Assembly: GCF_052425735.1 (NCBI RefSeq)
Contig: NC_135760.1
Span: 21,204,001-21,268,000, forward strand
Reading direction: 5' to 3'
Length of the DNA stretch: 64,000 nt
DNA from: Oculina patagonica
Taxonomy: Eukaryota
Part shown: piece by piece, positions 1-64,000 of the stretch
How positions within the stretch are numbered: the first letter of the stretch is position 1
How the letters are laid out: each line of letters starts with the position of its first letter
Notes under the pieces: model-generated
Seen by the model: only the letters and a program-made list of their open reading frames with translations
The model's database searches: none
What the model was told of the DNA's origin: nothing
Position numbers and translations under genes: made by a program

Positions 1-407
1 ATATATATAACTGTAGTTGTACAATTGAGCAAATCTACGAAGAAAATGTATTTTTAACCCCTTGTGAAACGTCATCGCTTCAGCATGTATTGCATGCCGT
101 TTATTATTAAATGTAGAAGAATGTCGGGCAACCGGGAGTGCATGGTGTGCCCGCTCGGAGCATTACTTGCGCGCTGCTTTTCAATTTATGTGCTCGGTCG
201 CTTTACAAACCACCTCTCTCTAATAATATAGCTTCTTTTAAACTCTAGTAGACCAGAGAGCGCGCGCGCGAACGCACTTTGACGGTCCACTTTGTTCGAA
301 TTCTAGAAAGTGGATATCATGTAGCTAGGATTTATATATTTACTTGAGATCGAAATGATCAGATTGTAAATTTGATGCGAAAGAAACTCGAATAGCCGCT
401 ATTATGA

Positions 408-531
408 CTGACTCGTCCCCAGTCGTCTTTTATGCGAAAATTGCAAGACGCGAAGGATGAAATCCCATGATTCCCTCCGTGTTCAGCAGTCGACTCAAGA
501 CGGACTCAAAAGACGACTGGGGACGAGTCAG
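408..531. mobile_element. 124-bp MITE with 10-bp target-site duplication (MULE-like)
   Basis: Terminal inverted repeat CTGACTCGTCCCCAGTCGTCTTTT / AAAAGACGACTGGGGACGAGTCAG. GCTATTATGA is repeated directly on both sides (398-407, 532-541). Confidence 0.8.
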
Positions 532-1763
532 GCTATTATGATACGAAGTGTAACACATAGACCAACTTCCGGCCTCAATGTTGAAAGAAAATCTTCTGAA
601 AAATGGAGACCGAGTCCATGAACAAACAGAAAAATCAAAAGATTTTTTCATCGCGCTGCTATAAGATAACAAAATATTTCGCATTTAGCTTTGTTTGTTT
701 GGGTTTCGACTTTTTCAGTTCGTGGCATGCAGAAAAGTTATACCCAAACATTATTATTCTGGTGTGTACGTGTTCCGGCAAAATCACGACTAAACCGCAT
801 GCTGAGCTGGAAAATAACTGGTATCCCACGATATCTTGAACGCAGAAACGCGAGCAAGAAAAGCGAATTAACTTACTAGATCCATTCCTTATTATAATTA
901 ACGTGAATAGAAAGTAAGCTTAGGTGGGGATTTCTCTCGAAATCCAGGCCTACTTGAAATGTATACTTTTCAGAAATATTCTTACGTATCATTTGGCAAT
1001 GCTAGTTATGCTAGCGCTAATGAATTCATTAAATCAGTTAAAAATCTATTTCCTTACCACAAAATCCACTGGCCTGCGAAAACAGGGCAAGAATCACCAA
1101 AATTGCCAACAGTTGGCAGTTCATGGTGACGTGTCGTCGTTTCAAATGATAAAATAAAAGCTTTTTCTGCAGATTCGAGTCCAAGTGACCTGAACAACGG
1201 GAAATCACATGAACGAAAGAAAGGTCGGGGTTACAGGGTATCACACGATATCACGTTACTGTGAGTCCCAGTCCTTATCAATACGACCCGAAACGCGAAC
1301 GAGGCAGGATTAAGGTGTTTTGCTAGCTCTGGAGAAGAGATTTATTACACTCCCCGTCTTTAACATTTAATCACAGCTACAACAATAAAACAATTTAATA
1401 CGCAAGGCTAGAAGGCTAGTAATACGGAAATGACAAAAGAGAATTATTTGTTTCCACGCCGTTGTCACGCAACATTACTCTCAACGCGTCACGCAGCGTT
1501 GCAGAATGTTTTTACGAATTACAAAAACACTGGAAATTGTTTGGCCAATATTTCGGCTTTATTACAACTAAGGAAGCTCTTTGTAATAAAACCAAAGTAT
1601 TGGCCAAACAATTTCCATTTTTTGTAATTCTTGAAATAATTATGTTATTTACAAGCATGTGATTATAATATTGTTACTAAAATAACATTGACTAAAGAAG
1701 AGGAGAAAGGACCAATGCTGCCCATGTATCAGTTTTGCAAGGCTTGTGCATGTTCATGTTATC

Positions 1764-4202
1764 TCAATGTCCTACAAGTTTTTCTAGCTCATTTGTGAAC
1801 TTGAGCAAATGAAACAAGTTTTTCAGTTTAAGAGTTTTTTCTAGACCCTTGTAGAAGTATTCCGGGCATTCTCCGCGGAGCTTCTGAAGATCGATCAATG
1901 TTTGCCCATTTAATTCCGAAATATTTTTCTTTTTGCACACCTTTGCCAATCCAATTTCTTTGAGCCATTTCTTGACATCTTGATTTGTCCAGCCAGATAC
2001 ATCTGTCGCTGGGAATGGGGGTGGGGGTGGGGGTGAGGCTGTAACAACACTGGCCTCACTTGGTCGAATGACTGCCTCTGGTGGCCCATCCGTCGCGTCG
2101 CCATCTTTTCCTCTTCCTCCTAACTCCTTGATAAGTTTTCCAACAGCAGAATCAACAACATGTTTACTCTGAAAGCCAATCCATAGTTTTGTCCCCACCA
2201 GCATTCCTAACCAGCCGTCTGCCTGGTAATTGCGTTGCATCATCAAAGGAATGATGTCTTTTCTCAGTTGATACGCGTATTCGGCTTCTGATCGACAGTT
2301 AGGGCTTTCTTTGTAGCGTTGTGACAGGCAGACCAGCACAACAGCGGCGTCTTCGACGGCCTTGGCCATCGCTTCTAGTGTGGACCCACCCATCTGCTCC
2401 AGATCCATCCACACTCGATATCCATTGGCCTGAAGCTTGTTCTTGACTTCCACTAAGATTTCCTGGGAATCCCATTGGTAGCTGATCATCACGTGATTTC
2501 CAGTGGCTTCTTTAGTCTTGTCGGCATTGTTTCTTGCTGTCTTTCCTTCAATCTCCCACAATGCACCTGCCGCTGCCTTTTGCACCTCCGGGTTTCCACT
2601 GTGGTGTAACTCGCGTAATGTATCCAACGCCCCTTCTTCTTGCCTAATCACATCTTTGTTGAAGTCGTCAAACGCCAACATCCACAGAGCCCTTGCAGCA
2701 CTTGCGCGTTCCTCGTCATCATTTGAAGTCTTCAGAATCGACGTTAGCACACGTACCGCTCCATTTTTGCCCAGAATCTTGTTGTTGTCGTCGTCGTTGA
2801 TGGCAAGGTGGCTAAGTCCTTCTGCAAGCTCTGTCGCGGAATATCCGAGGTATCGTCGGTCTTCAGACTGACATGCTCCGTATAACTTTGTTACGATAGA
2901 GACAAGCAGGTTTTCGTCGGCTGAAATTAAATGATTGGTTTCTTCATTTACCAGGTACCCAAGGCATAGCAAGGCTTCAGTAGCAATGTTTTCATTGTTA
3001 ACCTTGGCAAAATAGAGTAATGTCTCCTCGCTGTTAGCAAACAACTCACGGTCTCTTAGCCGTCGCGAAATGTTGTACAAAATTCCGAGACATGAATCGA
3101 TAAGTTCGACTGACTCGGATTCATTTTGCCAGTTTCCATTTTCCCGAAGACGTATTATATTTTCAAGACACATAGAAACTACTCCCGCTTTGGCACTCGC
3201 CGAGCAAAAGCCGTCGGTGATGTCTGAAATGTTATGAATCGTTCCGAGCACTGTTTGGAGACAATCAAAACAAGTGAAATCCCACGATTTCTCATCTGCG
3301 CTTTCATGGTCTGATTCATCACCCATCTCGTAGTAATCGTTGAAACAATTCTGAGCGAACTTTTGCAATACCGATGCGCCGTCGATTTCTACCACAAAGT
3401 CCACGATTTCGGTGTTTTCTCTAGCTTCGCTATAGGATGTAGTGAACATGTTAGCAATAGCCTCGCCCACCAGCTCCGAATTATTCGCGAAAGTGTTTCG
3501 TAACATTTGCATATTCTTAAACATTGTTTGCAGATCGTCGGCTTGTTCCGGGTAGTTTATCTTGTATCTTTCAAGCGTATCTATGTGTAACATAGCCCAT
3601 TCAGTGTTATCTTGAATCGAATTCGTCTCATTTCTCTCGTGCTCCCTGGGCGGCCTGTCGTGACTCAACCACTGTTCCCCGGGGGGGGGTACTCCCTATA
3701 ATGGCCTATACGGGGAGGCTCCGCCCGAAAGGGGTACCTTTTTTAGGCTTCAGGTATATAAAAGGGTAGGGATTTTACGAGTTAAAGTATATGAAAGGGT
3801 ATGGAAATCTGTCATTTGGCTATTTAAAAGGGCCTTTAATTAAAATATTTCGAACAGACGCAATTTATGGCTGTATTATTTTAATTTATTGAGCGCTACA
3901 TAAAAATGACAAGAAAACGTCCTATTTTAAGTCCACGCCATGTCTCTTAGGTATATGAAAGGGGTACCTTTTTCAGTTAAAGGTATACGAAAGGGGTACA
4001 ATTTCTGTCAAAAATGGTATATAAAAGGGTAAGGGGTTAGAACTTGGGGCGGAGCCTCCCCGTATAAAACTTTTTTGAGTACCCCCCCCGGGCACTGTTC
4101 TTGAAGCACCTTTGGTTGAGCGGCATTTTGCATTGGAGATTCTGGAGAGTTGGACTGAGTGACCGCCGCGTTACTTTGTGGCTGCACCGTTTGAAGCTCC
4201 AT
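1764..4202 (-). CDS. ARM-repeat / TIR / SAM protein, paralogue 1 (inverted, interrupted by a MITE at 3678-4092; may be a pseudogene or rescued by splicing)
   Basis: ATG at 4202 gives MELQTVQPQSNAAV...QPKVLQEQ, which aligns to the N-termini of paralogues 2 and 3. After the MITE the frame resumes as WLSHDRPP and stays open to the stop at 1764. Contains ARM repeats (ELAEGLSHLAIND, AARALWMLAF, AAAGALWEI), a TIR domain (HVMISYQW...SPNCRSEAEYA) and a SAM-like tail (WTNQDVKKWL...NGQTLIDL). Confidence 0.85.
3678..4092. mobile_element. 415-bp hAT-like MITE inserted in the coding sequence of paralogue 1
   Basis: TIR CCCG(n)TACTC / GAGTAC(n)GGG with an 8-bp TSD CACTGTTC at 3670-3677 and 4093-4100. Paralogues 2 and 3 show the empty site. 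Confidence 0.92.
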
Positions 4203-4542
4203 ATTGATTGAACTTGCTAGATTACTGTGCGGCCGCAGAAACGATACGATATCAGTTCTTGAACGCTGTCGCAGTTGCTGTATGCGGAACTGAATTGGGT
4301 TGTTATCGAAGACACTACTCGCCTTGATTTCAAACAGCAACAAATTTAGCAGAGATCGTCACGCGAACACAACGTCCCGGGTTTATACTTAAAAGACGGT
4401 GTGTAGTTGAGAATGTAGTTTTTCCGTTAGCTACATGTGGAAAACAAACAGAATATTTTCCGTTTCCAGGCGAAATCAGTCATTTAGCAGTAGATTTCTA
4501 GGCCGTGACCCAGTGACCTGAGTGACGTCAATGTAATTTTGC

Positions 4543-4995
4543 GGTTGATTTCCACTGTCGCGTAAATATTTACGTATGTAAAACGTGCGTTTCCATGTGT
4601 TTAACTTAACAATAAATCATCGCTTAGACCATAGAGCAAAATAGAATTGCTGCTCAGTTAGAAATAACCAGTACGAGATATAAATGAAAAAGTCAGTTTA
4701 AAAGTAGCACGAAAACAACTCTGATATCTCTACCTTCAAAGCCTTCAAAAGCGATCAAAGTGCCTTTGACCTTTAATACTTACGGCAGAGTATCGTATAT
4801 CGCATGTCACACTTCAACATAACACACTTCTTGTTGAACAGCAACAAAAGGAAACATGAACGCTATATTGCTACTGGGTACGTCTAAAAGCCTTAGGCTT
4901 TCTTGTTAGCCAAAAGGGTGGTTAAACATTAACCACCCGGTTTCAATCTACTCAGTAGTTTCTTGTTAATTTTTTACGCGACAGTGGAAATTTGC
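4543..4995. mobile_element. Degenerate MITE related to the Harbinger/Tourist-like element at 14015-14170
   Basis: GATTTCCACTGTCGCGTAAA at the left end and TTTACGCGACAGTGGAAAT at the right end. Confidence 0.5.
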
Positions 4996-5409
4996 CAACG
5001 TACGTCTTTAAACGCGTATAACGCACGTAATTTTAATCCCTCAAGTGGCAAGTAATTTAAAACATTTCCTCCGTCCCATTCCCCTTCCCCCATTGAAGCA
5101 ATTTCAAGTGGGTGATAAAAGATGACCAGTTTTAAGCCAATCAACATGCGTGACCTTCAATGCCCTACCGACAAAAAAAACGACGACAAAAAAAATAGCC
5201 GAAGGTAGATTATGAACCGGGGGGGGCACCAGACCCCCACCCGTTTCTTTTTCACGTGTGTCGAACGTACGTAAATGCCTGCCATCCTGAACTTTGGCGC
5301 CCAAAAGCAAGGAGATCGCGGATAATTTGATGTGCCAGCCGCCAAAGTAAATGGCGCCCGCTGCATAATTCATAATCCCCGATTATTGCTCCTGATAAGA
5401 CAGCTTGTT

Positions 5410-5635
5410 CAAAACCGTTATCAAGTGGGTGAATACCACACGCTAGAAAATGAAATGCGTGAAAATGACCACAGGTCATTTTATAAATACTTCCGGATTA
5501 CACTTCAGGCATTATTGGACCACTTCCTTTCTCTTATGGGGCCGATATCGCAATGCTGCGATCGAAGAGTCGTGTACCTATCAGTTCTGCTAAACGTCTT
5601 GCCGTTACTCAGCGTTTCTTAGCTACCAGTCATTC
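5410..5635 (+). pseudogene. Decayed PIF/Harbinger transposase fragment
   Basis: GEYHTLENEMRENDHRSFYKYFRI...LSLMGPI, then after a frameshift PISSAKRLAVTQRFLATS. This resembles the Harbinger N-terminal signature ISPxERLAVTLRFLATG. Confidence 0.6.
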
Positions 5636-6989
5636 CCTTCAGACTATATCACTTAATTAATAAGGTTTAGTCAGAATTAGTCATGGCCGTCTTTGGTATT
5701 CTATCACAGCTATACCAATAACGTTAAGGAAATTATTATAGCATAAACGTAAACAAGATTGACCAATGAACAATTTGAGGTCATGGTGACGTCAAAATCT
5801 GTTTCCATGGCAACGTCACGAGGTTAAAGATGCCCTATTTTGGATCTTTCTAGGCTAATAACTCAAAAACTACCCGGTGAAAGTTCTTCTTTTTCACTAT
5901 TTTTATCCAACCATCAAAATAAACATTTTTGCAAATTTTTAAAGAATTCTGTCAAAAAGGATTCGGAGTATAAATTTAAGGTGGCTCTGTACATTTCTGA
6001 CAGATTTGTTTAAAAAATTGCCAGATCGTTTCTCTTGTCCTTTAGACAAAAATATATGAAAAACAAAAACTTTTACCGTCTACTGAGTTTTAGAGTAATT
6101 AGCCTCAAACAGTCAAAATTAAGCTATCTTTGACCACTTTTGTAGCTGCCATGGCAACGAATTTTGACGTCACAAGAACTCCAATTTGTTTAGTAATAAG
6201 ATCTTTACAAGGATGTTCTGAAACTTATAAATTTTACGCGTGCAATTACGTGTGTTGATCTGACTTAACGTTGTCAATTTCGAATGCCATGTTTATTTCT
6301 AGGTATTTACGTACGTTACACGCACGTATACGCACTGAGCGATCGTGAGGGTTTTCGCATTTTTTTCGCGGTTGTCTGCGGTTACGCAGCGATTTACTGA
6401 TCATACTTTTGGATTTTGTCACTTGACACCACTTGCCATGTCGACGCCATTTTGTTTTAATCGCCGTCGACATATTCAGATGTAGAAGCACTTTTTATAG
6501 ATGAAGTTCGAAAATTTTCAGCAATATGACCCCGCGGCCAGGGTTCGAACCCGGACCGCTCGATCCGGAGTCCGGTGCACTAACCATTAAATATTGCCGC
6601 GAACTATGTACTGAGACAATGTGTATCTACGTTGTAATTCACTTAAAAGTCCATTTTCAAATATGCTTTTTACATGTCACAGTTTACTAGAAATTGGGCA
6701 AGGCACTTTACTCTTAATGTGCCTCTCTCCACCCAGGTGTAGAAATAGGCACCGGCGACATAATGCTGGGGAGTATCCTGCGATGGATTAACATCCCATT
6801 CAGGGTGGAGTAGAAATATTCCTAGCCGGGATAAGCTCCGGCAAGTATGGGCCGCATGGCTCGAGGCTTCCCTATTACGGGGTGTCACAACCTTATCAAC
6901 CAGAAACCAATATTGGAAACCAAAAACCTTTTTTCGTCCCCGCCTTTCCGCCTCCCCCTCCTTCATTACAATCTAGGTAGTTGGCTAAG

Positions 6990-7285
6990 TTGTGGGAGGC
7001 GCGGTGGCCTAATGAATAGTGCGCCTGACTCTGGATCGAGCGGTCCGGATTCGAGCCCTGGCCGGGGTCACTGTGTTGTGTTCTTGGGCAAGACACTTTA
7101 CTCTCAGAGTGCCTCTCTCCACCCAGATGTATAAATTGGTACCGGCGACATAATGCTGGGAAGGGTACCCTGCGATTGACTAGCATCCCATTCAGGGGGG
7201 AGTAGAAATATTCCTGGCCGCTTAATGCTACGGAAACCGGAATAAGCTCCGGCAGTATGGGACCCATGGCTCAAGGCTTCCCCCT
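6990..7285 (+). mobile_element. tRNA-derived SINE (partial copies also at about 6530-6590 and 6695-6870)
   Basis: tRNA-like head GGGAGGCGCGGTGGCCTAATG...GATTCGAGCCC followed by the body TGTGTTGTGTTCTTGGGCAAGACACTTTACTCTC. The same body recurs at 14960, 28275 and 34905. Confidence 0.8.
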
Positions 7286-7326
7286 TGGCTACGCGTTGAC
7301 TACGCGTGGAACAAATCACTGCTCAC

Positions 7327-9059
7327 CTGTTCCTGGACGTCTTCAACAACAAGCTTTAGTGACTTGCGCAGTACATTGTAAGATCGATACGTCTGCGTTC
7401 TCAGCAGGCCAATGGACTCCAGCAGAGAAAGCGTCCTGTACGCATGCTCAAAACCATAAGTCTTGAAGAACATAGAAAACCACGTAAGTCTTTTTTAACA
7501 ATCTTTGTTTGGGTTGGGAAATTGGGAAAGAGAAGAAAAGGGAATTTTTAGAAAGAGAAAATGCAAAAAGAGGGGTCGATTAGGAGAGTTTTGTATCAGC
7601 ATGGTATCTGGTGATATTCCTCTCAATTTCGCAAGAAAAGTTTTAATGTTTACAAATTTCTTCATTACACCAAGACATATACAGGCATAGATTGAAACTT
7701 TTGTTTTCCAATTTTTATTGAACAACATGACTAAGCAAGGCTGATACGGCAAACATAATGTTACTTAGCGACATCGCTAAAGAATGAGGGTCGAAAATGG
7801 TCGCTGTTTCACAAACTGAAACATTCAACGCAACAAGACAACGGACAACACCAACCGGTAGAATTTCACGACAGTAGAACTCCAGCATCGTGGATTTGAA
7901 GCCGTTATTCGTCAAACATTGAGCACACAGCAAACGAAGCACCTTGTGAAAAGTGAAAGAAAATTAAGAAAATCAACGGCAGTTAAGTAGCGTAAGCGAC
8001 AGGTCGAGAAGGGAGGAGGGGGTGGGGGGAGGGGAACAAGCGAGGATCGCGAGAAAAGGAAACGAATAGCACGATCCCACGTAACGTTTTCATTTCACGC
8101 TTTACTTCTTCCTTGCCCGCACCTGCTTTGGAGGGTAGGAGAGTGGTCACGAACTTGGTCAAACATTTCTAAACTTATCTAAATGTGGATGTGTAGATAG
8201 TCCTGCAGGAACCCTTATTTGAAACCTTGTGTATTGCTTAGGGAACCATACACCCTGTTGTTGTGTTTCCTTTTGTTCTCTCGGAAAATATAACGTGAAA
8301 CCGACTGCAATTCAATTGCATCGGCAGTCGAGTGACTTCAGTATCAACTTCAAGATGACAAAGGGGAATTTACCACCTTAGCCAACCTGTGAAGCTACCA
8401 TTTGAACTCCAAATGACTGGAGGCTAACACAAGCTTTTTGAATTTGCCACGGTGGCCGTCCTACTTTTATCAACCAAAAGTTGGTAATAAATTACTTTTT
8501 TCTCCAGTTACTGTTTTATGGCTCTGAAACGTGGAGAGTAACAGAAACAACCTCCAACAAACTGCAGTCCTTTGTCAACAGATGCCTGAGGTCCATCATG
8601 GGCATCCACTGGCCAGAGGTCATAACGAACGAAGAACTGTGAACAACAACTGAGCAGGAAAGGATCAACATCCAGATAAGAAGGCAAAAGTGGGGTTGGA
8701 TTGGGCACACCCTCAACTGCAATGTCACCAAGCAGGCACTGAGGTGGAACCCACAGGGGAAGAGGAGCCGAGGCCGTCCCAGAAACAGCCGGAGGAGGAC
8801 GGTAGATGACGAGGCGAGCAAAGCAGGCTACACCTGGAGGCAGATTGAAAGGATAGCCCAAAACAGACAACGATGGCGAGCAACAGTTTCCACGGACCTA
8901 TGCTCCACTGGGAGTGAAAAAAGAAGAAGACTGTTTTATTAAAATTTGTGCACAGGTAATGCATGTTCTCTTTTCCTACCGTTATAAGCGGTTTCTTTAT
9001 TCCAAAGCATTTCTCTATGTAGGGGTTGATTTTGTCCGTGTCCAAACCTTGCGCGAGTT
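7327..9059 (-). pseudogene. VPS33A: VPS33A 3' fragment, copy A (3 exons: 8980-9059, 7856-7942, 7327-7461), decaying
   Basis: AG/GT-bounded exons encode [47 protein letters not shown] and [11 protein letters not shown]...VEDVQEQ, matching VPS33A. Downstream exons are missing and the copy carries replacement changes absent from the other copies. Confidence 0.85.
8520..8929 (+). mobile_element. 5'-truncated RTE-like LINE 3' end
   Basis: Encodes YGSETW...LQSFVNRCLR...WIGHTL...ALRWNPQGKRSRGRP, with an (AAG)n tail. 10-bp TSD ACTGTTTTAT at 8510-8519 and 8930-8939. The paralogous intron at about 18472 is empty. Confidence 0.85.
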
Positions 9060-9455
9060 CTGAGAAGTAAACAGAAAAAGAGAATATAATGTATTAATTG
9101 ACAGAATCAAATACCTGGTATTTTACATTTTTTTAAAATGTGCCAGTAAAGTTAGAGCAAAAGCAAATAAAAACATAGAACCATGAATTTTACCAGACAT
9201 AGAAACGGAATTTTACGGTATACGAATAGTCTCTGAAACAAACACATAGTTGTAAATTCAATTGCATAGATAGTTATTAATATATCGCTTAAAAATCAAA
9301 AAGCTTGTGAAACCAGGAGCCATAATCGATTATGGCTCCTGGTGAAACTTAGTAATCGCTAAATATTTAAGCTCGTCACGAGAATTATTTGACTTTCAAA
9401 AACTGCAACATTGCTACATGGCAAAAGCGCTAATGAACCAACACATTCTTTGTAA

Positions 9456-9700
9456 TACAGTCGAAGCTCTCGTAAGCGGACACCCTCGGGACGCGAAAAA
9501 AGTGTCCGTAACTGGAGCTGGCCGCTTACAAGAATGGTTCTCGTAAGCGGCCACTTGAGGCGTAAGGGATATATGGCCGCTTACGGGAGCTTGCCCAGCT
9601 AACAATAACCGGACGGACGTGGATGGCGACAAAACAAGCACTGAAATATGTTACTGTAATTACTGTAAAATCATTGTGTCCAACAGCGATGTGAAGTGTC
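9456..9700. mobile_element. Truncated copy of the CAGTCGAAGCTCTC MITE family
   Basis: Closely matches the left part of the complete element at 13713-14334. Confidence 0.7.
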
Positions 9701-9714
9701 CACAAAGAGGAATA

Positions 9715-10051
9715 CCGTAGAATTCCGGTTATAAGCCCTGGGCTTATACAACTTCGTAAGGGTTTTTGGGTGGGCTTATATGCGGAGGGGCTTATATTCG
9801 GGAGGGCTTATAAGAGGAAGGAAAAAAACGTTTCGAAAAGAGCCTCAGGAGTGTTGATCGAAATACGCTTTTAAGTTAAAACGCACAAAAAAGCAACATT
9901 TAGCCCTGTTCAGTACTGTCATCCGGTAGAGGGGGGCTTATATCCGGGGGGGGCTTATAACCGGATGTATCTTTTTGTTTCCAGGTTGATGGGCCTATAA
10001 CCGAGGGGGCTTATAAGTGGGGGGGGGGGGCTTATAACCGGAATTTTACGG
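9715..10051. mobile_element. TA-flanked Tc1/mariner-type MITE (CCGTAAAATTCCGGTTATAAGCCC family)
   Basis: TIRs with TA duplications and internal GGGCTTATA repeats. Further copies at about 17043-17352, 34158-34422 and 52480-52790. Confidence 0.85.
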
Positions 10052-10670
10052 TATGCATTTTGAATTACGATGTACAGAATTACAATACAGAACAACCCGG
10101 TTAAGAAAGAGATATACCATCATTTTATGGTGGGAAGAAAACAGTTTACGTACCAAACTTCAATGCTTACAAACGACGTAAGATGGTAATTAAATTAGGT
10201 ATTGTTTGTGAAACGTTTCAAACAATGATTGCGTGATGAGCCAAACGAGATTTGCGTGACAGTCCACCCCCAGCGATAACACACAGCATGTCACTGACCA
10301 GCGTGACGCCATAGCAAATTTACATTAACGTCACTGGGTCGTCGCCTAGAAATCTGCATGCTAAATAATTGATTTCGACAATAAACGGAAAATATTCTGT
10401 TTGTTTTCCACATGAAGCCGACGAAAAAACTACAATCTCAACTACATACCGTCTTTTAAGTATATACCCGGGACGTTGTGTTCTCCGCTAAATTAGTTGC
10501 TGACTGAAATCAAGGCGAGTAATGTCTTCGATAACAACCCAATTCAGTTCCGCATCATAGCAACTGCGACCGGGCTCAAGAAACATCATTATATCGTTGA
10601 TGCGGACGAACAGTAATTATAATCTAGCAAGTTCAATAAATAATAATAATAATAATAAAAAAAAAATAAT

Positions 10671-12725
10671 ATGGGTGCTGGAGGATCAACAAAGCTCAAA
10701 ATAGTACAGCCGCCAGCTAACGCGGCGGTCATTTCCAACTCTCCAGAATCTCAAATACAAAATCCCGTTCAACCAAAGGTGCTTCAAGAACAGTGGTTGA
10801 GTCACGACAGGCCGCCTAGGGAGCACGAGAGAAATGAGACGAATTCGATTCAAGATAACACTGAATGGGCTGTGTTACACATAGATACGCTTGAAAGGTA
10901 CAAGATAAACTACCCGGAACAAGCCGACGATCTGCAAACAATGTTTGAGAATATGCAAGTGTTACGAAACACTTTCGCGAATAATTCAAGAGCACAAGAT
11001 CGGTATACGGAGCTGGTGAGCGCCAAAATTGACCACTTGATCACTACAAGCCGTAACATTGACACTTTAGACGAGACTAGCGGGACCAGAATCATGGAGT
11101 TTGTTTTGAAAATCGACGGCGCAGCGGTGTTGCAAAAGTTCGCTCAGAATTGTTTCAACGATTACTACGAGATGGATGATAAATCAGACGATGAAAGCGC
11201 AGATAATAAATCAAAAGGTTCCACTTGTTTTCATAGTCTCAAGTACGTGTTAATAACAATTCAAAACTTTGCAGACTTTCAAGACGCCTTTTGCAAGGCG
11301 AGTGCTAAAGCGGGAGTTGTTCCCATGTGTCTAGAAAATATCATACGACTCGATAAGGAAAATGACAACTGGCAAAATGGAGATGAAGGATCAGAGCTAC
11401 CTCAACTAATCAAGTCATGTCTCGGAATTTTGCACAACATTTCACGGAGGTTGAGAGATCGTGAGTTGTTCCCAAACAGCGACGAGACTTTGCTCTATTT
11501 TGCCAAAGTTGAGATGACAGGAATTGCTACCAAGGCCTTGCTAAGCTTAGGGTACCTAGTAAATGAAGAAACCAATCATTTAATTTCAGCGGATGAATCC
11601 TGGCTTGGCTTTATCGTAACAATATTAAACAAAGCATGTCAGTCTGAAGACCGAAGATGTGACGGATTTTCCGCGAAAGAGCTTGCAGAAGGACTCAGCC
11701 ACCTTGCCATCAACGACAACAACAAGAAGACCCTGGGCAACAATGGAGCCGTACGCGTGCTAACGTCAATTCTGAAGACTTCTAACGACGAAGAGGAACG
11801 CGCGAGTGCTGCAAGGGCTCTGTGGATGTTGGCGTTTGACGACTCCAACAAAGATGTCATTAGGCAAGAGGAAGGGGCGTTGGATACATTACGCGAGTTA
11901 CACCACAGTGGAAACCCGGTGGTGCAAAAGGCAGCCGCTGGTGCATTGTGGGAGATTGAAGGAAAGACAGCAAGAAACAATGCCGAGAAGACAAAAGAGG
12001 CAACTGGAAATCACGTGATGATCAGCTACCAATGGGATTCCCAAGAAATCTTAGTGGAAGTCAAGAACAAGCTTCAGGCCAATGGATATCGAGTGTGGAT
12101 GGATCTGGAGCAGATGGGTGGGTCCACACTTGAAGCGATGGCCAAGGCTGTCGAAGACTCCGCTGTTGTACTGGTCTGCGTGTCACAGCGCTACAAAGAA
12201 AGCCCCAACTGTCGATCAGAAGCCGAATACGCCTATCAACTGAGAAAAGACATCATTCCTTTGATGATGCAAAGCAATTACAAGGCAGACGGCTGGTTAG
12301 GAATGCTGGTGGGGACAAAACTATGGATTGGCTTTCAGAGTAAACATGTTGTTCATTCTGCTGTAGGAAAACTTATTAAGGAGTTAGATGGAAGAGGAAA
12401 AGATTGCGATGCGACGGATGGGCCACCAGAGGCAAACATTCGACCAAGTGAGGCCAGTGTTCTAGGAGCACCACGCCCAGCCACGGATGTCTCTGGCTGG
12501 ACAAATCAAGATGTGAAGAAATGGCTCACAGAAATTGGATTGGGGAAAATATGCAAAACGAAAAACATTTCGGAATTAAATGGGCAAATATTGATCGATC
12601 TTCAGAAGCTCCGCGGAGAATGCCCGGAATACTTTTACAAGGGTCTAGAACAAACTCTGAACCTGAAAAACATGTTTCATTTGCTCAAGCTCACAAATGA
12701 GCTAGAAAAACTTCTAGGACATTGA
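10671..12725 (+). CDS. Intronless ARM-repeat / TIR / SAM protein, paralogue 2 (684 aa, predicted N-myristoylated)
   Basis: Uninterrupted ORF starting MGAGGSTK. ARM repeats, a TIR domain at about 12010-12390 with the putative catalytic Glu in CRSEAEYA (codon 12219-12221), and a SAM-like domain at about 12490-12720. Confidence 0.93.
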   Translation: MGAGGSTKLKIVQPPANAAVISNSPESQIQNPVQPKVLQEQWLSHDRPPREHERNETNSIQDNTEWAVLHIDTLERYKINYPEQADDLQTMFENMQVLRNTFANNSRAQDRYTELVSAKIDHLITTSRNIDTLDETSGTRIMEFVLKIDGAAVLQKFAQNCFNDYYEMDDKSDDESADNKSKGSTCFHSLKYVLITIQNFADFQDAFCKASAKAGVVPMCLENIIRLDKENDNWQNGDEGSELPQLIKSCLGILHNISRRLRDRELFPNSDETLLYFAKVEMTGIATKALLSLGYLVNEETNHLISADESWLGFIVTILNKACQSEDRRCDGFSAKELAEGLSHLAINDNNKKTLGNNGAVRVLTSILKTSNDEEERASAARALWMLAFDDSNKDVIRQEEGALDTLRELHHSGNPVVQKAAAGALWEIEGKTARNNAEKTKEATGNHVMISYQWDSQEILVEVKNKLQANGYRVWMDLEQMGGSTLEAMAKAVEDSAVVLVCVSQRYKESPNCRSEAEYAYQLRKDIIPLMMQSNYKADGWLGMLVGTKLWIGFQSKHVVHSAVGKLIKELDGRGKDCDATDGPPEANIRPSEASVLGAPRPATDVSGWTNQDVKKWLTEIGLGKICKTKNISELNGQILIDLQKLRGECPEYFYKGLEQTLNLKNMFHLLKLTNELEKLLGH

Positions 12726-13712
12726 GATAACATGAAGATGCACCAGTTTTGCAAAACTGATACATGGCCAGCATTGCTTCTTATTCGTCTTATTTAGTCA
12801 ATGTTATTTTAGTAATAATATGATTATTATTATGGCAGTTGTGATTGCCATAGCCTCCATTTCGCGGTAAAGATTGCCTGTTGCATCATCGTCCAAAAAC
12901 CGCAGACTACATCGTGAATTAATCGCGTTGCAAGTTGTGAGAGCATCGCTCTACCCCCCCCCCCCTCCCCCCCCTCCCCCGATACTTGTATTCCTTCTAG
13001 TCTAGTCAGAACTGCGGTTTGCTCTGATTGTGAAACATTTGAAAACTGACAGCGGAAGTAGCGTGGGATTTTGCGCTTGCTCGCAAGCTAGATTTCGCCT
13101 GGAAATGGAAAATATTCTGTTTGTTTTCCACATGCAGCAGAACTACATTTCGTATTTCGTTTACTTTAACCTGGGACGTTCTATTCGCGTGACGTTCTCC
13201 GCAAAATCCGCTCTCTGCCATTCGAGTGATCTCGGATCACTGATCCTGATCCAGATCAACTCAAAGGAACGCACCCTTAGACGTATTCAATAGAAACCAC
13301 TTTAAGAATATTATTTTTATATCTATGTTTCTATTTTACATTTACATTTGTAAGAACAGGAGCTCACCAAAAGAGCTAATATTGATTTCTTTGTTTTTAT
13401 CTATAAACGCTCGTTCATTCCCACGTATAACCTTGATTGATTATCGACTAACGTTTCCGTCCAGTTTATTAGAAAATGATTGAGGGGTTTCTTACTCGTT
13501 ATTGCACGTGTGCGGGGGCTGTTCTTGTTTAATATCGCCCAAATCCTTACAAGAAAGATCATGGGCAATATTCTCCCAGCACGGTTCCGAACTAGCGAGA
13601 GTGAAAAGTTTATTACATGGCTCTTTACCGCGCTATTACCCGCATTTTACCAGTCAGCTGGGCATAAACTCTGAGCCAATCAAAGCGCGATTTTTAACGG
13701 GTTCTAGCAATA

Positions 13713-14334
13713 CAGTTGAAGCTCTCGTAACGGACACCCTCGGGACGCAAACAAGTGTCCGTAACTGGAGCTGGCCGCTTACGAGGATGGTTCTCGTAAG
13801 CGGCCACTAGAGGTATAGGAGATAGATGGCCGCTAACGGGGGCTTGCCCAGCTAACAATAACCTGACGGACGTGGATCACGACAAAACAAGCACTGAAAT
13901 ATGGTACTGTAATTACTGTAAAATCATTGTGACGAACGGCGATGTGAAGTTGATTCATAAAAACAAGATACAGAGGTGGGTGTCCGCTTACGGGAGCTTA
14001 AAAACAAAGTCTAAAGGTGGATTTCCACTGACGTCGTAATTTTTTACGTGCGTAAAAAAATTAGAGACAATGTATGAACGGCTTGCGTACACGTTTACGC
14101 AGGCCGTTCATACATCGTCTCTAATTTTTTTCACGCACGTAAAAATTTACGCGTCAGTGGAAATCCACCATAAGTCGTAATCTCTGAAAGTGTCCGCGGC
14201 CGCTTACGGGAATGTCCTCTTACGAGAATGTAAAAATACAGAGTTTGTATGGGAGTTAAAACGGGGTTTCAAACAAAGCGGCCGTAAGTAGAGCTGTCCG
14301 CATACGAGAGTGTCCGTTAAGAGAGCTTAGACTG
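13713..14334. mobile_element. TA-flanked mariner/pogo-type MITE (CAGTTGAAGCTCTC...GAGAGCTTAGACTG)
   Basis: TIRs with a TA duplication. The empty site is visible in the paralogous block at about 27661-27675. Another copy lies at about 53730-54402. Confidence 0.85.
14015..14170. mobile_element. Nested palindromic PIF/Harbinger (Tourist-like) MITE
   Basis: GGTGGATTTCCACTGACG / CGTCAGTGGAAATCCACC with a TAA duplication. The host-element copy near 54095 has the empty site. Confidence 0.8.
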
Positions 14335-14578
14335 TATAACAATGATTCTTGTTGACCAATTAAGTAATAGAAAAATTAATCTTAATAAAGTTCTATAAAT
14401 TTCTGTTAATTGCGTTGTTGCTTGACAAACTAAATCAGTCAGGTCACTGGCAAAAACACTTGCGGGTTCTTGGAACGAGTTGGCAAGCATTTGCATGTGG
14501 AAACCATTTTGATTGACAAAAGTGTCTGAAGAAACTAACAGTCTGAAAAAAAAATTGAAGCGGCGATGAGTTGGGGTG

Positions 14579-17500
14579 CTACGTGAATGGGTTGGCCTCG
14601 TCTGGCACGCCTTCCTCCATAATGGACTCAATTAGTGACTTGCCGTTAATTATCTTCGTCGTAGCCACTAGATAGTCTGTGGGACCTGGGACAGAACAAA
14701 ATAAAGGAGTTTGAAGTTGTTTTGTGATGCAAAGATGAGTCAACATAACATTTACTACAATCAATTTTGAAAACAAGAAAAAACAGTTCACCCTCGATTT
14801 TTTAAAATATATATATATTTTAAAAGAAACTGTGCATAAAGAAAACGAACAACTTTAGAAATAGTTTAATAAAAAACTTTAGCAGCGGCATAATCAAACA
14901 GTTACCGAATGGAAAAAAGTCACTCTCCACAAATTTTAAAAAAAGGTAAAGTCTGGAACAGTGGATACGAGCCTAGTAGCCCATCAGAGCGGGGCTTATC
15001 CCGGTTTCCGTGGAATAAAGCGACCAGGACTATTTCTACTCCCCCACCCCCCCCCCCCACCCCTGGATGGGATGCAAGTCCATCATGGGGTTACCCTCAG
15101 CATTATTTTGCCAGTACCCATTCATACACCTGTGTGGAGAGAGGCACTATGAGAGTGAAGTGCCTTGCCCAAGAACATAACGTAGTGCCCCGGCCGGGGC
15201 TCGAACTCGGACCGTTAAACCGGAGTCCAGCGCGCTAACCATAAGGCCACCGTGCATCCCATATAAGAAAATTGTGCCAGAGCAGTAATTTGCTATCGAA
15301 AATACTAAGGATTTAGATGCAAACAAAGAAACCATGATTTAAATACTCACTATTTTCCTGTTGAGCAAGAAATCTTAGTGCGGATATTTCGGCGTGTGTA
15401 CAGCCACCAATGAAATAAACTAGCGTTACTTTTGGTGGACCATCCACGGAACTCTCCCCACCGGTCGACGGTCCTAAGTGGATTATTAAAAATAATAGAT
15501 GAAATGTTTGCTTCACAAGGCACTACGTTCCAGTATGACTTTCATTCTGTTACGACGCATAAATTTTTATTTTACGTTATTACAACCACAACACAGAAAC
15601 TTCACTGGACGCTTGTATGCTATCATTGTCTATTGCCAACCCGTGAATTAAATTGGCTAAGTCGGCTTTGGTTGCCACAGACATCAATTTTTCGTCAAAA
15701 CGTTCCTGACTCTTCCCTAAAAAGTAAAATTCCCCTGACCAAATAAATAGAAATTGTCGTAGAGGCCTCCAGCCTCTGCTTCCAAAAAAGACCCCGCTTA
15801 TCAGAGAGTAGATTAAAGAAGAAAACGGTTACGATTATAAACTCAATCAGTCTTACTTTTCTGAAGACCAGGAGGCAGTCGCTGGATTTCTTCAACTGCA
15901 GGACCCGGGAGCAACCGAAGAACCTGAAGAAAAATAACAAAACTTGAACTTCTATTTTGTTCACCATCATCATCATTAGTTCTGAAAATCCAGTGATTCA
16001 TTAGTGGTATTGTAAACTGTCAGCTTAGCAGTGTATTGAAGCATAACACAAAGTAAAACTATGAGTTAGAACAGTGTGTAAAATCACTGCTTCATAAACT
16101 CGCGCGACGCGTGCTAACCAATCAGGACGAAGATGCTGACTTCTTAGCCAAACAGGTACAAAACCAAAACCAATCACGAAACGACTCAAGTAACTTTCCC
16201 GCCATTTTCCACCATTACATGTTTCCCTCGCTTGCCTCAAGTCACAAATTTTCCCGCGCCTACCACCGGTTACATATTTTTCCCGCGCTTTCCACAAATT
16301 AACCCGCGCTTACTATCGGTTAATTTTTTCCCGCCCTTGTAGCCCATTACATGTTTTTGAATCGAGTCCTGACTGGCTTATGCTCTTCAACGATCCATTT
16401 GATCACGTGATTATCGGGTTGTTACCTCTTCTAGTCCTCTCCAGCCCTGGGGCCGAGCCAAAAACTGAGCCAGTCGTACAGTCAGCGGTGCGTATCCTGA
16501 AAACACGTAAGCGATGTCATTTGGATTCTGCAAAGTTAGAACAAATAATACGATAAGTGCACTTCACGTAATCCAACCTTAACTAATATAATTTTTGGTG
16601 TCGTAACTGTCAAATTCTGTTCTTGACGAATTTGTAAAAATAATTTGCCTTTAAATAAAGAAAATTTAATTTGTACATGGTTTTTATACAAATGACAGCA
16701 CATGTAAATATTTATATTCGAAGACTGGTGGCATACTTCAACGAACCACAAGGTGATTTCTTAAATTCGAAGAGAGTCTTTACATTATAAGGACGGGGAT
16801 CATATATTTCTCTTAGTCAGGAGCCAAATACGGCTCTTGTCTGATTAGACAAAGAGCAGTCTCTTTCTTTTTTCCAAATTTGCACAGAAGAAAAACGAAA
16901 TTAGAGAGCAGCTCTATTTTCTGAAGGGGAAGATACGACAACAAAAACTGTCCTAGCTATCGCGCGAATTTGAGTTCTTCTTGAGTTTAAAGCCGTTATT
17001 ATAATATTTCAGTTAATCAGTCTATGAACAGTTGGTCATACAGGAAAATTCCGGTTATAAGCCCCCCCGCTTATAAGCCCCCCCGGTTATAGGCCCATCT
17101 ACCTGGAGACAGAAAATACATCCGATTATAACCCCCCCCCCCCGGATATAAGCCCCCCTCGGCCGGATGACAGTACTGAACAGGGTTAAATGTTGCTTTA
17201 TTATGCGTTTTTAACTTCAAAACATATTTCGATCAACACTCCTGTGGCTCGTTTCGAAACGTTTTTTTATTCCGCTTATAAGCCCCCCAGAATATAAAAA
17301 ACCCCTTACGAAGTTGTATAAGCCCAGGGCTTGTAACCGGAATTTTACGGTAGCCCCTTTAAAATCTAGCTGAGTATGTCAGCACAAGCAACAAATCACC
17401 GCTCACCTGTTCCTGGACGTCTTCAACAACAAGCTTCAGTGACTTGCGCAGTACATTGTAAGATCGAGACGTCTGCGTTCTCAACAGGCCAGCGGACTCC

Positions 17501-18612
17501 AGCGGAGAAAGCGTCCTGTACGCATGCTCAAAACCATACGTCTAGAAGAACATGGAAAACTTCTTTAGTCTCTTTGTTTGGGTTGGGAAAATGGAAAAGG
17601 GAAAAGGGGAATTCTCCGAAAGAAAAAAAAATTCAAAAAAGAAGAGTCGGTTATGATAGTTTTGTATCAGCATAGTACAGGAATAGAACAATTTTTCCCA
17701 ATTTGTTTTGTTGAACAATTTGACTAAGCAAGGCATACACAATGTTACTCAGCAACATCGCTTTAGAATGAGGGTTGAGAAAGGACGTCGTTGTTTCACA
17801 AACAGAAACACTCGACACAACAAAACAATGGACGACACAAACCTGTAGAATTTCACGACAGTAGAACTCCAGCATTTTAGGTTTGAAGCCGTTATTCGTC
17901 AAACATTGAGCACACAATAAACGAAGGACCTTGTGAAAAGTGAAAGAAAATAAAGAAAATTTGCAGCAGATAAGAAGCGTACGCGACAGGTGAGAGAAGG
18001 GACGAGAAAATGGGGGGGGGGGGGGGACAAGCGCGGAGCGCGCGAAAAGGGAACGAAATGCGATCCCACGTGACGTTTCATTTTACGCTTTACTTTTTTC
18101 TTCCCCAAACCTGCTTTGAAGGGTACGAGAGTGGTCACGAACTTGGTCCATCAGTGCTAAACTTATCGAAATGTGAATGTGTAGACAGGCCTGCAGGAAC
18201 ACTTATTTAAGACCTTGTGTATTACTTAGAGACTCATACACCCCATTGTTGTGTTTCCTTTTGTTCTCTTGGAAAATATGACGTCGGCAGTCGAGTGACT
18301 TCAGTATCAACTTTAAGATGGTGCCGGAAGGTGAATTTACCGTCTTAGCCAATTTGTAAAGCTGCTTTTTCGGAACTCCAAATGACGGAGGGCTAACGTG
18401 AGCTTTTCCAATTTGCCACGGTGGCCACTCTACCTCTATCAACTTCAAGTTCAAACTAGTTTTTTTTTTCAGTTGCTGTTTTATTAAGAGTTGTGTACAG
18501 GTAAACATAACCGCCAAGTTCTCTTTGCCTACCGTTATAAGCGGTTTCTTTATTCCAAAGCATTTCTCTATGTAGGGGTTGATTTTGTCCGTGTCAAGAC
18601 CTTGCGCCAGTT
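14579..18612 (-). CDS. VPS33A: VPS33A 3' half, copy B (7 exons: 18533-18612, 17843-17929, 17407-17541, 16426-16527, 15857-15923, 15351-15473, 14579-14685); no 5' exons adjacent
   Basis: All exons have AG/GT ends and compatible phases. They encode [10 protein letters not shown]...[21 protein letters not shown]...[22 protein letters not shown]...[17 protein letters not shown]...PFT*, the Sec1/Munc18-family VPS33A C-terminus. Confidence 0.85.
14960..15262 (-). mobile_element. tRNA-derived SINE in the last VPS33A intron
   Basis: Same family as 6990-7285. The same insertion is present at the matching site of the paralogous block (28275-28560), so it predates the duplication. Confidence 0.8.
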
Positions 18613-19573
18613 CTGAGAAGAAAATAGAAAAGGAGGATAATAATAGGGATATATTCATAAACAGAATCAAATACCTTGGTATTTCTACATTTTTTGAAAA
18701 GATGTGCCAGTAAAGTTTAGAGCCACCTTATATTTTTATTTAGGGGGAATTATACCCGAAGGTCGTTTTTTCATAGCTTAACAGGAGTTTAACGTAAATG
18801 TCTCGTTCGCGTTTCAAGGAATCCAAAAACGCCCTCATTATCTCATATATCTACGTTTAACCCCTTGGCGCCGGGATTTTCTTTGAAAAAAGCACATTTT
18901 TTGGACATTTTTGACATTTTCTGGTCAGATATGAACTAAATCTGCTTCAAACTACTGGAATCAGCAATTGGAACATGAAGGCATACCTTTCTTCTACTAG
19001 CATCACATTTTATGACATTACTGTTCGGGCATGCTAAAAAAAAATGGTTTAAAATTGGTAGACGGACACCAGACAGTCCCCTGACAACCTGGAGTGCTCT
19101 TGGGTGGGGTCAACTGTCTGGCGGTGTTTCAATTTTTTTTTCTTTTTTCAATCCCTTCTTTAAACCTCTTAAAATTTAGGTATAATGCCCCCTTAACGTA
19201 ATGTGACTCTCAAGCCACTCGAACACTGGTGTACCACAAACATAGCTCTAGCCATAGTTATTAGAGGGAAATGGTTATGAGACTTATGACGCTCGGCAAA
19301 CTTGAAAGAAGCAAACAAAGATCCTAAAATTTAAGTTGGAAGGTCCACGACCGTGCACAATCTTTTGCTTTCACTCACACACTTTGGTTGAATTGCGTGA
19401 CCGTCACGTTTTTATTGGTTAGTTGCTCGGACACATCTCATAATCTATCGTGTTTTGTGCACGGCCGAGGCCAGAAAAGCAAACAAAAAAACATCAAACA
19501 GAGAATATTGCCAGGTTTCATAACCATTTAACGTTATTAACTATGTCAGTTTTAGTCATATAGGAGACTAGCT

Positions 19574-20171
19574 TGGGAGCTACGGTTTCCAAAGAGGGCG
19601 GAGGCACTGAAGACATCCACAACAGAGTAGTCAAAGCGAGAGGGGTATTCTTGAAATTGAAAAAGATCTGGAGTAGCAATAGCATCGGTCGACGAACCAA
19701 AGTCAGACTATATAAGACACTGGTAAAGCCAGTCTTGATGTATGGCTGCGAGACGTGGAAGATGAATAAAAGTGATGAGAACAAAATCGACGTCTTCCAA
19801 AGCAGATGTCTTAGACGGATATTTAAAATACGCTGGCAGGAAAGAATTACAAACAATGAAGTCCTGAAGATGGCTGAGATGGAAAACCTCAGTTGGGGCG
19901 TGCGAAAGAGAAGATGGAAATTCATCAGCCACATAATGAGGAAAGAACCAAATAACGACTGCAGAACTGCATTAACCTGGACCCCAGAAGGGCGGCGAAA
20001 ACAGGGCAGACCAAAGACAACATGGAGGAAAACAGCAGGGAGAGAAAGGGATAAAGCTGGATGGAAGAACTGGAGCGAGGTACAAATTGCAGCGGCTGAC
20101 AGAGATGGTTGGCGGAATTGTGGTGAGGCCTTATGCGCCACATGGCACGAAGAAGATAGGTAACAGGTAAC
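19574..20171 (+). mobile_element. 5'-truncated RTE-like LINE (reverse transcriptase C-terminus)
   Basis: ORF ...KPVLMYGCETW...FQSRCLRRI...WTPEGRRKQGRPKTTW with a (TAACAGG) tail. 12-bp TSD AGGAGACTAGCT at 19562-19573 and 20172-20183. Confidence 0.9.
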
Positions 20172-21460
20172 AGGAGACTAGCTCTATTCGAATCTGCCTT
20201 ACTCTGTTTCTGTAATACTACAATCTTGGACAGTTGTAATGAAAAATAAAGACCACCCTCCTCCATTTCAATGTAGGGGGAAAATGGCGCGTTTTTGGTT
20301 TTAGCGAGAATTCTTCATTAATTCGTGCAAGGGAGGGAGCATTTCTCTTTTTCCGTCGAAGACTGTAGCCTAGTGTTTTAAATTGTTTTATTGGTGATAA
20401 CAAAAAGCGGAGCAGCCAGGAAAGGAATTGGGAGGAAGGTTTGCATTACAACAGTCGATAATACAATCTTTACTGGCATCAGTGTTCACATTTTGTCTCA
20501 TTAGCATACGACTTTTGCGTAGAGAAGGTACACTGCTATATACCAATTTACTTGAAAAGTTTAAAGAGCTTGTGAAACTCAGTAATCGGGGACAGAATAT
20601 TTTAGCTCGTTACGGGTAATATTGACTTTCAAAAACTGCAACATTACTGCATGACAAAAGCGCTAATGAACCCATTCATTCTTTGTAAAACTTTAAGTTG
20701 TTAAACCTGGGGCACACAAAGCCATTTAATACATTGGGCGACAGTTATCTGATTATTTTTGTAGCTCGATCAGAGAATAAAGCACTTATGCTAATGAGAC
20801 AATTATTGTAAACAAAGATTCGTCTGTATGCATTTGAAAGGAAGCCACGAACCATAAGCAATCACAGAAGGGCGTTGGTTTGCTTTTGTCTACAAAAAGG
20901 AATATGCATTTTGAATTACGAAGTAGGATTATGCGAATTACAAGACAGAACAACCCGGCCAAGAAAGAGATCTACGTACCACACTTCAAGGCTTACAAAC
21001 AACGTAAGATGGTAATTGAATTAGGTATTGTTTGTGACACGTTCCAAACAATGATTGCGTGATGAGCTAAAAGAACGTTTGCGTGACTGTCCACTCCCAG
21101 CGATAGCACAGAGCATATTACAATTTACTTTGGCGTCAGTTGGTCGCCGCCCGCAGATCTACATACTAATTGATTGCCTTCGCCTGGAAACGGGAAATAT
21201 TCTGTTTGCTTTCCACCAGTGCGGCCGACGGAAAAACTACAATCTCAACTACACTTCGTTTCGTATTTCAGTTAATTATTAACCCGGGATGTTGTGTTCG
21301 CGTGACGTTCCCCAGTAAATGGGTTGCCGACTGAAATCAAGGCGAGTAAATGTCTTCGATAATAACCCAACCCAGTTCCGCATCATAGCAACTGCCACCG
21401 TGTTCTAGAAAATTCATGTCGCTCGTGTAGCCAAACAGTAATCTAGCAAGTGCCATCAAA

Positions 21461-23503
21461 ATGGGTACTGGTGGATCAAAAAAGCTTCAAATAGTGCAGC
21501 CACAAGCTGACGAGGCGGTGAATTCCAGTTCTCCAGAATCTCCAATGCAAAGAGCCGTTCAACCAAACGTCCTCCAAGAACAGTGGTTGAGTCACGACCG
21601 GCCGCCCAGGGAGCAAGAGAGAAATGAGACGAATTCACTTCAAGCCGATAACGTTGATTGGGATGTGTTGCACAGAGGCACGCTTGAAAGATACAAGATA
21701 AACAACCCGGAGCTAGCTAGCGATCTGCAAACAATATTTGAGAACAAGCAAGTGTTACGAAACACTTTCGCGAATAAATCAAGAGGACATGATCGGTATA
21801 CGGAGCTGCGCAAGGCTATTTATAACATGTACACTACATCCTATAGCAAGGCTACAGAAAACACCGAAATCGTGGACTTTGTGGTGGAAATCGACGTCGC
21901 AGAGGTGTTGCAAAAGTTCGCCCAGAATTGTTTCAACGATTACTACGAGATGGTCGATGAATCAGACGATGAAAGCACAGATGAGAAATCAAAATTTATC
22001 ATTGATCATTTTTGTCTCAAGTACGTGCTACTAACAATACTAAACTTTACAGACTCTTATCACGGCTTTTGCAAGGCGAGTGCTAAAGCTGGAGTAGTTC
22101 CCATGTGTCTAGAAAATATCAAACGACTCGATAAGGACCATCATGACTGGCAAAATGGAGGTGGGAAATCAGTACCACGTGATCTAATCTCGTCATGTCT
22201 CGGAATTTTGCACAACATTTCACGGCGGCTAAGAGACCGTGAGTTATTCGCTAACAGCGACGAGACTTTACTCTATTTTGCCAAAGTTGAGAACACAGAA
22301 ATTGCTACTAACGCCTTGCTTTGCCTTGGGTACCTAGTAAATGATGAAACCAATCATTTAATTTCTGCGGACGAAAACTTGCTTCGCTTTATTGTAACAA
22401 TGTTGAACGAAGCATGTCAGTCTGAAGACCGACGATCCGGCGACGGATTTTCCACGAAAGAGCTTGCAGAAGGGCTCAGCCACCTTGCCATCAACGACAA
22501 CAACAAGAAGACCCTGGGCAACGATGGAGCGGTACTTGTGCTAACGTCGATTCTGAAGACTTCAAACGATGACGAGGAAAGAGCAAGTGCTGCAAGGGCT
22601 CTGTGGATGTTGGCGTTTGACGACTCCAACAAAGATGTCATTAGGCAAGAAGCAGGGGCGTTGGATACATTACGCGAGTTACACCACAGTGGAAACCCGG
22701 AGGTGCAAAAGGCAGCTGCTGGTGCATTGTGGGAGATTGAAGGAAAGACAGCAAGAAGCAATGCCGAGAAGACTAAAGAAGCCACTGGAAATCACGTGAT
22801 GATCAGTTACCAATGGGATTCCCAGGAAATCTTAGTGGAAGTCAAGAACAAGCTTCAGGCCAATGGATATCGAGTGTGGATGGATCTGGAGCAGATGGGT
22901 GGGTCCACACTTGAAGCGATGGCCAAGGCTGTCGAAGACTCCGCTGTTGTACTGGTCTGCGTGTCACAGCGCTACAAAGAAAGCCCCAACTGTCGATCAG
23001 AAGCCGAATACGCGTATCAACTGAGAAAAGACATCATTCCTTTAATGATGCAAAGCAATTACAAGGCAGACGGCTGGTTAGGAATGCTGGTGGGGACAAA
23101 ATACTGGATTGTTTTTCAGAGTAAGCAGGTTGTTGATTCTGCTGTTGAAAAACTTATCAAGGAGTTAAATGGAAGAGGAAAAGATGGCGACACGACGGAC
23201 GGGTCACCAGAGGCAGTCATTCGACCAAGTGAGACCAGTGTTGTTGCAGCACCACGCCCAGCGACGGATGTCTCTGGCTGGACAAATCAAGATGTCAAGA
23301 AATGGCTCACAGAAATTGGATTGGCACAAGTGTGCAACGAGCACATTACGGGATTTAATGGACAAACATTGATCGATCTTCAGGAGCTCCGCAGAGAATG
23401 CCCAGATTACTTCTACAAGTATCTAGAACACACTCTAAACTTGCAAAACATGTTACATTTGTTTAAGTTCAGAAAGGAGCTAGAAAAACTTCTAGGACAT
23501 TGA
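21461..23503 (+). CDS. Intronless ARM-repeat / TIR / SAM protein, paralogue 3 (680 aa, predicted N-myristoylated)
   Basis: Uninterrupted ORF starting MGTGGSKK, with the same architecture and a nearly identical TIR domain (SPNCRSEAEYAYQLRKDIIPL). Confidence 0.93.
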   Translation: MGTGGSKKLQIVQPQADEAVNSSSPESPMQRAVQPNVLQEQWLSHDRPPREQERNETNSLQADNVDWDVLHRGTLERYKINNPELASDLQTIFENKQVLRNTFANKSRGHDRYTELRKAIYNMYTTSYSKATENTEIVDFVVEIDVAEVLQKFAQNCFNDYYEMVDESDDESTDEKSKFIIDHFCLKYVLLTILNFTDSYHGFCKASAKAGVVPMCLENIKRLDKDHHDWQNGGGKSVPRDLISSCLGILHNISRRLRDRELFANSDETLLYFAKVENTEIATNALLCLGYLVNDETNHLISADENLLRFIVTMLNEACQSEDRRSGDGFSTKELAEGLSHLAINDNNKKTLGNDGAVLVLTSILKTSNDDEERASAARALWMLAFDDSNKDVIRQEAGALDTLRELHHSGNPEVQKAAAGALWEIEGKTARSNAEKTKEATGNHVMISYQWDSQEILVEVKNKLQANGYRVWMDLEQMGGSTLEAMAKAVEDSAVVLVCVSQRYKESPNCRSEAEYAYQLRKDIIPLMMQSNYKADGWLGMLVGTKYWIVFQSKQVVDSAVEKLIKELNGRGKDGDTTDGSPEAVIRPSETSVVAAPRPATDVSGWTNQDVKKWLTEIGLAQVCNEHITGFNGQTLIDLQELRRECPDYFYKYLEHTLNLQNMLHLFKFRKELEKLLGH

Positions 23504-24103
23504 GATAACATGAAGATGCACCAGTTTTGCAAAACTGATACATGGGCAGCATTGCTTTTTATTCTTCTTATTTAGTCATCGTTATTTTAGTTACAATATT
23601 ATAATCACATACTTGTAAATAACATAATTATTTCGAGAACTTTAAAAACACTGGAAATTGTTTTGCGAATATTTCGGTAGACTTCGTGGCTCATATATCG
23701 CGAGTCGACTTGTAGCAAGTCTAATATTTCGGTTTTGTTACAAAAACCTGCCTCAGTTGTAATATCATTCTGCAACGCTGCGTGACACGTGGAGAGTAGT
23801 GTTGCGTGACAAGTGCAGAGTAGTGTTGCGTTATAACGGCGAGGAAACAAAGCATTTTCGTTTTTCATTTCCGTATTACTAGCCTTGCATTTAAATTGTT
23901 TAATTGTTGTAACTGTGATAAAATGCTAAAGATGGGAAGTGTAAGAAATTCGACTACGAACAGTCGCCATGCATTTATTCCTTAGATTTAAAGGGGCCGT
24001 GTCACGGCTGAGTTAAGTTTACGTGTTATGTGTTATTTCCGCTAGGCACAATATATTCGACTTGAACTTGATTTTTAGCTCATTCTCCAGAATGAGTAAT
24101 AGA

Positions 24104-24417
24104 GTGATACAGATGTTGACGGAAGTCTGCGTGTACAAAAATTGTGTGGACGGAAGTGATACAGATGTTGACGGAAGTGTGCGTGTACAAAAATTGTGTG
24201 GACGGAAGTGATACAGATGTTGACAGAAGTGTGCGTGTACAAAAACTGTGTGGACGGAAGTGATACAGATGTTGGCGGAAGTGTGCGTGTACAAAAATTG
24301 TGTGGACGGAAGTGATACAGATGTTGACGGAAGTGTGCGTGTACAAAAATTGTGTGGACGGAAGTGATACAGATGTTGACGGAAGTCTGCGTGTACAAAA
24401 AATGTGTGGACGGAAGT
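24104..24417. repeat. 52-bp minisatellite, about 6 copies
   Basis: Unit GTGATACAGATGTTGACGGAAGTGTGCGTGTACAAAAATTGTGTGGACGGAA starts at 24104, 24156, 24208, 24260, 24312 and 24364. Confidence 0.95.
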
Positions 24418-27400
24418 TGTAGAACGGAAGTAATTTTATATGCTACCCCTGCCCCCTTAGTAACGCCAAAAATAACTTCAGTGAAGCTCAGATGCAAATG
24501 TGAAAAGAAATGAAATCATTGTATAGTGTAATAAATAAATTAACATCAAATCACATTTCGGAACTTTTAAAAAGGGAAACGTGTATCACAAAGTCGAAAT
24601 GTTGACAACCTGGGGGTTTATTTTATCATGTGCTGACACACGTAATCAAGGTTCATTTTAACGTGCACTGTTACACGCAATGAAGTTCCGCCAGGCAGCC
24701 GGAAGTAAATTTAATACGCTACCCCTCTCCTATTGTTGAGATTCTACATCTACATCTACATTTAATTTGGTCGGTAAAAATCTAGAGATATCACGCCAAG
24801 ATTTCTTCATGGAACTTATTTTTAACTTTTACTATGGAGTTACGCTTGCCATATGACTCGTCTAAATAAACGTTTATAAAGCTCACTGATAAAAACACGA
24901 CATCCGAGCAGCACGTTTTTGTTTTCTGTCACGTCATCTCATTTCCCGTGACTCACGTCATCCGTTTCAGTACACGACGTGTTCGTGTGCATCTTTCTCT
25001 CAAATTTCATTCGCTGCTCAATCCATGAACAATGATTGTCACTGCCCGGTAGATGCGTGCTGACAGAAAGGTTATTCAAAACGCAATTCAGTAATTTAAA
25101 ACGGTAACAAATATTCATTTCATTTCTTTTCACATGTGTATCTGAACTTCGTGGAAGATGTGAATTATTTACACACTATCCAACCAGAAGAAAGCTCGTA
25201 ACCACAATGTCCACACGTTTTAGCAGTAAAAACATGTTCTTCAAATATCGAAATTATATTTGTCAAGAAGACGAAAAGCTTTGCAGTTTAATTACACAAT
25301 AGAAATACCAAACGACTGCGATCCTTCTAAGATCGATTAAAACGATGTATTGGTGAAAAATATTGTGAACAGTGTGAAAGCCCTTTCCGTGTTTAATTGT
25401 TATGTAAATATTCTAGCTTTTCTGTCTATGTTGTTGTTGACTTTGTACATTTTCCATCAATAATAGCGCTAAGAGAGCAAACAAGACAGGATGTCTTCGG
25501 ATGTCTCGTGTTTGCTGGCACAGAAGGGTAAAGTAATGTGCATGCATGCAAAAAACTTGACTGTTTCGCACTTCCTCCCCGCGTAATACTGATTCTCGAC
25601 CTAGAATCTTCTCTTCTTATCATTTATAGCTTTATTATGCTTATCGTACCGCGATCCGGAAACGAAATACTATTTCTTTTTTAAATAACTGCTTGTGGAC
25701 TTTTACGTAGCGGGGAATGGGGCCATGTAAAATTACTTCCGGCTGCCTCAATGGACTTGATCGCTTGTGTCAGCGCGTGTTAAAATACGTGAAAATACGT
25801 TTAGGGTCCCTAAGGTCTAAACAGCTCGGCAACTTGATTCACGTTGCACCATTTTTAGAAGTTGTGAAATTGTGATTTCATTTCTTTTCACATGCGTATC
25901 TCATTTTGACTTTACAGGGGACTGTACTTAACTTAAGTGGACTGTACCAGTACATTTTCATTACCCACCACCACTCCCAAACCCTACCCCCCCCCCCCCC
26001 CCGAAAAAGGCAGAAGAATGAGCTGGCTCTAAGTGCCCTTTGATTTTAGGACGCAACGATGTCACACAACAGGAAATTCCGCAGCAAACAGTGTCGTGAC
26101 GTACATGGCACAGTAAAATAGAAGAATAATTGCGTAGTCCATCGGCATCAATAATTAAGCGACGAAAAGACTCCACTAATCTTACATAGATTGTTACTGT
26201 ACATGTAAAACAAATTATTAATAGGCGGAGGCAGCTTAGTGAGAACTATTACTAGTTAATAGATAAGACGAGATGGGACGTAGCGCCGCCATTGCGTGCT
26301 GCGAGGTCAAGGCGACTGATGCATTCCACATATCTAGGGCAATTTTTTAAACTAGCTCGGAAAAAACGGAAAAGAATTGCTATACTGCTATTCATAAGGC
26401 AAACGTATAAATTAGTAACAAAAACTGGGCCAGATCTGATAACTTTTACATCAGCCTTACTTTATACTATAAATGGCAGCAAGGTTCTAAATATATATTC
26501 CCTTCTTTCGAAAGACAAACAAACCTCTCATACTGTGAGAAAACAATTGAGTATTTAGCAATTAAAATTGCTTTGACTAGCCGTTTGACTAGCAGTTTAG
26601 CTTCCTATTGGTTTGATCACTGGACTGAAGAACTCCTCGGGCGATTCGTCTTTCTTGATCTTTCCTTTGAAGGATTTTAATGTATGACAATACTTTTAAA
26701 GCTGTGCACCATTCGAAAAACACGCGAATGAAATAATGCAGTTTCAAGGTACCAAATTTTGGGGTTGTTTCAAGTTTTGCAATTTCAAATTAGTGAAGCA
26801 CTTACCCAGCACTTATCAATGTTCGCAGTTAAGTCACGCGTTCCAAACTAGTTTTTTTAAGGGAACACCGAGGCGTAACATTTATTCATAAATGGAAATA
26901 GATGCTGCATACATATCTATTAATATTTGTATTCCTTCTAGTCTATTCAGAACTGCGGTTTGCAGTTTGCGCTGATTGTAAAACATTTGACAACTGACAG
27001 CGGAAGCAGAGTGGGATTTTGAGATTGCTCGCAAGCTATTGTAGATTTCGCCTGGAAATGGAAAATATTCTGTTTGTTTTCCACATGCAGCAGAACTACA
27101 TTTCGTATTTCGTTTACTTTAACCTGGGACGTTCTATTCGCGTGACGTTCTCCACAAAATCCGCTCTCTGCCATCCGAGTGATCTCAAATCACTAATCCT
27201 GATCCGGATCAACTATAAGGAACGCACCCTTAGACGTATTCAATTGAAACCACTTTAAGAGTTTTATTTTTATATCTATGTTTCTATTTTACATTTACAT
27301 TTGTAAGAACAGGAGCTCACCAAAAGAGCTAATATTGTTTTCTCTTTTTTTTTTATCTATAAACGCTCGTTCATTCCCACGTATAACCTTGATTAATTTT

Positions 27401-27910
27401 TCGACTAACGTTTCCGTCCAGTTTATTAGAAAATAACTGAGGGGTTTCTTGCTCGTTATTGCACGTGTGCGAGGGCTGTTCTTGTTTAATATCGCCCAAA
27501 TCCTTACAAGAAAGATCAAGGGCAATATTCTCCCAGCACGGTTCCGAACTAGCGAGAGTAACAAGTTTATTACATGGCACTTTACCGCGCTATTACCCGC
27601 ATTTTGCCAGTCAGCTGGGCATAAACTCTGAGCCAATCAAAACGTGATTTTTAATGAGCTCTAGCCATATAACAATGATTCTTATTGACCAATTAGGTAA
27701 AAGAAAGAATAGTCTTAATAAAGTTCTATAAATTTCTGTTAATTGCGTTGTTTCTTGACAAACTAAATCAGTCTCACTGGGCAAAGACTTGCGGGTTCTT
27801 GGAACGAGTTGGCAAGCATTTGCATGTGGAAACCATTTTGATTGACAAAAGTGTCTGAAGAAACTAACAGTCCTGAAATTTTTCAATTGAAGCGGTAATG
27901 AGTTGGGGTG

Positions 27911-28769
27911 CTACGTGAATGGGTTGGCCTCGTCCGTCACGCCTTCCTCCGTAATGGACTCAATTAGTGACTTGCCGTTGATAATCTTCGTCGTAGCCAC
28001 TAGATAGTCTGTGGGGCCTGGGACAGAACAAAATAAAGAAGTTTGAAGTTGTCTTGTGAAGCAAAGATCGGTCAACATAACATTTACTACAATCAATTTT
28101 AAGAAACAAGAAAAAACAGTACGCCCTCAATTTTTTTAAGAAACTGTACATATAGAAAAACGGACAACTTTAGAAATAATTTAATGAAAAACGTTAGTAG
28201 CGGCATAATCAAAAAGTTACCGAAAGGAAAAAAGTCACTCTCCAAAAATTATAAAAAAAGGTAAAATCTCGAATAGTGGATACGAGCCTAGTGGCCCATC
28301 AGGCCGGAGCTTATCCCGGTTTCCGTAGCATGAAGCGACCAGGAGTATTTCTACTCCCCCCTGGATGGGATGCTAGTCCATCACGGGGTAACCCTCAGCA
28401 TTATTTTGCCAGTACCCATTTATACACCTGGGTGGAGAGAGGCACTATGAGAATAAAGTGTCTTTCCCAAGAACACAACGCAGTTCCCCGGCCAGGGCCC
28501 GAATCCAGACCGCTCGATCCGGAGTCCAGCGCGCTTACCATTAGGCCACCGCGCCTCCCATATAAGAAAATTGTCGAGCAGTAATTTGCTATCGAAAAAC
28601 CTAAGGATTGAGATGCAAACAAAGAAACCATGATTTAAATACTCACTATTTTCCTGTTGAGCAAGAAATCTCAGTGCGGATATCTCGGCGTGTGTACAGC
28701 CACCGATGAAATAAACTAGCGTTACTTTAGGAGGACCATCCATGGAACTCTCCCCACCGGTCGACGGTC
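27911..28769 (-). CDS. VPS33A: VPS33A last two exons (28647-28769, 27911-28017), copy C distal part
   Basis: [40 protein letters not shown] and [34 protein letters not shown], with intact splice sites. Confidence 0.85.
28275..28560 (-). mobile_element. tRNA-derived SINE
   Basis: Same family and same intron position as 14960-15262. Confidence 0.8.
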
Positions 28770-29141
28770 CTAAGCAGATCATTAAAAAGAATAGTTGAAA
28801 TGTTTGCTTCACAAGGCACTACGTACCAGTATGACTTTCATTCTGTTACGACGCATAAATTTTTATTTTACGTTATTACAACCACAACACAGAAACTTCA
28901 CTGGACGCTTGTATGCTATCATTGTCTATTGCGAATGCGTGAATTAAATTGGCTAAGTCGGCTTTGGTTGCCACAGACATCAATTTTTCAAAACTTTCCT
29001 GACTCTTCCCTAAAAAAAAAAAATTTCCCTGACCAAATAAATACAAATTGTCGTAGAGGCCTCCAGCCTCTGCTTCCAAAAAAAAACTCACGTATCGATG
29101 ATATCACATTGACTTGAAATGTTTCTTGCCATCAATGTTAT

Positions 29142-29641
29142 NNNNNNNNNNNNNNNNNNNNNNNNNNNNNNNNNNNNNNNNNNNNNNNNNNNNNNNNNNN
29201 NNNNNNNNNNNNNNNNNNNNNNNNNNNNNNNNNNNNNNNNNNNNNNNNNNNNNNNNNNNNNNNNNNNNNNNNNNNNNNNNNNNNNNNNNNNNNNNNNNNN
29301 NNNNNNNNNNNNNNNNNNNNNNNNNNNNNNNNNNNNNNNNNNNNNNNNNNNNNNNNNNNNNNNNNNNNNNNNNNNNNNNNNNNNNNNNNNNNNNNNNNNN
29401 NNNNNNNNNNNNNNNNNNNNNNNNNNNNNNNNNNNNNNNNNNNNNNNNNNNNNNNNNNNNNNNNNNNNNNNNNNNNNNNNNNNNNNNNNNNNNNNNNNNN
29501 NNNNNNNNNNNNNNNNNNNNNNNNNNNNNNNNNNNNNNNNNNNNNNNNNNNNNNNNNNNNNNNNNNNNNNNNNNNNNNNNNNNNNNNNNNNNNNNNNNNN
29601 NNNNNNNNNNNNNNNNNNNNNNNNNNNNNNNNNNNNNNNNN
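29142..29641. other. Scaffold gap (500 N)
   Basis: Run of N. Confidence 1.
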
Positions 29642-29643
29642 AT

Positions 29644-30672
29644 CACAGGGCACAGAGGAGTCAAGTTTGTCCGCAGTTCAAAATCTCTACCGTGCAAAAC
29701 GACCTACAAAAGCCTTTCAAAGCGATCGTGTAAGCCGTACGTGATACAGCGCCGTCTTGCTATACTTGTTTACAGATGTTCTGGTCTGGTGATATCGTAT
29801 TCGTACCCTCATGTGACATCCGCAATGTTTGTGGGCGTTACCAGAGAGACCAGCAGTAAGAAAGAGAGCAAGGGACGAAAGCGATTTGAGGCGAAATTCC
29901 GATCCCTCGTTCCTCGCTCAAAATCAAACGAAACGATCTCATTTTTGACATGTGGTTTAAGACTAGGATTCTCTCCCCATACGCTGTAAGAAAATCTTCA
30001 AACAAGTCGCGTAAGCTGTATTTCGGGGGACGAGTTTTAGGCAGTTAAAAATTTGTTTTCGTACAATGTGGACCGGAGGATACTGGTGGCGGAAATGCGT
30101 CACGAGACATGTGATGTTGCAATACCGTAATGTGTTTCACAAGTAACTTAGCACTTTGAAGAGAAAACCTTGTTTTCCACTTTCAATTTCTTCGGATTGC
30201 GTTGTTCCTCGTCTGGTAAATTTCGCTTTTCCCGGAGAGCACTATTCATATTTTGAATCTTACCGCCGGTCGAAGGATCACTGTTGTTTTGAATTTCGGA
30301 TTAGTAACGGTTGACTTCATCTGTCACAGCATGGATCTACACACGACTTCCGTTTCCGCCACCAGTATGCTTCGGGCGACATCGAGCCGATCACGTGGTA
30401 TAATGTTTCGTCCCTTGTCTTTCTTTCTTCTCGGCACTTCGTGCTTCGCTTTCCGGCACTTCGTGCTTCGCTTCTTCTCGGCACTTCGTGCTTCGCTTTC
30501 CGAAAAAAAATTTCAGGCGACCATTGTCAGAATACGATATCACCAGACGATCTGCAAACAAGTATCGCATGACGGCGTTTGTATCACGTACGCTTACACG
30601 ATCGCTTTGAAGGTCGTTTTGCACGGTAGAGATTTTGAATTGCGGACAAACTTGACTCCTCTGTGCCCTGTG
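29644..30672. mobile_element. About 1-kb non-autonomous DNA transposon with roughly 150-bp TIRs (CAC...GTG ends)
   Basis: CACAGGGCACAGAGGAGTCAAGTTTGTCCGC is mirrored by GCGGACAAACTTGACTCCTCTGTGCCCTGTG. Internal triplicated CGGCACTTCGTGCTTCGCTT at about 30432-30498. Confidence 0.8.
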
Positions 30673-31568
30673 TTTCAATTTCACACACCGGAAACACAGC
30701 AATATAAAATATTTAATCATGGCTAACGAAAACAAAATAAAGCGCTGAGCGATTGTTTTGGTTTCCCTAGAAAACTAAAGGATAAAATTGATGACCTTGT
30801 TCTTGAGGTCGACCTTGAGACATCCTTGCCCACAGTTTAATAGTATCCGTAGTGAAAATCAATTTGCGTTCGTTACCTGAAAAACATTGTTGTTTTAGGG
30901 GCCCCAAGCATTGTCTTAAATGGAAATATTCGATATTCAAGATAAATGCTAACGGTTTGTTAACATCCATCTCCTTGTTGGGGTGGGAGGGACTCTGTAA
31001 ACATCCGAAGAAAAAGGAACAAAGTAAATCTGCTTTACATATTAAGCTGTTTGATCAGCTCTATTTTTTCAATAAAAGAAATCAGTCTTATTATTATTTC
31101 GACTATTTTCTAGCACATACATATTTTTTCGTGAGATGTAACGTGACTTCAAAACGTGACTTCGCGTGACACCGGGCGTCACCGGGCGTCCCGTCAACTA
31201 GTTTCCAGTTTCCTTGACGTCGATGAAGGATTTTCTTGGCGTGGATACCAAGCCCATTAAGTCAAACATGGCGGTCTTTGGTGATGTGTTATGTGTGGGT
31301 TGAATCCATAATTTTACCAAAGAAATCAGTTTTCTTGATGCAGAAGCTTGAAACAATCATTAATACATTAACCTCTGCAGCGGTTTAGGGAATCTTAGGC
31401 ATACCGTGGCTTGTTTTGTTCAGTTGAGGTATTTCGATTGCGTGGACAACTTCACCCCAGTTTAAAGTTATATTACGTGTCCTAAAACTTCCTTTCACAA
31501 AATAACACCTGCAGATTTTATTGTTCTCTCGAAGGTTTCATTTCAAAGAAGAAGTAACAACTGGAAAG

Positions 31569-34500
31569 ATGGTCGACTGCAAGTGCTGCAAGAATTTATT
31601 TGGATTCGCGGCCTCTCGTCCGCCCTGTGTTGTTTTCACTGTCTGTCTAGCGGCTTTCGCAATTGGTTTGTTTTCCCTCGGCTATTTCGTTCAGATGTAT
31701 GGCTGGTTTAGTACCGACGATGCCCACAATAAGGTTTGTTGCAGTTATATAATTTTGGTCTGTTAATGTAAACTTCAAGTTTGTAAACTGTTGGCTATAT
31801 ACACTATAAACAGCAACTGTACGGAAAAAACAGAACTTTCACCATCTTGGATGCAAGCTACATGTAATTAAAAGGGATAAATACACCTCTTAATCTTTCC
31901 ATATAGTGCTTTCACTTTTCAAATCATTTGATTATTAATTGTATAACGCATCCATAAAAGAAGCAATGCTCAAGGGAATTGGTAACATTATCTTTAAAGA
32001 TAGGAAAACATTACAAGAGGTAGACTAATTTTGAATCTAATAACATCAATCAATGAGAAACATGTTTTGGCTAAAATGTTTGTTTAATTCCTGATTAAAT
32101 TAAGGCTCTCGGGAGTGTGGGTGGGTTGCAAAAATTCAAAGCGAACTGCAAACTAGAGCATAAGGGAATGTAACAAGAGACCTAAGGCGATGACATGATC
32201 CATCACAGTAATGAACTCTTGATAACAAGTCAAAACAACACTTTTAATTATCAAAAAAAAAAGAAATTGAAAATTATGTGGAATTTCTGGGACTCTGCAT
32301 ATTTTGCTGACCAGCCCCACACAGACTATAGCCTACTATCGACAGCAAAAGTCTGGAAATAACCCCCACCAAAACCTTTTTGAAATTGACAGGAATGTCT
32401 TTTTTAGAGGAAGCAAAAAATTCTACTTAGTGGCAAAAACTTTTGCACACATCATTCTATGGAGCGCATGCGTGCATCAATCAAAGTATAGATGTGCTAA
32501 TACACGGATTTACTTGCTATATTACAATTTAAAATATTGTCGACAGTACCATAGCTCGTTGTGATTATATTTTGTTTTGTTGTCATTAGGAATGGCATTC
32601 TTTCTTAGACCACTTGGGTTCTTCTGAATTTTGCATCTTTGGAAACCAAAGCTTCTTGGCCAACGACACAAGCACAAACTCAACCAATATAACTGGCCCT
32701 ACACCTGTTGGGTTTACAACTGTGAATATACCAGTGCTTCATCTCTCTGTGCACCCCTCAGACGATTTTGGTGCAGTGGTTAACAATGTGACTCATGTAA
32801 CAGCAGAAATGCCAGCAACACAACTTGGTCTAAAAGGTTTGTACTAATTCTACTTAATCCCACCACACACAAGCCAATTTTTCATAGGCCGTCAAAAACA
32901 TCTTCACTTATCAGCTAGTGTGCAATGAATTAAGCCAAGTCTGTGACAAGATGAGGTCCTGTCTGGCAATATCTGGCAGTGCTAGATCTTATTTAAAATG
33001 TCTTGTTGGGTGTTGTCAGGTAACAGTGATCAGAGACAATTTGACGAGACTTGGTTGTGTCATATTACCAATAAGAAAGTGTTGTTGCAGTCAGATGAGT
33101 AAGCATCACTTTCAACATAAAGGTTGTCGAACAGGAGCATGAGGAACAATCAGCTACAATTTTGGACAAAACTGTTAAAAAACTTCGCAAATTTCCACTT
33201 ATTTAGCCAACAGAGTTAAGTTTTGCAACCCCCTTTCCCCCATTTCAATGTTGTTATTGCTGTAGTGTTTTCAAAACAAAGCCTGTTGAACCACAAACTA
33301 AAAAAACAACATTAAGTAGGGGGATAAAATAATTTTACTGGCTTGCAGGTCAGGACATTAAAATTGTAAAAAAAAAGTGTGAAATGTATTTGTTTCAACT
33401 ACTTTTGTTCAAGATTGTAGTGTGTGGCAAGCTGATAGCCAGACAAATTTTGCCCAAATATTTGACTTCAATAAAAAAATCTCCTGTTCTATGATGAAAA
33501 ATTGTGCAATGTGCAGCGGGCTTTATAAGTGGGATGCTTTAACTTAAAGGGTCACCATCTACCATTGTATTTTGCAAGCCTCTTGTGCTGTTATTGTTAT
33601 CACTCAAATGACAATAAAGAATTAAACATTTAAACATCAAATAAACTTAAAATTGATGCTAAACGTTTTCGATCTGTTTGATCATCTTCAGAGAAACTAT
33701 TTTCAATTCTTAAAAATGTGACATGAAATCTGGTGACAGTTATCTCACCAAATCCGTATTAATTTTCTGCAATACAGAAAGATGGGAGGGTATCATGGTT
33801 GTCTATGGCTTTTTAATTCTCCTAAATTGGTCACCAGTAAATTTTAGTATAAAAGAAAGTCCTGTTAAGCAAACCACTGATAAGACATAACAATTCCCAT
33901 ACTCCTCTTGAAAGTTTATTTATTCCTGAAAGTAATCAAATGTAAAAATGATCTGTAATTATGTCCTATGTAGTAGTTGATATTGAAATGAGTTTTAATT
34001 AGGAAGGCAAATTAAGGTATAATTTGATTATCATATTAATTACTTCCATTTGCCTACTTAGGTTTCCAAGAAAACTTTCTTGTCAATATCACATTGTCTT
34101 TTCTTCAACCATGGTTCATGGGTAGGTAGCATGATTTTTGCCAAATAGAAACTTGATATACCATAAAATTCTGGTTGTAAGCCCCCTGCCTGGTATAAGC
34201 CCCTCTCTGCTGGATGACAGTGCTGAACAGGGATAAATGTTGCTTTATTATGACTTTAACACTTAAAAATGTATTTCGATCAACACTGCCATGGCTCTTT
34301 TTGAAACATTTTTTTATTCCGCTTATAAGTCCACCTAGATAGAAGCTTCTCCGTTTATAAGCCCACCCAAAACCTCTTATGAAGTTGTAAAAGCCCAGGG
34401 CTTATAACCCGAATTTTACGGTATTGTATTCCCACCAACTCTTGTACTTTGCACATAATCTTCTGCATAAAGTTGATTAAATTTATAAATGAGTTTATTA

Positions 34501-37293
34501 TTGTGGGCAAGTATTTTAACCAAAGAGAAACAAATTGTTGAGGAGTCATTTTTGTAAAATTTTTGTTACTTCTTGGAAATTCACTTACTCAAATGCCCTT
34601 TTCACCAAGTCCGACAATGAAGTAAACTCAATACTTCTATTTCTATTTTCCAAAAGAAAAGTCCAGTCATGTTAATCATGCTTCTTAATTAATCCACAGA
34701 TTGTGATAAAACTAAATGCACGTCGATGTATTTGGAGGCTTGTGGATCAGTTACTGTTCCAACTGATATTGTCCCAGATCATTTGCTGTAAGTACATTGA
34801 CTAATTCTTTTCACTGCATCACATCATACATATAATTGCATAACATCAACTTCCAAAAATAGATTTAAAAAAAAAATGGAGATAAGCCCCTTACCTCCCA
34901 AACACAGAGGCGTGGTGGCCTTATGGTTAGCACGCTCAACTCCAGGCCAAGTGGCCCGGGTTCGAGCCCTGGCCACGGCACTGGGTTGTGTTCTTGGGCA
35001 AGACACTTTACTCTTACAGTGCTTCTCTCCCCCCAGGTGTATAAGTGGGTACCGGCAAATTTACTGCTGGGGGGTAACCCTGTGATGGACTAGCATCACA
35101 TCCAGGGGGGAGTAGCAATACTCCTAGTTGCTTAATGCTATGGAAACCAGGATGAGGTCCGACTTGTTGGACCACTTGGCTCAGACAGGCTTTACCTTAC
35201 CTCACCTCCCAAACACAGGTACAAAAATGTTACTTATGCTTGAATTTGTTTCCAAAATCTTAAATCAATCATGGTCTGTCATTCTCTAGGTCCAGAAGCA
35301 CTTGCAACATTTCAGCTGCTAACAACATTGTACAAATGGCCAGCATTAAGAAACATGCAAGAACAGTAGAGCAAGAAAGTAAACTGTGTTCCACTGGAAT
35401 AAAGGCTGAGACAAGTGTGCCTGTGAAAAACCAACACACTACAACTGCAACAATGACCATGGTAAGCAATAGTAAAATTATGATTATTTGTACACTCATA
35501 CTCAGGGTAGGTTAAAACAACTTGTGAATTATGGCAATTTTAAAGTAAACCATACCTGATTAAAGCTGTTTTTTTAGGCCAAAAAGAGCAACAGATTTTA
35601 TTAAAATGACTTGTAGTCCAAGATTTAAGATACTTTAAAAAACCAGGGTTTTCATTAAGAAAATTTTGTAATAGCAGGAGAATAGTGTACAGTAACCGGA
35701 CAATTAAACTTGATAAAACACTGCTGCTCATTCATTAAACATTACTTACTTTTAGTAGTGCTGGAACAGCTTTACATTGTTAAGATTAATAAACAAAATG
35801 AATGTTCAGAAATTTACTTATGATGATGGGAATAATGGGAACAAGTGCTGCACTTAAAGATGCATGGTTTGCCATTGTACTTTAATTAGTTAATCCTATT
35901 AACTAATTGACCTAAAACTGGTTGATGCTAAACTTAACTTTTATTTGCCACAACTTAGTGTAATTAGCACCTTCATCTAACAAATTATTTTCTTACTGTT
36001 AGTACCGTAAGTTAAAAAAAAATGTAGTTTTAGAAGGTTATAGAATTTATGTTGTGACATGCCGGATTATTTAGGACAAAAATAGTTGTTCAGTCCCACT
36101 TTGTAAGGCAGGACCAAATAACCTGTCAGATTTTTTTCTTTCAGGTCGATGCTTCAGCTGTTAACTTAAGACTTCAGTACTCTAGTTACTTCCTGTTTGT
36201 GATGGTCATCACCTGTGTGCTTTATGGAATGATCAAAGGAAGACCAGCTAAACAGAGCTTTAACAAAAAGGTATTTGCCGCAGTTTAGTGTACGGACAAA
36301 TTACCGTATTTATTCGATTAAGCGCCCTGGGCGCTTATTAAATTTTTTTGGTCCTTGGGAGTGGGCGCTTATTCGAGGCGGGCGCTAATTCGAGGCTGGG
36401 CGCTAATTAAATTTTCACGATTTTCAGCAAATATTAAGTTTATTGTTGTAGCAAAACAATGAATAATAATGGGTAATAATAAAAGGGGAAGACGTACCAA
36501 ACCAAAATTTTAACTGTTCATTGAAAGATTCTGTAAAATAGTAAGAAAACTCGATCATGGGGGAAGTCTTCTTAGTAGTACATAGTCAATTTCAATAATC
36601 AATACTCCTCTTATGGTTTTCATTTTTTTTGTGTGTGTGGGGTGGGGGTGGGCGCTTATTCGAGGCTGGGCGCTTATTAACTTTTCCTACCTTCAGGGTG
36701 GGCGCTTATTCGAGGTGGGCGCTAATTCGAGGTTGGGCGCTTAATCAAATAAATACGGTATAATAACTACAGGTCTGTTCACTATTGTCTTGAGAATTAT
36801 TTGGCTCAGCTTGTGTAGATCATAATAATCAAGTAGCCTTCTGCTAAAGGTATGGCTGAGAGCATTTAAAAACTGGCCATGGGTCAAATGGTGTAGAAGT
36901 TGCCCAAAATTGTATTATATTTATAGTTAGAGACAAAGAGTGTCATACAAGAATTGTATTATGTCAGGCTGTTGATCAATACATTATTTGCTTGGTCAGT
37001 GTGTCTTTATCTGATTTTTTCTCTTTCTTTCTTTGTTTGTGTGAATTTGTTCCTCTTGCCGACCTGTTATTTCTTTTCATTTAATGCTAATGTCAACTGG
37101 CTGCCTGGCTCCACTAGCCCCTATGGTTATTCCAGGCAGCCAGTAGTCTTACTTTATTTAAATTTTACTTTTTGTATAAATAATTATTTTTGAAATGGCA
37201 AGAGTGCATTTAAGGTTGTTGTTGTTGTCAGTTTGTTAGTTAATTATTCAGTTGGTCCGTTGGTTGGTCTATTGGTCCATTAGTCAGTCAGTC

Positions 37294-37324
<31 letters not shown>

Positions 37325-37508
37325 GAGTCAGTCAGTCAGTGTTGAGAAGTGAACTTATGTTCATAAATTATAGGTAGTTCATAAGTTATAGGTTAAGTGC
37401 ATACATTGTGTACACTGTACAATGTATACACTATAGACTCAAAAGCCTACTTATGTTAATATTTTTTTGTTTTGTTTTTTATTGTTACAGACAAACCTTC
37501 CTCTGTGA
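31569..37508 (+). CDS. TMEM248: Transmembrane protein 248 homologue (exons 31569-31733, 32590-32836, 34062-34121, 34700-34787, 35290-35461, 36145-36270, 37491-37508)
   Basis: Phase-compatible exons. N-terminal SRPPCVVF...LGYF and EWHSFL, and C-terminal VNLRLQYSSYFLFVMVITCVLYGMIKGRP, match remembered TMEM248 motifs. The last tiny exon is less certain. Confidence 0.85.
34905..35195 (+). mobile_element. tRNA-derived SINE in a TMEM248 intron
   Basis: Same family as 6990-7285, flanked by a repeated CCTCCCAAACACAG (probable TSD). Confidence 0.75.
36302..36760. mobile_element. TA-flanked MITE (CCGTATTTATTCGA...GGGCGCTTATTCGAGG family)
   Basis: TACCGTATTTATTCGATTAAGCGCCC / GGGCGCTTAATCAAATAAATACGGTA. 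A related copy lies at about 50042-50548. Confidence 0.8.
37281..37340. repeat. (CAGT)n microsatellite
   Basis: Direct reading. Confidence 0.9.
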
Positions 37509-38581
37509 TGTAAAAGATGAAGAGATGATACGATATGAGATCTATCAAATCATCACATTCGTCTTCATGCATGTTCATGGTGACACAGATACATACTAGT
37601 TATAACTTATAGACTATAGATGTCTACAATTCCACACCTGTAAATAGCTTTGCACTATTTTATTATGGTCATGGGGAATGCTTATTATAATATAGAATTC
37701 ATGTTGTAAAATAAAATTTAAGCAAGTTGAAAGTAAGACATCTTTTTACTTTTTGTATTGGCACAAAAAACATGCCAAGTCTCAAAGCATTTTTTGCCTG
37801 TTAGGAAAGTGAAAGTTAAATAAGCCTGGCAAGAAAAGACATAAGTCTTGTCACTTTGTCACTCGCTTTTCCCCACTTTGTGGTTTGTATTTGAGAATTA
37901 GAAATGCGGAAACCGCTAGAACCAGGGAATCATGACGCCTAATTTTGCTGTAATAATTCTATTAGGTCAAGTTTAAACAAGGCACTATTCTTGCTCTTAT
38001 TTCCATGTCAAATGCAATTAATTAAATCTTTGTATCAACATGATGCTAGTAATGGTTGTAGAGTACTTGTTATGCAAGTGTGGTTTGATGCTACTTGTAA
38101 TGCTGAACTTGCTAACATTCAAGGCCGAAGTAGGAATAGTTGTATTGTTGGGGTTTTTTAAATATCTGAATATGGCTTTAGTGTGCTGGATTAAAAAAAA
38201 TATGATTTTTGACTCAACTGCATGTGAGGTTGATCTTAAGCTGGTGCTTTAAGATCTTTTTAAGCGTCTACCCTGATTTATACATTTATTACATTGTGCT
38301 TGATTACAACCATAGTAATTGTATCAGTTGCTTTTGTTTTGTATATTACGTATTTAATATCATTGCGATGGTAAATTAATAAAAGAGTGGGAAGAAGTTA
38401 CGAAAATAAAGTTAAACAAGAAATTCCTTGAAGTATTCGTTAATGATTAGACCAAACGAACAGACATGACACTATCTAGAGATATTTTATACATATCAGT
38501 AAATTATAGTCTGGTATCTACAGCCCCTTTGTATTTATAAAAAAGAAAGAAAGAAAAAAAAAAAACAATAATCAAGTTATG

Positions 38582-38654
38582 AAAAACAAAACGTTTTCGA
38601 CTCGAAGGTCATCATAAGTGATGATGACCTTCGAGTCGAAAACGTTTTGTTTTT
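38582..38654. repeat. Perfect hairpin, 34-bp arms and 5-nt loop
   Basis: AAAAACAAAACGTTTTCGACTCGAAGGTCATCAT-AAGTG-ATGATGACCTTCGAGTCGAAAACGTTTTGTTTTT. Confidence 0.9.
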
Positions 38655-40208
38655 AAAAACTTTATAACTTTTATCCCTTTTTTAGCCTTTTTAAAATTAT
38701 TTTATGAGCAACATTATGACAACAAGTTGTGAAACTTTATTAAAAAGTGAGAAGGGACACGCCCTAAAAGTTTGGTTTGATAACTGGTAATAAAGCGTGT
38801 GTTGTTGATCATAGAACACTAATCCAGGATTAAAAGTTAACTAAGGTTTAATTTCTCTTATACAAAAGTGTTTTTTTTTTGCTAATATGTTGTGGAGTTT
38901 GAGATAAGTTGACATCAAAACTGAAGGACAAAAAATATGAACAGAAAACCGGACTGAAAAGTAATAAAATTGAAATAAAAATTCATGCTTAGATTAGCTT
39001 ATAAATCGTTCTAAGGACGACCTGGCTCTGAACTTCGAGGCTTGAATGTTCATTAAGCGACAGTCCACCGATGGAGGACTTTATAAGGCGCGGCAAATCG
39101 AGGAAACGTTTCCATAAGTGTTTCCTCGTTTTACATGGTTCCATGCAGCGCGGAAACACGGAATGTTTCTACGAGAAGCAGAAGCAAATTTTGCTTCTTG
39201 GAGACGAAAATTAGCTCTGGAAACATGCTTCCAGTATGGCAAAATTGGGAATCATGCGCGCGTTACGAATGTTTCTGGAATTATGTTTTCTTCTTTTTCT
39301 TTAGACGTGCCGTGTTTATTAAGCGCATATCGATACGGACCCACCGTCTATTTAGAGTTACATATTTGCCATTTTGCTTTGCCTCCTTATTTGACCGCGC
39401 TTTCTATGTGATCAGTCTATGAGGGGCCTGATGGGGTAAACTGCAGGTACTGGGATTTGCCTATTTTTTCACTTGAAAAATGATACTTGGGCAAGAAAAC
39501 ACAGAAAAGGCGCTGGGAAATGAGCGCTGAACACCGCATTAACAAACAAACAAAATTCGGCAAATATCGCAAAAATTCCGAAAATACTGCAATTTCATAG
39601 TAAGCTACCATAGAGGCGGATTCATTGACCCGAGGGCAAAAAACGAGGCGAGAACGAGTGGCGGGACCGCGGAAGCAATGACACGACTTTTAACTGGTTG
39701 TCAAAACAGTAAATTTGCGGATTAAAATGTTTGACAAAATATAGGCTGTTTTAGCTTGCTTCCGAAACAACCAGAAACTTCTAAAAATGGTCGGGAAACC
39801 CTAAGAAAACGCATCTCGTATGTTTGGAGAATACCGCAATTAATGATTAAAATTACCGAAATACCGCATGAAAAATTTGCCAATATCGCAAACCCCAATG
39901 TCCTCTTGTAGCATGAAGGAAATTGTTACTTCGAAATTGGATTCAATGGAAAGGAATGCTAATCATTCGCAGGTTATGAGAAAATATAGGCAAATGAGTC
40001 TATCAAATCAGTTTGTTAAAATACTACTTGTATTTCTCGAAAGAACTTTGAAAAAACCTTAAATACAATTGCAGTTCTACTTGATAATATGGTGCTAACA
40101 TTTCAAAAAAAGCCGTAAAATCAGCTTAGAAAATCCTTCAGAGTTTTGGAGTGCGTAGAGTTGGTATGTTATGTTCTGTGTGTACATGAAATTGTTTGAG
40201 ATTACTTT

Positions 40209-40446
40209 TCACCTTTGTGAAATCGATCTGTGGTGCTTAGACAGAGCACGGAAGACGCGAAACACCTTTTCGCATTGCATATAGTGATCTGGCCTTTGAC
40301 CTGTGTGAGTGCGGAGGTGCATAGTCAGATGACTAAAGGTGTTGAACGCCTTGTTACATTGCGAACACTAATATGGCTTTTTGCCTGTGTGAGTACGGAG
40401 GTGTGCGGTCAGATGACTAAGCTGGTTAAACGCCTTGTTACATTGA

Positions 40447-40478
<32 letters not shown>

Positions 40479-40530
40479 ACGGAGGTGCGTGGTCAGATGA
40501 TGAGGCATGTTAAACGCCTTGTTACATTGA

Positions 40531-40562
<32 letters not shown>

Positions 40563-40614
40563 GCGGAGGTGCGAAGTCAGATTACTAAGCTGGTTAAACG
40601 CCTTGTTGCAATGA

Positions 40615-40646
<32 letters not shown>

Positions 40647-40698
40647 ACGGACGTGTCTGGTCAGATCAATATACTGCTTAAACGCCTTGTTGCAATGA

Positions 40699-40730
<32 letters not shown>

Positions 40731-40782
40731 ACGGAGGTGGCTGGTCAGACTGTGGAGCATGTTAAACGCTTTGTTACATTGA

Positions 40783-40814
<32 letters not shown>

Positions 40815-40866
40815 ACGGAGGTGCGAAGTCAGATTACCAAGTTGGCTAAACGCCTTGTTACATTGA

Positions 40867-40898
<32 letters not shown>

Positions 40899-43800
40899 AC
40901 GGAGGTGCTTGGTCAGATGTTCAAGCCGGTTAAACGCCTTGTTACATTGAGTACACTGATATGGCTTTTCACCTGTGTGCGTACGGAGGTGTCGGGTCAG
41001 ATCACCAAGCCGGTTAAACGCCTTGTTACATTGAGTACACTGAGATGGCTTTTCGCCTGTGTGAGTACGGAGGTGCTTGGTCAGATGAATTCCCTGGTTA
41101 AATGCCGTGTCACACTGTGTATACTTGTATTGCTTTTCTCCACTGTGACTTCGAAGGTGTGTGGCTAGAGACCTAGCGTCGCTAAACGCTTCACTACATT
41201 GCGTGCACTGGTATTGCTTTTCATCTGCATGAACCTGGTGGATGTGCATGTTAAGATGATTAACTGTCATGAAGTTTTTCTGGCACTTTCAACATTCCCA
41301 GTTTAAATTCCTGGAAGAACAGCGCTTCTTATGTCTTTGAAGAAAGTTTATTGATGTGTACATTCTCTTACAGCCCTCGCATGTGTAGGCATTACCTGAA
41401 AAATAAGTAGCAAATTTCTTTAACAAAAAAAAAAATTGAAAATGTGGAAGCAATCAGAACCGATCATTACAAAAATTGCATTTATTTTTTGCAAATGAGT
41501 GACATTAAATTATATTTGATACCTAAAATGAAATATTCACCCGGAATTTCTTCTTAGCTAAAGAAATTATAGTATCAACTTCAAATCACTCAAACTATCG
41601 GTGTAATAAATTTACAAGTATATATTTTAGTTACTCAAGTCGGCAACTGATATTGCTTTTTGTAGTACGCTTTTCTGATAGGTTACTGAAATCAGGTAGC
41701 TTACGAGTAATTATTGAAAATGGTTCGCCTCGATTGATTTCAACCCCGATACAGTAATATCGTAAAAATTCCAAATCACCTTAACCAGCGCCTTGTTCTC
41801 TCTTGTGTGTAATCGAAAGTAAATGGCTAGGACGGAGTTACGTGTACAAATGTCCCACCTTATGCATGCCCCCTATCTATAACCCCCCCCCCCCCCGGCT
41901 ATAAGGTTCTACCGTTGTGTGCCCTAACCTGCGATCAGGCGTTTTGTTTTTCTCTTTCCACCCCCGCGAAAAAATGAACGCCTAATCACAGGCTAGTGTG
42001 GCCCCAGCACTTTGCTCTGACGAAACTTTTACGAAGGGCTGACGTTCTACACGTCAGCTTTTCAAAATTTGCCAGGGCGGTTTATTTACCACTATCAACT
42101 GCAGCCAGTTGATAATCAACTAAGTGCTCTACTTGCCCATTGACGCATCACAAAAGTTTATTTAACTTTGTCTAGAAAAACAAATTCCACTTATGACGGC
42201 CCAATGACTAGTTGTGTCTACGAGACACGTCTGCAGGTAATCATGGTACAGTCAACTCTCTCTAAGACGGACACCGTCGGGACCGGCCCCAACTGTCCGT
42301 CTTAGAGAGGTGTCCGTTTTATAGAGAGTCGAAGTAACCTGACACCAGAAATTTTGAGATGATAAAGCTGAACGGCTATGCACAACGGATACACGTCTGT
42401 TTTAATTCGCTTACTTTAGCAAAACCTATAAAGTGGAGCAAAAATAGTATCAGAAATCGACTCATTTGCTCATTACAAACAGTAATACTGTAAGTATAAA
42501 ACTATCTCTTTGGTGCCCATGCGCAGAGAAGTAATACGTTATAGTGGATTGTTTTTGGTAAGTTTGGTATTCTAAAGGCGCTGACTTACTATGATATATG
42601 TCGATACCATGTTTTGAAGTATTATTCACTAAAAAATAACTTTTTGTGCGTGTCCGTTAGCTGTTTCAAGTGTCCGTTGTCCGTCTTAGAGAGGTGTCCG
42701 TCTTACAGAGAGTTTTGGTACAGTAAAATGACTGAAAAACGGCAGGGACCATCACCAGGTGTCCGTCTTATGGAGGTGTCCGTCTTATACAGGTGTCCGT
42801 TAAGAGAGAGTTGACTGTAGTTGTTATTAGCACAATAGATCTACGACTTTGCAAAGTCGAATACAGCTACCAAGATTCGCCTGCATTCGCCTGCTGTTTG
42901 TGAATCTAAAGTAAAAAATTTAAGTGAGAAAAGGCTTTTGATATTATCGATTTACCTTTTCTTTCGTTTGCTTGGTCATCAAAGAGAGAGATCCCCAAAT
43001 CTTTAGCGTAACTCTCTCCATACCATACTAGCAGTTCTTTTCCTGGGTTTACAGGCTTGTAAGTTCTGTAGTAGATCTCGCCTCTAAACTGATAGGCTAC
43101 CAAGTTCTGTTCGTCCTCGCAACGAGAGCAATTTACAAAGCGCATCCAGTTACTCTCATTTTCATCTCGACCATCCACGAAATGACTGAACTTGCCATCT
43201 TTAACAATCTATAAATTAAGTAAAAGTTTAACTGTTTCGATAAACCTTGTAAACGGTTTAGGTATTTTCATAAGGCTTGCCGGTGCATTCTAAGTTCTTA
43301 TTCTTCTCGACTGTTGACATGAAGCAAAATATAACATTAAAACTAAAAAAATTATGAGGTGCATTATGTTCTACATTATGATATTAACAGACCAGTGCAT
43401 GCAACTGGCACAAGATGTTGCTAGCTTAAGGACTGCAATGGCAATGGAGGAGTGGGAAGCAATATTCGTTATCGCCTTTGTGCTACAGAAACCACTTCAC
43501 GCTACTGGAAGATCCAGGCGCTGGGTCTACGGCTTCCTTGGCTTGAATGCGGACTTACTCTTTATCTTATGTTACTGTTTATCTTACCAACTTGCAGCCC
43601 TTTTGATAAATTCATACGCTCGTGCGTCTCATATTGCTTATTACAATTCATTGGCAATTAATAAACAATCATGACAAATAGTAAAGAAGTTATAACTGAA
43701 TAAAATCGAGAGCCAAAACGACGATGTCGGATCAGTGTGAAAGAGTCAAAGACCCCATATAAATGTTCGCAGTAAGGAAACCGTATATAATCACAAGACT

Positions 43801-46669
43801 GGACAAGTGACAAAAAGAGTGTTATTTGAAAAATAGACATTCTCTGCTGGACTAGGAGTGCCTCCAACGTTAATATACATGTAACTATCGTCTGGATCGT
43901 TATCTTTTTTTTAATACACTACCTCCCACATGTAACTTGTATTTGTTTTATCTGTTATATGCTGCCATCCTATCTTTTTTCCTTTATATGGACCAAATCG
44001 TACTCCTTTTGGAATTTCTGCTGTACTGAAAACGCCTAAACCTGCTCCAGGAATTGAAGAATTGCTTCTTTCAAGGACTGTGGGTAGTGAAGCCACTGCG
44101 GAGGACAAGTTAGAATTTCCCTCCTGAGTTCTGTCTTCTATGATTTGCAAAGGCCCATGTACTGGACAATCACCATAGTGGAGGTCTTGACATTCTTCAC
44201 AGACTAAAAGGTGCGATAATAATTGAAATTTTAAAAAGAATTGTTCAACAAAATATTGCTCCCGAACAAAACCAAACGTATTTTACAAGTAAAGTAAAGA
44301 CATTCTTAGCCTATCCGCGAATGTTCGCTATATCCGCGTTTTTGAGCAAAAAAGCAAGTTGCACTCATCGTCTATAAACTTACAGATGTAGTGGTCATCA
44401 TCGGGAACTTCAGCCTCGCAGTAGGAATGCTTTTTTCCTCGAGTAGCGTACTGAGTACGTTGCTCTGTTGACTTTTTCTTTCCACTTTTTGCCCCTTGCT
44501 TTCCAGAGATCGATTCTTTTTCTACTAAATTGAAGTCCAGTTCTTCTCCCAATCTACCAAGCTCATCAAATGCGCTAGAGTCATTCTCTTCGTTCTCCAC
44601 CTGTATCGTAAACCACAGGAAAACAACTGAACCAGAAAATTAAAGAACTGGTGGCTCGTAATGGTTTATATATTAAAGAGGTTTTACCAATAAACAAATT
44701 TAAGTCACCGTGATGTCAAAAATCGTTGCCATAGCAACGTCCAAAGTGGTCAAAGATACCTTATATTTGACTTTGGAGGCTAAAATCTCAAAAACTAGAC
44801 GGTGAAATGTTTTTGTTTTTCATATATCACAATGACCTCAATTTGTTCATTTGTAAAACTTGCACAAGGTTATACTTAAATATTTTCCTAAACATCATTA
44901 GTACTTTGAAATAAGCTTCACTGAACTTTTTACGACCTAAACAAAAAGTAAAGTGCGACCGCTCTTAAATGCAAAGCAAGGTACGTAGCCCTTTCGATTC
45001 CAGTTAACCTCATTTAGTCACCTCATTTAGACACGAAAGAACACCAATTTTTCTGTATACGAACATTTCTGGCCACTTTACCCCCTCAGTATCGCTCCGC
45101 CCCTTTTTTCCTCCCAACCTCTGTAAGCTGACACTTATGCTTGGTCTTATAACATAATAACGGTGTCTATTTACAGGAGGTCCGGCTCCTTTCTAGCCCG
45201 AGCAAAACACATAATTAAAGAAAATTATCATTATCTAGTTCGTAACTATGCACTGACAAAAAAAAACTAGATAAATCCGTATTTATACGGCGGATAATTA
45301 GAAATTTTAGTTTGAAGAACGCAATCAAAGTGAACTGAAAAAAGTCCATTAAAGCCGGAAAAAGTAGCCAAGAAAATGAACGGGCACCTCGTTCTTTTGC
45401 TCTCAGCTAAAATCAATATTGCAGATAGGGGACACACGTTGCGCGCAATGTTGCAGTCAGAAAGTGTCTCAACGATGTCCAATTAATTTTAGGGTTTAGC
45501 CTCGCGCTTGTGTAAATTAGATCCTTATCATTAAATTATCATTATCTAGTTATCATTATTAAAATTATCATTATCTAGTTCGTAACTATGCACTGACAAA
45601 AAAAAAAAAACTAGATAAATCCGTATTTATACGGCGGATGATTAGAAATTTTAGTTTGAAGAACGCAATCAAAGTGAACTGAAAAAAGTCCATTAAAGCC
45701 GGAAAAAGTAGCCAAGAAAATGAACGGGCACCTCGTTCTTTTGCTCTCAGCTAAAATCAATATTGCAGATAGGGGACACACGTTGCGCGCAATGTTGCAG
45801 TCAGAAAGTGTCTCAACGATGTCCAATTAATTTTAGGGTTTAGCCTCGCGCTTGTGTAAATTAGATCCTGGCATTGCACACAATACGAACACAAACGTTT
45901 AGCAATACAAATATAAACGTCAGTTATAGCTACTTGTAACAGGCAAATTATTATTACCAATTTACTTGGTTCCTTTCTTCCTTTTAGGACAGGGACGGTC
46001 TGAGGTTTTGGTCTAAATTCTGCAAAGGATAGCAACAGTCACCTTTTAACTTCGGAACAAACCATTTCTTGTTCTTATGTGCATTTTCACAAGTATTAAA
46101 CTAGCTGAGCTACCTGGAAGAAAGCGTTTTATCATTTTCTTTCGTTTTCTAACTTCTTCTGATCCTGGAACCCAATCTTCATCACTGTCATCACTGCTTT
46201 CACTTGAACTTTCGCTCTCACGGTCAACGGATAAGGTCTTACGCTTTTTAGCAGGCGTTTTTCGTGGGCGACTTGGGAGTCCAGCTGGAATTGCAGGGAC
46301 AGGAAGTCCTGAAGAATGAGAAAAAACCACAAGTATTTCGTCTTTGCAGATACGTTAGTCAGTTACGTAGTACATTAGTCGAAGTTGTTAATTTGAATTG
46401 CCTTGCCACCAGAAAACTTTTCCCGTACAAATCAGTGAACTCAAAATTCTCATCAGTCTTTCTATCCCTGCATGGCACTTTTTTTTTTGTCCCGGGTTTT
46501 GTATAGTACTATAACTTTAACTGAAAACGCACGCAACAAATTCCATAATGGACGATTGTTTATAGTCTACTAGTTATAAAAAATACTCACCCAGGCTTTT
46601 CATGAATTCATGGTTTCTCTTTATATTTCTCAGTCGCAAAAGCTCGTATTCAGACAATGTTCCACTCAT
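40209..46669 (-). CDS. PRDM9: PRDM9-type histone methyltransferase: partial KRAB, SSXRD, zinc knuckle, PR/SET and C2H2 array, with in-frame stops at 41289-41291 and 40368-40370 (exons 46591-46669, 46114-46308, 45958-46019, 44384-44600, 43923-44203, 42956-43208, 41395 down to 40209)
   Basis: Phase-compatible exons encode [30 protein letters not shown] (KRAB-like), [22 protein letters not shown] (SSXRD), [17 protein letters not shown] (knuckle), [11 protein letters not shown]...FGPYKG...SNWMRFVNC...EQNLVAYQ...IYYRT...[10 protein letters not shown] (SET), followed by a single-exon finger array. Confidence 0.9.
40290..41130 (-). repeat. 84-bp zinc-finger-coding minisatellite (about 10 near-identical units)
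   Basis: Repeating [16 protein letters not shown] framework with near-identical DNA and variation concentrated in the recognition helix. Confidence 0.95.
42249..42817. mobile_element. TA-flanked mariner/pogo-type MITE in a PRDM9 intron
   Basis: TA-CAGTCAACTCTCTCTAA...TTAAGAGAGAGTTGACTG-TA. Confidence 0.85.
45221..45869. repeat. Near-identical tandem duplication of about 305 bp (period about 340 bp) in a PRDM9 intron
   Basis: 45221-45525 is repeated at 45561-45869, which also explains the two nearly identical 71-aa ORFs in the track. Confidence 0.9.
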
Positions 46670-47339
46670 CTCACCTTTTCGCTTCTTCTACTAATCTGAA
46701 CTAAAAAAAATATAATTCGGTTTTACCAAGGATTGGATGACCTATTCTTGGTCTACATAATTGTAAAAATGCTCTAAAGTAAAACCCAGCCGATGGACAG
46801 CAAACTCTGTCTCATTCAAATTTGATCAAACAGAACATTTTATTTTAGAAACAACTTTTTATCCCACTCTTTGACAACAAATTTACACAGTGACTCACGG
46901 TTTGAGAAAGCTGTAGTTTTCCGCCAGTTATGTCAAAGAAGTACGGAAACAACAGGAAAAAAAAGGCTTTTCAGGCAGCTTCACAAATGTTTTGCACGGC
47001 AGTTGTTTTTGTTTTGCTAACAGTATAAAAGCCCTTTCATTTGTATAAATGCAAACATTTTACATTGTTTGACGCAGTGAAGATTCCAGCCGAATAAACT
47101 TTTCGCCCTCATTGAACTTATTTTTAACAAGCTTACCTTTTTCCAGCACTGACAAAATTTCAGTGGCCAAAGCCCAGTGATATTCCAAGTTTCTCCTAAC
47201 CGGCGTTACTGTTTTGAATAAGAACAACTTCACTTTTTAGGGATTTTCGAGGGAGAAAATTTGCAAAACCGCAAAGAAAAAAAATTCTCCGAACTCATCT
47301 CGAAGGAAAAAAAATCCCTCAGACAACGTCATCAGCTAC

Positions 47340-47390
47340 AAAACATCTGATTGGTCCGCTACTAGCAAGAAGAAGAAAGGGCGGGAAAAT
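47340..47390 (-). promoter_or_regulatory. Candidate PRDM9 promoter (CCAAT box and GC box)
   Basis: CTGATTGG (CCAATCAG on the minus strand) near 47347 and GGGCGGG near 47378, upstream of a probable 5' UTR donor (AAG/GTAAGC) near 47136. Confidence 0.4.
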
Positions 47391-47474
47391 GAACCCGCGG
47401 CCGCGGGAGGCATTTACAGCATTTTTGCCTTTCCTGGGGTGGAGTGGGGAGATGATACAATATACCAGGTAGGC

Positions 47475-47928
47475 CTAGACACAAATATCCCAAAAAAGGC
47501 TCTAAAAATCTATCTGGAAATTCCCAGTTTTTCCCCTAAAAATCCCTCAAAAAATCCCTAAACATCCCCAAAATTTTCTAAAAATCCCTAAATATCCCAA
47601 AATTTTCTCGGCTCTCCCTTTAAAAGAAATGGCACGGTACACATTTTCAAAAGGCACTCAAATGGCTCAATTCCCTTGGAATGATGGGGTGCATTAGAAA
47701 TAGGAAACACGGATTGCAGTCTAATAGTCACCAATAAGTAAAGAATGCGACAAAATTATCATTTCATAGGAATTTTAAATAAAGCGGCAAAGAAAATAGA
47801 ACAATTTTTCTTCCAAATCATCTAAAAATCCCCCCAAAATCCCATTTTTTCTAAAAATCCCCGAAATTTCTAAAAATCTCCTGATGCTCTAAAAATCCTA
47901 AAAAAAATCCGGCTTTTTGTGTCTAGGG
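47475..47928. mobile_element. MITE-like element with internal AAAATCCC repeats
   Basis: CCTAGACACAAA...TTTGTGTCTAGG inverted ends. Confidence 0.55.
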
Positions 47929-49203
47929 TTTTATAGGTTTGCAATTGCAAAAAAATCCTACAGAATTTTTAAGTTATCTCCCAATTAGCCACAATACTTC
48001 AATGGAACAGATAAAAAAGCGATATTTGAGAGATCGAAAAAGGATAGAGTAAACTTTTTGAAAATAGTTAGGGTCTGGCAAAGACGGGTCCGCCAAGGCC
48101 AGGGGGTTCTGCTGACACCGTTATCGCGAAGTGGGGACGCTTTTAATTTATTAATGCCACAAGTCAATCACTTTAGTGTAATAGATTAGAGTAGTACATA
48201 GTTTTTTATTCTCTCCAGTGCAAGGTTGACTTTGAAAAACTGTTAAAATATATTTCGGATGTCATTACTAATGACATCTGTCCACCAAATCTCATATACA
48301 ATAGGGCCATTTATCCAAGTTGGTGTGATGTCTTACGACTTAACCGACTAAATAAAATTTTTAAAAATGTAGATGTAATTCCTATTCCCGCACTTAATCT
48401 CTAATCAGCTCACCCTTCACTAAGAAGAAGGCTCGCATAGAATTCAGAGATACTGTCTTAAGCACGATTCTGAGGCTTTTGTGAGCCTCATTTTTGGAAA
48501 AATGAATAATTAGATCAAGGCTTACTTAGATCTACTGTGCTTTATATTTAAATACAATATAATTTAATAATCTGATGGAGGAATATTAATGCATTGGCCA
48601 CACCCTTTTTTAGGGCATCTGAGAATTGGACTGGATATAAGGAACAAAAAACACAAACAGTGAAAATTATGTATGTTTATTATAGCTAGCTAGGTATTTG
48701 AATTTTATTACAATTTTTATTCATATTTCACATTTAAAATTTTACATTAAACCCATGCTACAAAACACCTTTTGCAGATAATATTTATTTAGATTTGTAC
48801 TGGTTGTCAGTGTAATAAAACACTGCTTGAAGGTGAGTCCAATTTATATAGACCTACATGTATAATTGTATGTACATAATTTATAAAACTTTCTCAACAG
48901 TAAATGACCCATATACTCTTTACATGTACTTATTTTGCCCAGTTAACTTTGTGCCAGGGATTCTGATAATGATTCAGTGTTACTACCCTACAGCAATAAG
49001 TGCACATGTGGTTGTTCCTCTGTGTGATTATTGCAATAGGATATTCTTTGCATATAGCAAATTAAAAATACTCAGGGGCACCCATATGAAAATGTCTGGG
49101 GTGATCAATAATCCCAGGCTACTAAGGTTTTTAATCTACATAATTACCACCACAAAAGTTATCTGGAATATATCTCCTTTTTATGGTATTAACTATAAGC
49201 CAG

Positions 49204-49204
<1 letters not shown>

Positions 49205-49241
<37 letters not shown>
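49205..49241. repeat. (AAC)n microsatellite
   Basis: Direct reading. Confidence 0.9.
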
Positions 49242-49242
<1 letters not shown>

Positions 49243-50992
49243 AACATTAGGAACTACTTTTTGGAATTGACACCTGACTATGGGTGAAAATAAATTTAAG
49301 ACAAGAGTTCCTTTCAAAATTTCCAACAATCACCCTAGTATCAATTGTGGAATTCCCCCCTCTCCCATACAAGGGGAAATAAACCAATAACAAAACCAAT
49401 CAGTGTCCTGACATCAAGTCGCTTTGTGTGGCAAAGAATTGTTCCACTTCATGTCTTAGTAGCCCGCCACAAAAGGGAAAGCTAACAATGTACATAACAA
49501 GTATTTATCAAGTTCAATTATGAATAAGAAGAGGTAGGATTAGTTGCCTTCCCTTATTAAAATTCAAAGGGATACCAATCATAGTTGAGTAACACAAAAT
49601 TCACCTGACAGTATGTAAAACTACATATTAATTTTTTTTTAAATCCTCAAAAAAAAAATCCTAACTGTTTAATCTAATAATCGACTTATCAGACTGCAGT
49701 GTGAGCCCTTGCAAACATGTCACACCAGCTTTATGCCAGAAGTTGAATGATGCTCCTTATAAATTCTTAGTTGTGGCCAAAAAAGCTGGTTACACTCAGT
49801 CTATTTTTTATAAAACTATAAAACAAGAAGAAGGACAAAACAACTTCAGAATAGATTATGCTTCTTTTTCAACCTCGTTCCCAGGGTCTACTCCACTTTC
49901 AAAATGGTGGCTGGGCGTTCTTACATCAACTCCAGTCCCATCCCTGCGAAGCTGGCACACCAACCATCTACGTGGTTAGGGGTTTGCACAGGTCTAATAA
50001 CCCTAGCCTGATTCTCAGGGCCGGGTTGTTCAAAGCACGATTACCGTATTTACTCGAATAAGCGCTGCCCCCGAATAAGCACCGCATCTGGGACAATAAA
50101 GTTAATAAGCGCCGCCCCCGAATAAGCGCCGCAGTCTCGATGCGGGGCTTATTTGAGAAATTCCGTTTAACTAAAAACAGCACTACAAAGCAGCTCTAAA
50201 ACAAACATGTTTTCATCAAAAGCGATGTTTTGTAGTTCGAAGTAATTGTTTTACTGCTCGCACATTAGTTTTTCTATCCAACATTCTTACAAAACGTAGT
50301 TCTGTAAATGTGTGAAGGCCGCGAACTTTGCCAGAACAGCTAGCGCCACTTCTCTCTTCAGCAAGAGACGAATACTGACAATGCAAAGATACTATTTTCG
50401 ATAACTACAAAATATAAGATTCTTTATGGCGTCCAAATTTTAAATAAGCGCCGCCCTCAAATTAGCGCCGCCCTCGATTAAGCGCCGCACTTGAGGCGCG
50501 AAAAATTGAATAAGCGCCGCGGCGCTTATTCGAGTAAAATTATATGGTAAGCTAATCCAGGATAAGTGAATATATTGTCTATAAGTGTCGCGGAGTAAGA
50601 GGTGAGACATGTTGGATTGGAAATTAGTGGAAGAAACGCGTGAGAAAATAATGATGATGATGATAATGAAGTGTGAAATTTGGTTTCAATTTTATAACAT
50701 TTCGTTGAGGTTTTCTGTTTATATTTTCTGTACCCCAGTTTTGACGTGGATCAATCTCAAACTTCACAAAACATTAGCTATGGAAAACATTTTAAAAAAG
50801 AGAGAAATTAAAACCTCAATCATCTTTTAATCCTGGGTTAGTGTTAATCGCCTATTGAACAACCTGGCCCAGATCATGACAGGGACTGTCTGAGAATCAG
50901 GCTTGGGTAAATTTGGAAATTGTGCCAATACTTCTGACAAGGGTTGTAGTTGTTATTACTAGTGTGCACCGAGGTTGACGAAAACCTACAGA

Positions 50993-51838
50993 TTAGTCAT
51001 CATTAAACAGTCGTGTGAACTTTGTAATACCATTGGGGAGTGGCGCGGAGATATCACAGAGCTTGACACCCGTGCTTGGAAGAGTTTCTACTAAAAGAGA
51101 AACTGGGATCCAATTCAGGTCATCTTGAAATTCTGTGTTGATTTTATGAAATACCATAGTGACCAAACCAGATGATTTGGAACCATCAACAAAAAGACAC
51201 ACTTTCCATTTGTCTTTGTTTACATGGACATTGTTTCTGTGTTTTTCCTCTGCTAATAACTCTGGATCATCACTGGTTCCAGCTCTAGTGGGTTCTGTTA
51301 CATGTATGTTGTATTTATAACCACTAACTTCCACATTTTCTCCAAATTTTCTCCGAAAAGCCTCCTCGCTTTTCAGTTTGGCCCATGCCGCCTTAATAGC
51401 AGACTCCTTCTGTCTCATTTCCTCGGATTTTTCCTCCATGACATTTCCTCCTTCTGCCAAGTCTTTGGGATCTAACTGGAAGACAGTCGCCATTTGAGGC
51501 GAGATAAATGGTGTCTTCTCCAATCCAAGTTGAAGCCGTCCAGTCGCATACAACGTAAAAGTCACCGTAACACAAGACCAAAACACGAAACCACCAGCCA
51601 GGCACAAATATTTGAACACTTTAAAGGTTCTAGATCTCCCAGAAGCTTTCGAAGAAAGCAATCTGACCTGCACGGAAGCCGGCCATCTTGTAAACTGAAG
51701 TTGTGAATTGTCTTTCGCTTTCGTCACGATCGCTCTTGTAACTCCATATTTTGGAATCAAATTAGAGCAAAATTTAGATCTTATGCTAGTAAGGGCAGTT
51801 AAGCTTACTACCCTGGGATGAAACAAAAAGCAAGCCAT
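50993..51838 (-). CDS. Intronless TIM21/COA1-like mitochondrial inner-membrane protein
   Basis: First ATG at 51838. Basic, Ser/Arg-rich presequence-like N-terminus, one TM segment (YLCLAGGFVFWSCVTVTFTLYA), then AWAKLKSEEAFRRKFGENV...CLFVDGSKSSGLV...SLLVE, a pattern similar to the Tim21 intermembrane-space domain. Confidence 0.65.
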   Translation of the reverse strand: MACFLFHPRVVSLTALTSIRSKFCSNLIPKYGVTRAIVTKAKDNSQLQFTRWPASVQVRLLSSKASGRSRTFKVFKYLCLAGGFVFWSCVTVTFTLYATGRLQLGLEKTPFISPQMATVFQLDPKDLAEGGNVMEEKSEEMRQKESAIKAAWAKLKSEEAFRRKFGENVEVSGYKYNIHVTEPTRAGTSDDPELLAEEKHRNNVHVNKDKWKVCLFVDGSKSSGLVTMVFHKINTEFQDDLNWIPVSLLVETLPSTGVKLCDISAPLPNGITKFTRLFNDD

Positions 51839-51963
51839 ATAAAAATGGAAATTCTTGTGTTTAGAAGTCTTCGAATCAGCCTGTCTTCGATTCTGCAACG
51901 TCTGCAAAGTAGAAGGCGCAAATTCGCAAACGTTCAGCGGTATTACATTTAGAAGAAAACAAC

Positions 51964-54900
51964 ATGGCGGCTGCGGGAGGGAGTCACTTGTCTAGTGGCC
52001 GAGTTAACGTAGGATTGCTGCGGGAATGTGCGAGAAGAGAGCTTCTTCAGTGCTTAAATAAACAACCTGGATCTAAGGTAATGCGAAGTAAATTAATCTT
52101 TACGTTTCTTGTAAGCTACAGTGCTTTAGATTTCAAAATGTGTGATCAATCTAAAAATTAAAGTCCCTTTGCATATTCGTTGAATGTTCCATAGTCTGTT
52201 TTCTTGCAAGGAGAAATCAAAACTTGCAAATTTTAACCTCCACTAAAGGTCGTTGTTATCGCTTTTTTGAAATGCCATACAATCCTAGCTCCGGATCCAT
52301 TATGTTTCAATACTTTAGAGATGAAAAAATTATGCTGGAATCATTCGACCAGCCAGTTAGGACATGCACCCCCCAACTGGGGGCTGTTGGTAAAACCCGT
52401 GACGGTCAAATTTGGAAAAACATGTGACGGCTATGTCCGTGATGGATCCGTGACATATCCGTGACGGATAGATTCTTACATACCGTAAAATTCCGGTTAT
52501 AAGCCCTGGGCTTATACAACTTCGTAAGCGGTTTTGGGTGGGCTTATAAGCGGAGGGGCTTATATTCGGGAGGGCTTATAAGCGGAATAAAAAAACCTTT
52601 TGGAACGAGCCACGGGAGTGTTGATCGAAATACGTTTCTACGTAAAAAACGCATAATAAAGCAACATTTAGCCCTGTTCAATACTGTCATCCGGCAAAGG
52701 GGGGGGCTTATATCCGGGAGGGCTTATAACGGGATGTATTTTTTGTTTCCAGATAGATGGGTCTATAACCGGGGGGGCTTATAAGCGGGAAATGCAGGGG
52801 GGTACATGTCCTAATTAACAAGACAAAGGACAATGTGGGTTTGTGCATCCACATTTCTGGGGACCATTTGTCCCTTGGGACCCCGTAACTACACTTCTTT
52901 TGTGGGAGAGCGGAAGGCTTTTTGTCAGTTGATTTTATCTTGGGTATACTAACAGAGCTGAATCGTCAATTCTTGGCTCTACGCAACTACGGAGAAACTG
53001 TCTCCAAAGATGATCTGGGATGCTGGTCAAAGCATCAAATTTAATAATAATTTTCTTTTTTCTTTTGGTTATTTTTTAACAGGCCATAGTCTGGGATGAC
53101 AAGCTGACTGGACCATTTGGTTTGATTGCTGAGTACAAGTTACTCAAGGTATGAACACGTTAAAGGCAGGGGTATTTTGCAGAATGCAGAATGCAGAACC
53201 CAGAATGATGGAATGGTTGATTGATGGAATGGTTAATTGATGGAATGGTCGATTGATGGAATGGCAATAGTACAATACCCTTGGGACCCTAACCAACAAA
53301 TAAAAGCTAACCGCAAGCAAAACCAGAGTGAGAGCCAACCGCAAGCAAACAGGAGTGAAAACTAACTGTGAGCAAACCGCTGACCATTATTCTGCATTCT
53401 GCATTCTGCAAAAATACCCCTGCTGCCAGTAGGTTAGTCTGAGTCCTGATTAGTATGTATTATTATGATTTTAATTTAATTATCATTTTATAAGTTGTGT
53501 TTGTTTTATTTGCCAGGAACATGAGGTTGAAGTCATGTTTCCTCTCCGTCCTGGCCGGCTGCCTCCATCTCAAGTCCATAATGTTATTTTCATAACAAGA
53601 CCTAAACCCTCATTGATGGACATAATTGCTGACAATGTTCTCAGGTAATACAACTTTAAACTCATAACAAAAGAGGAAGTCTGTAATGTGTTGTTGTCTT
53701 CAGTGGCTTTAATGTTTGTGCAGAGTGACTACAGTCGAAGCTCTCTTATTGACAGACACTCTCGTAAGCGGACAGCTCTACTTACGGCCGCCTTGTCTGA
53801 AACTCTGTATTTTTACATTCTTGTAAGCGGACAGATAGATAGATAGATAGTTTATTGATATTCTTACATGACAGTCTAAAAACTGAATTGCGTAAAAATT
53901 TACAAAGAGATAAATTATTAGAAATACAACTATTAAAATCTATTATAACTATATTAAAAATACAACTATTAAAATCTATTATAACTATATTAAAAATTTG
54001 CCATAGAAGGAAAAAAGCTATGTTTAAAACGATTGGTTCGAGCCTTACATGCTTGACATTCCCGTAAGCGCCCGCGGACACTTTCAGAGATTACGACTTA
54101 GACTTTTTCTTTGTTTTTAAGCTCCCGTAAGCGGACAGCCCAAAGAAAATCCTATTAACTACCCTTGTATCTTGTTTTTGTGAATAAACTTCACATTACC
54201 ATTCGTCACAGTGATTTAACAGTAATTTAAGTATCATATTTTAGTGCTTGTTTTGTCGTCATCCACGTCTGCCCGGTTATTGTTAGTTGGGCAAGTTCCC
54301 GTAAGCCGCCATCTTTCCCCTACACTTCTAGTGGCCGCTTACAAGAACCATTCTCGTAAGCGGCCAGCCCCGAGGGTGTCCGCTTACTAGAGCTTTGACT
54401 GTTACGGTTTTGTTTAATGTTGGCTTTGCACATGTATTACTTGCACAGTCTGGTCTGAGCCAGGGATTGGAACCTCTGGGCTAATCTGAATGCCTGCCAA
54501 AAAGATGGCTGAATCTGATTGGGTGTTGAAAACTTGTTCATTCACCACTGACAATATCTGCCACACATTCACAATCAAACCAGAACCAGAATAGGCCTGG
54601 GTTCTCGTTACCAACTTAGCCTCGCCTCGCACTTGTGGGTTAGCCCAGAGCCACTGAGTTTCCTGACCACTGGTCGGAGGAACAAGGCTCTGGGAATGAA
54701 ATTGTTACTTGCAATGAAAAGTTCTTATTTTGTTTTCCAAATGAGCAAAGCTGCGTTAATGTTCCTAGCAAATGACAAAACATTGTTCCACAAATGTTGT
54801 TTCCTTAATGTTTCCCCAACAGTGTTTGGTGGAAGCAAAACAACAAATGATTTTGAGTTTTTTCAGGAACATTGTGCTTTGGCAGCAAACATTTTTCCAT

Positions 54901-57900
54901 TTATGCACCAGGGGCACAGTTTTGGGAAACTACAATTCTTTCTCCTTTTCAGAGGCTTGAGAATACAAAACATACTGCAGACATTTTTTAAGTGATATTG
55001 TTACATACAGCCTTGTCACTGTTGTCAGTAGTAGTGTCTAGAAAAATTCCTGGAAGCAGTTCATAGAAGAATTACTGTAGCTTTCTTTTTTGTTTTGCTC
55101 TAATTTCTTAGTGAGGAAGGCAGAGAAAGCAAGAAAAAAGAGTTCACTATCTTGTTTGTTCCAAGAAAAACTATGTTATGTGAAAGAAAACTTGCTGTAA
55201 GTAAGAAAATAATAATTATTATAGATTATTTTTATTTAATTAACAGGTAAATGTAGTTTGTGGCTGCCTGCTATGGTGATTACATGAATTGATGTAACTG
55301 TTGTTATAATAAATATATGTAGACACCAGATAATAATCTATAGTGTATATATTTTGTTAAGTACTATTCACTTTGACGTTGAACTTCTACCATTACATAC
55401 CTGCCAACCCCCAGAGTACAAAAATCTGGAGACATCTAGAAATCTTTGCATTTTAAGGATATCATTTAAGACAATGCATGAATACTGTGAGAAAATCAGA
55501 CAGATATTAAAAAACTTGGAGATCCCGGGAAAATCCGGAGAGTTGGCAGGTATGCCATTATCAGTTTTTTAGACTCCTGTTAACCAGGACAAAGAATAAA
55601 CACACTGCAGTAGTGTACCGAAGAATCTTTGTTTCTATTTACTCCTCCTGAAAATTTGGTGATCAAAGTAGCTGCCTGTTGGTGCTTAGTGAAGGGGCCT
55701 ACTTCCTTCATTTTATTTAAACCAATTTTTTGAACATGTTAGGTACAACAGTCATTAGCAACAAGCAGTCTAATATTCAAGATGAGTGCTTTAATGCTAC
55801 TTTTAATTCATTATTATGTTTGCAGGAGCGCAATGTGTCATTTGTTAACATTGATGAATACCCCTTGGAACTGATACCCCTGGATAGCGATGTTTTGTCA
55901 CTTGAAATGGACACTAGCTTCAAGGTATATAAAATAAAAAACAAGTATCCATATAAAGTGATCTTCTCTATAATAATAATAATCTTTTATTAGGAAGCCT
56001 TCATTCACTATACAGTGGTTTTCAGAAAGGTCCTAACTAAGATTAAAAATACTTAATAAGACTATATACAATAAAACGAAAAATACCTAAGAATTAAAAA
56101 CTATTATTAAAAACTAACTTGAATACAAAAGAAAGAATTAACTAAAAAACCTACTTAGAACGCTACGCTTAAAGTTTCTTTCTGATTTGCATTAGTTACA
56201 AGTGGATTTTTGGGGAGCAGGGATGGCGCAGTGGTGAGAGCGCTCGCCTCCCACCAATGTGGCCCGGGTTCGATTCCGGCCCGGTGTCATATGTGGGTTG
56301 AGTTTGTTGTTGGTTCTCGCCTTGCTCCGAGGGTTTTTCTCCGGGTTCTCCGGTTTTCCTCCCTCCTAAAAAACCAACACTTCCAAATTCCAATTCGACC
56401 TGGACAGAGGACCCGCATGAAAACCAGCGAGCGCTGATGTGGCTTCCTCTCTAAATATAGTAATTTATTTTCCATGATTTTAAATACATCTCCAGAGGGG
56501 CTCAGGGATGAGGGAGGGTAGTGGTATATGGGGTATAAATACCTTTAATAAGGTTACTATTTTTAGTGACTACTAATTTTAGCGATTTTTTCTAAGCAAG
56601 ATTTAGCGACTATTAAATTTAGCGATTTTCCGAAAATTAAAACAACAACAACAATTTTAATATAGAGCTGAGATGGAAATAAATGTTCGGTAATAGAACA
56701 GAGTCACTTAAAATTGAACGAACATTATCATTGTCAGAAAGAACAATTAAAAGTGAATTGCAAATGTTAGAAAGTGAGACCTCGTCAGGGTAATCAGTCA
56801 TATTCTCCACGATGCCGGCGACCCCAGCTCTTTCCCAATCCTTCTTAATTGTTGCCCTACCTTTTGATGTTGTCATATAGTTGAACAGGGCCACTATATG
56901 TAATTTTGTATTCCTCTGGCGGGCGGGGGTATTAATTTAACGTGTATTAAATCTGACTGAGACAAATTTTAGCGAGTACTAAATTTGGCAATTTTGGCCC
57001 AACTCGCTAAAATCGCTAAAATTAGTAGCCACTAACAATAGTTACCTTAAGGTATAAGGGGTAAAATGATTTTTTGGAAACTTGACCCAGATAAGTATAA
57101 TTAAAAAAGAAGACCAATCTGGGTGTGGGTCAAGTCTCATGTGTCTCCTAATAGACAAATGAGAGAGAGCTTTCATCTTTGAAAGATTTCTTGTAATATG
57201 TATTAATATTGAGCTAAACCACCAAAACAATTTGTATCCCTCCTTGAAGAGTATAAACATAAGCCCTGACCACCCTTGTCAATACCAAAATCTATAGTTG
57301 ATGACCCTAAAAGAGATGTGAACCACGGTGGGCACAAAGTGACCCAAAAACGCTCACCTTCATTCATCTTTTTCGTTTTTGATACTGGTTACCTGAAATT
57401 TTGCATAAATATAGAACTCGTCATTCTGAAAAATCGCATGTTTTTTGTTTTATCGAATTTCGAATTTTTTGGCGGGAAAATGACGAAAATCGAAAAACTG
57501 ATGAAATTCGAAAAACAAAAAACATACGATTTTTCAGAATGACGAATTCTATATTTGTGCAAAATTTCAAGTAGCCAGTATCAAAAACGAAAAAGATGAA
57601 TAAAGGTGAGCGTTTTTGGGTCACTTTGTGTCCACCGTGAACATTCCCACCCCTTTGACATAATAAATTGACAACATTTTGGCACGACAGCCCTTACTGG
57701 TTTTCACGTGGTTCCTCTATCCAGGTCAAATTAGAATTTGGAAATAATGTTTTTTTTTCACAGTTATTTGGAAAGCACTCTTTCAGACAGTCTAACTTTC
57801 AGTTCTGTTTGCCCATTTTTGTTTTGTTTTGTAGGAGTGCTATTTGGAGAATGACTACACATCCTTGTTCTATGTTGCCAACTCCTTGATGACTCTTCAA

Positions 57901-59026
57901 ACATTATATGGCACAATTCCAAAGATTTATACTAAAGGAACCATGTCCAAGGTGTGAATGAAATATATAAGTAGTCTGTTTCATTTTTAGAGTAAAACAT
58001 TTGTATGAATACGGCTAGAATATGATACAAAAACTAGACTTTTACTTTTTTAACAATTGTGAAAATATGCCATAGGGTTATTTTTGTTCATTTACCGTCT
58101 CTTGGGGGGGGGGGGGGGGCTTATATTTTTGGAGAGTGCTCATTTTAGGAGGGTTTATTTTCAGAAGGAATTTTGCTTTTGGAAAATGATTGGATCTTGA
58201 ATAACATTTACCGGTATTTATAATATGAGAATTTTGAAGTGAACTCATGATCTGAAGCACAAAACCAGGAACCAACTTTACAATGAGGAGGTGGTGGGGA
58301 GGGGAAGGGAACTAGATGAAATTACTAATTAATCACCTACAGGGCTAAATCAAAACACAAGCCAACAACTCACAATTTGTAAGGTGATTTGGTTCTCAGT
58401 GGATACTGGGCTATGTTTTTCTTACCTCACTCCAGTTGGCAATGTTATACAATGAATCTCAAATAGCATCTTAAATCTCAAGAATAGAGTCAAGAATCAA
58501 GTCTTAAAAGAAACTGACAACTTACATTTGCCCAGTACTCGAATCATGTAGTATTAACTTTCATCATTTATTTGAAATTTTGCCAGTTAAGATAACATGA
58601 AGGCTTCAAACCCTGAAGGAAAATTCAAAAAACATAGTCTGACTTGTATCACAATTTGTCTTTTATTCTATTTTTTAATGGTTAATGAAATAAATGAGAT
58701 ACCGTAAGTACTTAGGAAATAAGGAAATAATTTCGCACATTACATTTTCTCTCGTTTGACATGAGACAAAACCTGTGGGGAAACTCACTAATTTCACTCA
58801 CCACCTTTTTTACTCACACTTTTGGTTAAAATCACACTTTTTTCTCCTCAGCGTGTCTTGGACATGATGATGCGCAAGAAGCGAGAAGCAGCTGATTCAG
58901 AAAATCAAGTCTCACCACAGATTGACACTCTTCTGTTGATAGACCGTAATGTAGACTTGCTGACTCCATTATTCACCCAGCTCACTTATGAAGGGCTGAT
59001 AGATGAACTCTATGGAATACACCACA
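51964..59026 (+). CDS. VPS33A: VPS33A (HOPS/CORVET SM protein), 5' part, 7 exons (51964-52077, 53083-53148, 53517-53644, 55112-55196, 55826-55924, 57835-57951, 58852-59026); runs toward the gap
   Basis: [21 protein letters not shown]...[43 protein letters not shown] and [30 protein letters not shown], with canonical splice sites and matching phases. Confidence 0.93.
53165..53423. mobile_element. MITE with GCAGAAT-repeat TIRs
   Basis: GCAGGGGTATTTTGCAGAATGCAGAATGCAGAA mirrored by TTCTGCATTCTGCATTCTGCAAAAATACCCCTGC. Confidence 0.75.
55396..55554. mobile_element. 159-bp MITE with 6-bp TSD
   Basis: CATACCTGCCAAC / GTTGGCAGGTATG flanked by CCATTA on both sides. Confidence 0.75.
56212..56455 (+). 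mobile_element. Second tRNA-derived SINE family
   Basis: A and B boxes (TGGCGCAGTGG...GGTTCGATTCC) followed by a non-tRNA body. Confidence 0.75.
56540..57055. mobile_element. MITE with TTTTAGCGA subterminal repeats
   Basis: TAAGGTTACTATTTTTAGTGACTACTAATTTTAGCGA mirrored by TCGCTAAAATTAGTAGCCACTAACAATAGTTACCTTA. Confidence 0.7.
57324..57639. mobile_element. 316-bp foldback MITE with CACGGTG/CACCGTG ends and 3-bp TSD (CMC/Chapaev-like)
   Basis: Almost fully palindromic, with AAC duplicated at 57321-57323 and 57640-57642. Confidence 0.8.
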
Positions 59027-59539
59027 GTAAGTGTTACATAAAGGGCTAAATGATGAACGTTATGAAAATATACACCACTGTAACATGAATGGCTTACCCT
59101 CTGGGGGTGCATATCAGCAGGAATTGCACGAAGGAGTGATAACTGAAGCATAATTTTATTTATAAGTCTTACATGAAAGTTGGTAGGTGAACTTTATGGC
59201 AAATACATACATATCTCTTATTATCCACTCCCCTCTGGGATTTTCAAGGATAATTTTACAACACTGGTTGTAGAACTTTGCCAGACTTCTTATGGTGCAG
59301 TTTACAAGTAATGAAGGAATGAGTAATGATGCCCCCTATCTGAGTGTGAAATTAAGATAAACCACTACACCCAAGGGACTACGTCCCCTACTCTTTACTA
59401 AGAGTGTGTGGGTTCTTTAACCTCCCACAGAATTTATAACATGTGCAAGGATTGTGAGACGGGGCCTACTGTTTATCCTTCTTATCTAAGATAACTAGAA
59501 TATCTAACCATTTGCAGATGCCATTGCAAAGACAGCATA

Positions 59540-59580
<41 letters not shown>

Positions 59581-60151
59581 TGGGAGTCGAACCCAAAACC
59601 TCCCGCACAGTAGTCCGACGCTCTACCAACTGAGCTAACCGGTCGGAAGTTTCAAGATGAACAGTTGAACCTCTCTTTTCAAACACAACTGTAAATTTTA
59701 CCCCCAACCCCCACCTATTACAATCAGTTTACTTGATCCAAAAGAGACCAAAAGTCATACATTACAAACCTCTGTAATGTGAACACCTCCATAATATGGA
59801 CACTCTTCCCTGCTCCTTTGGTGTCCATATTAAAGAGTTTTACCGTACCCCATTCACGCTTTTTTAGTCTGCATTTGAACCTAGTGGACCATCAGACTTG
59901 CGCTTATCTTTGGTTTCCGTAGCATTAAGTGGCTCCTGGTAGGAGTATTTCCAGCTTCCCCTGAATAGTGAGGCAAGTTCATCGCAGGGCTACCCCTGGC
60001 TTCAAATTAGCCAGTACCCAGCGGCAGATCCCGGCCTTGAAATAAGGGGGCCCCTTTTTTGTGTGTGAACCCGCACCTGGGGGAAGAGGGACATGTGCAT
60101 TATGTGTGTGCTGTAATGAGTGGAGCTGGATAATAATCAAAGATTTTTCAT

Positions 60152-60651
60152 NNNNNNNNNNNNNNNNNNNNNNNNNNNNNNNNNNNNNNNNNNNNNNNNN
60201 NNNNNNNNNNNNNNNNNNNNNNNNNNNNNNNNNNNNNNNNNNNNNNNNNNNNNNNNNNNNNNNNNNNNNNNNNNNNNNNNNNNNNNNNNNNNNNNNNNNN
60301 NNNNNNNNNNNNNNNNNNNNNNNNNNNNNNNNNNNNNNNNNNNNNNNNNNNNNNNNNNNNNNNNNNNNNNNNNNNNNNNNNNNNNNNNNNNNNNNNNNNN
60401 NNNNNNNNNNNNNNNNNNNNNNNNNNNNNNNNNNNNNNNNNNNNNNNNNNNNNNNNNNNNNNNNNNNNNNNNNNNNNNNNNNNNNNNNNNNNNNNNNNNN
60501 NNNNNNNNNNNNNNNNNNNNNNNNNNNNNNNNNNNNNNNNNNNNNNNNNNNNNNNNNNNNNNNNNNNNNNNNNNNNNNNNNNNNNNNNNNNNNNNNNNNN
60601 NNNNNNNNNNNNNNNNNNNNNNNNNNNNNNNNNNNNNNNNNNNNNNNNNNN
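60152..60651. other. Scaffold gap (500 N)
   Basis: Run of N. Confidence 1.
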
Positions 60652-60819
60652 TAAAGCAGAGGTGTTGTAATTTCAATTTTCCCCGACTTTTCTTCGAAAT
60701 GTCAATTTTCCCTGTCTCACTTGCAGAATGTTGTAAGGGTATTCAACTGCCTAATTTCCATATCAGAGAGTAAACTAGAAACAGAAAACGGTCACGATTA
60801 TGAAATCATGCAGTTTTAC

Positions 60820-62782
60820 TTTTTTGAAGACCAGGAGGCAGTCGCTGGATTTCTTCGACTGCAGGTCCCGGGAGCAGCCGAAGAACCTGAAGAAAAACAG
60901 CAAAACTTTAATATAAAAATATTAATTTTCCTCAGTGACTTCTAATGTTAGTCTGAAAATTCGCTGATACATTCATGGTACTGTAAACTGCATGTCAGCT
61001 TGGCAATCCACTGAAACATAATACAAAGTTTCGATAATAAAACTATAGAGTGTTTTCATGGCAGCCATGTTGGAGAAGTCAAACAAAAGAAGATATTTGC
61101 TGAAAAAAGATTTTTTAAGATTCATTCGATTCCGTAATCATTGGGTTGTTACCTCTTCCAGTCCTCTCCAGCCCTGCGGCCGAGCCAAAAACTGAGCCAG
61201 TCGTACAGTCAGCGGTGCGTATCCTGAAAACACGTAAGCGATGTCATTCGGATTCTGCAAGAACAAATAATACAATAATAATAAATGTAAACTCCACGTG
61301 ATCCTGCAACTTTTAATAGCTATTAAATATAACTTTCAGGATGGTTTAAAATTTCAGCACTTGTTTTTTTTTTTTTTTTTACAGATGTAAGTGTACACAT
61401 GTAATTGTTTCACAGGTGTTACAAGTATATAGCCGTTTACCAGACTGGTCACATACTTCATTGCACCACAGGGTGATTTATTAAATTTAGAAAGGCGAGG
61501 ATCATATTTTTCTTTGTCAGGAGCCCACCAGGCTCCTGTCTGATAAGACTTAAAGAGCATGCTCTTTCTTTTCTTCCCAAATTTGAACAGAAGGAACAAA
61601 AAATTAGAGAGCAGCTCTATGTTCTGAAGAAGAAGATACGACAACAAAAACTGTCTTAACCATCGGGTGGTCACCAACAAACGTGTTCATCCACGCCCTT
61701 TCCCCTTCTTCCCCCTTTAAATCTAGCCGAGTAAGCCAGCTAAAGAAACAAATCACCGCTCACCTGTTCCTGAACGTCTTCAACGACAAGCTTTAGTGAC
61801 TTGCGCAGTACATTGTAAGATCGAGACGTCTGCGTTCTCAACAAGCCAGCGGACTCCAGCGGAGAAAGCGTCCTGTACGCATGCTCAAAACCATACGTCT
61901 ATAAGAACATAAAAATTGGAAAAGGAAAAACGGGAATTATCAGAAAGATAGTTTTGTATCAGCATAGTACATGTATAGAACAGTTTTTTGAACAATATGA
62001 CTAAGCAAGGCATACATAATGTCACTAAGCAACATCGCTTAAGAATGAGGGTCGAAAACGTTTGTTGTTTCACAAACTAAAACATTCAACACAACAAGAC
62101 AACGGACAACACCAACCTGTAGAATTTCACGACAGTAGAACTCCAGCATCTTGGGCTTGAAGCCGTTATTCGTCAAACACTGAGCACACAGCAGACGAAG
62201 AACCTTATGAAAAGTAAAAGAAAATTAAGAAAATTAACGGCAGTTAAGTAGCGTACACGACAGTTGCGAGATGGGAGGAGAGGGTCGGGGGAAAACAAGC
62301 GCGGAACACGCTTTTCCTGTCCCTTTCACGTACCTGCTTTTTAGGGTAGGAGAGTCAGTGGTCACGAACTTCGTCAATTAGTGCTAAACGTAACTAGATG
62401 TGAATATGTAGACAGGACTGCAGAAAAATTTATTTGAAGCCTTGTGTATTGCTTAGCGAATCATACACCCCGTTTTTCGGAAAATATAACGTATGACTAC
62501 AATTTTACTGCGTCGGCAGTCGAGTGACTTCGGTATCAACTTCAAGGTGGTGAAGGTAAATTCCACCTTAGCCAGTTTGTGAAGCTTCCAAAACTGAGAG
62601 GAAATCCTAATGACTGAGGGCTAATTGCCACTATGGCCACCCTAAGGTGGCTACTGTTTTATTAGGTGTTATGTACAGGTAATGCATGTTCTCTTTGCCT
62701 ACCGTTATAAGCGGTTTCTTTATTCCAAAACATTTCTCTATGTAAGGGTTGATTTTGTCCGTGTCCAGACCTTGCGCCAGTT
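60820..62782 (-). CDS. VPS33A: VPS33A 3' exons, copy C proximal part (62703-62782, 62117-62203, 61764-61898, 61153-61254, 60820-60886)
   Basis: Same five peptides as the first five exons of copy B, with intact splice sites. Confidence 0.85.
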
Positions 62783-63499
62783 CTGAGAAGAAAATAGAAA
62801 AGGAGAATATAATAGGAATATATTAATGAATATCAAATACTTTGGTAATTTTTTTTATTTTTTGAAAAGATGTGTCGGTAAAGTTCAGAGCCACCTTATA
62901 TTTTTATTTACGTAATGTGACTCTGAAGCCTCTCGAACAGTGGTGTACTTCAAACATAGTTTTAGCCATAATTATCAGAGCGAAATAGTTATGAAGTCAC
63001 TGATGGAAAAAATGGCGAATTCGGTTTTTGCGCGAATTCATCATTGATTGAGGGAAGAGGAGGCGGGGGGTGCATTTCTCCAAGATTGAGCCTAGCGTTT
63101 TAAATTGTTTTATTGGTGACAACAGAAAACGGAGTAGCCGAAAAAGGAATTGGGAGGAGGGTTCGCATTACAACAATGAATAATACAATCATAGCTGGCA
63201 TCTGTGTTCACATTTTGCCTCATTAGCATACGACTTTTGCGAAGAGAAGGCACACTGCTACACAGCTATTTTATTAACGTTGACAGATGGTCTTGGTATT
63301 CACTAACATTTGCATATTGGCTTAAAGAAAATGTAAAAGTTTGTATTTTTGCACGTGAAGAATTCATGAATTTGTTTTCCTCTCAGGAGGCATTTTTCTG
63401 TAGCTTTACTTTCACTGTCGAGTGGCTTTGAAAAGTCTTCTAACTTCAATGTACCTTGTTCAACGTTTTTTTTGAAGCTCGGTCGGAGACTGAAGCTCT

Positions 63500-64000
63500 T
63501 ATACTAATCAAAAAAATTATTGTAAACAAAAGCCACGAACCATAATTAATCAAACACAGAAGGGCGGCTGTTGGCTTTTGTCCACAAAAAGGAATATACA
63601 TTTTGAATTACGAAGTAGGATTAAGCGAGTTACAAGACAAAACAAACCGGCTTAGAAAGAGATATACGGGAATTTATAGCGGGAAGAAGCAAATTACGTA
63701 CCAGAGGTTGCGAAAAACCGTAACGTATTAATTTAATTAGGTATGATTGAACAATTATTGCGTGACAACACCAAAGAACGTTTGCGTGACAGTCCCTTCC
63801 TAGCGATAGCACAGAGCATATTACAATTTACATTGACGTCAGTGGGTCGCCGCCCGCAGATCAACAGCCTAATTGATTGCTTTCGCCTGGAAACAGAAAA
63901 TATTATTCTGTTTGTTTTCAACCAGTACAGTGTAGCCGACGGAAAAACTACAATCTCAACTACACTTCGTTTCGTATTTCAGTTAATTATTAACCCGGGA
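63500..64000 (+). promoter_or_regulatory. Upstream region of a probable fourth ARM-TIR-SAM paralogue
   Basis: Collinear with about 20780-21289, ending in the shared GGAAAAACTACAATCTCAACTACACTTCGTTTCGTATTTCAGTTAATTATTAACCCGGGA, which lies about 170 bp before the paralogue 3 ATG. Confidence 0.75.

Follow-up and report, generated by a model that had tools for sequence, protein, structure and literature searches.

Single-exon ARM-TIR-SAM genes in the coral Oculina patagonica: a tandemly expanded branch of a very old family with a candidate catalytic TIR domain

The window analysed, the whole stretch of 64,000 nucleotides of Oculina patagonica DNA (NC_135760.1, positions 21,204,001 to 21,268,000), contains three paralogues encoding ARM-TIR-SAM proteins with pairwise identities of 79-84%. 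Three long open reading frames (ORFs) were located precisely where the first-pass annotation had placed these genes. Paralogue 2, at 10671-12725 on the plus strand, is an intact single-exon gene of 684 amino acids (ORF, Pfam, AlphaFold models) and is identical to the annotated protein P0001. Paralogue 3 (21461-23503, plus strand, 680 amino acids) is also an intact single-exon gene with the architecture of paralogue 2 (ORF, Pfam) and starts with MGTGGS. The main ORF of paralogue 1, 634 amino acids covering ARM, TIR and SAM, lies on the minus strand at 1764-3668 (ORF, Pfam, tblastn). Its detached 5' coding piece was found on the same strand at 4093-4202, where the ATG at 4202 opens the sequence MELQTVQPQ...VLQEQ (tblastn match at 4095-4199). 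A tblastn search of the window with paralogue 2 gave no copies beyond these three and the detached N-terminal piece.

The two parts of paralogue 1 are separated by a MITE-like insertion of 415 bp at 3678-4092. It has 16-bp terminal inverted repeats (CCCGGGGGGGGTACTC) and is flanked by an 8-bp target-site duplication (GAACAGTG) at 3670-3677 and 4093-4100. The empty site is present in a paralogous locus (L001:10085-10130), and the intact sister gene of that locus, P0004, reads without interruption across the position of the MITE. Paralogue 1 is a broken gene, because the insertion contains in-frame stops and parts the start codon from the main ORF.

Paralogues 2 and 3 are carried by the two units of a segmental duplication of about 10.8 kb. 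Unit 1 extends over 7300-12830 (plus strand; direct-repeat families D2-D12) and unit 2 over 17390-23650, with direct repeats spaced by about 10-10.8 kb. A block at 10317-10670 (plus strand; repeat families D13, D15, D19, I11, I17 and I18) is the putative promoter or 5' UTR of paralogue 2; counterparts of this block in the other copies were recognized from repeat families at 21122-21460 and 4282-4489 (minus strand). At least three further single-exon copies are present on the same chromosome, giving at least six paralogues, and the six Oculina copies form a single young clade.

The copies in Oculina and Desmophyllum consist of one exon, the gene length being equal to that of the ORF, and both corals show lineage-specific tandem expansions. 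The closest outgroup genes, 11.9 kb long in amphioxus and 8.6 kb in the Pocillopora P0124 type, contain introns and cannot be translated directly. The coral single-exon branch is thus probably retrogene-derived, with intron loss as the alternative. The genes had been described as intronless, which holds for the coding regions, while introns may occur in the 5' UTRs. In sequencing runs whose label as RNA-type was guessed, short contigs with 90-99% identity tiled 10358-13115 without intron-like joints; depth was zero over the unique flank at 10161-10357, and coverage began at about 10358. These contigs are short and partly divergent and may originate from a paralogue or a sister species.

The order of N-terminal tail, ARM repeats, TIR and SAM proposed earlier was borne out by the ORFs, by Pfam and by comparison of family profiles with the PDB. 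In paralogue 2 the MGAGGS tail comprises residues 1 to about 55, the ARM region about 55-431, a linker 432-446, the TIR domain, which includes E517, 447-575, a disordered linker 576-607 and the SAM domain 608-684. Pfam TIR_2 (E about 1e-23) and Arm (34-40 bits) both scored over the cut-off, and the coral TIR matched TIR_2 with 82 bits as against 21-25 bits for Pfam TIR. The AlphaFold model of residues 55-431 is a helical solenoid with a pLDDT mostly above 85, and no signal peptide or transmembrane helix was apparent on inspection of the model. With single coral sequences, Pfam SAM_1, SAM_2 and SAM_3 reached 15-18 bits and remained under the cut-off. Family profiles of this region nevertheless matched the SAM domains of SMS1 (E 1.5e-6, over the whole domain), SARM1 (SAM1), TEL and liprin in the PDB, and green-algal homologues matched Pfam SAM_2 at the equivalent C-terminal position with 36 bits, the cut-off being 20.5 bits. 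In the TIR-SAM model, residues 173-243 form a compact helical bundle with six DSSP helical segments and a pLDDT of 89-95. Standard annotation overlooks this C-terminal SAM.

The Met-Gly starts of paralogues 2 and 3 (MGAGGS and MGTGGS) fit the consensus of N-myristoyltransferase (NMT), as the first-pass annotation had stated, and the motif also recurs across phyla. When the PROSITE PS00008 pattern was applied at the N-terminus (MG[^EDRKHPFYW]xx[STAGCN][^P]), 88 of 111 full-length coral homologues matched. Among the best distant representatives the consensus was found in 52 of 149, and in about half of the 108 with at least 560 amino acids; carriers outside the corals included proteins of amphioxus, a hemichordate, abalone, an annelid, a sea cucumber and a mussel. 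Some relatives have Cys3, a possible palmitoylation site. Paralogue 1 and P0004 begin with MELQ and do not match the consensus.

The glutamate in SPNCRSEAEYA, noted earlier, is present in all three paralogues. In an alignment of 97 sequences from several phyla and algae, S511, C514, R515 and E517 of paralogue 2 were each at least 95% conserved, and E517 was retained in 95 of the 97. Human SARM1 has its catalytic Glu, E642, in helix alpha-C of the TIR. E517 aligned with the Glu of the WCxxE motif of Cat1 and with that of the HKE motif of TIR-1 and a SARM1-TIR-1 chimera, in agreement with the catalytic position assigned to it before. The residue four positions before the Glu is Asn in the coral family, as opposed to Trp in Cat1, plant TIRs and SARM1; the NAD+-depleting TIR of Latimeria likewise has Asn there (Hurieva et al. 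2026, bioRxiv 10.64898/2026.04.20.719644). The same preprint lists GLU575 of A0A3M6T9G3 at 0.63 Å from E85 of ThsB, with a TM-align limit of 3 Å. This Pocillopora damicornis protein (P0274) has a TIR about 80% identical to that of paralogue 2, and its GLU575 corresponds to E517.

In the comparison of the TIR profile with the PDB, bacterial Cat1 was the top match (E 7.7e-9), and the matches were enzyme-type TIRs (Cat1, TIR-1/SARM1 and RPS4); no MyD88 or TLR chain was found at E<0.01. The model of the TIR, with a pLDDT of about 90 or higher, superposed best on the TIR-APAZ protein of SPARTA with a Z score of 17, and on the SARM1 TIR with Z scores of 14-16 and an rmsd of 1.9-2.7 Å. As the Hydra TRR-2 TIR (Z 16) and MyD88 (Z 14.7) also scored high, the fold alone cannot part enzymes from adaptors. 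On the residues it bears, those of an NAD-cleaving enzyme, the coral TIR is a candidate catalytic TIR. SPARTA and Cat1 are both activated by oligomerization. Their partner domains and triggers (Argonaute/APAZ and CARF, respectively) are unrelated to those of the coral family.

Homologues with ARM, TIR and SAM were recovered from amphioxus, hemichordates, molluscs, annelids, echinoderms, brachiopods, tunicates and green algae, the latter including unicellular and colonial forms. The SxxCRxE and GWLG motifs and the VWMD...G BB-loop were near-invariant from green algae to chordates. ARM-TIR-SAM proteins are no oddity of corals; they form an independent family of great age with members in green algae. 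Omega was 0.16-0.18 in the TIR, compared with 0.7-0.96 over residues 85-205, the N-terminal half of the ARM region. The variability of the ARM region reported previously was seen in this half, where overall omega did not exceed 1. The fastest divergence falls there, as would be expected of a sensor array.

With Armadillo repeats N-terminal to the TIR in a cytosolic protein (Pfam, model), the coral proteins belong to the already catalogued "ARM-TIR" class, and a new mechanism is not established. This class is reportedly covered by the invertebrate immune-gene survey of Gerdol et al. 2017; that work and Poole & Weis 2014 may describe more of ARM-TIR proteins. According to the two surveys that were compared, Zhang et al. 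2015 and the Aplysia immunome, ARM-TIR and ecTIR-DC proteins have a cytosolic ARM followed by a TIR, are widely expanded in invertebrates without an assigned function and are regarded as putative adaptors (PMC4346834, PMC9334734). The phyla in the ARM-TIR surveys are those of the homologues recovered here. The compared parts of PMC4346834 and PMC9334734 contain no mention of a C-terminal SAM, a conserved myristoylation motif, algae or a single-exon coral branch. Hurieva et al. (2026) placed A0A3M6T9G3 in cluster A0A0B7AZE4_1, together with amphioxus, tunicate and Chlamydomonas relatives also recovered here. In their work the flanking domain was annotated only as a TPR-type solenoid, SAM was unlisted, and only isolated TIRs were assayed.

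We give about an even chance to the reading that these proteins are membrane-tethered, ARM-regulated catalytic TIRs that require SAM-driven oligomerization. Co-translational N-myristoylation of Gly2 in a cytosolic protein would tether the disordered tail of about 55 residues to the membrane. The ARM solenoid, joined to the TIR by a linker of about 15 residues, may be a regulatory or ligand-binding module that keeps the TIR inactive. The C-terminal SAM, on its flexible linker of about 30 residues, would self-associate and bring the TIRs together, forming a two-TIR active site around E517. The assembled TIR could then cleave NAD+, resulting in depletion or cADPR-type products. The coral single-exon branch grows by local tandem and inverted duplication and may have a role in immunity.

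Alternatively, the proteins may be non-enzymatic adaptors or scaffolds that make TIR-TIR contacts with TLR/IL-1R-like receptors or MyD88, with ARM and SAM as additional protein-interaction modules and a structural role for the conserved Glu. The adaptor view in the literature and the resemblance of the TIR model to MyD88 and Hydra TRR-2 (Z about 15-16) are consistent with this, as is the E. coli/LC-MS screen of Hurieva et al. (2026), in which the isolated TIRs of four members of the same 40%-identity cluster (Chlamydomonas, Branchiostoma lanceolatum, spotted gar and Phallusia) have no recorded product. However, the control TIRs RUN1, RPS4 and RPP1 were also blank, and the authors cite absent oligomerization as a limitation (bioRxiv 10.64898/2026.04.20.719644); the false-negative rate of the screen is high. 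TIRs of sibling clusters, which share the SxxC[KR]xE and GWLG signature, are active: Latimeria depletes NAD+, and Clupea, C. gigas and Adineta produce cADPR (bioRxiv 10.64898/2026.04.20.719644). For Latimeria H2ZXV5, Clupea A0A6P8EVF3 and C. gigas A0A8W8J0Z4 the NAD+ depletion or cADPR production is Glu-dependent (same preprint). By eye, these three share with the coral family the signature H-[VI]-M-[IL]-S-Y-x-W ... VWMD ... S-x-x-C-[KR]-x-E ... GWLG; the fish TIRs (236-296 amino acids, TIR-first) and the 639-amino-acid oyster protein belong to other 40% clusters with other architectures. The near-invariance of the catalytic signature and the enzyme-type profile matches also argue against adaptors, and we know of no TLR/MyD88 pathway in green algae. 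We consider an adaptor function rather unlikely.

Less probable still is that the TIRs are catalytic and serve in housekeeping or stress-related membrane NAD+/cADPR-Ca2+ signalling, or as a SARM1-like death executor, and are not pathogen sensors. On this view, dosage or subfunctionalization, and not a receptor array, would account for the coral expansion. The age of the family, with its unicellular and colonial algal members, is compatible with such a role, as is the overall omega of the variable ARM half, which stays at or below 1; the single young clade of the six Oculina copies would fit concerted evolution or simple amplification. Against it, tandem lineage-specific expansion together with elevated omega in one surface-forming region resembles the pattern of immune receptors.

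The family has in common with SARM1, dSarm and TIR-1 the three domain types, a TIR_2-type TIR, the aligned alpha-C Glu and a SAM whose profile matches SARM1 SAM1, and it differs in domain order (ARM-SAM-SAM-TIR in SARM1, ARM-TIR-SAM with one C-terminal SAM in the coral), in the N-terminal myristoylation motif and in being multi-copy and tandemly expanded, SARM1 typically being a single gene per genome (PMC7075850). A SARM1 orthologue was rejected as a candidate on the wrong domain order and the number of paralogues on one chromosome. Derivation from SARM1 by domain permutation, the "reshuffled SARM1" of the first-pass annotation, had in its favour the shared domain types and the SARM1 SAM1 and TIR-1 TIR among the PDB profile matches, and was abandoned as highly improbable: the ARM profile matched designed ARM proteins, Vac8, ODAD2 and plakophilin and not the SARM1 ARM region (in this comparison SARM1 was found only through its SAM), the single SAM fitted liprin, TEL and SMS1 equally well or better, Cat1 was the top TIR match, the architecture is already present in green algae, and SARM1 falls into a different TIR cluster (bioRxiv 10.64898/2026.04.20.719644). 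Whole-model Foldseek matches to SARM1 had a TM of about 0.2.

If the membrane-tethered catalytic reading is extended, these proteins might represent pre-metazoan, lipid-anchored TIR enzymes of algae and animals, distinct from SARM1, in which SAM polymerization at the membrane yields a cADPR-type messenger; the coral cluster might then be a rapidly duplicating sensor array whose copies toggle anchoring (MG... or MELQ...). We offer this extension tentatively and regard it as possible but doubtful.

Corals have large TIR gene repertoires without an assigned function. The family provides a clean test case, combining a catalytic signature with a candidate oligomerizer (SAM) and a candidate membrane anchor. 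Since its isolated TIRs were silent in the screen, a comparison of TIR alone with TIR-SAM would directly test oligomerization as the missing ingredient. Whether animal TIRs beyond SARM1 have an enzymatic role is a live question, to which the preprint argues yes (bioRxiv 10.64898/2026.04.20.719644). To the "ARM-TIR" label the present analysis adds a C-terminal SAM, a cross-phylum myristoylation motif, green-algal homologues and a tandemly expanding coral branch that is probably retrogene-derived.

The three genes of the cluster were recovered by an ORF scan at 1764-3668 on the minus strand (paralogue 1, 634 codons) and at 10671-12725 and 21461-23503 on the plus strand (paralogues 2 and 3), exactly where the first-pass annotation had placed three ARM-TIR-SAM paralogues. 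Their products were 79-84% identical to one another. A tblastn search of the window revealed no further family copies, save a short N-terminal fragment of paralogue 1, separated from its main ORF, at 4095-4199. In all three products TIR_2 (E about 1e-23, 81-83 bits) and the Arm repeats (34-40 bits) scored above the Pfam cut-offs. Paralogue 2 started with MGAGGS and paralogue 3 with MGTGGS, and the motif SPNCRSEAEYA, whose Glu is E517 in the numbering of paralogue 2, was present in all three translations. As the ORF coordinates, the Pfam domains, the two MGxGGS starts and the retained Glu were all found, the initial observation was confirmed.

The C-terminal domain is a SAM domain. SAM_1, SAM_2 and SAM_3 matched the C-terminus of the window paralogues with 15-18 bits, which is under the Pfam cut-off, but the assignment was supported by family profiles and by algal homologues. 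A profile of the last 85 residues (40 sequences) matched the SAM domains of liprin-beta, TEL/ETV6, SARM1 (SAM1) and SMS1 in the PDB, and a TIR-SAM profile built from 97 sequences matched the SMS1 SAM domain over its whole length (E 1.5e-6) as well as SARM1 SAM1. In the green-algal homologues SAM_2 reached 36 bits at the homologous position, compared with a cut-off of 20.5. In the AlphaFold model of the TIR-SAM region (mean pLDDT 85.7), a disordered linker of about 30 residues is followed by six DSSP helical segments packed into a compact bundle.

ARM-TIR-SAM proteins form a large and old family. An exhaustive search with HMMER yielded 6549 cluster representatives that passed E<=0.001, of which 640 also passed E<=1e-30. 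Among the 149 best representatives, 84 aligned across TIR and SAM, and most of them ended at or a few residues from their own C-terminus. Animal members were found in Pocillopora, Branchiostoma, Ptychodera, Haliotis, Gigantopelta, Dreissena, Sinanodonta, Owenia, Dimorphilus, Holothuria, Lingula, Lineus and Phallusia. Green-algal members from Haematococcus, Pedinophyceae sp. and Tetrabaena had the complete order Arm - TIR_2 - SAM_2 by Pfam, and the algal proteins P0252, P0290, P0241 and P0254 (Pedinophyceae sp., Haematococcus lacustris and Tetrabaena socialis) were 35-38% identical to the coral protein. A Chlamydomonas member was listed by Hurieva et al. 2026 (bioRxiv 10.64898/2026.04.20.719644). 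The match to a picozoan protein of 1925 aa (P0185) was limited to the last ARM repeats and the TIR. The algal and animal distribution may stem either from ancient vertical descent or from gene transfer between the two groups.

An origin as a reshuffled SARM1, as initially claimed, was rejected. The family ARM profile matched designed ARM proteins, Vac8, ODAD2 and plakophilin in the PDB and gave no match to the SARM1 ARM. The best PDB match for the TIR was the bacterial CRISPR-associated Cat1 (E 7.7e-9), and SAM and TIR resembled other families as much as or more than SARM1. Since the algal proteins have the same domain order, the arrangement is not a coral-specific reshuffling of SARM1.

Paralogue 1 was found to be interrupted. 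Its ATG lies at 4202, and its coding sequence is split after codon 36 by a 415-bp MITE (3678-4092) whose terminal inverted repeats measure 16 bp; the 8-bp target-site duplication, GAACAGTG, lies at 3670-3677 and 4093-4100. The empty site is preserved at 10085-10130 of a paralogous Oculina locus (L001), whose copy reads straight through. Although the element and the duplication together measure 423 bp, a multiple of three, in-frame stops are present, and reading through from the start reaches a stop about 25 codons inside the element. On an unspliced reading, paralogue 1 as it stands was rejected as a working full-length gene. The downstream ORF of 634 codons is still open and differs little (dS 0.02-0.08) from P0004, the intact sister at L001, and the insertion is therefore recent. 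The description of the cluster as intronless held for the coding regions; those of the Oculina and Desmophyllum genes are single exons.

Three more paralogues (P0002, P0004 and P0005) were located on the same 29.98-Mb Oculina patagonica chromosome record. L001 holds P0004 (670 aa) and a copy of 680 aa, each in one exon, and about 8.6 kb of this locus was 94-96% identical to the surroundings of paralogue 1. In the window, paralogues 2 and 3 lie within a direct segmental duplication of about 10.8 kb, and paralogue 1 is in inverted orientation. The six Oculina copies formed one clade (100/99) in the maximum-likelihood tree and two Desmophyllum copies a clade of their own, which indicates lineage-specific expansion or concerted evolution. 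Acropora muricata P0028 branched nearer to the Oculina clade than the copies from Desmophyllum did. This position is at odds with the split between robust and complex corals and suggests differential loss or an older, hidden paralogy.

In Desmophyllum pertusum (L003) at least four single-exon copies adjoin a Sec1/VPS33A gene, and in the window an exon-like ORF at 28420-28812(-) matches the Sec1 family (VPS33A-like, profile positions 520-556). As Sec1-family sequence occurs near the cluster in both corals, the linkage is conserved between them. The amphioxus homologue spans 11.9 kb and could not be translated directly; the same was true of the 8.6-kb gene of the Pocillopora homologue P0124, which represents a more distant branch and is sister to the single-exon clade in the tree. 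This makes the single-exon branch of the corals the derived one. Its origin is most simply explained by retroposition and subsequent tandem duplication, with loss of introns as an alternative. Just downstream of paralogue 3, at 24051-24466, lies a tandem array of 52-bp period (six overlapping 156-nt copies of 74-97% identity), and about ten C2H2 zinc fingers are arrayed in one ORF at 40368-41270(-).

The ARM region had been described as variable, and this was borne out by pairwise Nei-Gojobori estimates from five Oculina paralogues. Omega was 0.7-0.96 for residues 85-205 in the N-terminal half of the ARM region; the corresponding values were 0.16-0.18 for the core TIR and 0.12-0.21 for the final ARM repeats. 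No sequence window among the five paralogues had an omega clearly above 1, and positive selection was thus not demonstrated. Among the window copies dS was lower in the TIR, possibly through gene conversion.

Runs whose RNA class is a guess supplied contigs that tiled 10358-13115 with 90-99% identity, and no intron-like joints were seen. These contigs were short, many were 5-10% divergent, and paralogues or sister species may be the source of many. The unique flank at 10161-10357 had zero depth in these runs. The contigs show that RNA-type libraries contain family members with no intron joints, and they lend weak support to transcription; transcription of each individual copy, and any induction, are beyond these data. 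Summed contig depth over the repeat at 9373-10160, upstream of paralogue 2, was very high in each of the four RNA-type runs, at thousands to tens of thousands compared with tens to hundreds on the genes, and the repeat had many internal joints. It has related arms at 17136-17352 and is probably a transposable element, either highly expressed or present in many copies. Contigs of the RNA-type runs X2 and X5 skip 45 nt (15 codons, in frame) at 11966-12012 in the ARM-TIR linker. The skip probably comes from a short-linker paralogue or allele and not from splicing; on its shorter side the joint spans only 27 nt.

The myristoylation pattern MG[^EDRKHPFYW]xx[STAGCN][^P] was scored at the N-terminus and occurred in 88 of 111 full-length coral homologues. 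Among the 149 best distant representatives it was present in 52, about half of the 108 with at least 560 aa. Carriers included amphioxus (MGSAPTK), hemichordate (MGTGASK, MGCGASK), abalone, Owenia, Holothuria and Dreissena. We infer that this frequency is far above chance. Because the pattern is conserved in corals and in distant phyla, membrane anchoring is a well-supported prediction from sequence. In several members residue 3 is Cys, which may be palmitoylated. Two of the six Oculina paralogues (paralogue 1 and P0004 at L001:10001-12013) start with MELQTVQPQ instead of MGxGGSxKLxIVQP. They are about six codons short, Gly2 among these, and should therefore not be myristoylated.

Residues 90-100% conserved in the alignment of 97 sequences were H448, M450, S452, Y453, W455, W476, D478, G484, Y508, K509, S511, C514, R515, E517, Y520, K526, P530, Y537 and G541-W-L-G544. 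HMM alignment placed E517 on the Glu of the Cat1 WCWDE motif and on the HKE Glu of TIR-1, which makes it the predicted counterpart of the catalytic residue. The TIR model superposed on the SPARTA TIR-APAZ with Z 17 and on the SARM1 TIR with Z 14-16 (rmsd 1.9-2.7 Å), but Hydra TRR-2 and MyD88 fitted the model almost as well. Foldseek and VIA-align ranked NADase TIRs first, with MyD88, IL-1RAcP and Hydra TRR-2 close behind. As these TIRs rank just below the NADase TIRs, the fold alone does not discriminate, and it was dropped as a criterion between enzyme and adaptor.

The TIR of the Pocillopora damicornis homologue A0A3M6T9G3 (P0274) is about 80% identical to that of paralogue 2, its E575 aligning with E517, and Hurieva et al. 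2026 (Table S2) placed its catalytic-position Glu 0.63 Å from ThsB E85 (criterion <3 Å). In the same study four isolated TIRs of the same 40% cluster (Chlamydomonas, B. lanceolatum, spotted gar and Phallusia) had no recorded activity in E. coli, as would be expected if the protein were a non-enzymatic adaptor. This main rival is nevertheless unlikely in our judgement. The control TIRs RUN1, RPS4 and RPP1 are likewise blank in that screen, and the authors emphasise the lack of native oligomerisation in isolated domains. Sibling clusters were active: the Latimeria TIR depletes NAD+, and those of Clupea, C. gigas and Adineta make cADPR. These active TIRs carry the same SxxC[KR]xE...GWLG signature as the family. 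The missing Trp four residues before the Glu was set aside as an argument against catalysis, since the Latimeria TIR has Asn and the Clupea TIR Ser there (Hurieva et al. 2026).

The best-supported reading, to which we give about an even chance, combines four elements. The protein would be anchored by a myristoyl group, the ARM solenoid, linked to the TIR by about 15 residues, would regulate it, the C-terminal SAM on its flexible tether would oligomerise it, and the E517 site of the oligomerised TIR would turn over NAD+. That the protein is catalytic but does not sense pathogens appears improbable.

In PMC4346834 and PMC9334734, ARM-TIR proteins are a catalogued class of unassigned function, and the TIR of this family has been clustered, Glu-scored and experimentally sampled before (Hurieva et al. 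2026, bioRxiv 10.64898/2026.04.20.719644). Against these sources, the C-terminal SAM, the cross-phylum myristoylation motif and the algal members appear to be under-described, as does the single-exon, VPS33A-linked, tandemly expanding coral branch. The mechanism proposed here would follow the same principle as SARM1, a sensor or brake, an oligomeriser and a TIR enzyme, in a family that lies outside the SARM1 family.

Follow-up and report, generated by a model that had tools for sequence, protein, structure and literature searches.

Intron 10 of VPS33A, an essential trafficking gene, carries two intact immune-type genes in antisense orientation in the coral Oculina patagonica. Five further ARM-TIR-SAM genes and three partial copies of the VPS33A 3' end lie downstream of this intron-10 pair, giving seven ARM-TIR-SAM ORFs in total (two on the minus strand) across the window, that is, the whole 64,000-nucleotide stretch of DNA analysed here, and its flanks. 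The account that I favour, with a probability of about 0.85, is that the nesting in intron 10 is ancestral and that subsequent duplications in Oculina carried the VPS33A 3' exons along. The locus represents a conserved arrangement, common to three coral families, in which an immune-type gene that duplicates fast resides within an essential trafficking gene, and it indicates that such a guest can remodel its host through the copying of host exons. The features are collected in Table 1.

Table 1. Features of the window and its right flank. Positions are counted from the first letter of the window; those above 64,000 lie past its end.
Feature	Position	Strand	Evidence or remark
ARM-TIR-SAM paralogue	1767..4199	minus	tblastn matches: 40-684 at 3677-1767, 8-41 at 4199-4095; Pfam Arm/TIR_2/SAM
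VPS33A copy A, exons 13, 12, 11 only	7327-7461, 7856-7942, 8980-9059	minus	splice sites checked; decaying pseudo-exons
ARM-TIR-SAM gene A	10671..12725	plus	intact, single exon, 684 aa; tblastn, Pfam
VPS33A copy B, exons 17-14	14579-14685, 15351-15473, 15857-15923, 16426-16527	minus	splice sites intact
VPS33A copy B, exons 13-11	17407-17541, 17843-17929, 18533-18612	minus	splice sites intact
Retroelement-type ORF fragment in unit B spacer	19564..20160	plus	Pfam DUF6451
ARM-TIR-SAM gene B	21461..23503	plus	intact, 680 aa
Expressed VPS33A exons 17, 16 (isoform X1)	27911-28017, 28647-28769	minus	exact gene reconstruction
Assembly gap 1	29142..29641		in VPS33A intron 15
Piece between gaps	29642..60151		30.5 kb; collinear with 72826-114190, inverted, 80-98% identity
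PRDM-type zinc-finger gene, on 30.5 kb piece	about 40371-46354	minus	Pfam
Second, truncated VPS33A, exons 1-7, on 30.5 kb piece	51964-59026	plus	RefSeq 268-aa model
Assembly gap 2	60152..60651		in VPS33A intron 15
Expressed VPS33A exons 15-11	60820-60886, 61153-61254, 61764-61898, 62117-62203, 62703-62782	minus	gene model, RNA-like contigs
VPS33A intron 10	62783-70658		7.9 kb; gene model; window share 62783..64000, including gene C upstream region
ARM-TIR-SAM gene C	64146-66203	plus	in intron 10, past window end; intact single exon, 685 aa, no stops
ARM-TIR-SAM gene D	67888-69936	plus	in intron 10, past window end; intact single exon, 682 aa, no stops
VPS33A exons 1-10	84959-70659	minus	past window end; gene model reconstruction

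The full VPS33A gene in the chromosome DNA of O. patagonica lies on the minus strand and comprises 17 exons encoding 617 aa; RefSeq's VPS33A-like isoform X1 is the exact translation of these exons, which are bounded by GT-AG sites. The 617-aa protein carries PF00995 (Sec1/Munc18 family), and a 398-residue query from exons 1-10 showed 90-97% identity to coral VPS33A and 55-60% to bilaterian VPS33A. Judged by its sequence, the host gene is VPS33A, a full-length Sec1-family ORF orthologous to the animal HOPS/CORVET subunit.

An earlier note on this DNA had described a VPS33A exon peptide of 10 residues occurring three times on the minus strand, each followed on its 5' side by homologous spacer and a plus-strand ARM-TIR-SAM start, and had placed the receptor gene antisense inside the VPS33A intron before that exon. 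All of this held up. The peptide, which belongs to exon 11, was found at 9031-9060, 18584-18613, and 62754-62783, each copy was embedded in 230-1400 bp of DNA homologous at 73-85% identity (far above chance), and the distances from exon 11 to the ATG were 1.6 kb (ATG 10671), 2.85 kb (ATG 21461), and 1.36 kb (ATG 64146, predicted at about 64170). Extending the sequence past 64000 revealed the predicted gene, C, then another, D, both wholly within intron 10, followed by minus-strand exons 10 to 1. Genes C and D are truly antisense within the intron because RNA-like contigs join exon 11 to exon 10: in two runs, the contig ends beyond exon 11 were identical to exon 10 at 70661-70690, and introns 11-14 were spliced out at four CT..AC joints, which read GT..AG on the minus strand. 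The runs were taken as RNA by inference, and probably are RNA because of the spliced joints and empty introns; they yielded coverage irrespective of strand. RNA-like coverage on ORF C, likewise irrespective of strand, ended ~12 nt after an AATAAA located 220 nt past the stop codon, and spacer and introns had no read depth in the runs covering this ORF. The one raw poly-A run yielded only 3 reads.

Pfam places Arm, TIR_2, and SAM in one exon of roughly 685 aa. For gene A the positions were Arm 395-433, TIR_2 453-561, and one weak SAM 612-685, numbered in the 688-residue stop-to-stop frame 10659-12722 that starts four residues before the first Met; its N-terminus is a myristoylation-type motif (MGAGGS). 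Gene B and the true 3' end of VPS33A face each other in convergent orientation. A repeat insert of 410 bp (3681-4089), which matches 77754-78163, breaks the 5' part of the minus-strand paralogue at the left of the window; beyond it, the longest ORF has 609 aa. Within the TIR domain, the glutamate of 'CRSE' aligned with those of RPS4 'CVRE' and Cat1 'CWDE' and was invariant in 35 homologues (E93 of the alignment), while a fold model of moderate confidence (pLDDT 65) matched human SARM1, SPARTA, Cat1, and other NAD-cleaving TIRs. By alignment, the domain has the catalytic-type glutamate of NAD-cleaving TIRs, and its role as an enzyme is putative. As in SARM1 and TIR-1 (ARM, two SAM, and a TIR NADase), an armadillo region, SAM, and TIR are found in one cytosolic protein; however, the coral protein carries just one SAM, at its C-terminus, in the order ARM-TIR-SAM, whereas SARM1 has ARM, two tandem SAM, and a C-terminal TIR. 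Sequence similarity to SARM1 was a weak SAM match only, and the permuted Pfam order sets the protein apart from the SARM1-family architecture.

VPS33A intron 10 was compared between Oculina, Orbicella faveolata, Desmophyllum pertusum, Acropora digitifera, and Nematostella, a sample drawn from outside the Pocilloporidae. The antisense arrangement recurred in two relatives: Orbicella has one antisense ARM-TIR-SAM gene in intron 10, which is also present in the public gene set, and Desmophyllum has four intron-10 copies, the exon-11-proximal one being antisense at 1.36 kb, the same spacing. No TIR gene was found in intron 10 of Acropora (184 bp) or Nematostella (124 bp). The three carriers belong to Vacatina and Acropora to Refertina, and parsimony with just these two outgroups would favour a gain in Vacatina over a loss in Refertina. 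The seven Oculina copies formed one clade in the tree and the four Desmophyllum copies another, and the two expansions were therefore independent. A Porites lutea ARM-TIR-SAM pair adjoins an RFC gene and had no VPS33A exon within 10 kb, and so has no bearing on the VPS33A intron of that species.

The array in Oculina is a segmental (tandem) duplication, in which units have both non-coding DNA and the order of their parts in common. A self-comparison showed four occurrences of the order exon 13-12-11, spacer, ARM-TIR-SAM and two of the exons 17-16 region, and the non-coding DNA of paralogous units was homologous. The proposal that each duplication had carried the downstream VPS33A exons along agrees with the four copies of exons 11-13, one of them extended to exons 11-17, each with a spacer and an ARM-TIR-SAM start. 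All three exon 11 copies in the window have AG/GT splice sites, and the fourth (copy U) lies 5.8 kb before the window. The longer exon-11-to-ATG distance of unit B is due to the retroelement-type fragment in its spacer, of which the self-comparison revealed no counterpart in other spacers. Gene A grouped with C in the ARM-TIR-SAM tree, while copy A grouped with U and B in the VPS33A fragment tree; given this discordance, the history includes conversion or rearrangement and is no clean series of unit duplications.

I infer the following order of events. An intronless ARM-TIR-SAM gene, encoding an armadillo repeat region, a TIR with an enzyme-type glutamate, and one SAM, would have lodged antisense in VPS33A intron 10 with its 5' end toward exon 11, presumably in an ancestor of Vacatina, the suborder of 'robust' stony corals, with VPS33A splicing over the guest. 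A short tandem duplication inside the intron would then have produced the two nested genes of the Oculina lineage, and repeated duplication of a unit of roughly 10 kb (VPS33A exons 17-11, spacer, ARM-TIR-SAM gene) may have pushed extra ARM-TIR-SAM genes past the VPS33A 3' end, each with a partial 3' exon copy. Some units would have been inverted or truncated later.

The duplicated VPS33A exons have met with different fates. The short copies A and U decay, both showing change rich in non-synonymous substitutions (1 synonymous vs 7 non-synonymous derived changes on the copy A branch). Copy B, judged by its substitution pattern, is under strong purifying selection, which is unexpected for one 'passenger' exon set. 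All 7 of its exons (14579-18612) have AG/GT sites, and comparison with the expressed copy yielded dS 0.206, dN 0.0057, and omega 0.028, with 31 synonymous vs 3 non-synonymous changes (P = 4e-16; 8 to 0 on the B branch) and 3 differing residues out of 233. Gene conversion was rejected as the cause of this conservation, because it would reduce synonymous divergence too, and the dS of 0.21 matches intron divergence.

Copy B has most likely been kept as the 3' end of some VPS33A transcripts: in exons 16-17 it has the residues of RefSeq isoform X2, which differs from X1 only in the exon 16-17 pair used. No transcript containing copy B was found, the two RNA-like contigs carrying the other exon 16-17 variant; no AATAAA or ATTAAA occurs within 800 nt of its stop codon; and when transcript-derived proteins were searched for its diagnostic residues, the hits came from other species only, owing to the collapsing of clusters at 90% identity. 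That copy B is a working part of VPS33A and not debris is a tentative proposition, which I rate at slightly below even odds. If it works, VPS33A would possess two selectively maintained, interchangeable 3' halves with an antisense immune-type gene between them, a single VPS33A transcription unit would enclose up to three ARM-TIR-SAM genes, and VPS33A and the ARM-TIR-SAM genes could disturb each other's transcription. Alternatively, copy B may be expressed alone as a C-terminal VPS33A fragment from a divergent promoter region common with gene B. Copy B resembles the alternative 3' exon blocks that arise when exons are duplicated in tandem, since it repeats all of exons 11-17 and retains intact splice sites and coding constraint, but it lies 13 kb downstream, beyond an opposite-strand gene, and encodes a near-identical protein.

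Could the repeated VPS33A exons be assembly artefacts, either uncollapsed haplotypes or misjoins? For the array this is very improbable, because no assembly gap interrupts the sequence around copies A, B, and U (from at least 60 kb before the window to 29141) and the copies are too diverged for alleles, with dS of 0.16-0.21 from the expressed exons and mutually different structures. What speaks for an artefact comes from the 30.5 kb piece, which looks misplaced between outer flanks that abut exactly, nearly duplicates the adjacent region, collinearly but in inverted orientation, and carries exons only dS 0.06 from the main copy; for this middle piece, the artefact explanation is a likely one. 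Elsewhere in the genome, two independent copies of a dispersed repeat run straight from the left outer flank (to 29141) into the right one (from 60652), and RNA-like contigs splice exon 15 to exon 16 across the piece, their ends continuing into the exact exon 16 sequence 28740-28768, one base off copy B. The piece was probably placed in intron 15 by scaffolding. The reading frame is not at issue since both gaps fall inside this intron, and the gap letters were left unfilled.

Correct placement of the piece, with the PRDM gene and VPS33A exons 1-7 truly duplicated in inverted orientation within a 32 kb intron 15 and leaving a truncated paralogue, appears unlikely, even though RefSeq annotates the 268-aa product and parts of the piece differ from the right arm by as much as 14-20%, a high figure for alleles. 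All three VPS33A changes derived on this copy are also non-synonymous, and right-arm homology stops ~1 kb short of each piece end. However, the flush cut in a small repeat with no base lost and both junctions unsequenced is the signature of a scaffolder's insertion, and an apparent 32 kb would be at odds with the length of intron 15 elsewhere, which is 383 bp in copy B and, in both Orbicella and Desmophyllum, <1 kb. As host of the window's TIR genes, the VPS33A 5' half on the plus strand of this piece was also considered and rejected: it ends after exon 7, has no same-strand exons 8-17, and sits on a piece of doubtful placement.

Nested genes are common and usually have no function in common. 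As in other nested opposite-strand animal genes, a complete, separately transcribed guest sits in a host intron and the host mRNA splices across it; the difference here is that a multi-copy immune-type guest keeps duplicating and takes host exons with it, interleaving the VPS33A 3' half with guest copies. Most likely, the nesting arose as a neutral positional accident without functional coupling, and it says nothing, as it stands, on mechanisms of symbiosis or immunity. Coupling, whereby VPS33A fragments would serve the adjacent TIR proteins as decoys or guardees, or HOPS-dependent vesicle maturation would be tied to immune signalling by the nesting, is highly improbable. Its attraction lies in the persistence of the nesting across three coral families, the purifying selection on copy B, and a Desmophyllum GenBank model with VPS33A exons 1-10 and a sense ARM-TIR-SAM ORF, but that fusion is an unsupported prediction via 17 residues of upstream sequence. 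Moreover, every Oculina fragment is opposite in strand to the neighbouring TIR gene, none is joined in frame to a TIR ORF as a decoy-receptor fusion, and two of the three fragment sets (A and U) are decaying, so that the guard or decoy link to HOPS-dependent phagosome or symbiosome maturation, offered in the earlier note as speculation, gained no support.

Coral TIR-domain genes occur in tandem clusters with lineage-specific amplification, in which introns and spacers diverge faster than exons (Noel et al., 2023, Genome Biol 24:123, PMC10236652). The Oculina cluster resembles these on both counts, but differs in growing out of a housekeeping-gene intron; that paper mentions neither nesting ('nested' has zero occurrences) nor VPS33A. 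The locus also carries a warning for annotation. In Oculina, a probably misplaced piece makes one intron look 32 kb long and has produced a truncated paralogue that may be spurious, while in Desmophyllum the arrangement has yielded a split gene and a chimeric 'VPS33A' model.

Taxonomically, the stony coral Oculina patagonica falls in the suborder Vacatina. The 60 kb flanks on each side of the window were examined together with the window itself. The ten-residue VPS33A exon peptide described in the earlier note was recovered three times on the minus strand, each copy being flanked by long homologous stretches and having a plus-strand ARM-TIR-SAM start to its 5' side, at distances of 1.6, 2.85, and 1.36 kb, respectively; the third start had been predicted at about 64170, and the actual ATG lies 24 bases away. 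All three ORFs (genes A, B, and C) are single exons of ~685 aa with Arm, TIR_2, and weak SAM matches. These observations were confirmed as a subset of what the locus contains, which includes a fourth exon-11 copy at -5795 and, in the window and flanks, seven ARM-TIR-SAM ORFs, all but one with an uninterrupted full-length frame. The 410-bp repeat in the exceptional copy at 1767 has a counterpart with 95% identity in VPS33A intron 5 (77754-78163) and is missing from the tandem twin at -12636.

Taken together, 17 minus-strand exons, all bounded by canonical splice sites, exactly reproduce RefSeq isoform X1 of VPS33A (617 aa), and exon 11 begins with the same peptide. Intron 10 (7.9 kb) holds two plus-strand ORFs, genes C and D, with exons 10-1 beyond them, which bears out the proposal of a receptor gene antisense inside the intron before exon 11; the fourth gene and the missing VPS33A exons anticipated past 64000 were likewise present. 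Two RNA-like public runs were then aligned to 60652-66651. In these, introns 11-14 are spliced out at minus-strand GT..AG joints, introns and spacer have no depth, and coverage of gene C is patchy and stops ~12 nt past an AATAAA. Contigs extending past exon 11 carried a 30-mer matching 70661-70690 (the end of exon 10), unique in 184 kb, and those extending past exon 15 a 29-mer matching 28740-28768 (exon 16). Since the contigs join exon 11 to exon 10 and exon 15 to exon 16, VPS33A mRNA splices over the nested genes. Summed contig depth was very high at 61052-61251 and 63252-63451 in every contig-based run aligned, probably in part from repeat sequence in intron 14 and the spacer; the first of these bins also includes exon 14.

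Features of the locus in window coordinates; values below 1 or above 64000 extend the numbering into flanking DNA
Feature	Position	Strand	Remark
VPS33A exon 11 peptide	9031-9060	minus	
VPS33A exon 11 peptide	18584-18613	minus	
VPS33A exon 11 peptide	62754-62783	minus	
VPS33A exons 1-10	84959-70659	minus	outside window
VPS33A intron 10	70658-62783		
VPS33A exons 11-15	62782-60820	minus	
VPS33A exons 16-17	28769-27911	minus	
ARM-TIR-SAM ORF	-12636 to -10630	minus	
ARM-TIR-SAM ORF	start -3912	plus	
ARM-TIR-SAM ORF	1767-3677	minus	broken near 5' end by 410-bp repeat
410-bp repeat	3681-4089		inside 1767 copy
ARM-TIR-SAM ORF, gene A	start 10671	plus	
ARM-TIR-SAM ORF, gene B	start 21461	plus	
ARM-TIR-SAM ORF, gene C	64146-66203	plus	in VPS33A intron 10
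ARM-TIR-SAM ORF, gene D	67888-69936	plus	in VPS33A intron 10
Middle piece	29642-60151		between assembly gaps 29142-29641 and 60152-60651
PRDM-type gene	40172-46354	minus	PR/SET exon 42909-43208; C2H2 zinc-finger array 40172-41311, 84-bp repeats
VPS33A exons 1-7, second set	51964-59026	plus	on middle piece

The same intron was inspected in relatives, as had been suggested, and an antisense ARM-TIR-SAM gene was found in both Orbicella and Desmophyllum. Intron 10 of Orbicella faveolata holds a single antisense copy with its 5' end facing exon 11, which is present in the public gene set, and the ~18 kb intron 10 of Desmophyllum pertusum holds four copies, three of them sense; the only antisense copy lies 1.36 kb from exon 11, matching the Oculina spacing. 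The guest gene was absent from intron 10 of Acropora digitifera (Refertina, 184 bp) and Nematostella (124 bp). In Orbicella and Desmophyllum, synteny extends to a PRDM-type gene upstream of VPS33A. The protein tree places the seven Oculina copies in a single clade, separate from that of the four Desmophyllum copies; the simplest history would be that one antisense guest was present in the Vacatina ancestor and was then amplified locally and independently. In the deposited Desmophyllum annotation, exons 1-10 are joined to the first ARM-TIR-SAM copy: this 'VPS33A' model (1084 aa; locus positions 10001-26172) is a chimera running into a sense copy via 17 residues of upstream sequence, with the true exons 11-17 given as a gene of their own (251 aa).

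The structural inference of the earlier note is correct, with support from RNA-like contigs and from two other coral families, and its speculative guard or decoy link between VPS33A and the TIR genes found no support. Nested genes are common, and for corals the tandem amplification of TIR genes has already been documented (PMC10236652), so the Oculina locus adds a further case to known kinds. The points of note here are a maintained duplicate of the VPS33A 3' half and a probable scaffold error.

This probable error concerns the 30.5 kb middle piece, which lies with both gaps in VPS33A intron 15, so that the reading frame is unaffected. Homology with the paralogous unit ends at the identical unit coordinate left of the first gap and right of the second, and the last 70 letters before the first gap and the first 68 after the second are directly contiguous in two independent dispersed-repeat copies on other chromosomes. 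Intron 15 measures 383 bp in the duplicated exon set copy B, and <1 kb in two relatives. The piece itself is inverted but collinear with 72826-114190 at 80-98% identity, a region that includes a PRDM-type gene and the VPS33A 5' half. It was probably inserted into a flush cut during scaffolding, and would derive from a haplotype left uncollapsed or from a paralogue nearby. Its truncated VPS33A, for which RefSeq has a 268-aa protein model, and its second PRDM-type gene may be allelic rather than paralogous. The PRDM-type counterpart past the window lies at ~93910-98759, and the finger array is the most divergent part (~82% identity). Two 500-N gaps enclosing a single piece whose outer neighbours join flush, judging by the two other repeat copies, resemble a contig cut followed by scaffolder insertion. 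The dispersed repeat at the junction (29048-29141 and 60652-60719) is ~170 bp long with at least 40 copies across chromosomes, and copy B keeps just its first ~40 bp.

If the middle piece is disregarded, the plus strand reads, in order: a minus-strand gene, then exons 13-11 (copy U, before the window); a plus- and a minus-strand gene, then exons 13-11 (copy A); gene A (plus), then exons 17-11 (copy B); gene B (plus), then exons 17-11 (the expressed copy); and genes C and D (both plus), then exons 10-1. Repeated duplication of a unit of exons 17-11, spacer, and gene, together with one short intron duplication and some inversions, would give this order, as expected if duplications carried the downstream VPS33A exons along. 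The short duplication is seen within intron 10 (63555-66294 versus 67287-70032). The gene tree pairs A with C, while by VPS33A fragment distances A is closest to U and B; given this mismatch, conversion or rearrangement must also have occurred. Compared with unit A, an extra 3.3 kb (23605-26923) is inserted downstream of gene B; it contains a short tandem repeat (24103-24417) with copies 52 bp apart.

The fate of the passenger exons was assessed against the expressed copy, with synonymous and non-synonymous branch-derived changes polarised using Desmophyllum and Orbicella. Copy B (exons 11-17) showed 31 synonymous and 3 non-synonymous differences (P = 4e-16 against neutrality; dS 0.206, dN 0.0057, omega 0.028), own-branch changes of 8:0, and intact splice sites throughout. 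This pattern indicates that selection maintains copy B as strongly as VPS33A between species. For exons 11-13, copy A (dS 0.209, dN 0.0312, omega 0.149) had own-branch changes of 1:7, and copy U (dS 0.201, dN 0.0244, omega 0.121) of 3:5 plus one GT-to-GC donor change; both short copies are therefore decaying. RefSeq isoform X2 differs from X1 solely in having the exon 16-17 residues of copy B, and copy B fits as a candidate alternative VPS33A 3' end. No transcript of copy B was encountered, the two RNA-like contigs examined at exon 16 carrying the expressed variant, and no canonical poly-A hexamer (AATAAA or ATTAAA) was found within 800 nt of its stop codon.

The nested genes are members of a family conserved in corals, whose single-exon proteins (~680 aa) have armadillo repeats, a TIR domain, and one C-terminal SAM domain; most of them open with an MGxGGS myristoylation-type motif. 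Five paralogues start with MG(A/T)GGS; the -12636 copy starts with MELQ and would therefore be without this type of N-terminus. The best TIR model matches were SARM1, SPARTA, Cat1, and RPS4, and in the alignment the invariant TIR glutamate sits at the position of the RPS4 and Cat1 catalytic residue. These proteins plausibly act like SARM1-type NAD-consuming signalling enzymes. The coral domain order is permuted, and membership of the SARM1 family was ruled out for this reason. Finally, I found a ~106-bp element (67240-67345) ~550-650 bp upstream of gene D, the sole non-coding part of intron 10 conserved between Oculina and Desmophyllum. It may act as a promoter or form a 5' UTR exon, and its Desmophyllum counterparts lie 550-860 bp upstream of each ARM-TIR-SAM copy (locus positions 23263-23368, 27428-27541, and 32310-32423).

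Follow-up and report, generated by a model that had tools for sequence, protein, structure and literature searches.

Two tandem copies of a seven-exon VPS33A 3' cassette under purifying selection in Oculina patagonica, and their possible alternative use

The closest described system is tandem duplicated exon substitution, i.e., the use of mutually exclusive exons, which has been reviewed before (PMC9741552, PMC8373072, PMC9013439). It shares several traits with the VPS33A locus of Oculina patagonica: homologous exons, equal in length and phase, stand in tandem, purifying selection acts on both copies, and the annotated isoforms differ solely by the copy used. However, the exchanged segment in those accounts is one internal exon, whereas the Oculina unit consists of seven exons including the terminal exon, the 3' UTR, and a whole nested gene. 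The two Oculina products are also 98.7% identical with no obvious functional tuning, and their mutual exclusivity is putative, as suggested by RefSeq models. Another comparable class is the unprocessed pseudogene formed by partial duplication, in which part of a gene is copied segmentally without its own 5' exons. One of the 3' copies (copy A) and a truncated 5' duplicate (5'b) behave in this way, but a second 3' copy (copy B) carries no disabling change and has a branch omega of about 0 rather than about 1. The third comparison is Orbicella faveolata, whose VPS33A likewise has 17 exons and an antisense, immune-type ARM-TIR gene nested in the intron between exons 10 and 11. The fetched Orbicella locus holds one cassette and one nested gene, and Desmophyllum also has a single cassette, whereas Oculina has three cassettes and at least five ARM-TIR copies.

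The window analyzed here is the whole 64-kb stretch of DNA (source record CM126637.1); our literature search turned up no publication describing the nuclear assembly of O. patagonica. Exon mapping placed every VPS33A 3' exon copy on the minus strand, at exactly the coordinates given in an earlier sequence-only reading, while reading the copies on the plus strand yielded no gene and was rejected. On the minus strand, the window contains the region of exons 11 to 17 three times, and on the plus strand it contains exons 1 to 7 as a paralogous copy. The features, with cassette exons 11 to 17 numbered e1 to e7, are as follows.

7327-9059, minus strand: copy A, truncated relic (e1 9059-8980, e2 7942-7856, e3 7461-7327)
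10671-12725, plus strand: ARM-TIR(-SAM) gene belonging to the repeat unit, upstream of A e1 (self-alignment, gene call)
14579-18612, minus strand: copy B, complete 3' cassette, VPS33A exons 11-17 (exon mapping, AG/GT borders; e1 18612-18533, e2 17929-17843, e3 17541-17407, e4 16527-16426, e5 15923-15857, e6 15473-15351, e7 14685-14579 with TAG stop)
21461-23503, plus strand: ARM-TIR(-SAM) gene with a single exon, lying upstream of B e1 (self-alignment, gene call)
27911-28769, minus strand: tail of copy C with exons 16-17, close to where contig 1 ends (e6 28769-28647, e7 28017-27911)
29142-29641: assembly gap 1, within C intron 5; the end of contig 1 aligns to B intron 5 up to B 15789
29642-60151: contig 2 (30.5 kb), between the C halves, with a TMEM219-like gene, a PRDM9-like gene (minus strand), and 5'b (plus strand)
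51964-59026, plus strand: 5'b, truncated 5' duplicate of VPS33A exons 1-7, all borders intact
60152-60651: assembly gap 2, within C intron 5; contig 3 opens with sequence that aligns to B from 15820 onward
60820-62782, minus strand: copy C head, exons 11-15, start of contig 3 (e1 62782-62703, e2 62203-62117, e3 61898-61764, e4 61254-61153, e5 60886-60820)

The encoded segment belongs to VPS33A, a Sec1/Munc18 family protein (Pfam PF00995) with a housekeeping role, as its C-terminal sequence matches orthologues collinearly: residues 435 to 484 of VPS33A in PDB 4BX9 were matched, and a profile built from 81 VPS33A proteins matches both B and C at positions 379 to 600. A single-exon search of the representative library returned fragments only. 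All seven B/C exon pairs are equal in length, matching in phase, and bounded by AG/GT, and copy B shows no disabling change in its 699 nt or at its 13 splice borders. Copy A has lost e4 to e7 and is followed by repeat elements. A further short contig bears the Orbicella-type variant (RLQ) in its exon e3. Both assembly gaps fall inside C intron 5 and interrupt no exon or reading frame; the missing length of this intron could not be gauged from Desmophyllum or Orbicella, whose introns showed no detectable similarity. No complete VPS33A gene (exons 1 to 17 on one strand) was found in the window, from which exons 8 to 10 are absent; exons 1 to 10 proper lie past its right edge.

B and C differ at 34 positions in 232 codons, 31 of them synonymous and 3 replacements (dS 0.206, dN 0.0057, omega 0.028). 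The sequence-only reading had counted about 21 codon differences over e1 to e5, all synonymous, and three replacements (V/M, M/T, and P/T) in the last two exons; we found 22 nucleotide changes in 21 codons with no replacement in e1 to e5, and exactly those three replacements plus 9 synonymous changes in e6 and e7. The three residues are poorly conserved, and all three changes fall on the C tail, which has M, T, and T where B and Desmophyllum have V, M, and P. Introns 1 to 4 are only 59 to 83% identical between B and C, with large indels that amount to hundreds of bases, while identity is 90 to 95% in intron 6 and in the part of intron 5 that belongs to the tail, and the statement that the introns are clearly diverged thus holds for the former and not for the latter. 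The B-C dS of 0.21 is about half of the 0.37 to 0.50 measured to Orbicella and Desmophyllum.

Codon-model likelihood tests (our own code, four or five taxa, with Orbicella and Desmophyllum as outgroups) gave the dN/dS values that the sequence-only reading had called for. The B branch has an omega of about 0, and omega = 1 was rejected for it over the 232 codons (p = 1.9e-5), over e1 to e5 alone (p = 4e-5), and, when A was added to the tree, over the first 100 codons (p = 4e-5); the C branch has an omega of 0.05, with omega = 1 again rejected (p = 5e-8). Taken alone, the tail exons gave nonsignificant tests (p = 0.06-0.09). Were one copy neutral, three or fewer replacements among 34 changes would have a probability of 5e-10 to 2e-8. 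Copy A, with 7 replacement changes in 100 codons, has the P>S, K>T, and Q>P noted before and more besides (P>L, A>I, S>Y); its branch omega of 0.6 to 0.75 lies above background (p = 7e-4) and does not differ from 1. An omega of about 1 and/or disabling changes, by which an unprocessed pseudogene is recognized, are thus seen in A and not in B. These comparisons strongly support purifying selection on both B and C, as had been claimed, and mark A as a neutrally evolving internal control of the same age; the view that B is no ordinary dead fragment is strongly supported as well.

In RefSeq, one VPS33A-like gene spans both cassettes. Its isoform X1 (XP_078360972.1) is built on the C exon chain and has the C tail, with which the C translation is identical, and isoform X2 (XP_078360973.1) has the B tail, its C-terminal 232 residues being identical to the B translation. 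The exon make-up of X2 is ambiguous, as the B and C proteins are identical over e1 to e5 and C e1-e5 joined to B e6-e7 fits equally. Splicing to B requires read-through of the C 3' end and an intron of 45 to 52 kb. A search for Oculina transcript contigs that could show B use returned none, and no AATAAA or ATTAAA occurs within about 960 nt of the B stop because a 0.6-kb insertion lies in the B 3' flank. A test for docking/selector RNA pairing of intron 10 with sequence upstream of each e1 gave energies inside or close to the shuffled range, and duplex folding of such long sequences is not meaningful here.

Alternative cassettes would show tandem exons that agree in length and phase, intact splice sites, and purifying selection on both copies, as B and C do. 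Our best explanation, which we rate at about an even chance, is that B and C form a tandemly duplicated seven-exon 3' cassette used alternatively. The ancestral state is a 17-exon VPS33A with one nested antisense ARM-TIR gene, as in Orbicella. In Oculina, tandem duplication of the unit of ARM-TIR gene plus exons 11 to 17 took place two or more times at about the same date, so that one set of exons 1 to 10 is followed by cassettes C, B, and A; the ARM-TIR gene of the B unit was duplicated along with its cassette, and those of the units are 82 to 92% identical to each other. Copy A lost its last four exons and decays neutrally, while B kept its seven exons, splice sites, stop codon, and ancestral residues. 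From a single promoter, some transcripts would skip C, join exon 10 to B e1, and end at the B 3' end, giving X2, and others would use C, giving X1.

The near-identical products offer no obvious reason for retaining both. We infer that both cassettes stay constrained, despite only three poorly conserved differences, because either one enters the protein, where damage would put faulty subunits into HOPS/CORVET complexes. More tentatively, and somewhat less probably than alternative use itself, amplification of the ARM-TIR gene may have dragged along the last seven exons of its host, an essential trafficking gene, leaving two cassettes that are used interchangeably and are strongly constrained without a functional difference between their products.

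Among the alternatives, B could be the 3' end of a second complete VPS33A, the rest of which the assembly hides through repeat collapse, its two gaps, and wrong placement or orientation of contig 2, which carries a second 5' half; we consider this unlikely. Another copy of exons 1 to 7 does exist in contig 2, which is bounded by both gaps, and the phase 1 end of its exon 7 would fit the frame of e1 or e6. The assembly near C is also doubtful: it contains two gaps, and intron identity jumps exactly where the contigs break, such that the C head and C tail may be parts of different cassettes. Contig 2 may be a real insertion or a scaffolding misplacement. However, contig 1 is gap-free from A to the C tail and has no exons 1 to 10 upstream of B, between B e1 and C e7. 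The homology of 5'b to the true 5' region ends 46 nt past exon 7, and no copy of exons 8 to 10 was found in contig 2. The 5' duplication is much younger than that of the cassettes (dS 0.06 versus 0.21), and its branch has 3 replacements against about 0 synonymous changes, with an omega above background (p = 9e-4) and not different from 1. At three residues, 5'b differs from the annotated full-length protein. RefSeq annotates 5'b as a separate gene product (XP_078361546.1), and by its sequence it is a separate paralogous fragment under relaxed constraint, not the partner of B or C. The sequence-only reading had noted only one VPS33A 5' end in the window; one 5' half is indeed present, but on the opposite strand and as this fragment. 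Of its proposals, an alternative 3' cassette on a shared 5' half fits best and agrees with models X1 and X2, but the shared 5' half is a different one from that found in the window.

A rather improbable alternative, slightly more so than a second gene, is that B was long functional, perhaps even as the main cassette, and was silenced so recently that damage is yet to come. The dN/dS values report past constraint rather than present use, and the insertion in its 3' flank separates the stop from the closest poly(A) signals by about 1 kb. On the other hand, B is free of disabling changes, its branch has no replacement against the 7 in 100 codons of A, and a RefSeq isoform model ends in it.

It seems very unlikely that B has its own promoter, possibly a divergent one shared with the ARM-TIR gene that lies about 2.8 kb upstream, and encodes a stand-alone C-terminal VPS33A fragment. 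B e1 and this gene stand head to head, and conserved noncoding blocks occur upstream of e1 in both B and C; but e1 begins in midcodon and requires an upstream exon ending in phase 1, searching the sequence upstream of e1 in both copies revealed no start codon and no conserved coding exon, and the GenBank 188-residue model just begins at an internal Met. An assembler artifact, in which B and C would be uncollapsed haplotypes or a false duplication of another kind, is extremely improbable and was rejected: two gaps are present, and local errors arise easily in a Hi-C-style scaffold with 500-N gaps, but near-identical copies flanking a gap would be expected, whereas the exons are 95% and the indel-rich head introns 59 to 83% identical at a dS of 0.21, A has decayed differently, every unit has its own diverged ARM-TIR gene, and A, B, and the C tail all lie in one gap-free contig. 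Old balanced haplotypes, also proposed before, are not needed as an explanation. The earlier observation is confirmed, and its interpretation is supported in part.

For annotation, the surroundings of C in this assembly should be treated as doubtful and the 5' half within the window as a paralogous fragment. The locus amounts to a clean natural experiment, in which three copies of the same age stand in one array, one of them neutral and two at orthologue-level constraint though nearly identical in protein. If B is truly spliced in, a host gene can be remodeled when the gene nested in it expands, and expression alone would suffice to keep a redundant multiexon cassette over a span of about half the divergence of coral families.

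The window carries a tandem array whose units each pair a VPS33A-like segment with an ARM-TIR(-SAM) gene (self-alignment; Pfam for domains), with the VPS33A exons of the array on the minus strand. Three copies of the 3' exons, designated A, B and C (e1-e7, VPS33A exons 11-17), were located by eye and alignment; this mapping matched the exon coordinates of the sequence-only reading exactly, and AG/GT borders and phases are undamaged for every exon of all three.

Contigs, gaps and VPS33A segments (A, B and C by eye and alignment)
1-29141, contig 1
29142-29641, assembly gap 1, 500 N
29642-60151, contig 2
60152-60651, assembly gap 2, 500 N
60652 onward, contig 3
9059-7327, minus strand, copy A, e1-e3 only
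18612 down to 14579, minus strand, copy B, all seven exons
28769-27911, minus strand, copy C tail, e6-e7, contig 1
62782-60820, minus strand, copy C head, e1-e5, contig 3
51964-59026, plus strand, VPS33A exons 1-7, contig 2

Coral VPS33A proteins recovered by profile search form a cluster that includes several O. patagonica models, all on one 29.98-Mb record. The window is identical at every base to locus L004 (GCA_052425735.1, CM126637.1; locus coordinate = 94960 minus window coordinate), which also covers the right-hand neighbourhood. There the annotated VPS33A-like gene extends over 70 kb from exon 1, past the right edge of the window, to e7 of B, and exons 1-10, outside the window, are followed by two further ARM-TIR genes and then by e1 of C. 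The translations of B and C are the C-termini of RefSeq isoforms X2 (P0182) and X1 (P0271), respectively. The alternative-tail arrangement is already implicit in RefSeq. An 815-residue gene call (Arm, TIR) at 4579-9200 (minus; L004:85760-90381) starts at about 9200, upstream of e1 of A, and extends into an inverted ARM-TIR ORF at 1767-3695, while the exons of A are covered by a separate 101-residue call. Contig 2 also holds a TMEM219-like gene at 31569-37508 (plus; PF14940, L004 gene calls).

By Nei-Gojobori counts over 232 codons, B and C differ by 31 synonymous and 3 replacement changes (dS 0.206, dN 0.0057, omega 0.028). As had been noticed by eye, e1-e5 differ only synonymously (22 nucleotides in 21 codons, no replacement), and e6-e7 add 9 synonymous changes and the replacements V/M, M/T and P/T. 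In A, 7 replacements were counted over 100 codons. The orthologous exons of Orbicella faveolata and Desmophyllum pertusum, whose loci hold one cassette each, served as outgroups; against them the O. patagonica copies show pairwise dS of 0.37-0.50 and omega of about 0.04, and the B-C split is about half the age of the split from these corals, with equal constraint. In a self-written GY94-type branch model (F3x4, kappa estimated), omega = 1 was rejected for B (omega about 0, 2dlnL = 18.3, p = 1.9e-5) and for C (omega 0.05, p = 5e-8), which supports the earlier proposal that both were under purifying selection and that B is not an ordinary dead fragment. Neutrality was also rejected for B with e1-e5 only (p = 4e-5); for e6-e7 only, the departure from omega = 1 fell short of significance (p = 0.09 for B and 0.06 for C), and all three replacements fall on the tail of C, B having the Desmophyllum states. 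When A was included (100 codons), the three copies were close to a trichotomy, and neutrality was again rejected for the B terminal branch (p = 4e-5). The suggested dN/dS comparison thus left B and C constrained and A not different from neutral, as the A branch omega of 0.6-0.75 did not differ from 1 (p = 0.46) and exceeded background (p = 7e-4).

Of the earlier explanations, uncollapsed haplotypes in the assembly were rejected, and old balanced haplotypes were set aside as unnecessary. The third, an alternative 3' cassette, had taken the 5' half in the window as the shared partner, and this identification proved wrong. That segment corresponds to a separate RefSeq product of 268 residues (XP_078361546.1); over the 261 codons that are complete within exons 1-7 it differs from the full-length protein by N/S, L/I and S/T. 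Its homology to the true 5' region, mosaic at 76-98% identity, ends 46 nt past exon 7, and no copy of exons 8-10 lies beside it in contig 2. It differs from the true copy by 10 synonymous and 3 replacement changes (dS 0.06). All 3 replacements were assigned to the duplicate's branch. Of the 10 synonymous differences, 7 were assigned to the true copy and the other 3 are not polarisable, leaving at most 3 on the duplicate's branch; that of the true copy carries 7 or more synonymous changes and lacks replacements. The duplicate's omega did not differ from 1 and exceeded background (p = 9e-4). Given its end past exon 7, its low dS and its omega, this plus-strand 5' half is a partial duplicate, younger and under relaxed constraint, and the partner of B and C lies elsewhere. 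The branch lengths of the duplicate and the true copy (L004:10001-22088) are strangely unequal, for which gene conversion, or a position of the duplicate at the ancestral site beside PRDM9, may account.

The VPS33A gene of Orbicella shares the 17-exon structure; a single antisense ARM-TIR gene is nested between exons 10 and 11, and a PRDM-type gene is located upstream of exon 1. This arrangement indicates that the unit of ARM-TIR plus exons 11-17 was amplified in Oculina; the block of PRDM9-like gene plus exons 1-7 underwent a separate duplication. The PRDM9-like gene (40368-51838, minus) has a collinear second copy upstream of the true exon 1 (L004:1-2929; 76-92% identity), a position held in Orbicella by the single PRDM-type gene. 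The ARM-TIR copies (10668-12781, 21334-23556 and L004:28702-30932) are related in mosaic fashion, the one beside the head of C being 92% identical to that beside A and 87% to that beside B; set against the near-trichotomy of the exons, this suggests unequal crossing-over or conversion in the array.

Both gaps lie inside intron 5 of C and leave exons and frames untouched. The end of contig 1 aligns to intron 5 of B as far as B 15789 and the start of contig 3 from 15820, so the halves of C come together at a single point of the homologous intron; 58 and 131 unmatched bases and all of contig 2 separate them. Contig 2 may represent either a genuine 30-kb insertion or an error of scaffold placement; inverting it in place gave no plausible gene order. 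Between B and C, introns 1-4 and the head side of intron 5 are 59-83% identical, and the tail side of intron 5 and intron 6 are 90-95% identical, with the step at the contig break, reflecting either later homogenisation of the tails or an origin of C's head and tail from different cassettes.

Gap-free contig 1 contains no exons 1-10 between e1 of B and e7 of C; B, if translated, must therefore borrow the single upstream part. Judged by its constraint, B would be translated now, or have been until very recently. Exons 1-10 would then be joined to either B or C, the same idea as the annotated X1/X2 pair. At the protein level e1-e5 of X2 are compatible with an origin from B or C, and the constraint on e1-e5 of B argues that these would be in use. 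The 3' UTRs of B and C are about 93% identical over 250 nt, up to a 0.6-kb insertion in B that leaves its first AATAAA/ATTAAA roughly 1 kb past the stop. The insertion (13712-14335) parts the conserved 3' UTR of B from the poly(A) signals present in C about 260 nt past the stop, and a repeat within it recurs at 9454-9697 and, inverted, at 54188-54371. Upstream of B, an insertion of about 1 kb missing from C (19280-20281) is probably transposon-derived; it holds a long ORF (19521-20177, minus), and the product annotated there is DUF6451 (plus strand).

Both near-identical cassettes may be kept because selection against faulty subunits would act on any cassette that reaches protein. The phenomenon would be a variant of tandem-duplication-derived alternative isoforms; compared with those, as far as the accounts in PMC9741552 and PMC9013439 go, it would here be scaled to a seven-exon terminal cassette carried by a nested gene.

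What the first reader, a model, noticed from the sequence alone, without database searches (positions are those of the whole stretch)
41289..41291. PRDM9 is cut off from its DNA-binding array by an in-frame TGA (PRDM7-like truncation)
Seen: the last exon reads ...[19 protein letters not shown], a stop inside the finger just before the array. A second stop (TAG for CAG, 40368-40370) precedes another well-formed finger, and one finger has a C>Y change. The six upstream exons are open and the SET tyrosines (FGPY, IYYR, VWYG) are intact. Known: PRDM9 positions recombination hotspots through the array, primate PRDM7 lost its array, and last-exon stops usually escape NMD. Inference: a recent null allele, or a methyltransferase of about 400 aa without sequence specificity.
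Basis: partly seen in the sequence, partly recalled or inferred. Interest (0 to 1): 0.7.

Follow-up and report, generated by a model that had tools for sequence, protein, structure and literature searches.

The report
Coral PRDM9 gene with premature stop
In this stony-coral (Oculina patagonica) assembly, a single G-to-T change puts a stop codon just ahead of the DNA-reading zinc-finger array of PRDM9, the gene that positions meiotic recombination hotspots in vertebrates and is presumed to in cnidarians; the change looks real and recent, but it rests on one assembly.

Summary
On the minus strand, seven GT-AG exons (46669..41289) splice into a 397-codon reading frame that ends at TGA 41291-41289. 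This frame is letter-for-letter RefSeq XP_078361042.1, "PRDM9-like [Oculina patagonica]".

- **The stop:** it lies between the two cysteines of the second finger after the SET domain. Two syntenic coral orthologues read GGA (Gly) there, so it is a derived G>T change.
- **Downstream sequence:** 306 codons stay open. They hold eight canonical 84-bp fingers whose variation sits at the DNA-contact residues (PoD 0.61), the PRDM9 hallmark. The stop is therefore young, roughly under 2% neutral divergence.
- **The other two "decay" marks do not hold up:** the C>Y finger is already degenerate in every relative, and stops inside the array followed by relic fingers also occur in the related corals.
- **Best reading (about 0.6):** a real, recent loss-of-targeting allele that gives a PRDM7-like protein (KRAB-like, SSXRD, SET, one finger).
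- **Not excluded:** a consensus error or somatic change; rescue by a downstream in-phase acceptor, as used by GenBank model KAL9981619.1; an intact paralogue elsewhere in the genome.
- **Context:** a 2026 preprint found an intact PRDM9 in all 28 cnidarians it surveyed, and O. patagonica was not among them.

I could not reach any reads or population data.

The parts
46591..46669 (-). Coding exon 1: start codon and KRAB-like motif ([27 protein letters not shown])
   Evidence: Exact splice reconstruction of XP_078361042.1. The motif aligns to the second half of the Pfam KRAB match in shark and newt PRDM9/7. The Pfam KRAB model itself does not hit it.
46114..46308 (-). Coding exon 2: basic/acidic linker (..[11 protein letters not shown]..)
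   Evidence: Conserved in L005, L001 and L002.
45958..46019 (-). Coding exon 3 (62 nt)
44384..44600 (-). Coding exon 4: SSXRD-like segment (..[22 protein letters not shown])
   Evidence: It aligns over the Pfam SSXRD match of shark PRDM7-like P0145 and to sea-urchin and Nematostella PRDM9-like proteins.
43923..44203 (-). Coding exon 5: zinc knuckle and first half of PR/SET (FGPY tyrosine)
   Evidence: Pfam PRDM2_PR at 2.8e-09 on the exon alone.
42956..43208 (-). Coding exon 6: second half of PR/SET (IYYR and VWYG tyrosines)
   Evidence: Pfam PRDM2_PR at 8.8e-32 and SET at 2.5e-09.
41292..41395 (-). Last exon up to the stop: conserved acceptor, post-SET C2HC finger ZF1 (first Cys codon at 41381) and the first Cys of ZF2
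   Evidence: ZF1 aligns with the post-SET finger of newt PRDM9.
41289..41291 (-). In-frame TGA between the two Cys ligands of ZF2; it is the annotated stop of RefSeq XP_078361042.1
   Evidence: Orthologues read GGA (L001), Gly (L005), AAT (L002/L003) or Lys (Desmophyllum P0184).
41046..41288 (-). Rest of ZF2, ZF3, and the anciently degenerate ZF4 (Y in place of the first Cys)
   Evidence: ZF1-ZF2 are conserved as far as Nematostella and Xenia.
40374..41045 (-). Eight canonical 84-bp C2H2 units (the array proper), all in frame
   Evidence: TRF finds period 84 and 11.2 copies. PoD is 0.61; contact codons have pN 0.53 against non-contact pN 0.04 and pS 0.13.
40368..40370 (-). TAG in place of the linker CAG (PY*C); it ends the array ORF
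   Evidence: L002/L003 carry TAG at the same linker position within their arrays.
40212..40367 (-). Relic tail after the TAG: one well-formed finger and one degenerate terminal finger, then TGA at 40211-40209
41224..41226 (-). Downstream in-phase AG acceptor (..ttcatgcag|AT..) that GenBank model KAL9981619.1 uses to skip ZF1, ZF2 and the TGA
   Evidence: P0268 reads ..ANERK-DEKQYQC... Its pyrimidine tract is weaker (10/18) than that of the RefSeq acceptor (14/18).

Best explanation
This is the syntenic Oculina patagonica orthologue of the cnidarian full-length PRDM9 gene (KRAB-like, SSXRD, PR/SET, two conserved post-SET fingers, then an 84-bp minisatellite of C2H2 fingers). In this assembly one G>T transversion has turned a Gly codon (GGA) inside the second post-SET finger into TGA.

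With the conserved splice acceptor, translation stops after residue 397. The product keeps the catalytic SET domain with its three tyrosines and one finger, but has no DNA-reading array. That is the architecture of primate PRDM7.

Shown here: the stop, the frame, the derived state of the stop, and the intact array with PRDM9-type diversity downstream.

Inferred: the mutation is young, so this is a null or loss-of-targeting allele, either still segregating or only recently fixed. The mRNA may escape exon-junction-dependent decay because the stop is in the last exon. The truncated protein could not direct H3K4/H3K36 trimethylation to specific motifs. An animal homozygous for it would have to fall back on PRDM9-independent hotspots or on a paralogue.
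For: - The exact spliced CDS equals RefSeq XP_078361042.1, 397 aa, ending at the TGA.
- The closest relative, L005 (GCA_044670265.1), is collinear across the whole locus including introns and the upstream neighbour (about 77-93% nt in the long blocks, about 90% across the SET exons and introns). It reads Gly at this codon. L001 is also syntenic and reads GGA.
- The acceptor and ZF1-ZF2 are conserved across Anthozoa.
- After the TGA, 306 codons remain open with no frameshift. Eight canonical fingers have diversity concentrated at positions -1, +2, +3 and +6 (PoD 0.61, inside the full-length range of 0.29-1.0 given in preprint 10.64898/2026.09.07.749791).
- 4.2% of substitutions in that ORF would create a stop. 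With an assumed indel rate of 0.1 per substitution, the 95% bound on neutral age is d<0.023, compared with pairwise dS of about 0.12-0.17 to L005.
- On the window's branch, the post-stop fingers show 3 synonymous and 6 nonsynonymous changes against 3 and 8 on the intact L005 branch, so there is no excess.
- Upstream exons have dN/dS of 0.12-0.55.
Against: - Everything rests on one assembly. I found no independent reads, transcripts or second haplotype (searches gave nothing; some searches were flawed).
- A public gene model bypasses the stop through a downstream in-phase acceptor.
- Gene conversion within the minisatellite could keep the array looking intact for longer than the simple age bound allows.
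- Whether other PRDM9 copies exist in this genome is unknown. The word-based protein search listed only this O. patagonica cluster, but it also missed most known coral PRDM9s.
Confidence: 0.6

Rival explanations
1. The T is a consensus or base-call error, or a somatic mutation of the sequenced colony, and the germline gene is an ordinary intact full-length PRDM9.
For: It is a single-base difference from the GGA of two orthologues. Everything else in the gene is intact. All 28 cnidarians surveyed in the preprint have an intact copy. That preprint also reports assembly-dependent PRDM9 calls in Exaiptasia and Pocillopora.
Against: Those assembly artefacts concerned missing or collapsed arrays, not substitutions. 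The stop is not in a homopolymer or inside the repeat. Both the RefSeq and GenBank annotations work from the same base. Substitution errors are rare in chromosome-level assemblies (general knowledge; the sequencing platform is not known to me).
Confidence: 0.15
2. The stop is real but is bypassed. A downstream in-phase 3' splice site (cag|AT at 41225/41224, or acag|TT near 41263) joins SET directly to the array, giving a working PRDM9 that lacks ZF1 and ZF2.
For: GenBank model KAL9981619.1 uses exactly the 41224 junction and runs through the array to the TAG. Both candidate AGs are in phase 1, as the junction needs. An array kept intact fits continued use.
Against: That model comes from a predictor that also fuses the upstream neighbour and drops the KRAB exon, so it is not evidence of transcription. 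The upstream acceptor has the better pyrimidine tract (14/18 against 10/18 and 7/18) and is conserved in four loci. The 41224 site has another AG a few bases upstream. ZF1-ZF2 are conserved across Anthozoa, which suggests they are needed. RefSeq chose the upstream acceptor.
Confidence: 0.12
3. This is a long-standing truncated paralogue with a function of its own (array-less methyltransferase), like the old truncated PRDM9 copies described in cnidarians, while another locus provides the full-length gene.
For: The preprint counts 63 truncated homologues and birth-and-death dynamics in Cnidaria. The SET tyrosines are intact. The upstream exons are under purifying selection.
Against: The locus is the syntenic counterpart of intact full-length genes in L005 and L001. 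The truncated copies in the preprint lack whole exons rather than carrying a point stop, and a KRAB-bearing form without an array was not accepted there as real. An old stop should have let the array decay, yet PoD is 0.61.
Confidence: 0.05
4. The TGA is decoded, either as selenocysteine or by programmed readthrough, so the full protein is made.
For: None beyond the intact downstream frame.
Against: No SECIS or other Rfam element lies in the 3 kb covering the exon and its 3' side, even at E<=1. Orthologues have Gly, Asn or Lys at this position, not Cys or Sec. The following base is A, which is not the classic leaky context (general knowledge).
Confidence: 0.02

Closest known systems
Full-length cnidarian PRDM9 (Rudler et al. 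2026 preprint, 10.64898/2026.09.07.749791; Oliver et al. 2009 for Nematostella, as cited there)
   Same: Same exon plan (KRAB-like, SSXRD in one exon, PR/SET in two exons, fingers in one last exon). Three catalytic tyrosines. A minisatellite array with diversity at the DNA-contact residues. Syntenic with intact genes in two other corals.
   Different: A point nonsense codon separates SET from the array. The preprint kept only candidates without internal stops and found an intact copy in all 28 species. O. patagonica was not sampled.
Primate PRDM7
   Same: Predicted product has a KRAB-type N-terminus, SSXRD, PR/SET and the post-SET finger but no long array, and is about 400-500 aa (architecture only; the PRDM7 facts are from general knowledge).
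   Different: PRDM7 is a duplicate that coexists with an intact PRDM9 and has changed catalytic properties. Here the truncated locus is the syntenic orthologue itself, the tyrosines are unchanged, and the array is still present and intact downstream of the stop.
Truncated PRDM9 homologues and PRDM9 losses (Baker et al. 2017, PMC5519329; truncated cnidarian classes in the 2026 preprint)
   Same: Loss of one of the four domains, which in vertebrates goes with loss of PRDM9-directed hotspots and with slower finger evolution.
   Different: The known cnidarian truncations remove whole exons at the 5' or 3' end and show lower contact-residue diversity. Here no exon is missing and PoD is in the full-length range, so if this is a loss it is at its very first step.
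RefSeq XP_078361042.1 and GenBank KAL9981619.1 (Oculina patagonica)
   Same: These are the two public models of this very locus. The first is identical to the seven-exon reading and stops at the TGA.
   Different: The second is 795 aa. It fuses the upstream neighbour (51553-51026), omits the KRAB exon, skips the TGA through the 41224 acceptor and ends at the TAG. Neither record flags the stop as unusual.

Membership tests
Full-length ('complete') PRDM9, criteria of Baker et al. 2017 and the 2026 cnidarian preprint | KRAB domain at the N-terminus | tested here: inconclusive
   Pfam KRAB does not hit P0212 even at E<=10. Residues 5-28 do align to the second half of the KRAB match in shark P0145 and newt P0204, and the same start is shared by L005, L001 and a Stylophora-cluster transcript. 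The first half of the box was not found.
Full-length ('complete') PRDM9, criteria of Baker et al. 2017 and the 2026 cnidarian preprint | SSXRD motif between KRAB and SET | tested here: inconclusive
   There is no Pfam SSXRD hit on P0212. However..[21 protein letters not shown] aligns over the SSXRD match of P0145 and the equivalent segments of sea-urchin, Nematostella and newt proteins.
Full-length ('complete') PRDM9, criteria of Baker et al. 2017 and the 2026 cnidarian preprint | PR/SET domain with the three catalytic tyrosines (Y276, Y341, Y357 in mammalian numbering) | tested here: met
   PRDM2_PR at 1.1e-46 and SET at 5.5e-13 on P0212. FGPY, IYYR and VWYG align with the same residues of newt PRDM9.
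Full-length ('complete') PRDM9, criteria of Baker et al. 2017 and the 2026 cnidarian preprint | C2H2 array in the same open reading frame as SET | tested here: not met
   TGA at 41291-41289 ends the frame 35 codons into the last exon under the conserved acceptor. It would be met only under the unverified 41224 acceptor.
Full-length ('complete') PRDM9, criteria of Baker et al. 2017 and the 2026 cnidarian preprint | Array evolving fast at the DNA-contact residues (-1, +2, +3, +6) with the rest homogenised | tested here: met
   PoD is 0.61 over eight canonical fingers. Contact codons have pN 0.53 against non-contact pN 0.04. Contact residues differ from L005 in the first shared array finger.
PRDM7-type array-less paralogue | Arises by duplication and coexists with an intact PRDM9 | not testable with these tools
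   The whole O. patagonica genome could not be searched. The locus itself is the syntenic orthologue, not an extra copy. No second PRDM9-like hit lies in the 64-kb window, and the scan's notes show none.
PRDM7-type array-less paralogue | Array lost or reduced at the DNA level | tested here: not met
   The full array is still present and in frame downstream of the stop.
Selenoprotein (TGA = Sec) | SECIS element in the 3' UTR and Cys/Sec at the homologous position in relatives | tested here: not met
   No SECIS among the Rfam matches at E<=1. Relatives have Gly, Asn or Lys at this position.

The most novel reading that the evidence does not exclude
Oculina patagonica carries the stop at high frequency or fixed and has no intact paralogue. 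It would then be the first cnidarian caught at the first step of losing PRDM9-directed recombination. That would be a natural experiment for testing whether hotspots revert to promoter-like sites, and whether ZCWPW1/ZCWPW2 decay follows, outside vertebrates.
Probability: 0.15. Interest if true: 0.7.

Novelty: new member of a known kind. Interest (0 to 1): 0.4.

Why it matters
PRDM9 loss and truncation are well documented in vertebrates. The only broad cnidarian survey, a 2026 preprint, found an intact full-length copy in every one of 28 species. Its authors state that for this reason they could not test co-evolution with ZCWPW1/2, TEX15, FBXO47 or HELLS.

A coral whose syntenic PRDM9 orthologue carries a fresh nonsense codon ahead of an otherwise pristine, fast-evolving array would be a first candidate for such a loss. 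At the least it would be a segregating null allele in an invertebrate. It is cheap to verify with reads already in existence.

If the T turns out to be heterozygous, rare or an error, the locus is simply one more ordinary full-length cnidarian PRDM9. The two conflicting public gene models also show that annotation of this locus needs transcript evidence.

Tried and rejected
- **Same-species reads or transcripts across the TGA.** An exact look-up of the 300-aa post-stop ORF found nothing. Word-based protein searches with the post-stop fingers found nothing closer than 47% identity. A JGI metagenome scan with a pattern tolerant at the stop base found nothing.
- **Two flawed look-ups.** Searches used ORFs with GTG or TTG starts. 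A reference translates the first codon as V or L, whereas a called gene would begin with M. They carry no weight.
- **A possible independent truncation.** P0224, a 401-aa Logan transcript in the Stylophora cluster, ends near the same spot. Its ORF simply runs off the end of a 1364-nt contig, so this was rejected.
- **A possible array-less parallel in Nematostella.** The 389-aa model XP_048586840.1 reads on into the intron after the SET exon, and an intact finger exon lies about 60 nt downstream. It is an annotation or isoform matter, not a nonsense truncation.
- **Selenocysteine.** Rejected.
- **Branch-wise syn/nonsyn counts to date the stop.** The counts are too small to discriminate.
- **Promoter/terminator scan.** The bacterial-type scan is irrelevant to an animal gene.
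- **Other PRDM9-like loci in this genome.**

Full report
**What is in the sequence**

The gene lies on the minus strand. The window reads ..AAC TGG GAA TGT TGA AAG TGC CAG.., with the TGA at 41291-41289. I searched for exon borders with canonical GT-AG introns. Seven exons (46669-46591, 46308-46114, 46019-45958, 44600-44384, 44203-43923, 43208-42956, 41395-41289) translate exactly to a protein found in the database search. That protein is RefSeq XP_078361042.1, [quoted passage not shown], 397 aa, ending ..SSRNLNWEC.

The SET-to-last-exon junction is phase 1 (G|GT). Its acceptor, ttttcag|GT, is conserved in four coral loci. The window has CpG o/e of 0.88 and 39% GC. At that composition a random frame stays open for 306 codons with probability about 1e-9 (my arithmetic), so the frame after the TGA is real coding sequence.

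**Identity of the gene**

- Pfam finds PRDM2_PR (1.1e-46) and SET (5.5e-13) on the 397-aa product, and ten C2H2 fingers in the post-stop frame.
- The product aligns end to end with newt PRDM9 (E=2e-56). The alignment runs from the KRAB-like N-terminus through the SSXRD segment, the zinc knuckle, SET with FGPY, IYYR and VWYG, and on to the post-SET finger.
- Pfam's KRAB and SSXRD models do not reach the coral sequence. The coral residues do align over the KRAB and SSXRD matches of a shark PRDM7-like protein and to sea-urchin and Nematostella PRDM9-like proteins. I therefore treat KRAB and SSXRD as present by alignment only.

**Anatomy of the last exon**

- ZF1 is a C2HC finger equivalent to the vertebrate post-SET finger.
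- ZF2 is C-x2-C..H-x4-H, and the TGA is the first of the two residues between its cysteines.
- ZF3 follows, then ZF4, which has Y at the first ligand position.
- Eight canonical 84-bp units come next. A unit that starts PY-TAG-C and a degenerate terminal finger close the exon.
- ZF1-ZF2 are conserved in Nematostella and in the octocoral Xenia.

**Relatives**

An exhaustive HMMER search with the second SET exon gave many exon-sized ORFs from coral assemblies. I fetched their contigs.

- **L001** (ENA ERZ25067872) is collinear with the window from the upstream neighbour gene through every exon. It has a 545-codon open last exon reading ..NWEC-G-KCQKKF.., with codon GGA.
- **L005** (NCBI GCA_044670265.1, contig JADOBR010010833.1) is much closer. 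It is collinear with the window across exons, introns and the neighbour gene, at about 77-93% nt in the long blocks and about 90% across the SET exons and their introns. It reads ..NWEC-G-KCQKNF..
- **L002/L003**, from a more distant coral, have Asn at this position. A Desmophyllum protein has Lys.

The TGA is therefore a derived single G>T change at a variable, non-ligand position of a conserved finger.

**The other two "decay" marks**

The first-ligand position of ZF4 is N in L005, Y in L001 and F in Desmophyllum. That finger was already degenerate in the common ancestor.

The TAG is less telling than it looks. L002 and L003 both carry ..GERPY-TAG-C.. inside their arrays, followed by frame-shifted further fingers. 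L001 ends its array through a roughly 10-nt deletion that creates a TGA, again followed by many relic fingers. Arrays capped by an internal stop with relics behind it seem normal in these corals. The Oculina TAG may simply be the working stop of the gene.

**State of the array**

- Across the eight canonical fingers, the share of amino-acid diversity carried by positions -1, +2, +3 and +6 (PoD) is 0.61.
- Contact codons differ at pN 0.53. Non-contact codons differ at pN 0.04 and pS 0.13.
- The 2026 preprint by Rudler et al. gives 0.29-1.0 for full-length cnidarian PRDM9 and lower values for truncated copies.
- For comparison, the relatives give 0.81 (L001) and 0.54 (L003).

**Age of the stop**

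- In the 306-codon frame, 4.2% of all single-base substitutions would create a stop.
- If I assume an indel rate of 0.1 per substitution, an unconstrained frame would stay intact with 5% probability at d=0.023.
- Pairwise dS between the window and L005 is about 0.12-0.17, so the stop is much younger than that split.
- Branch counts polarised with L001 show no excess of changes on the window's branch after the stop: 3 synonymous and 6 nonsynonymous, against 3 and 8 on the L005 branch. The numbers are small.
- Upstream exons have dN/dS of 0.12-0.55.
- Gene conversion among the repeats could stretch the age bound.

**Alternative readings**

GenBank model KAL9981619.1 (795 aa, same chromosome) bypasses the stop. 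It joins ..ANERK to DEKQYQC.. through an in-phase acceptor at 41225/41224 and runs to the TAG. It also fuses the unrelated upstream neighbour (51553-51026) and drops the KRAB exon, which is typical of an ab initio prediction. That acceptor has a poorer pyrimidine tract than the conserved one (10/18 against 14/18).

Selenocysteine has no support. There is no SECIS at E<=1, and relatives have Gly, Asn or Lys at the position.

I could not test a base error, a somatic change or heterozygosity, because no independent O. patagonica reads or transcripts were reachable (two searches were flawed by non-ATG starts). Two apparent parallels dissolved on inspection. A 401-aa coral transcript ends at a contig edge. 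The 389-aa Nematostella model is an intron read-through with an intact finger exon just downstream.

**Context and verdict**

The preprint reports 45 full-length and 63 truncated PRDM9 homologues in 28 cnidarians, with at least one intact full-length copy in each species. Its truncations remove whole exons, and candidates with internal stops were not retained. O. patagonica is not in that set. I found no paper on its PRDM9.

My best reading (0.6) is a real and very recent nonsense allele of the syntenic orthologue. It would encode a PRDM7-like, catalytically equipped but untargeted protein, and so lose hotspot targeting. Whether it is segregating or fixed is unknown. Rivals are error or somatic change (0.15), splice bypass (0.12), an old functional truncated copy (0.05) and recoding (0.02).

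This is a new instance of a known kind of event. It is already visible in the RefSeq annotation but has not been remarked on, and it is worth a quick read-level check because no cnidarian PRDM9 loss is yet known.

Noticed in passing
window 51026-51553 (-): Single-exon ORF of about 176 aa (MATVFQLDPKDL..) just upstream of PRDM9. It is conserved and syntenic in L001 and L005 and has no convincing Pfam domain (DUF5341 at E=0.07 only). GenBank model KAL9981619.1 fuses it to PRDM9.
   Followed up: partly
window 45258-45525 and 45602-45869: Two identical 268-nt direct copies 344 nt apart inside intron 3 of the PRDM9 gene. This is a very recent local duplication or a paired insertion.
   Followed up: partly
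window 38578-38658: A palindromic hairpin of about 80 nt, roughly 1.5 kb downstream of the gene, gives sub-threshold matches to several plant miRNA-precursor models on both strands (best 33.9 bits against a gathering score of 75). It looks like a MITE-type inverted repeat rather than a miRNA.
   Followed up: no
L002 15290-15295 and L003 15100-15105: Two loci of one distant coral assembly (ERZ25067879) share an in-array TAG at the same 'PY-Q-C' linker position as the window's TAG. Both are followed by a 1-nt deletion and about eight more fingers in other frames. This is either recurrent capping of arrays or two haplotigs of one decaying array.
   Followed up: partly
L006 8174-9454 (Nematostella vectensis OW051992.1): RefSeq XP_048586840.1 (389 aa, 'PRDM9-like', no fingers) ends by reading into the intron after the second SET exon. 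An intact finger exon starts about 60 nt further on. It is either a short intron-retention isoform or a mis-annotation of a full-length paralogue.
   Followed up: partly
window about 41883-41900 (-): A run of about 15 G in intron 6 of the gene. This is the kind of homopolymer where assembly errors concentrate, but it is 600 nt away from the stop and outside coding sequence.
   Followed up: no
window 40230-41168 (+): A 312-aa ORF runs antisense to the finger array. The same antisense ORFs were called as 'genes' on the ENA and NCBI contigs of the relatives. They are artefacts of the repeat, not genes.
   Followed up: no
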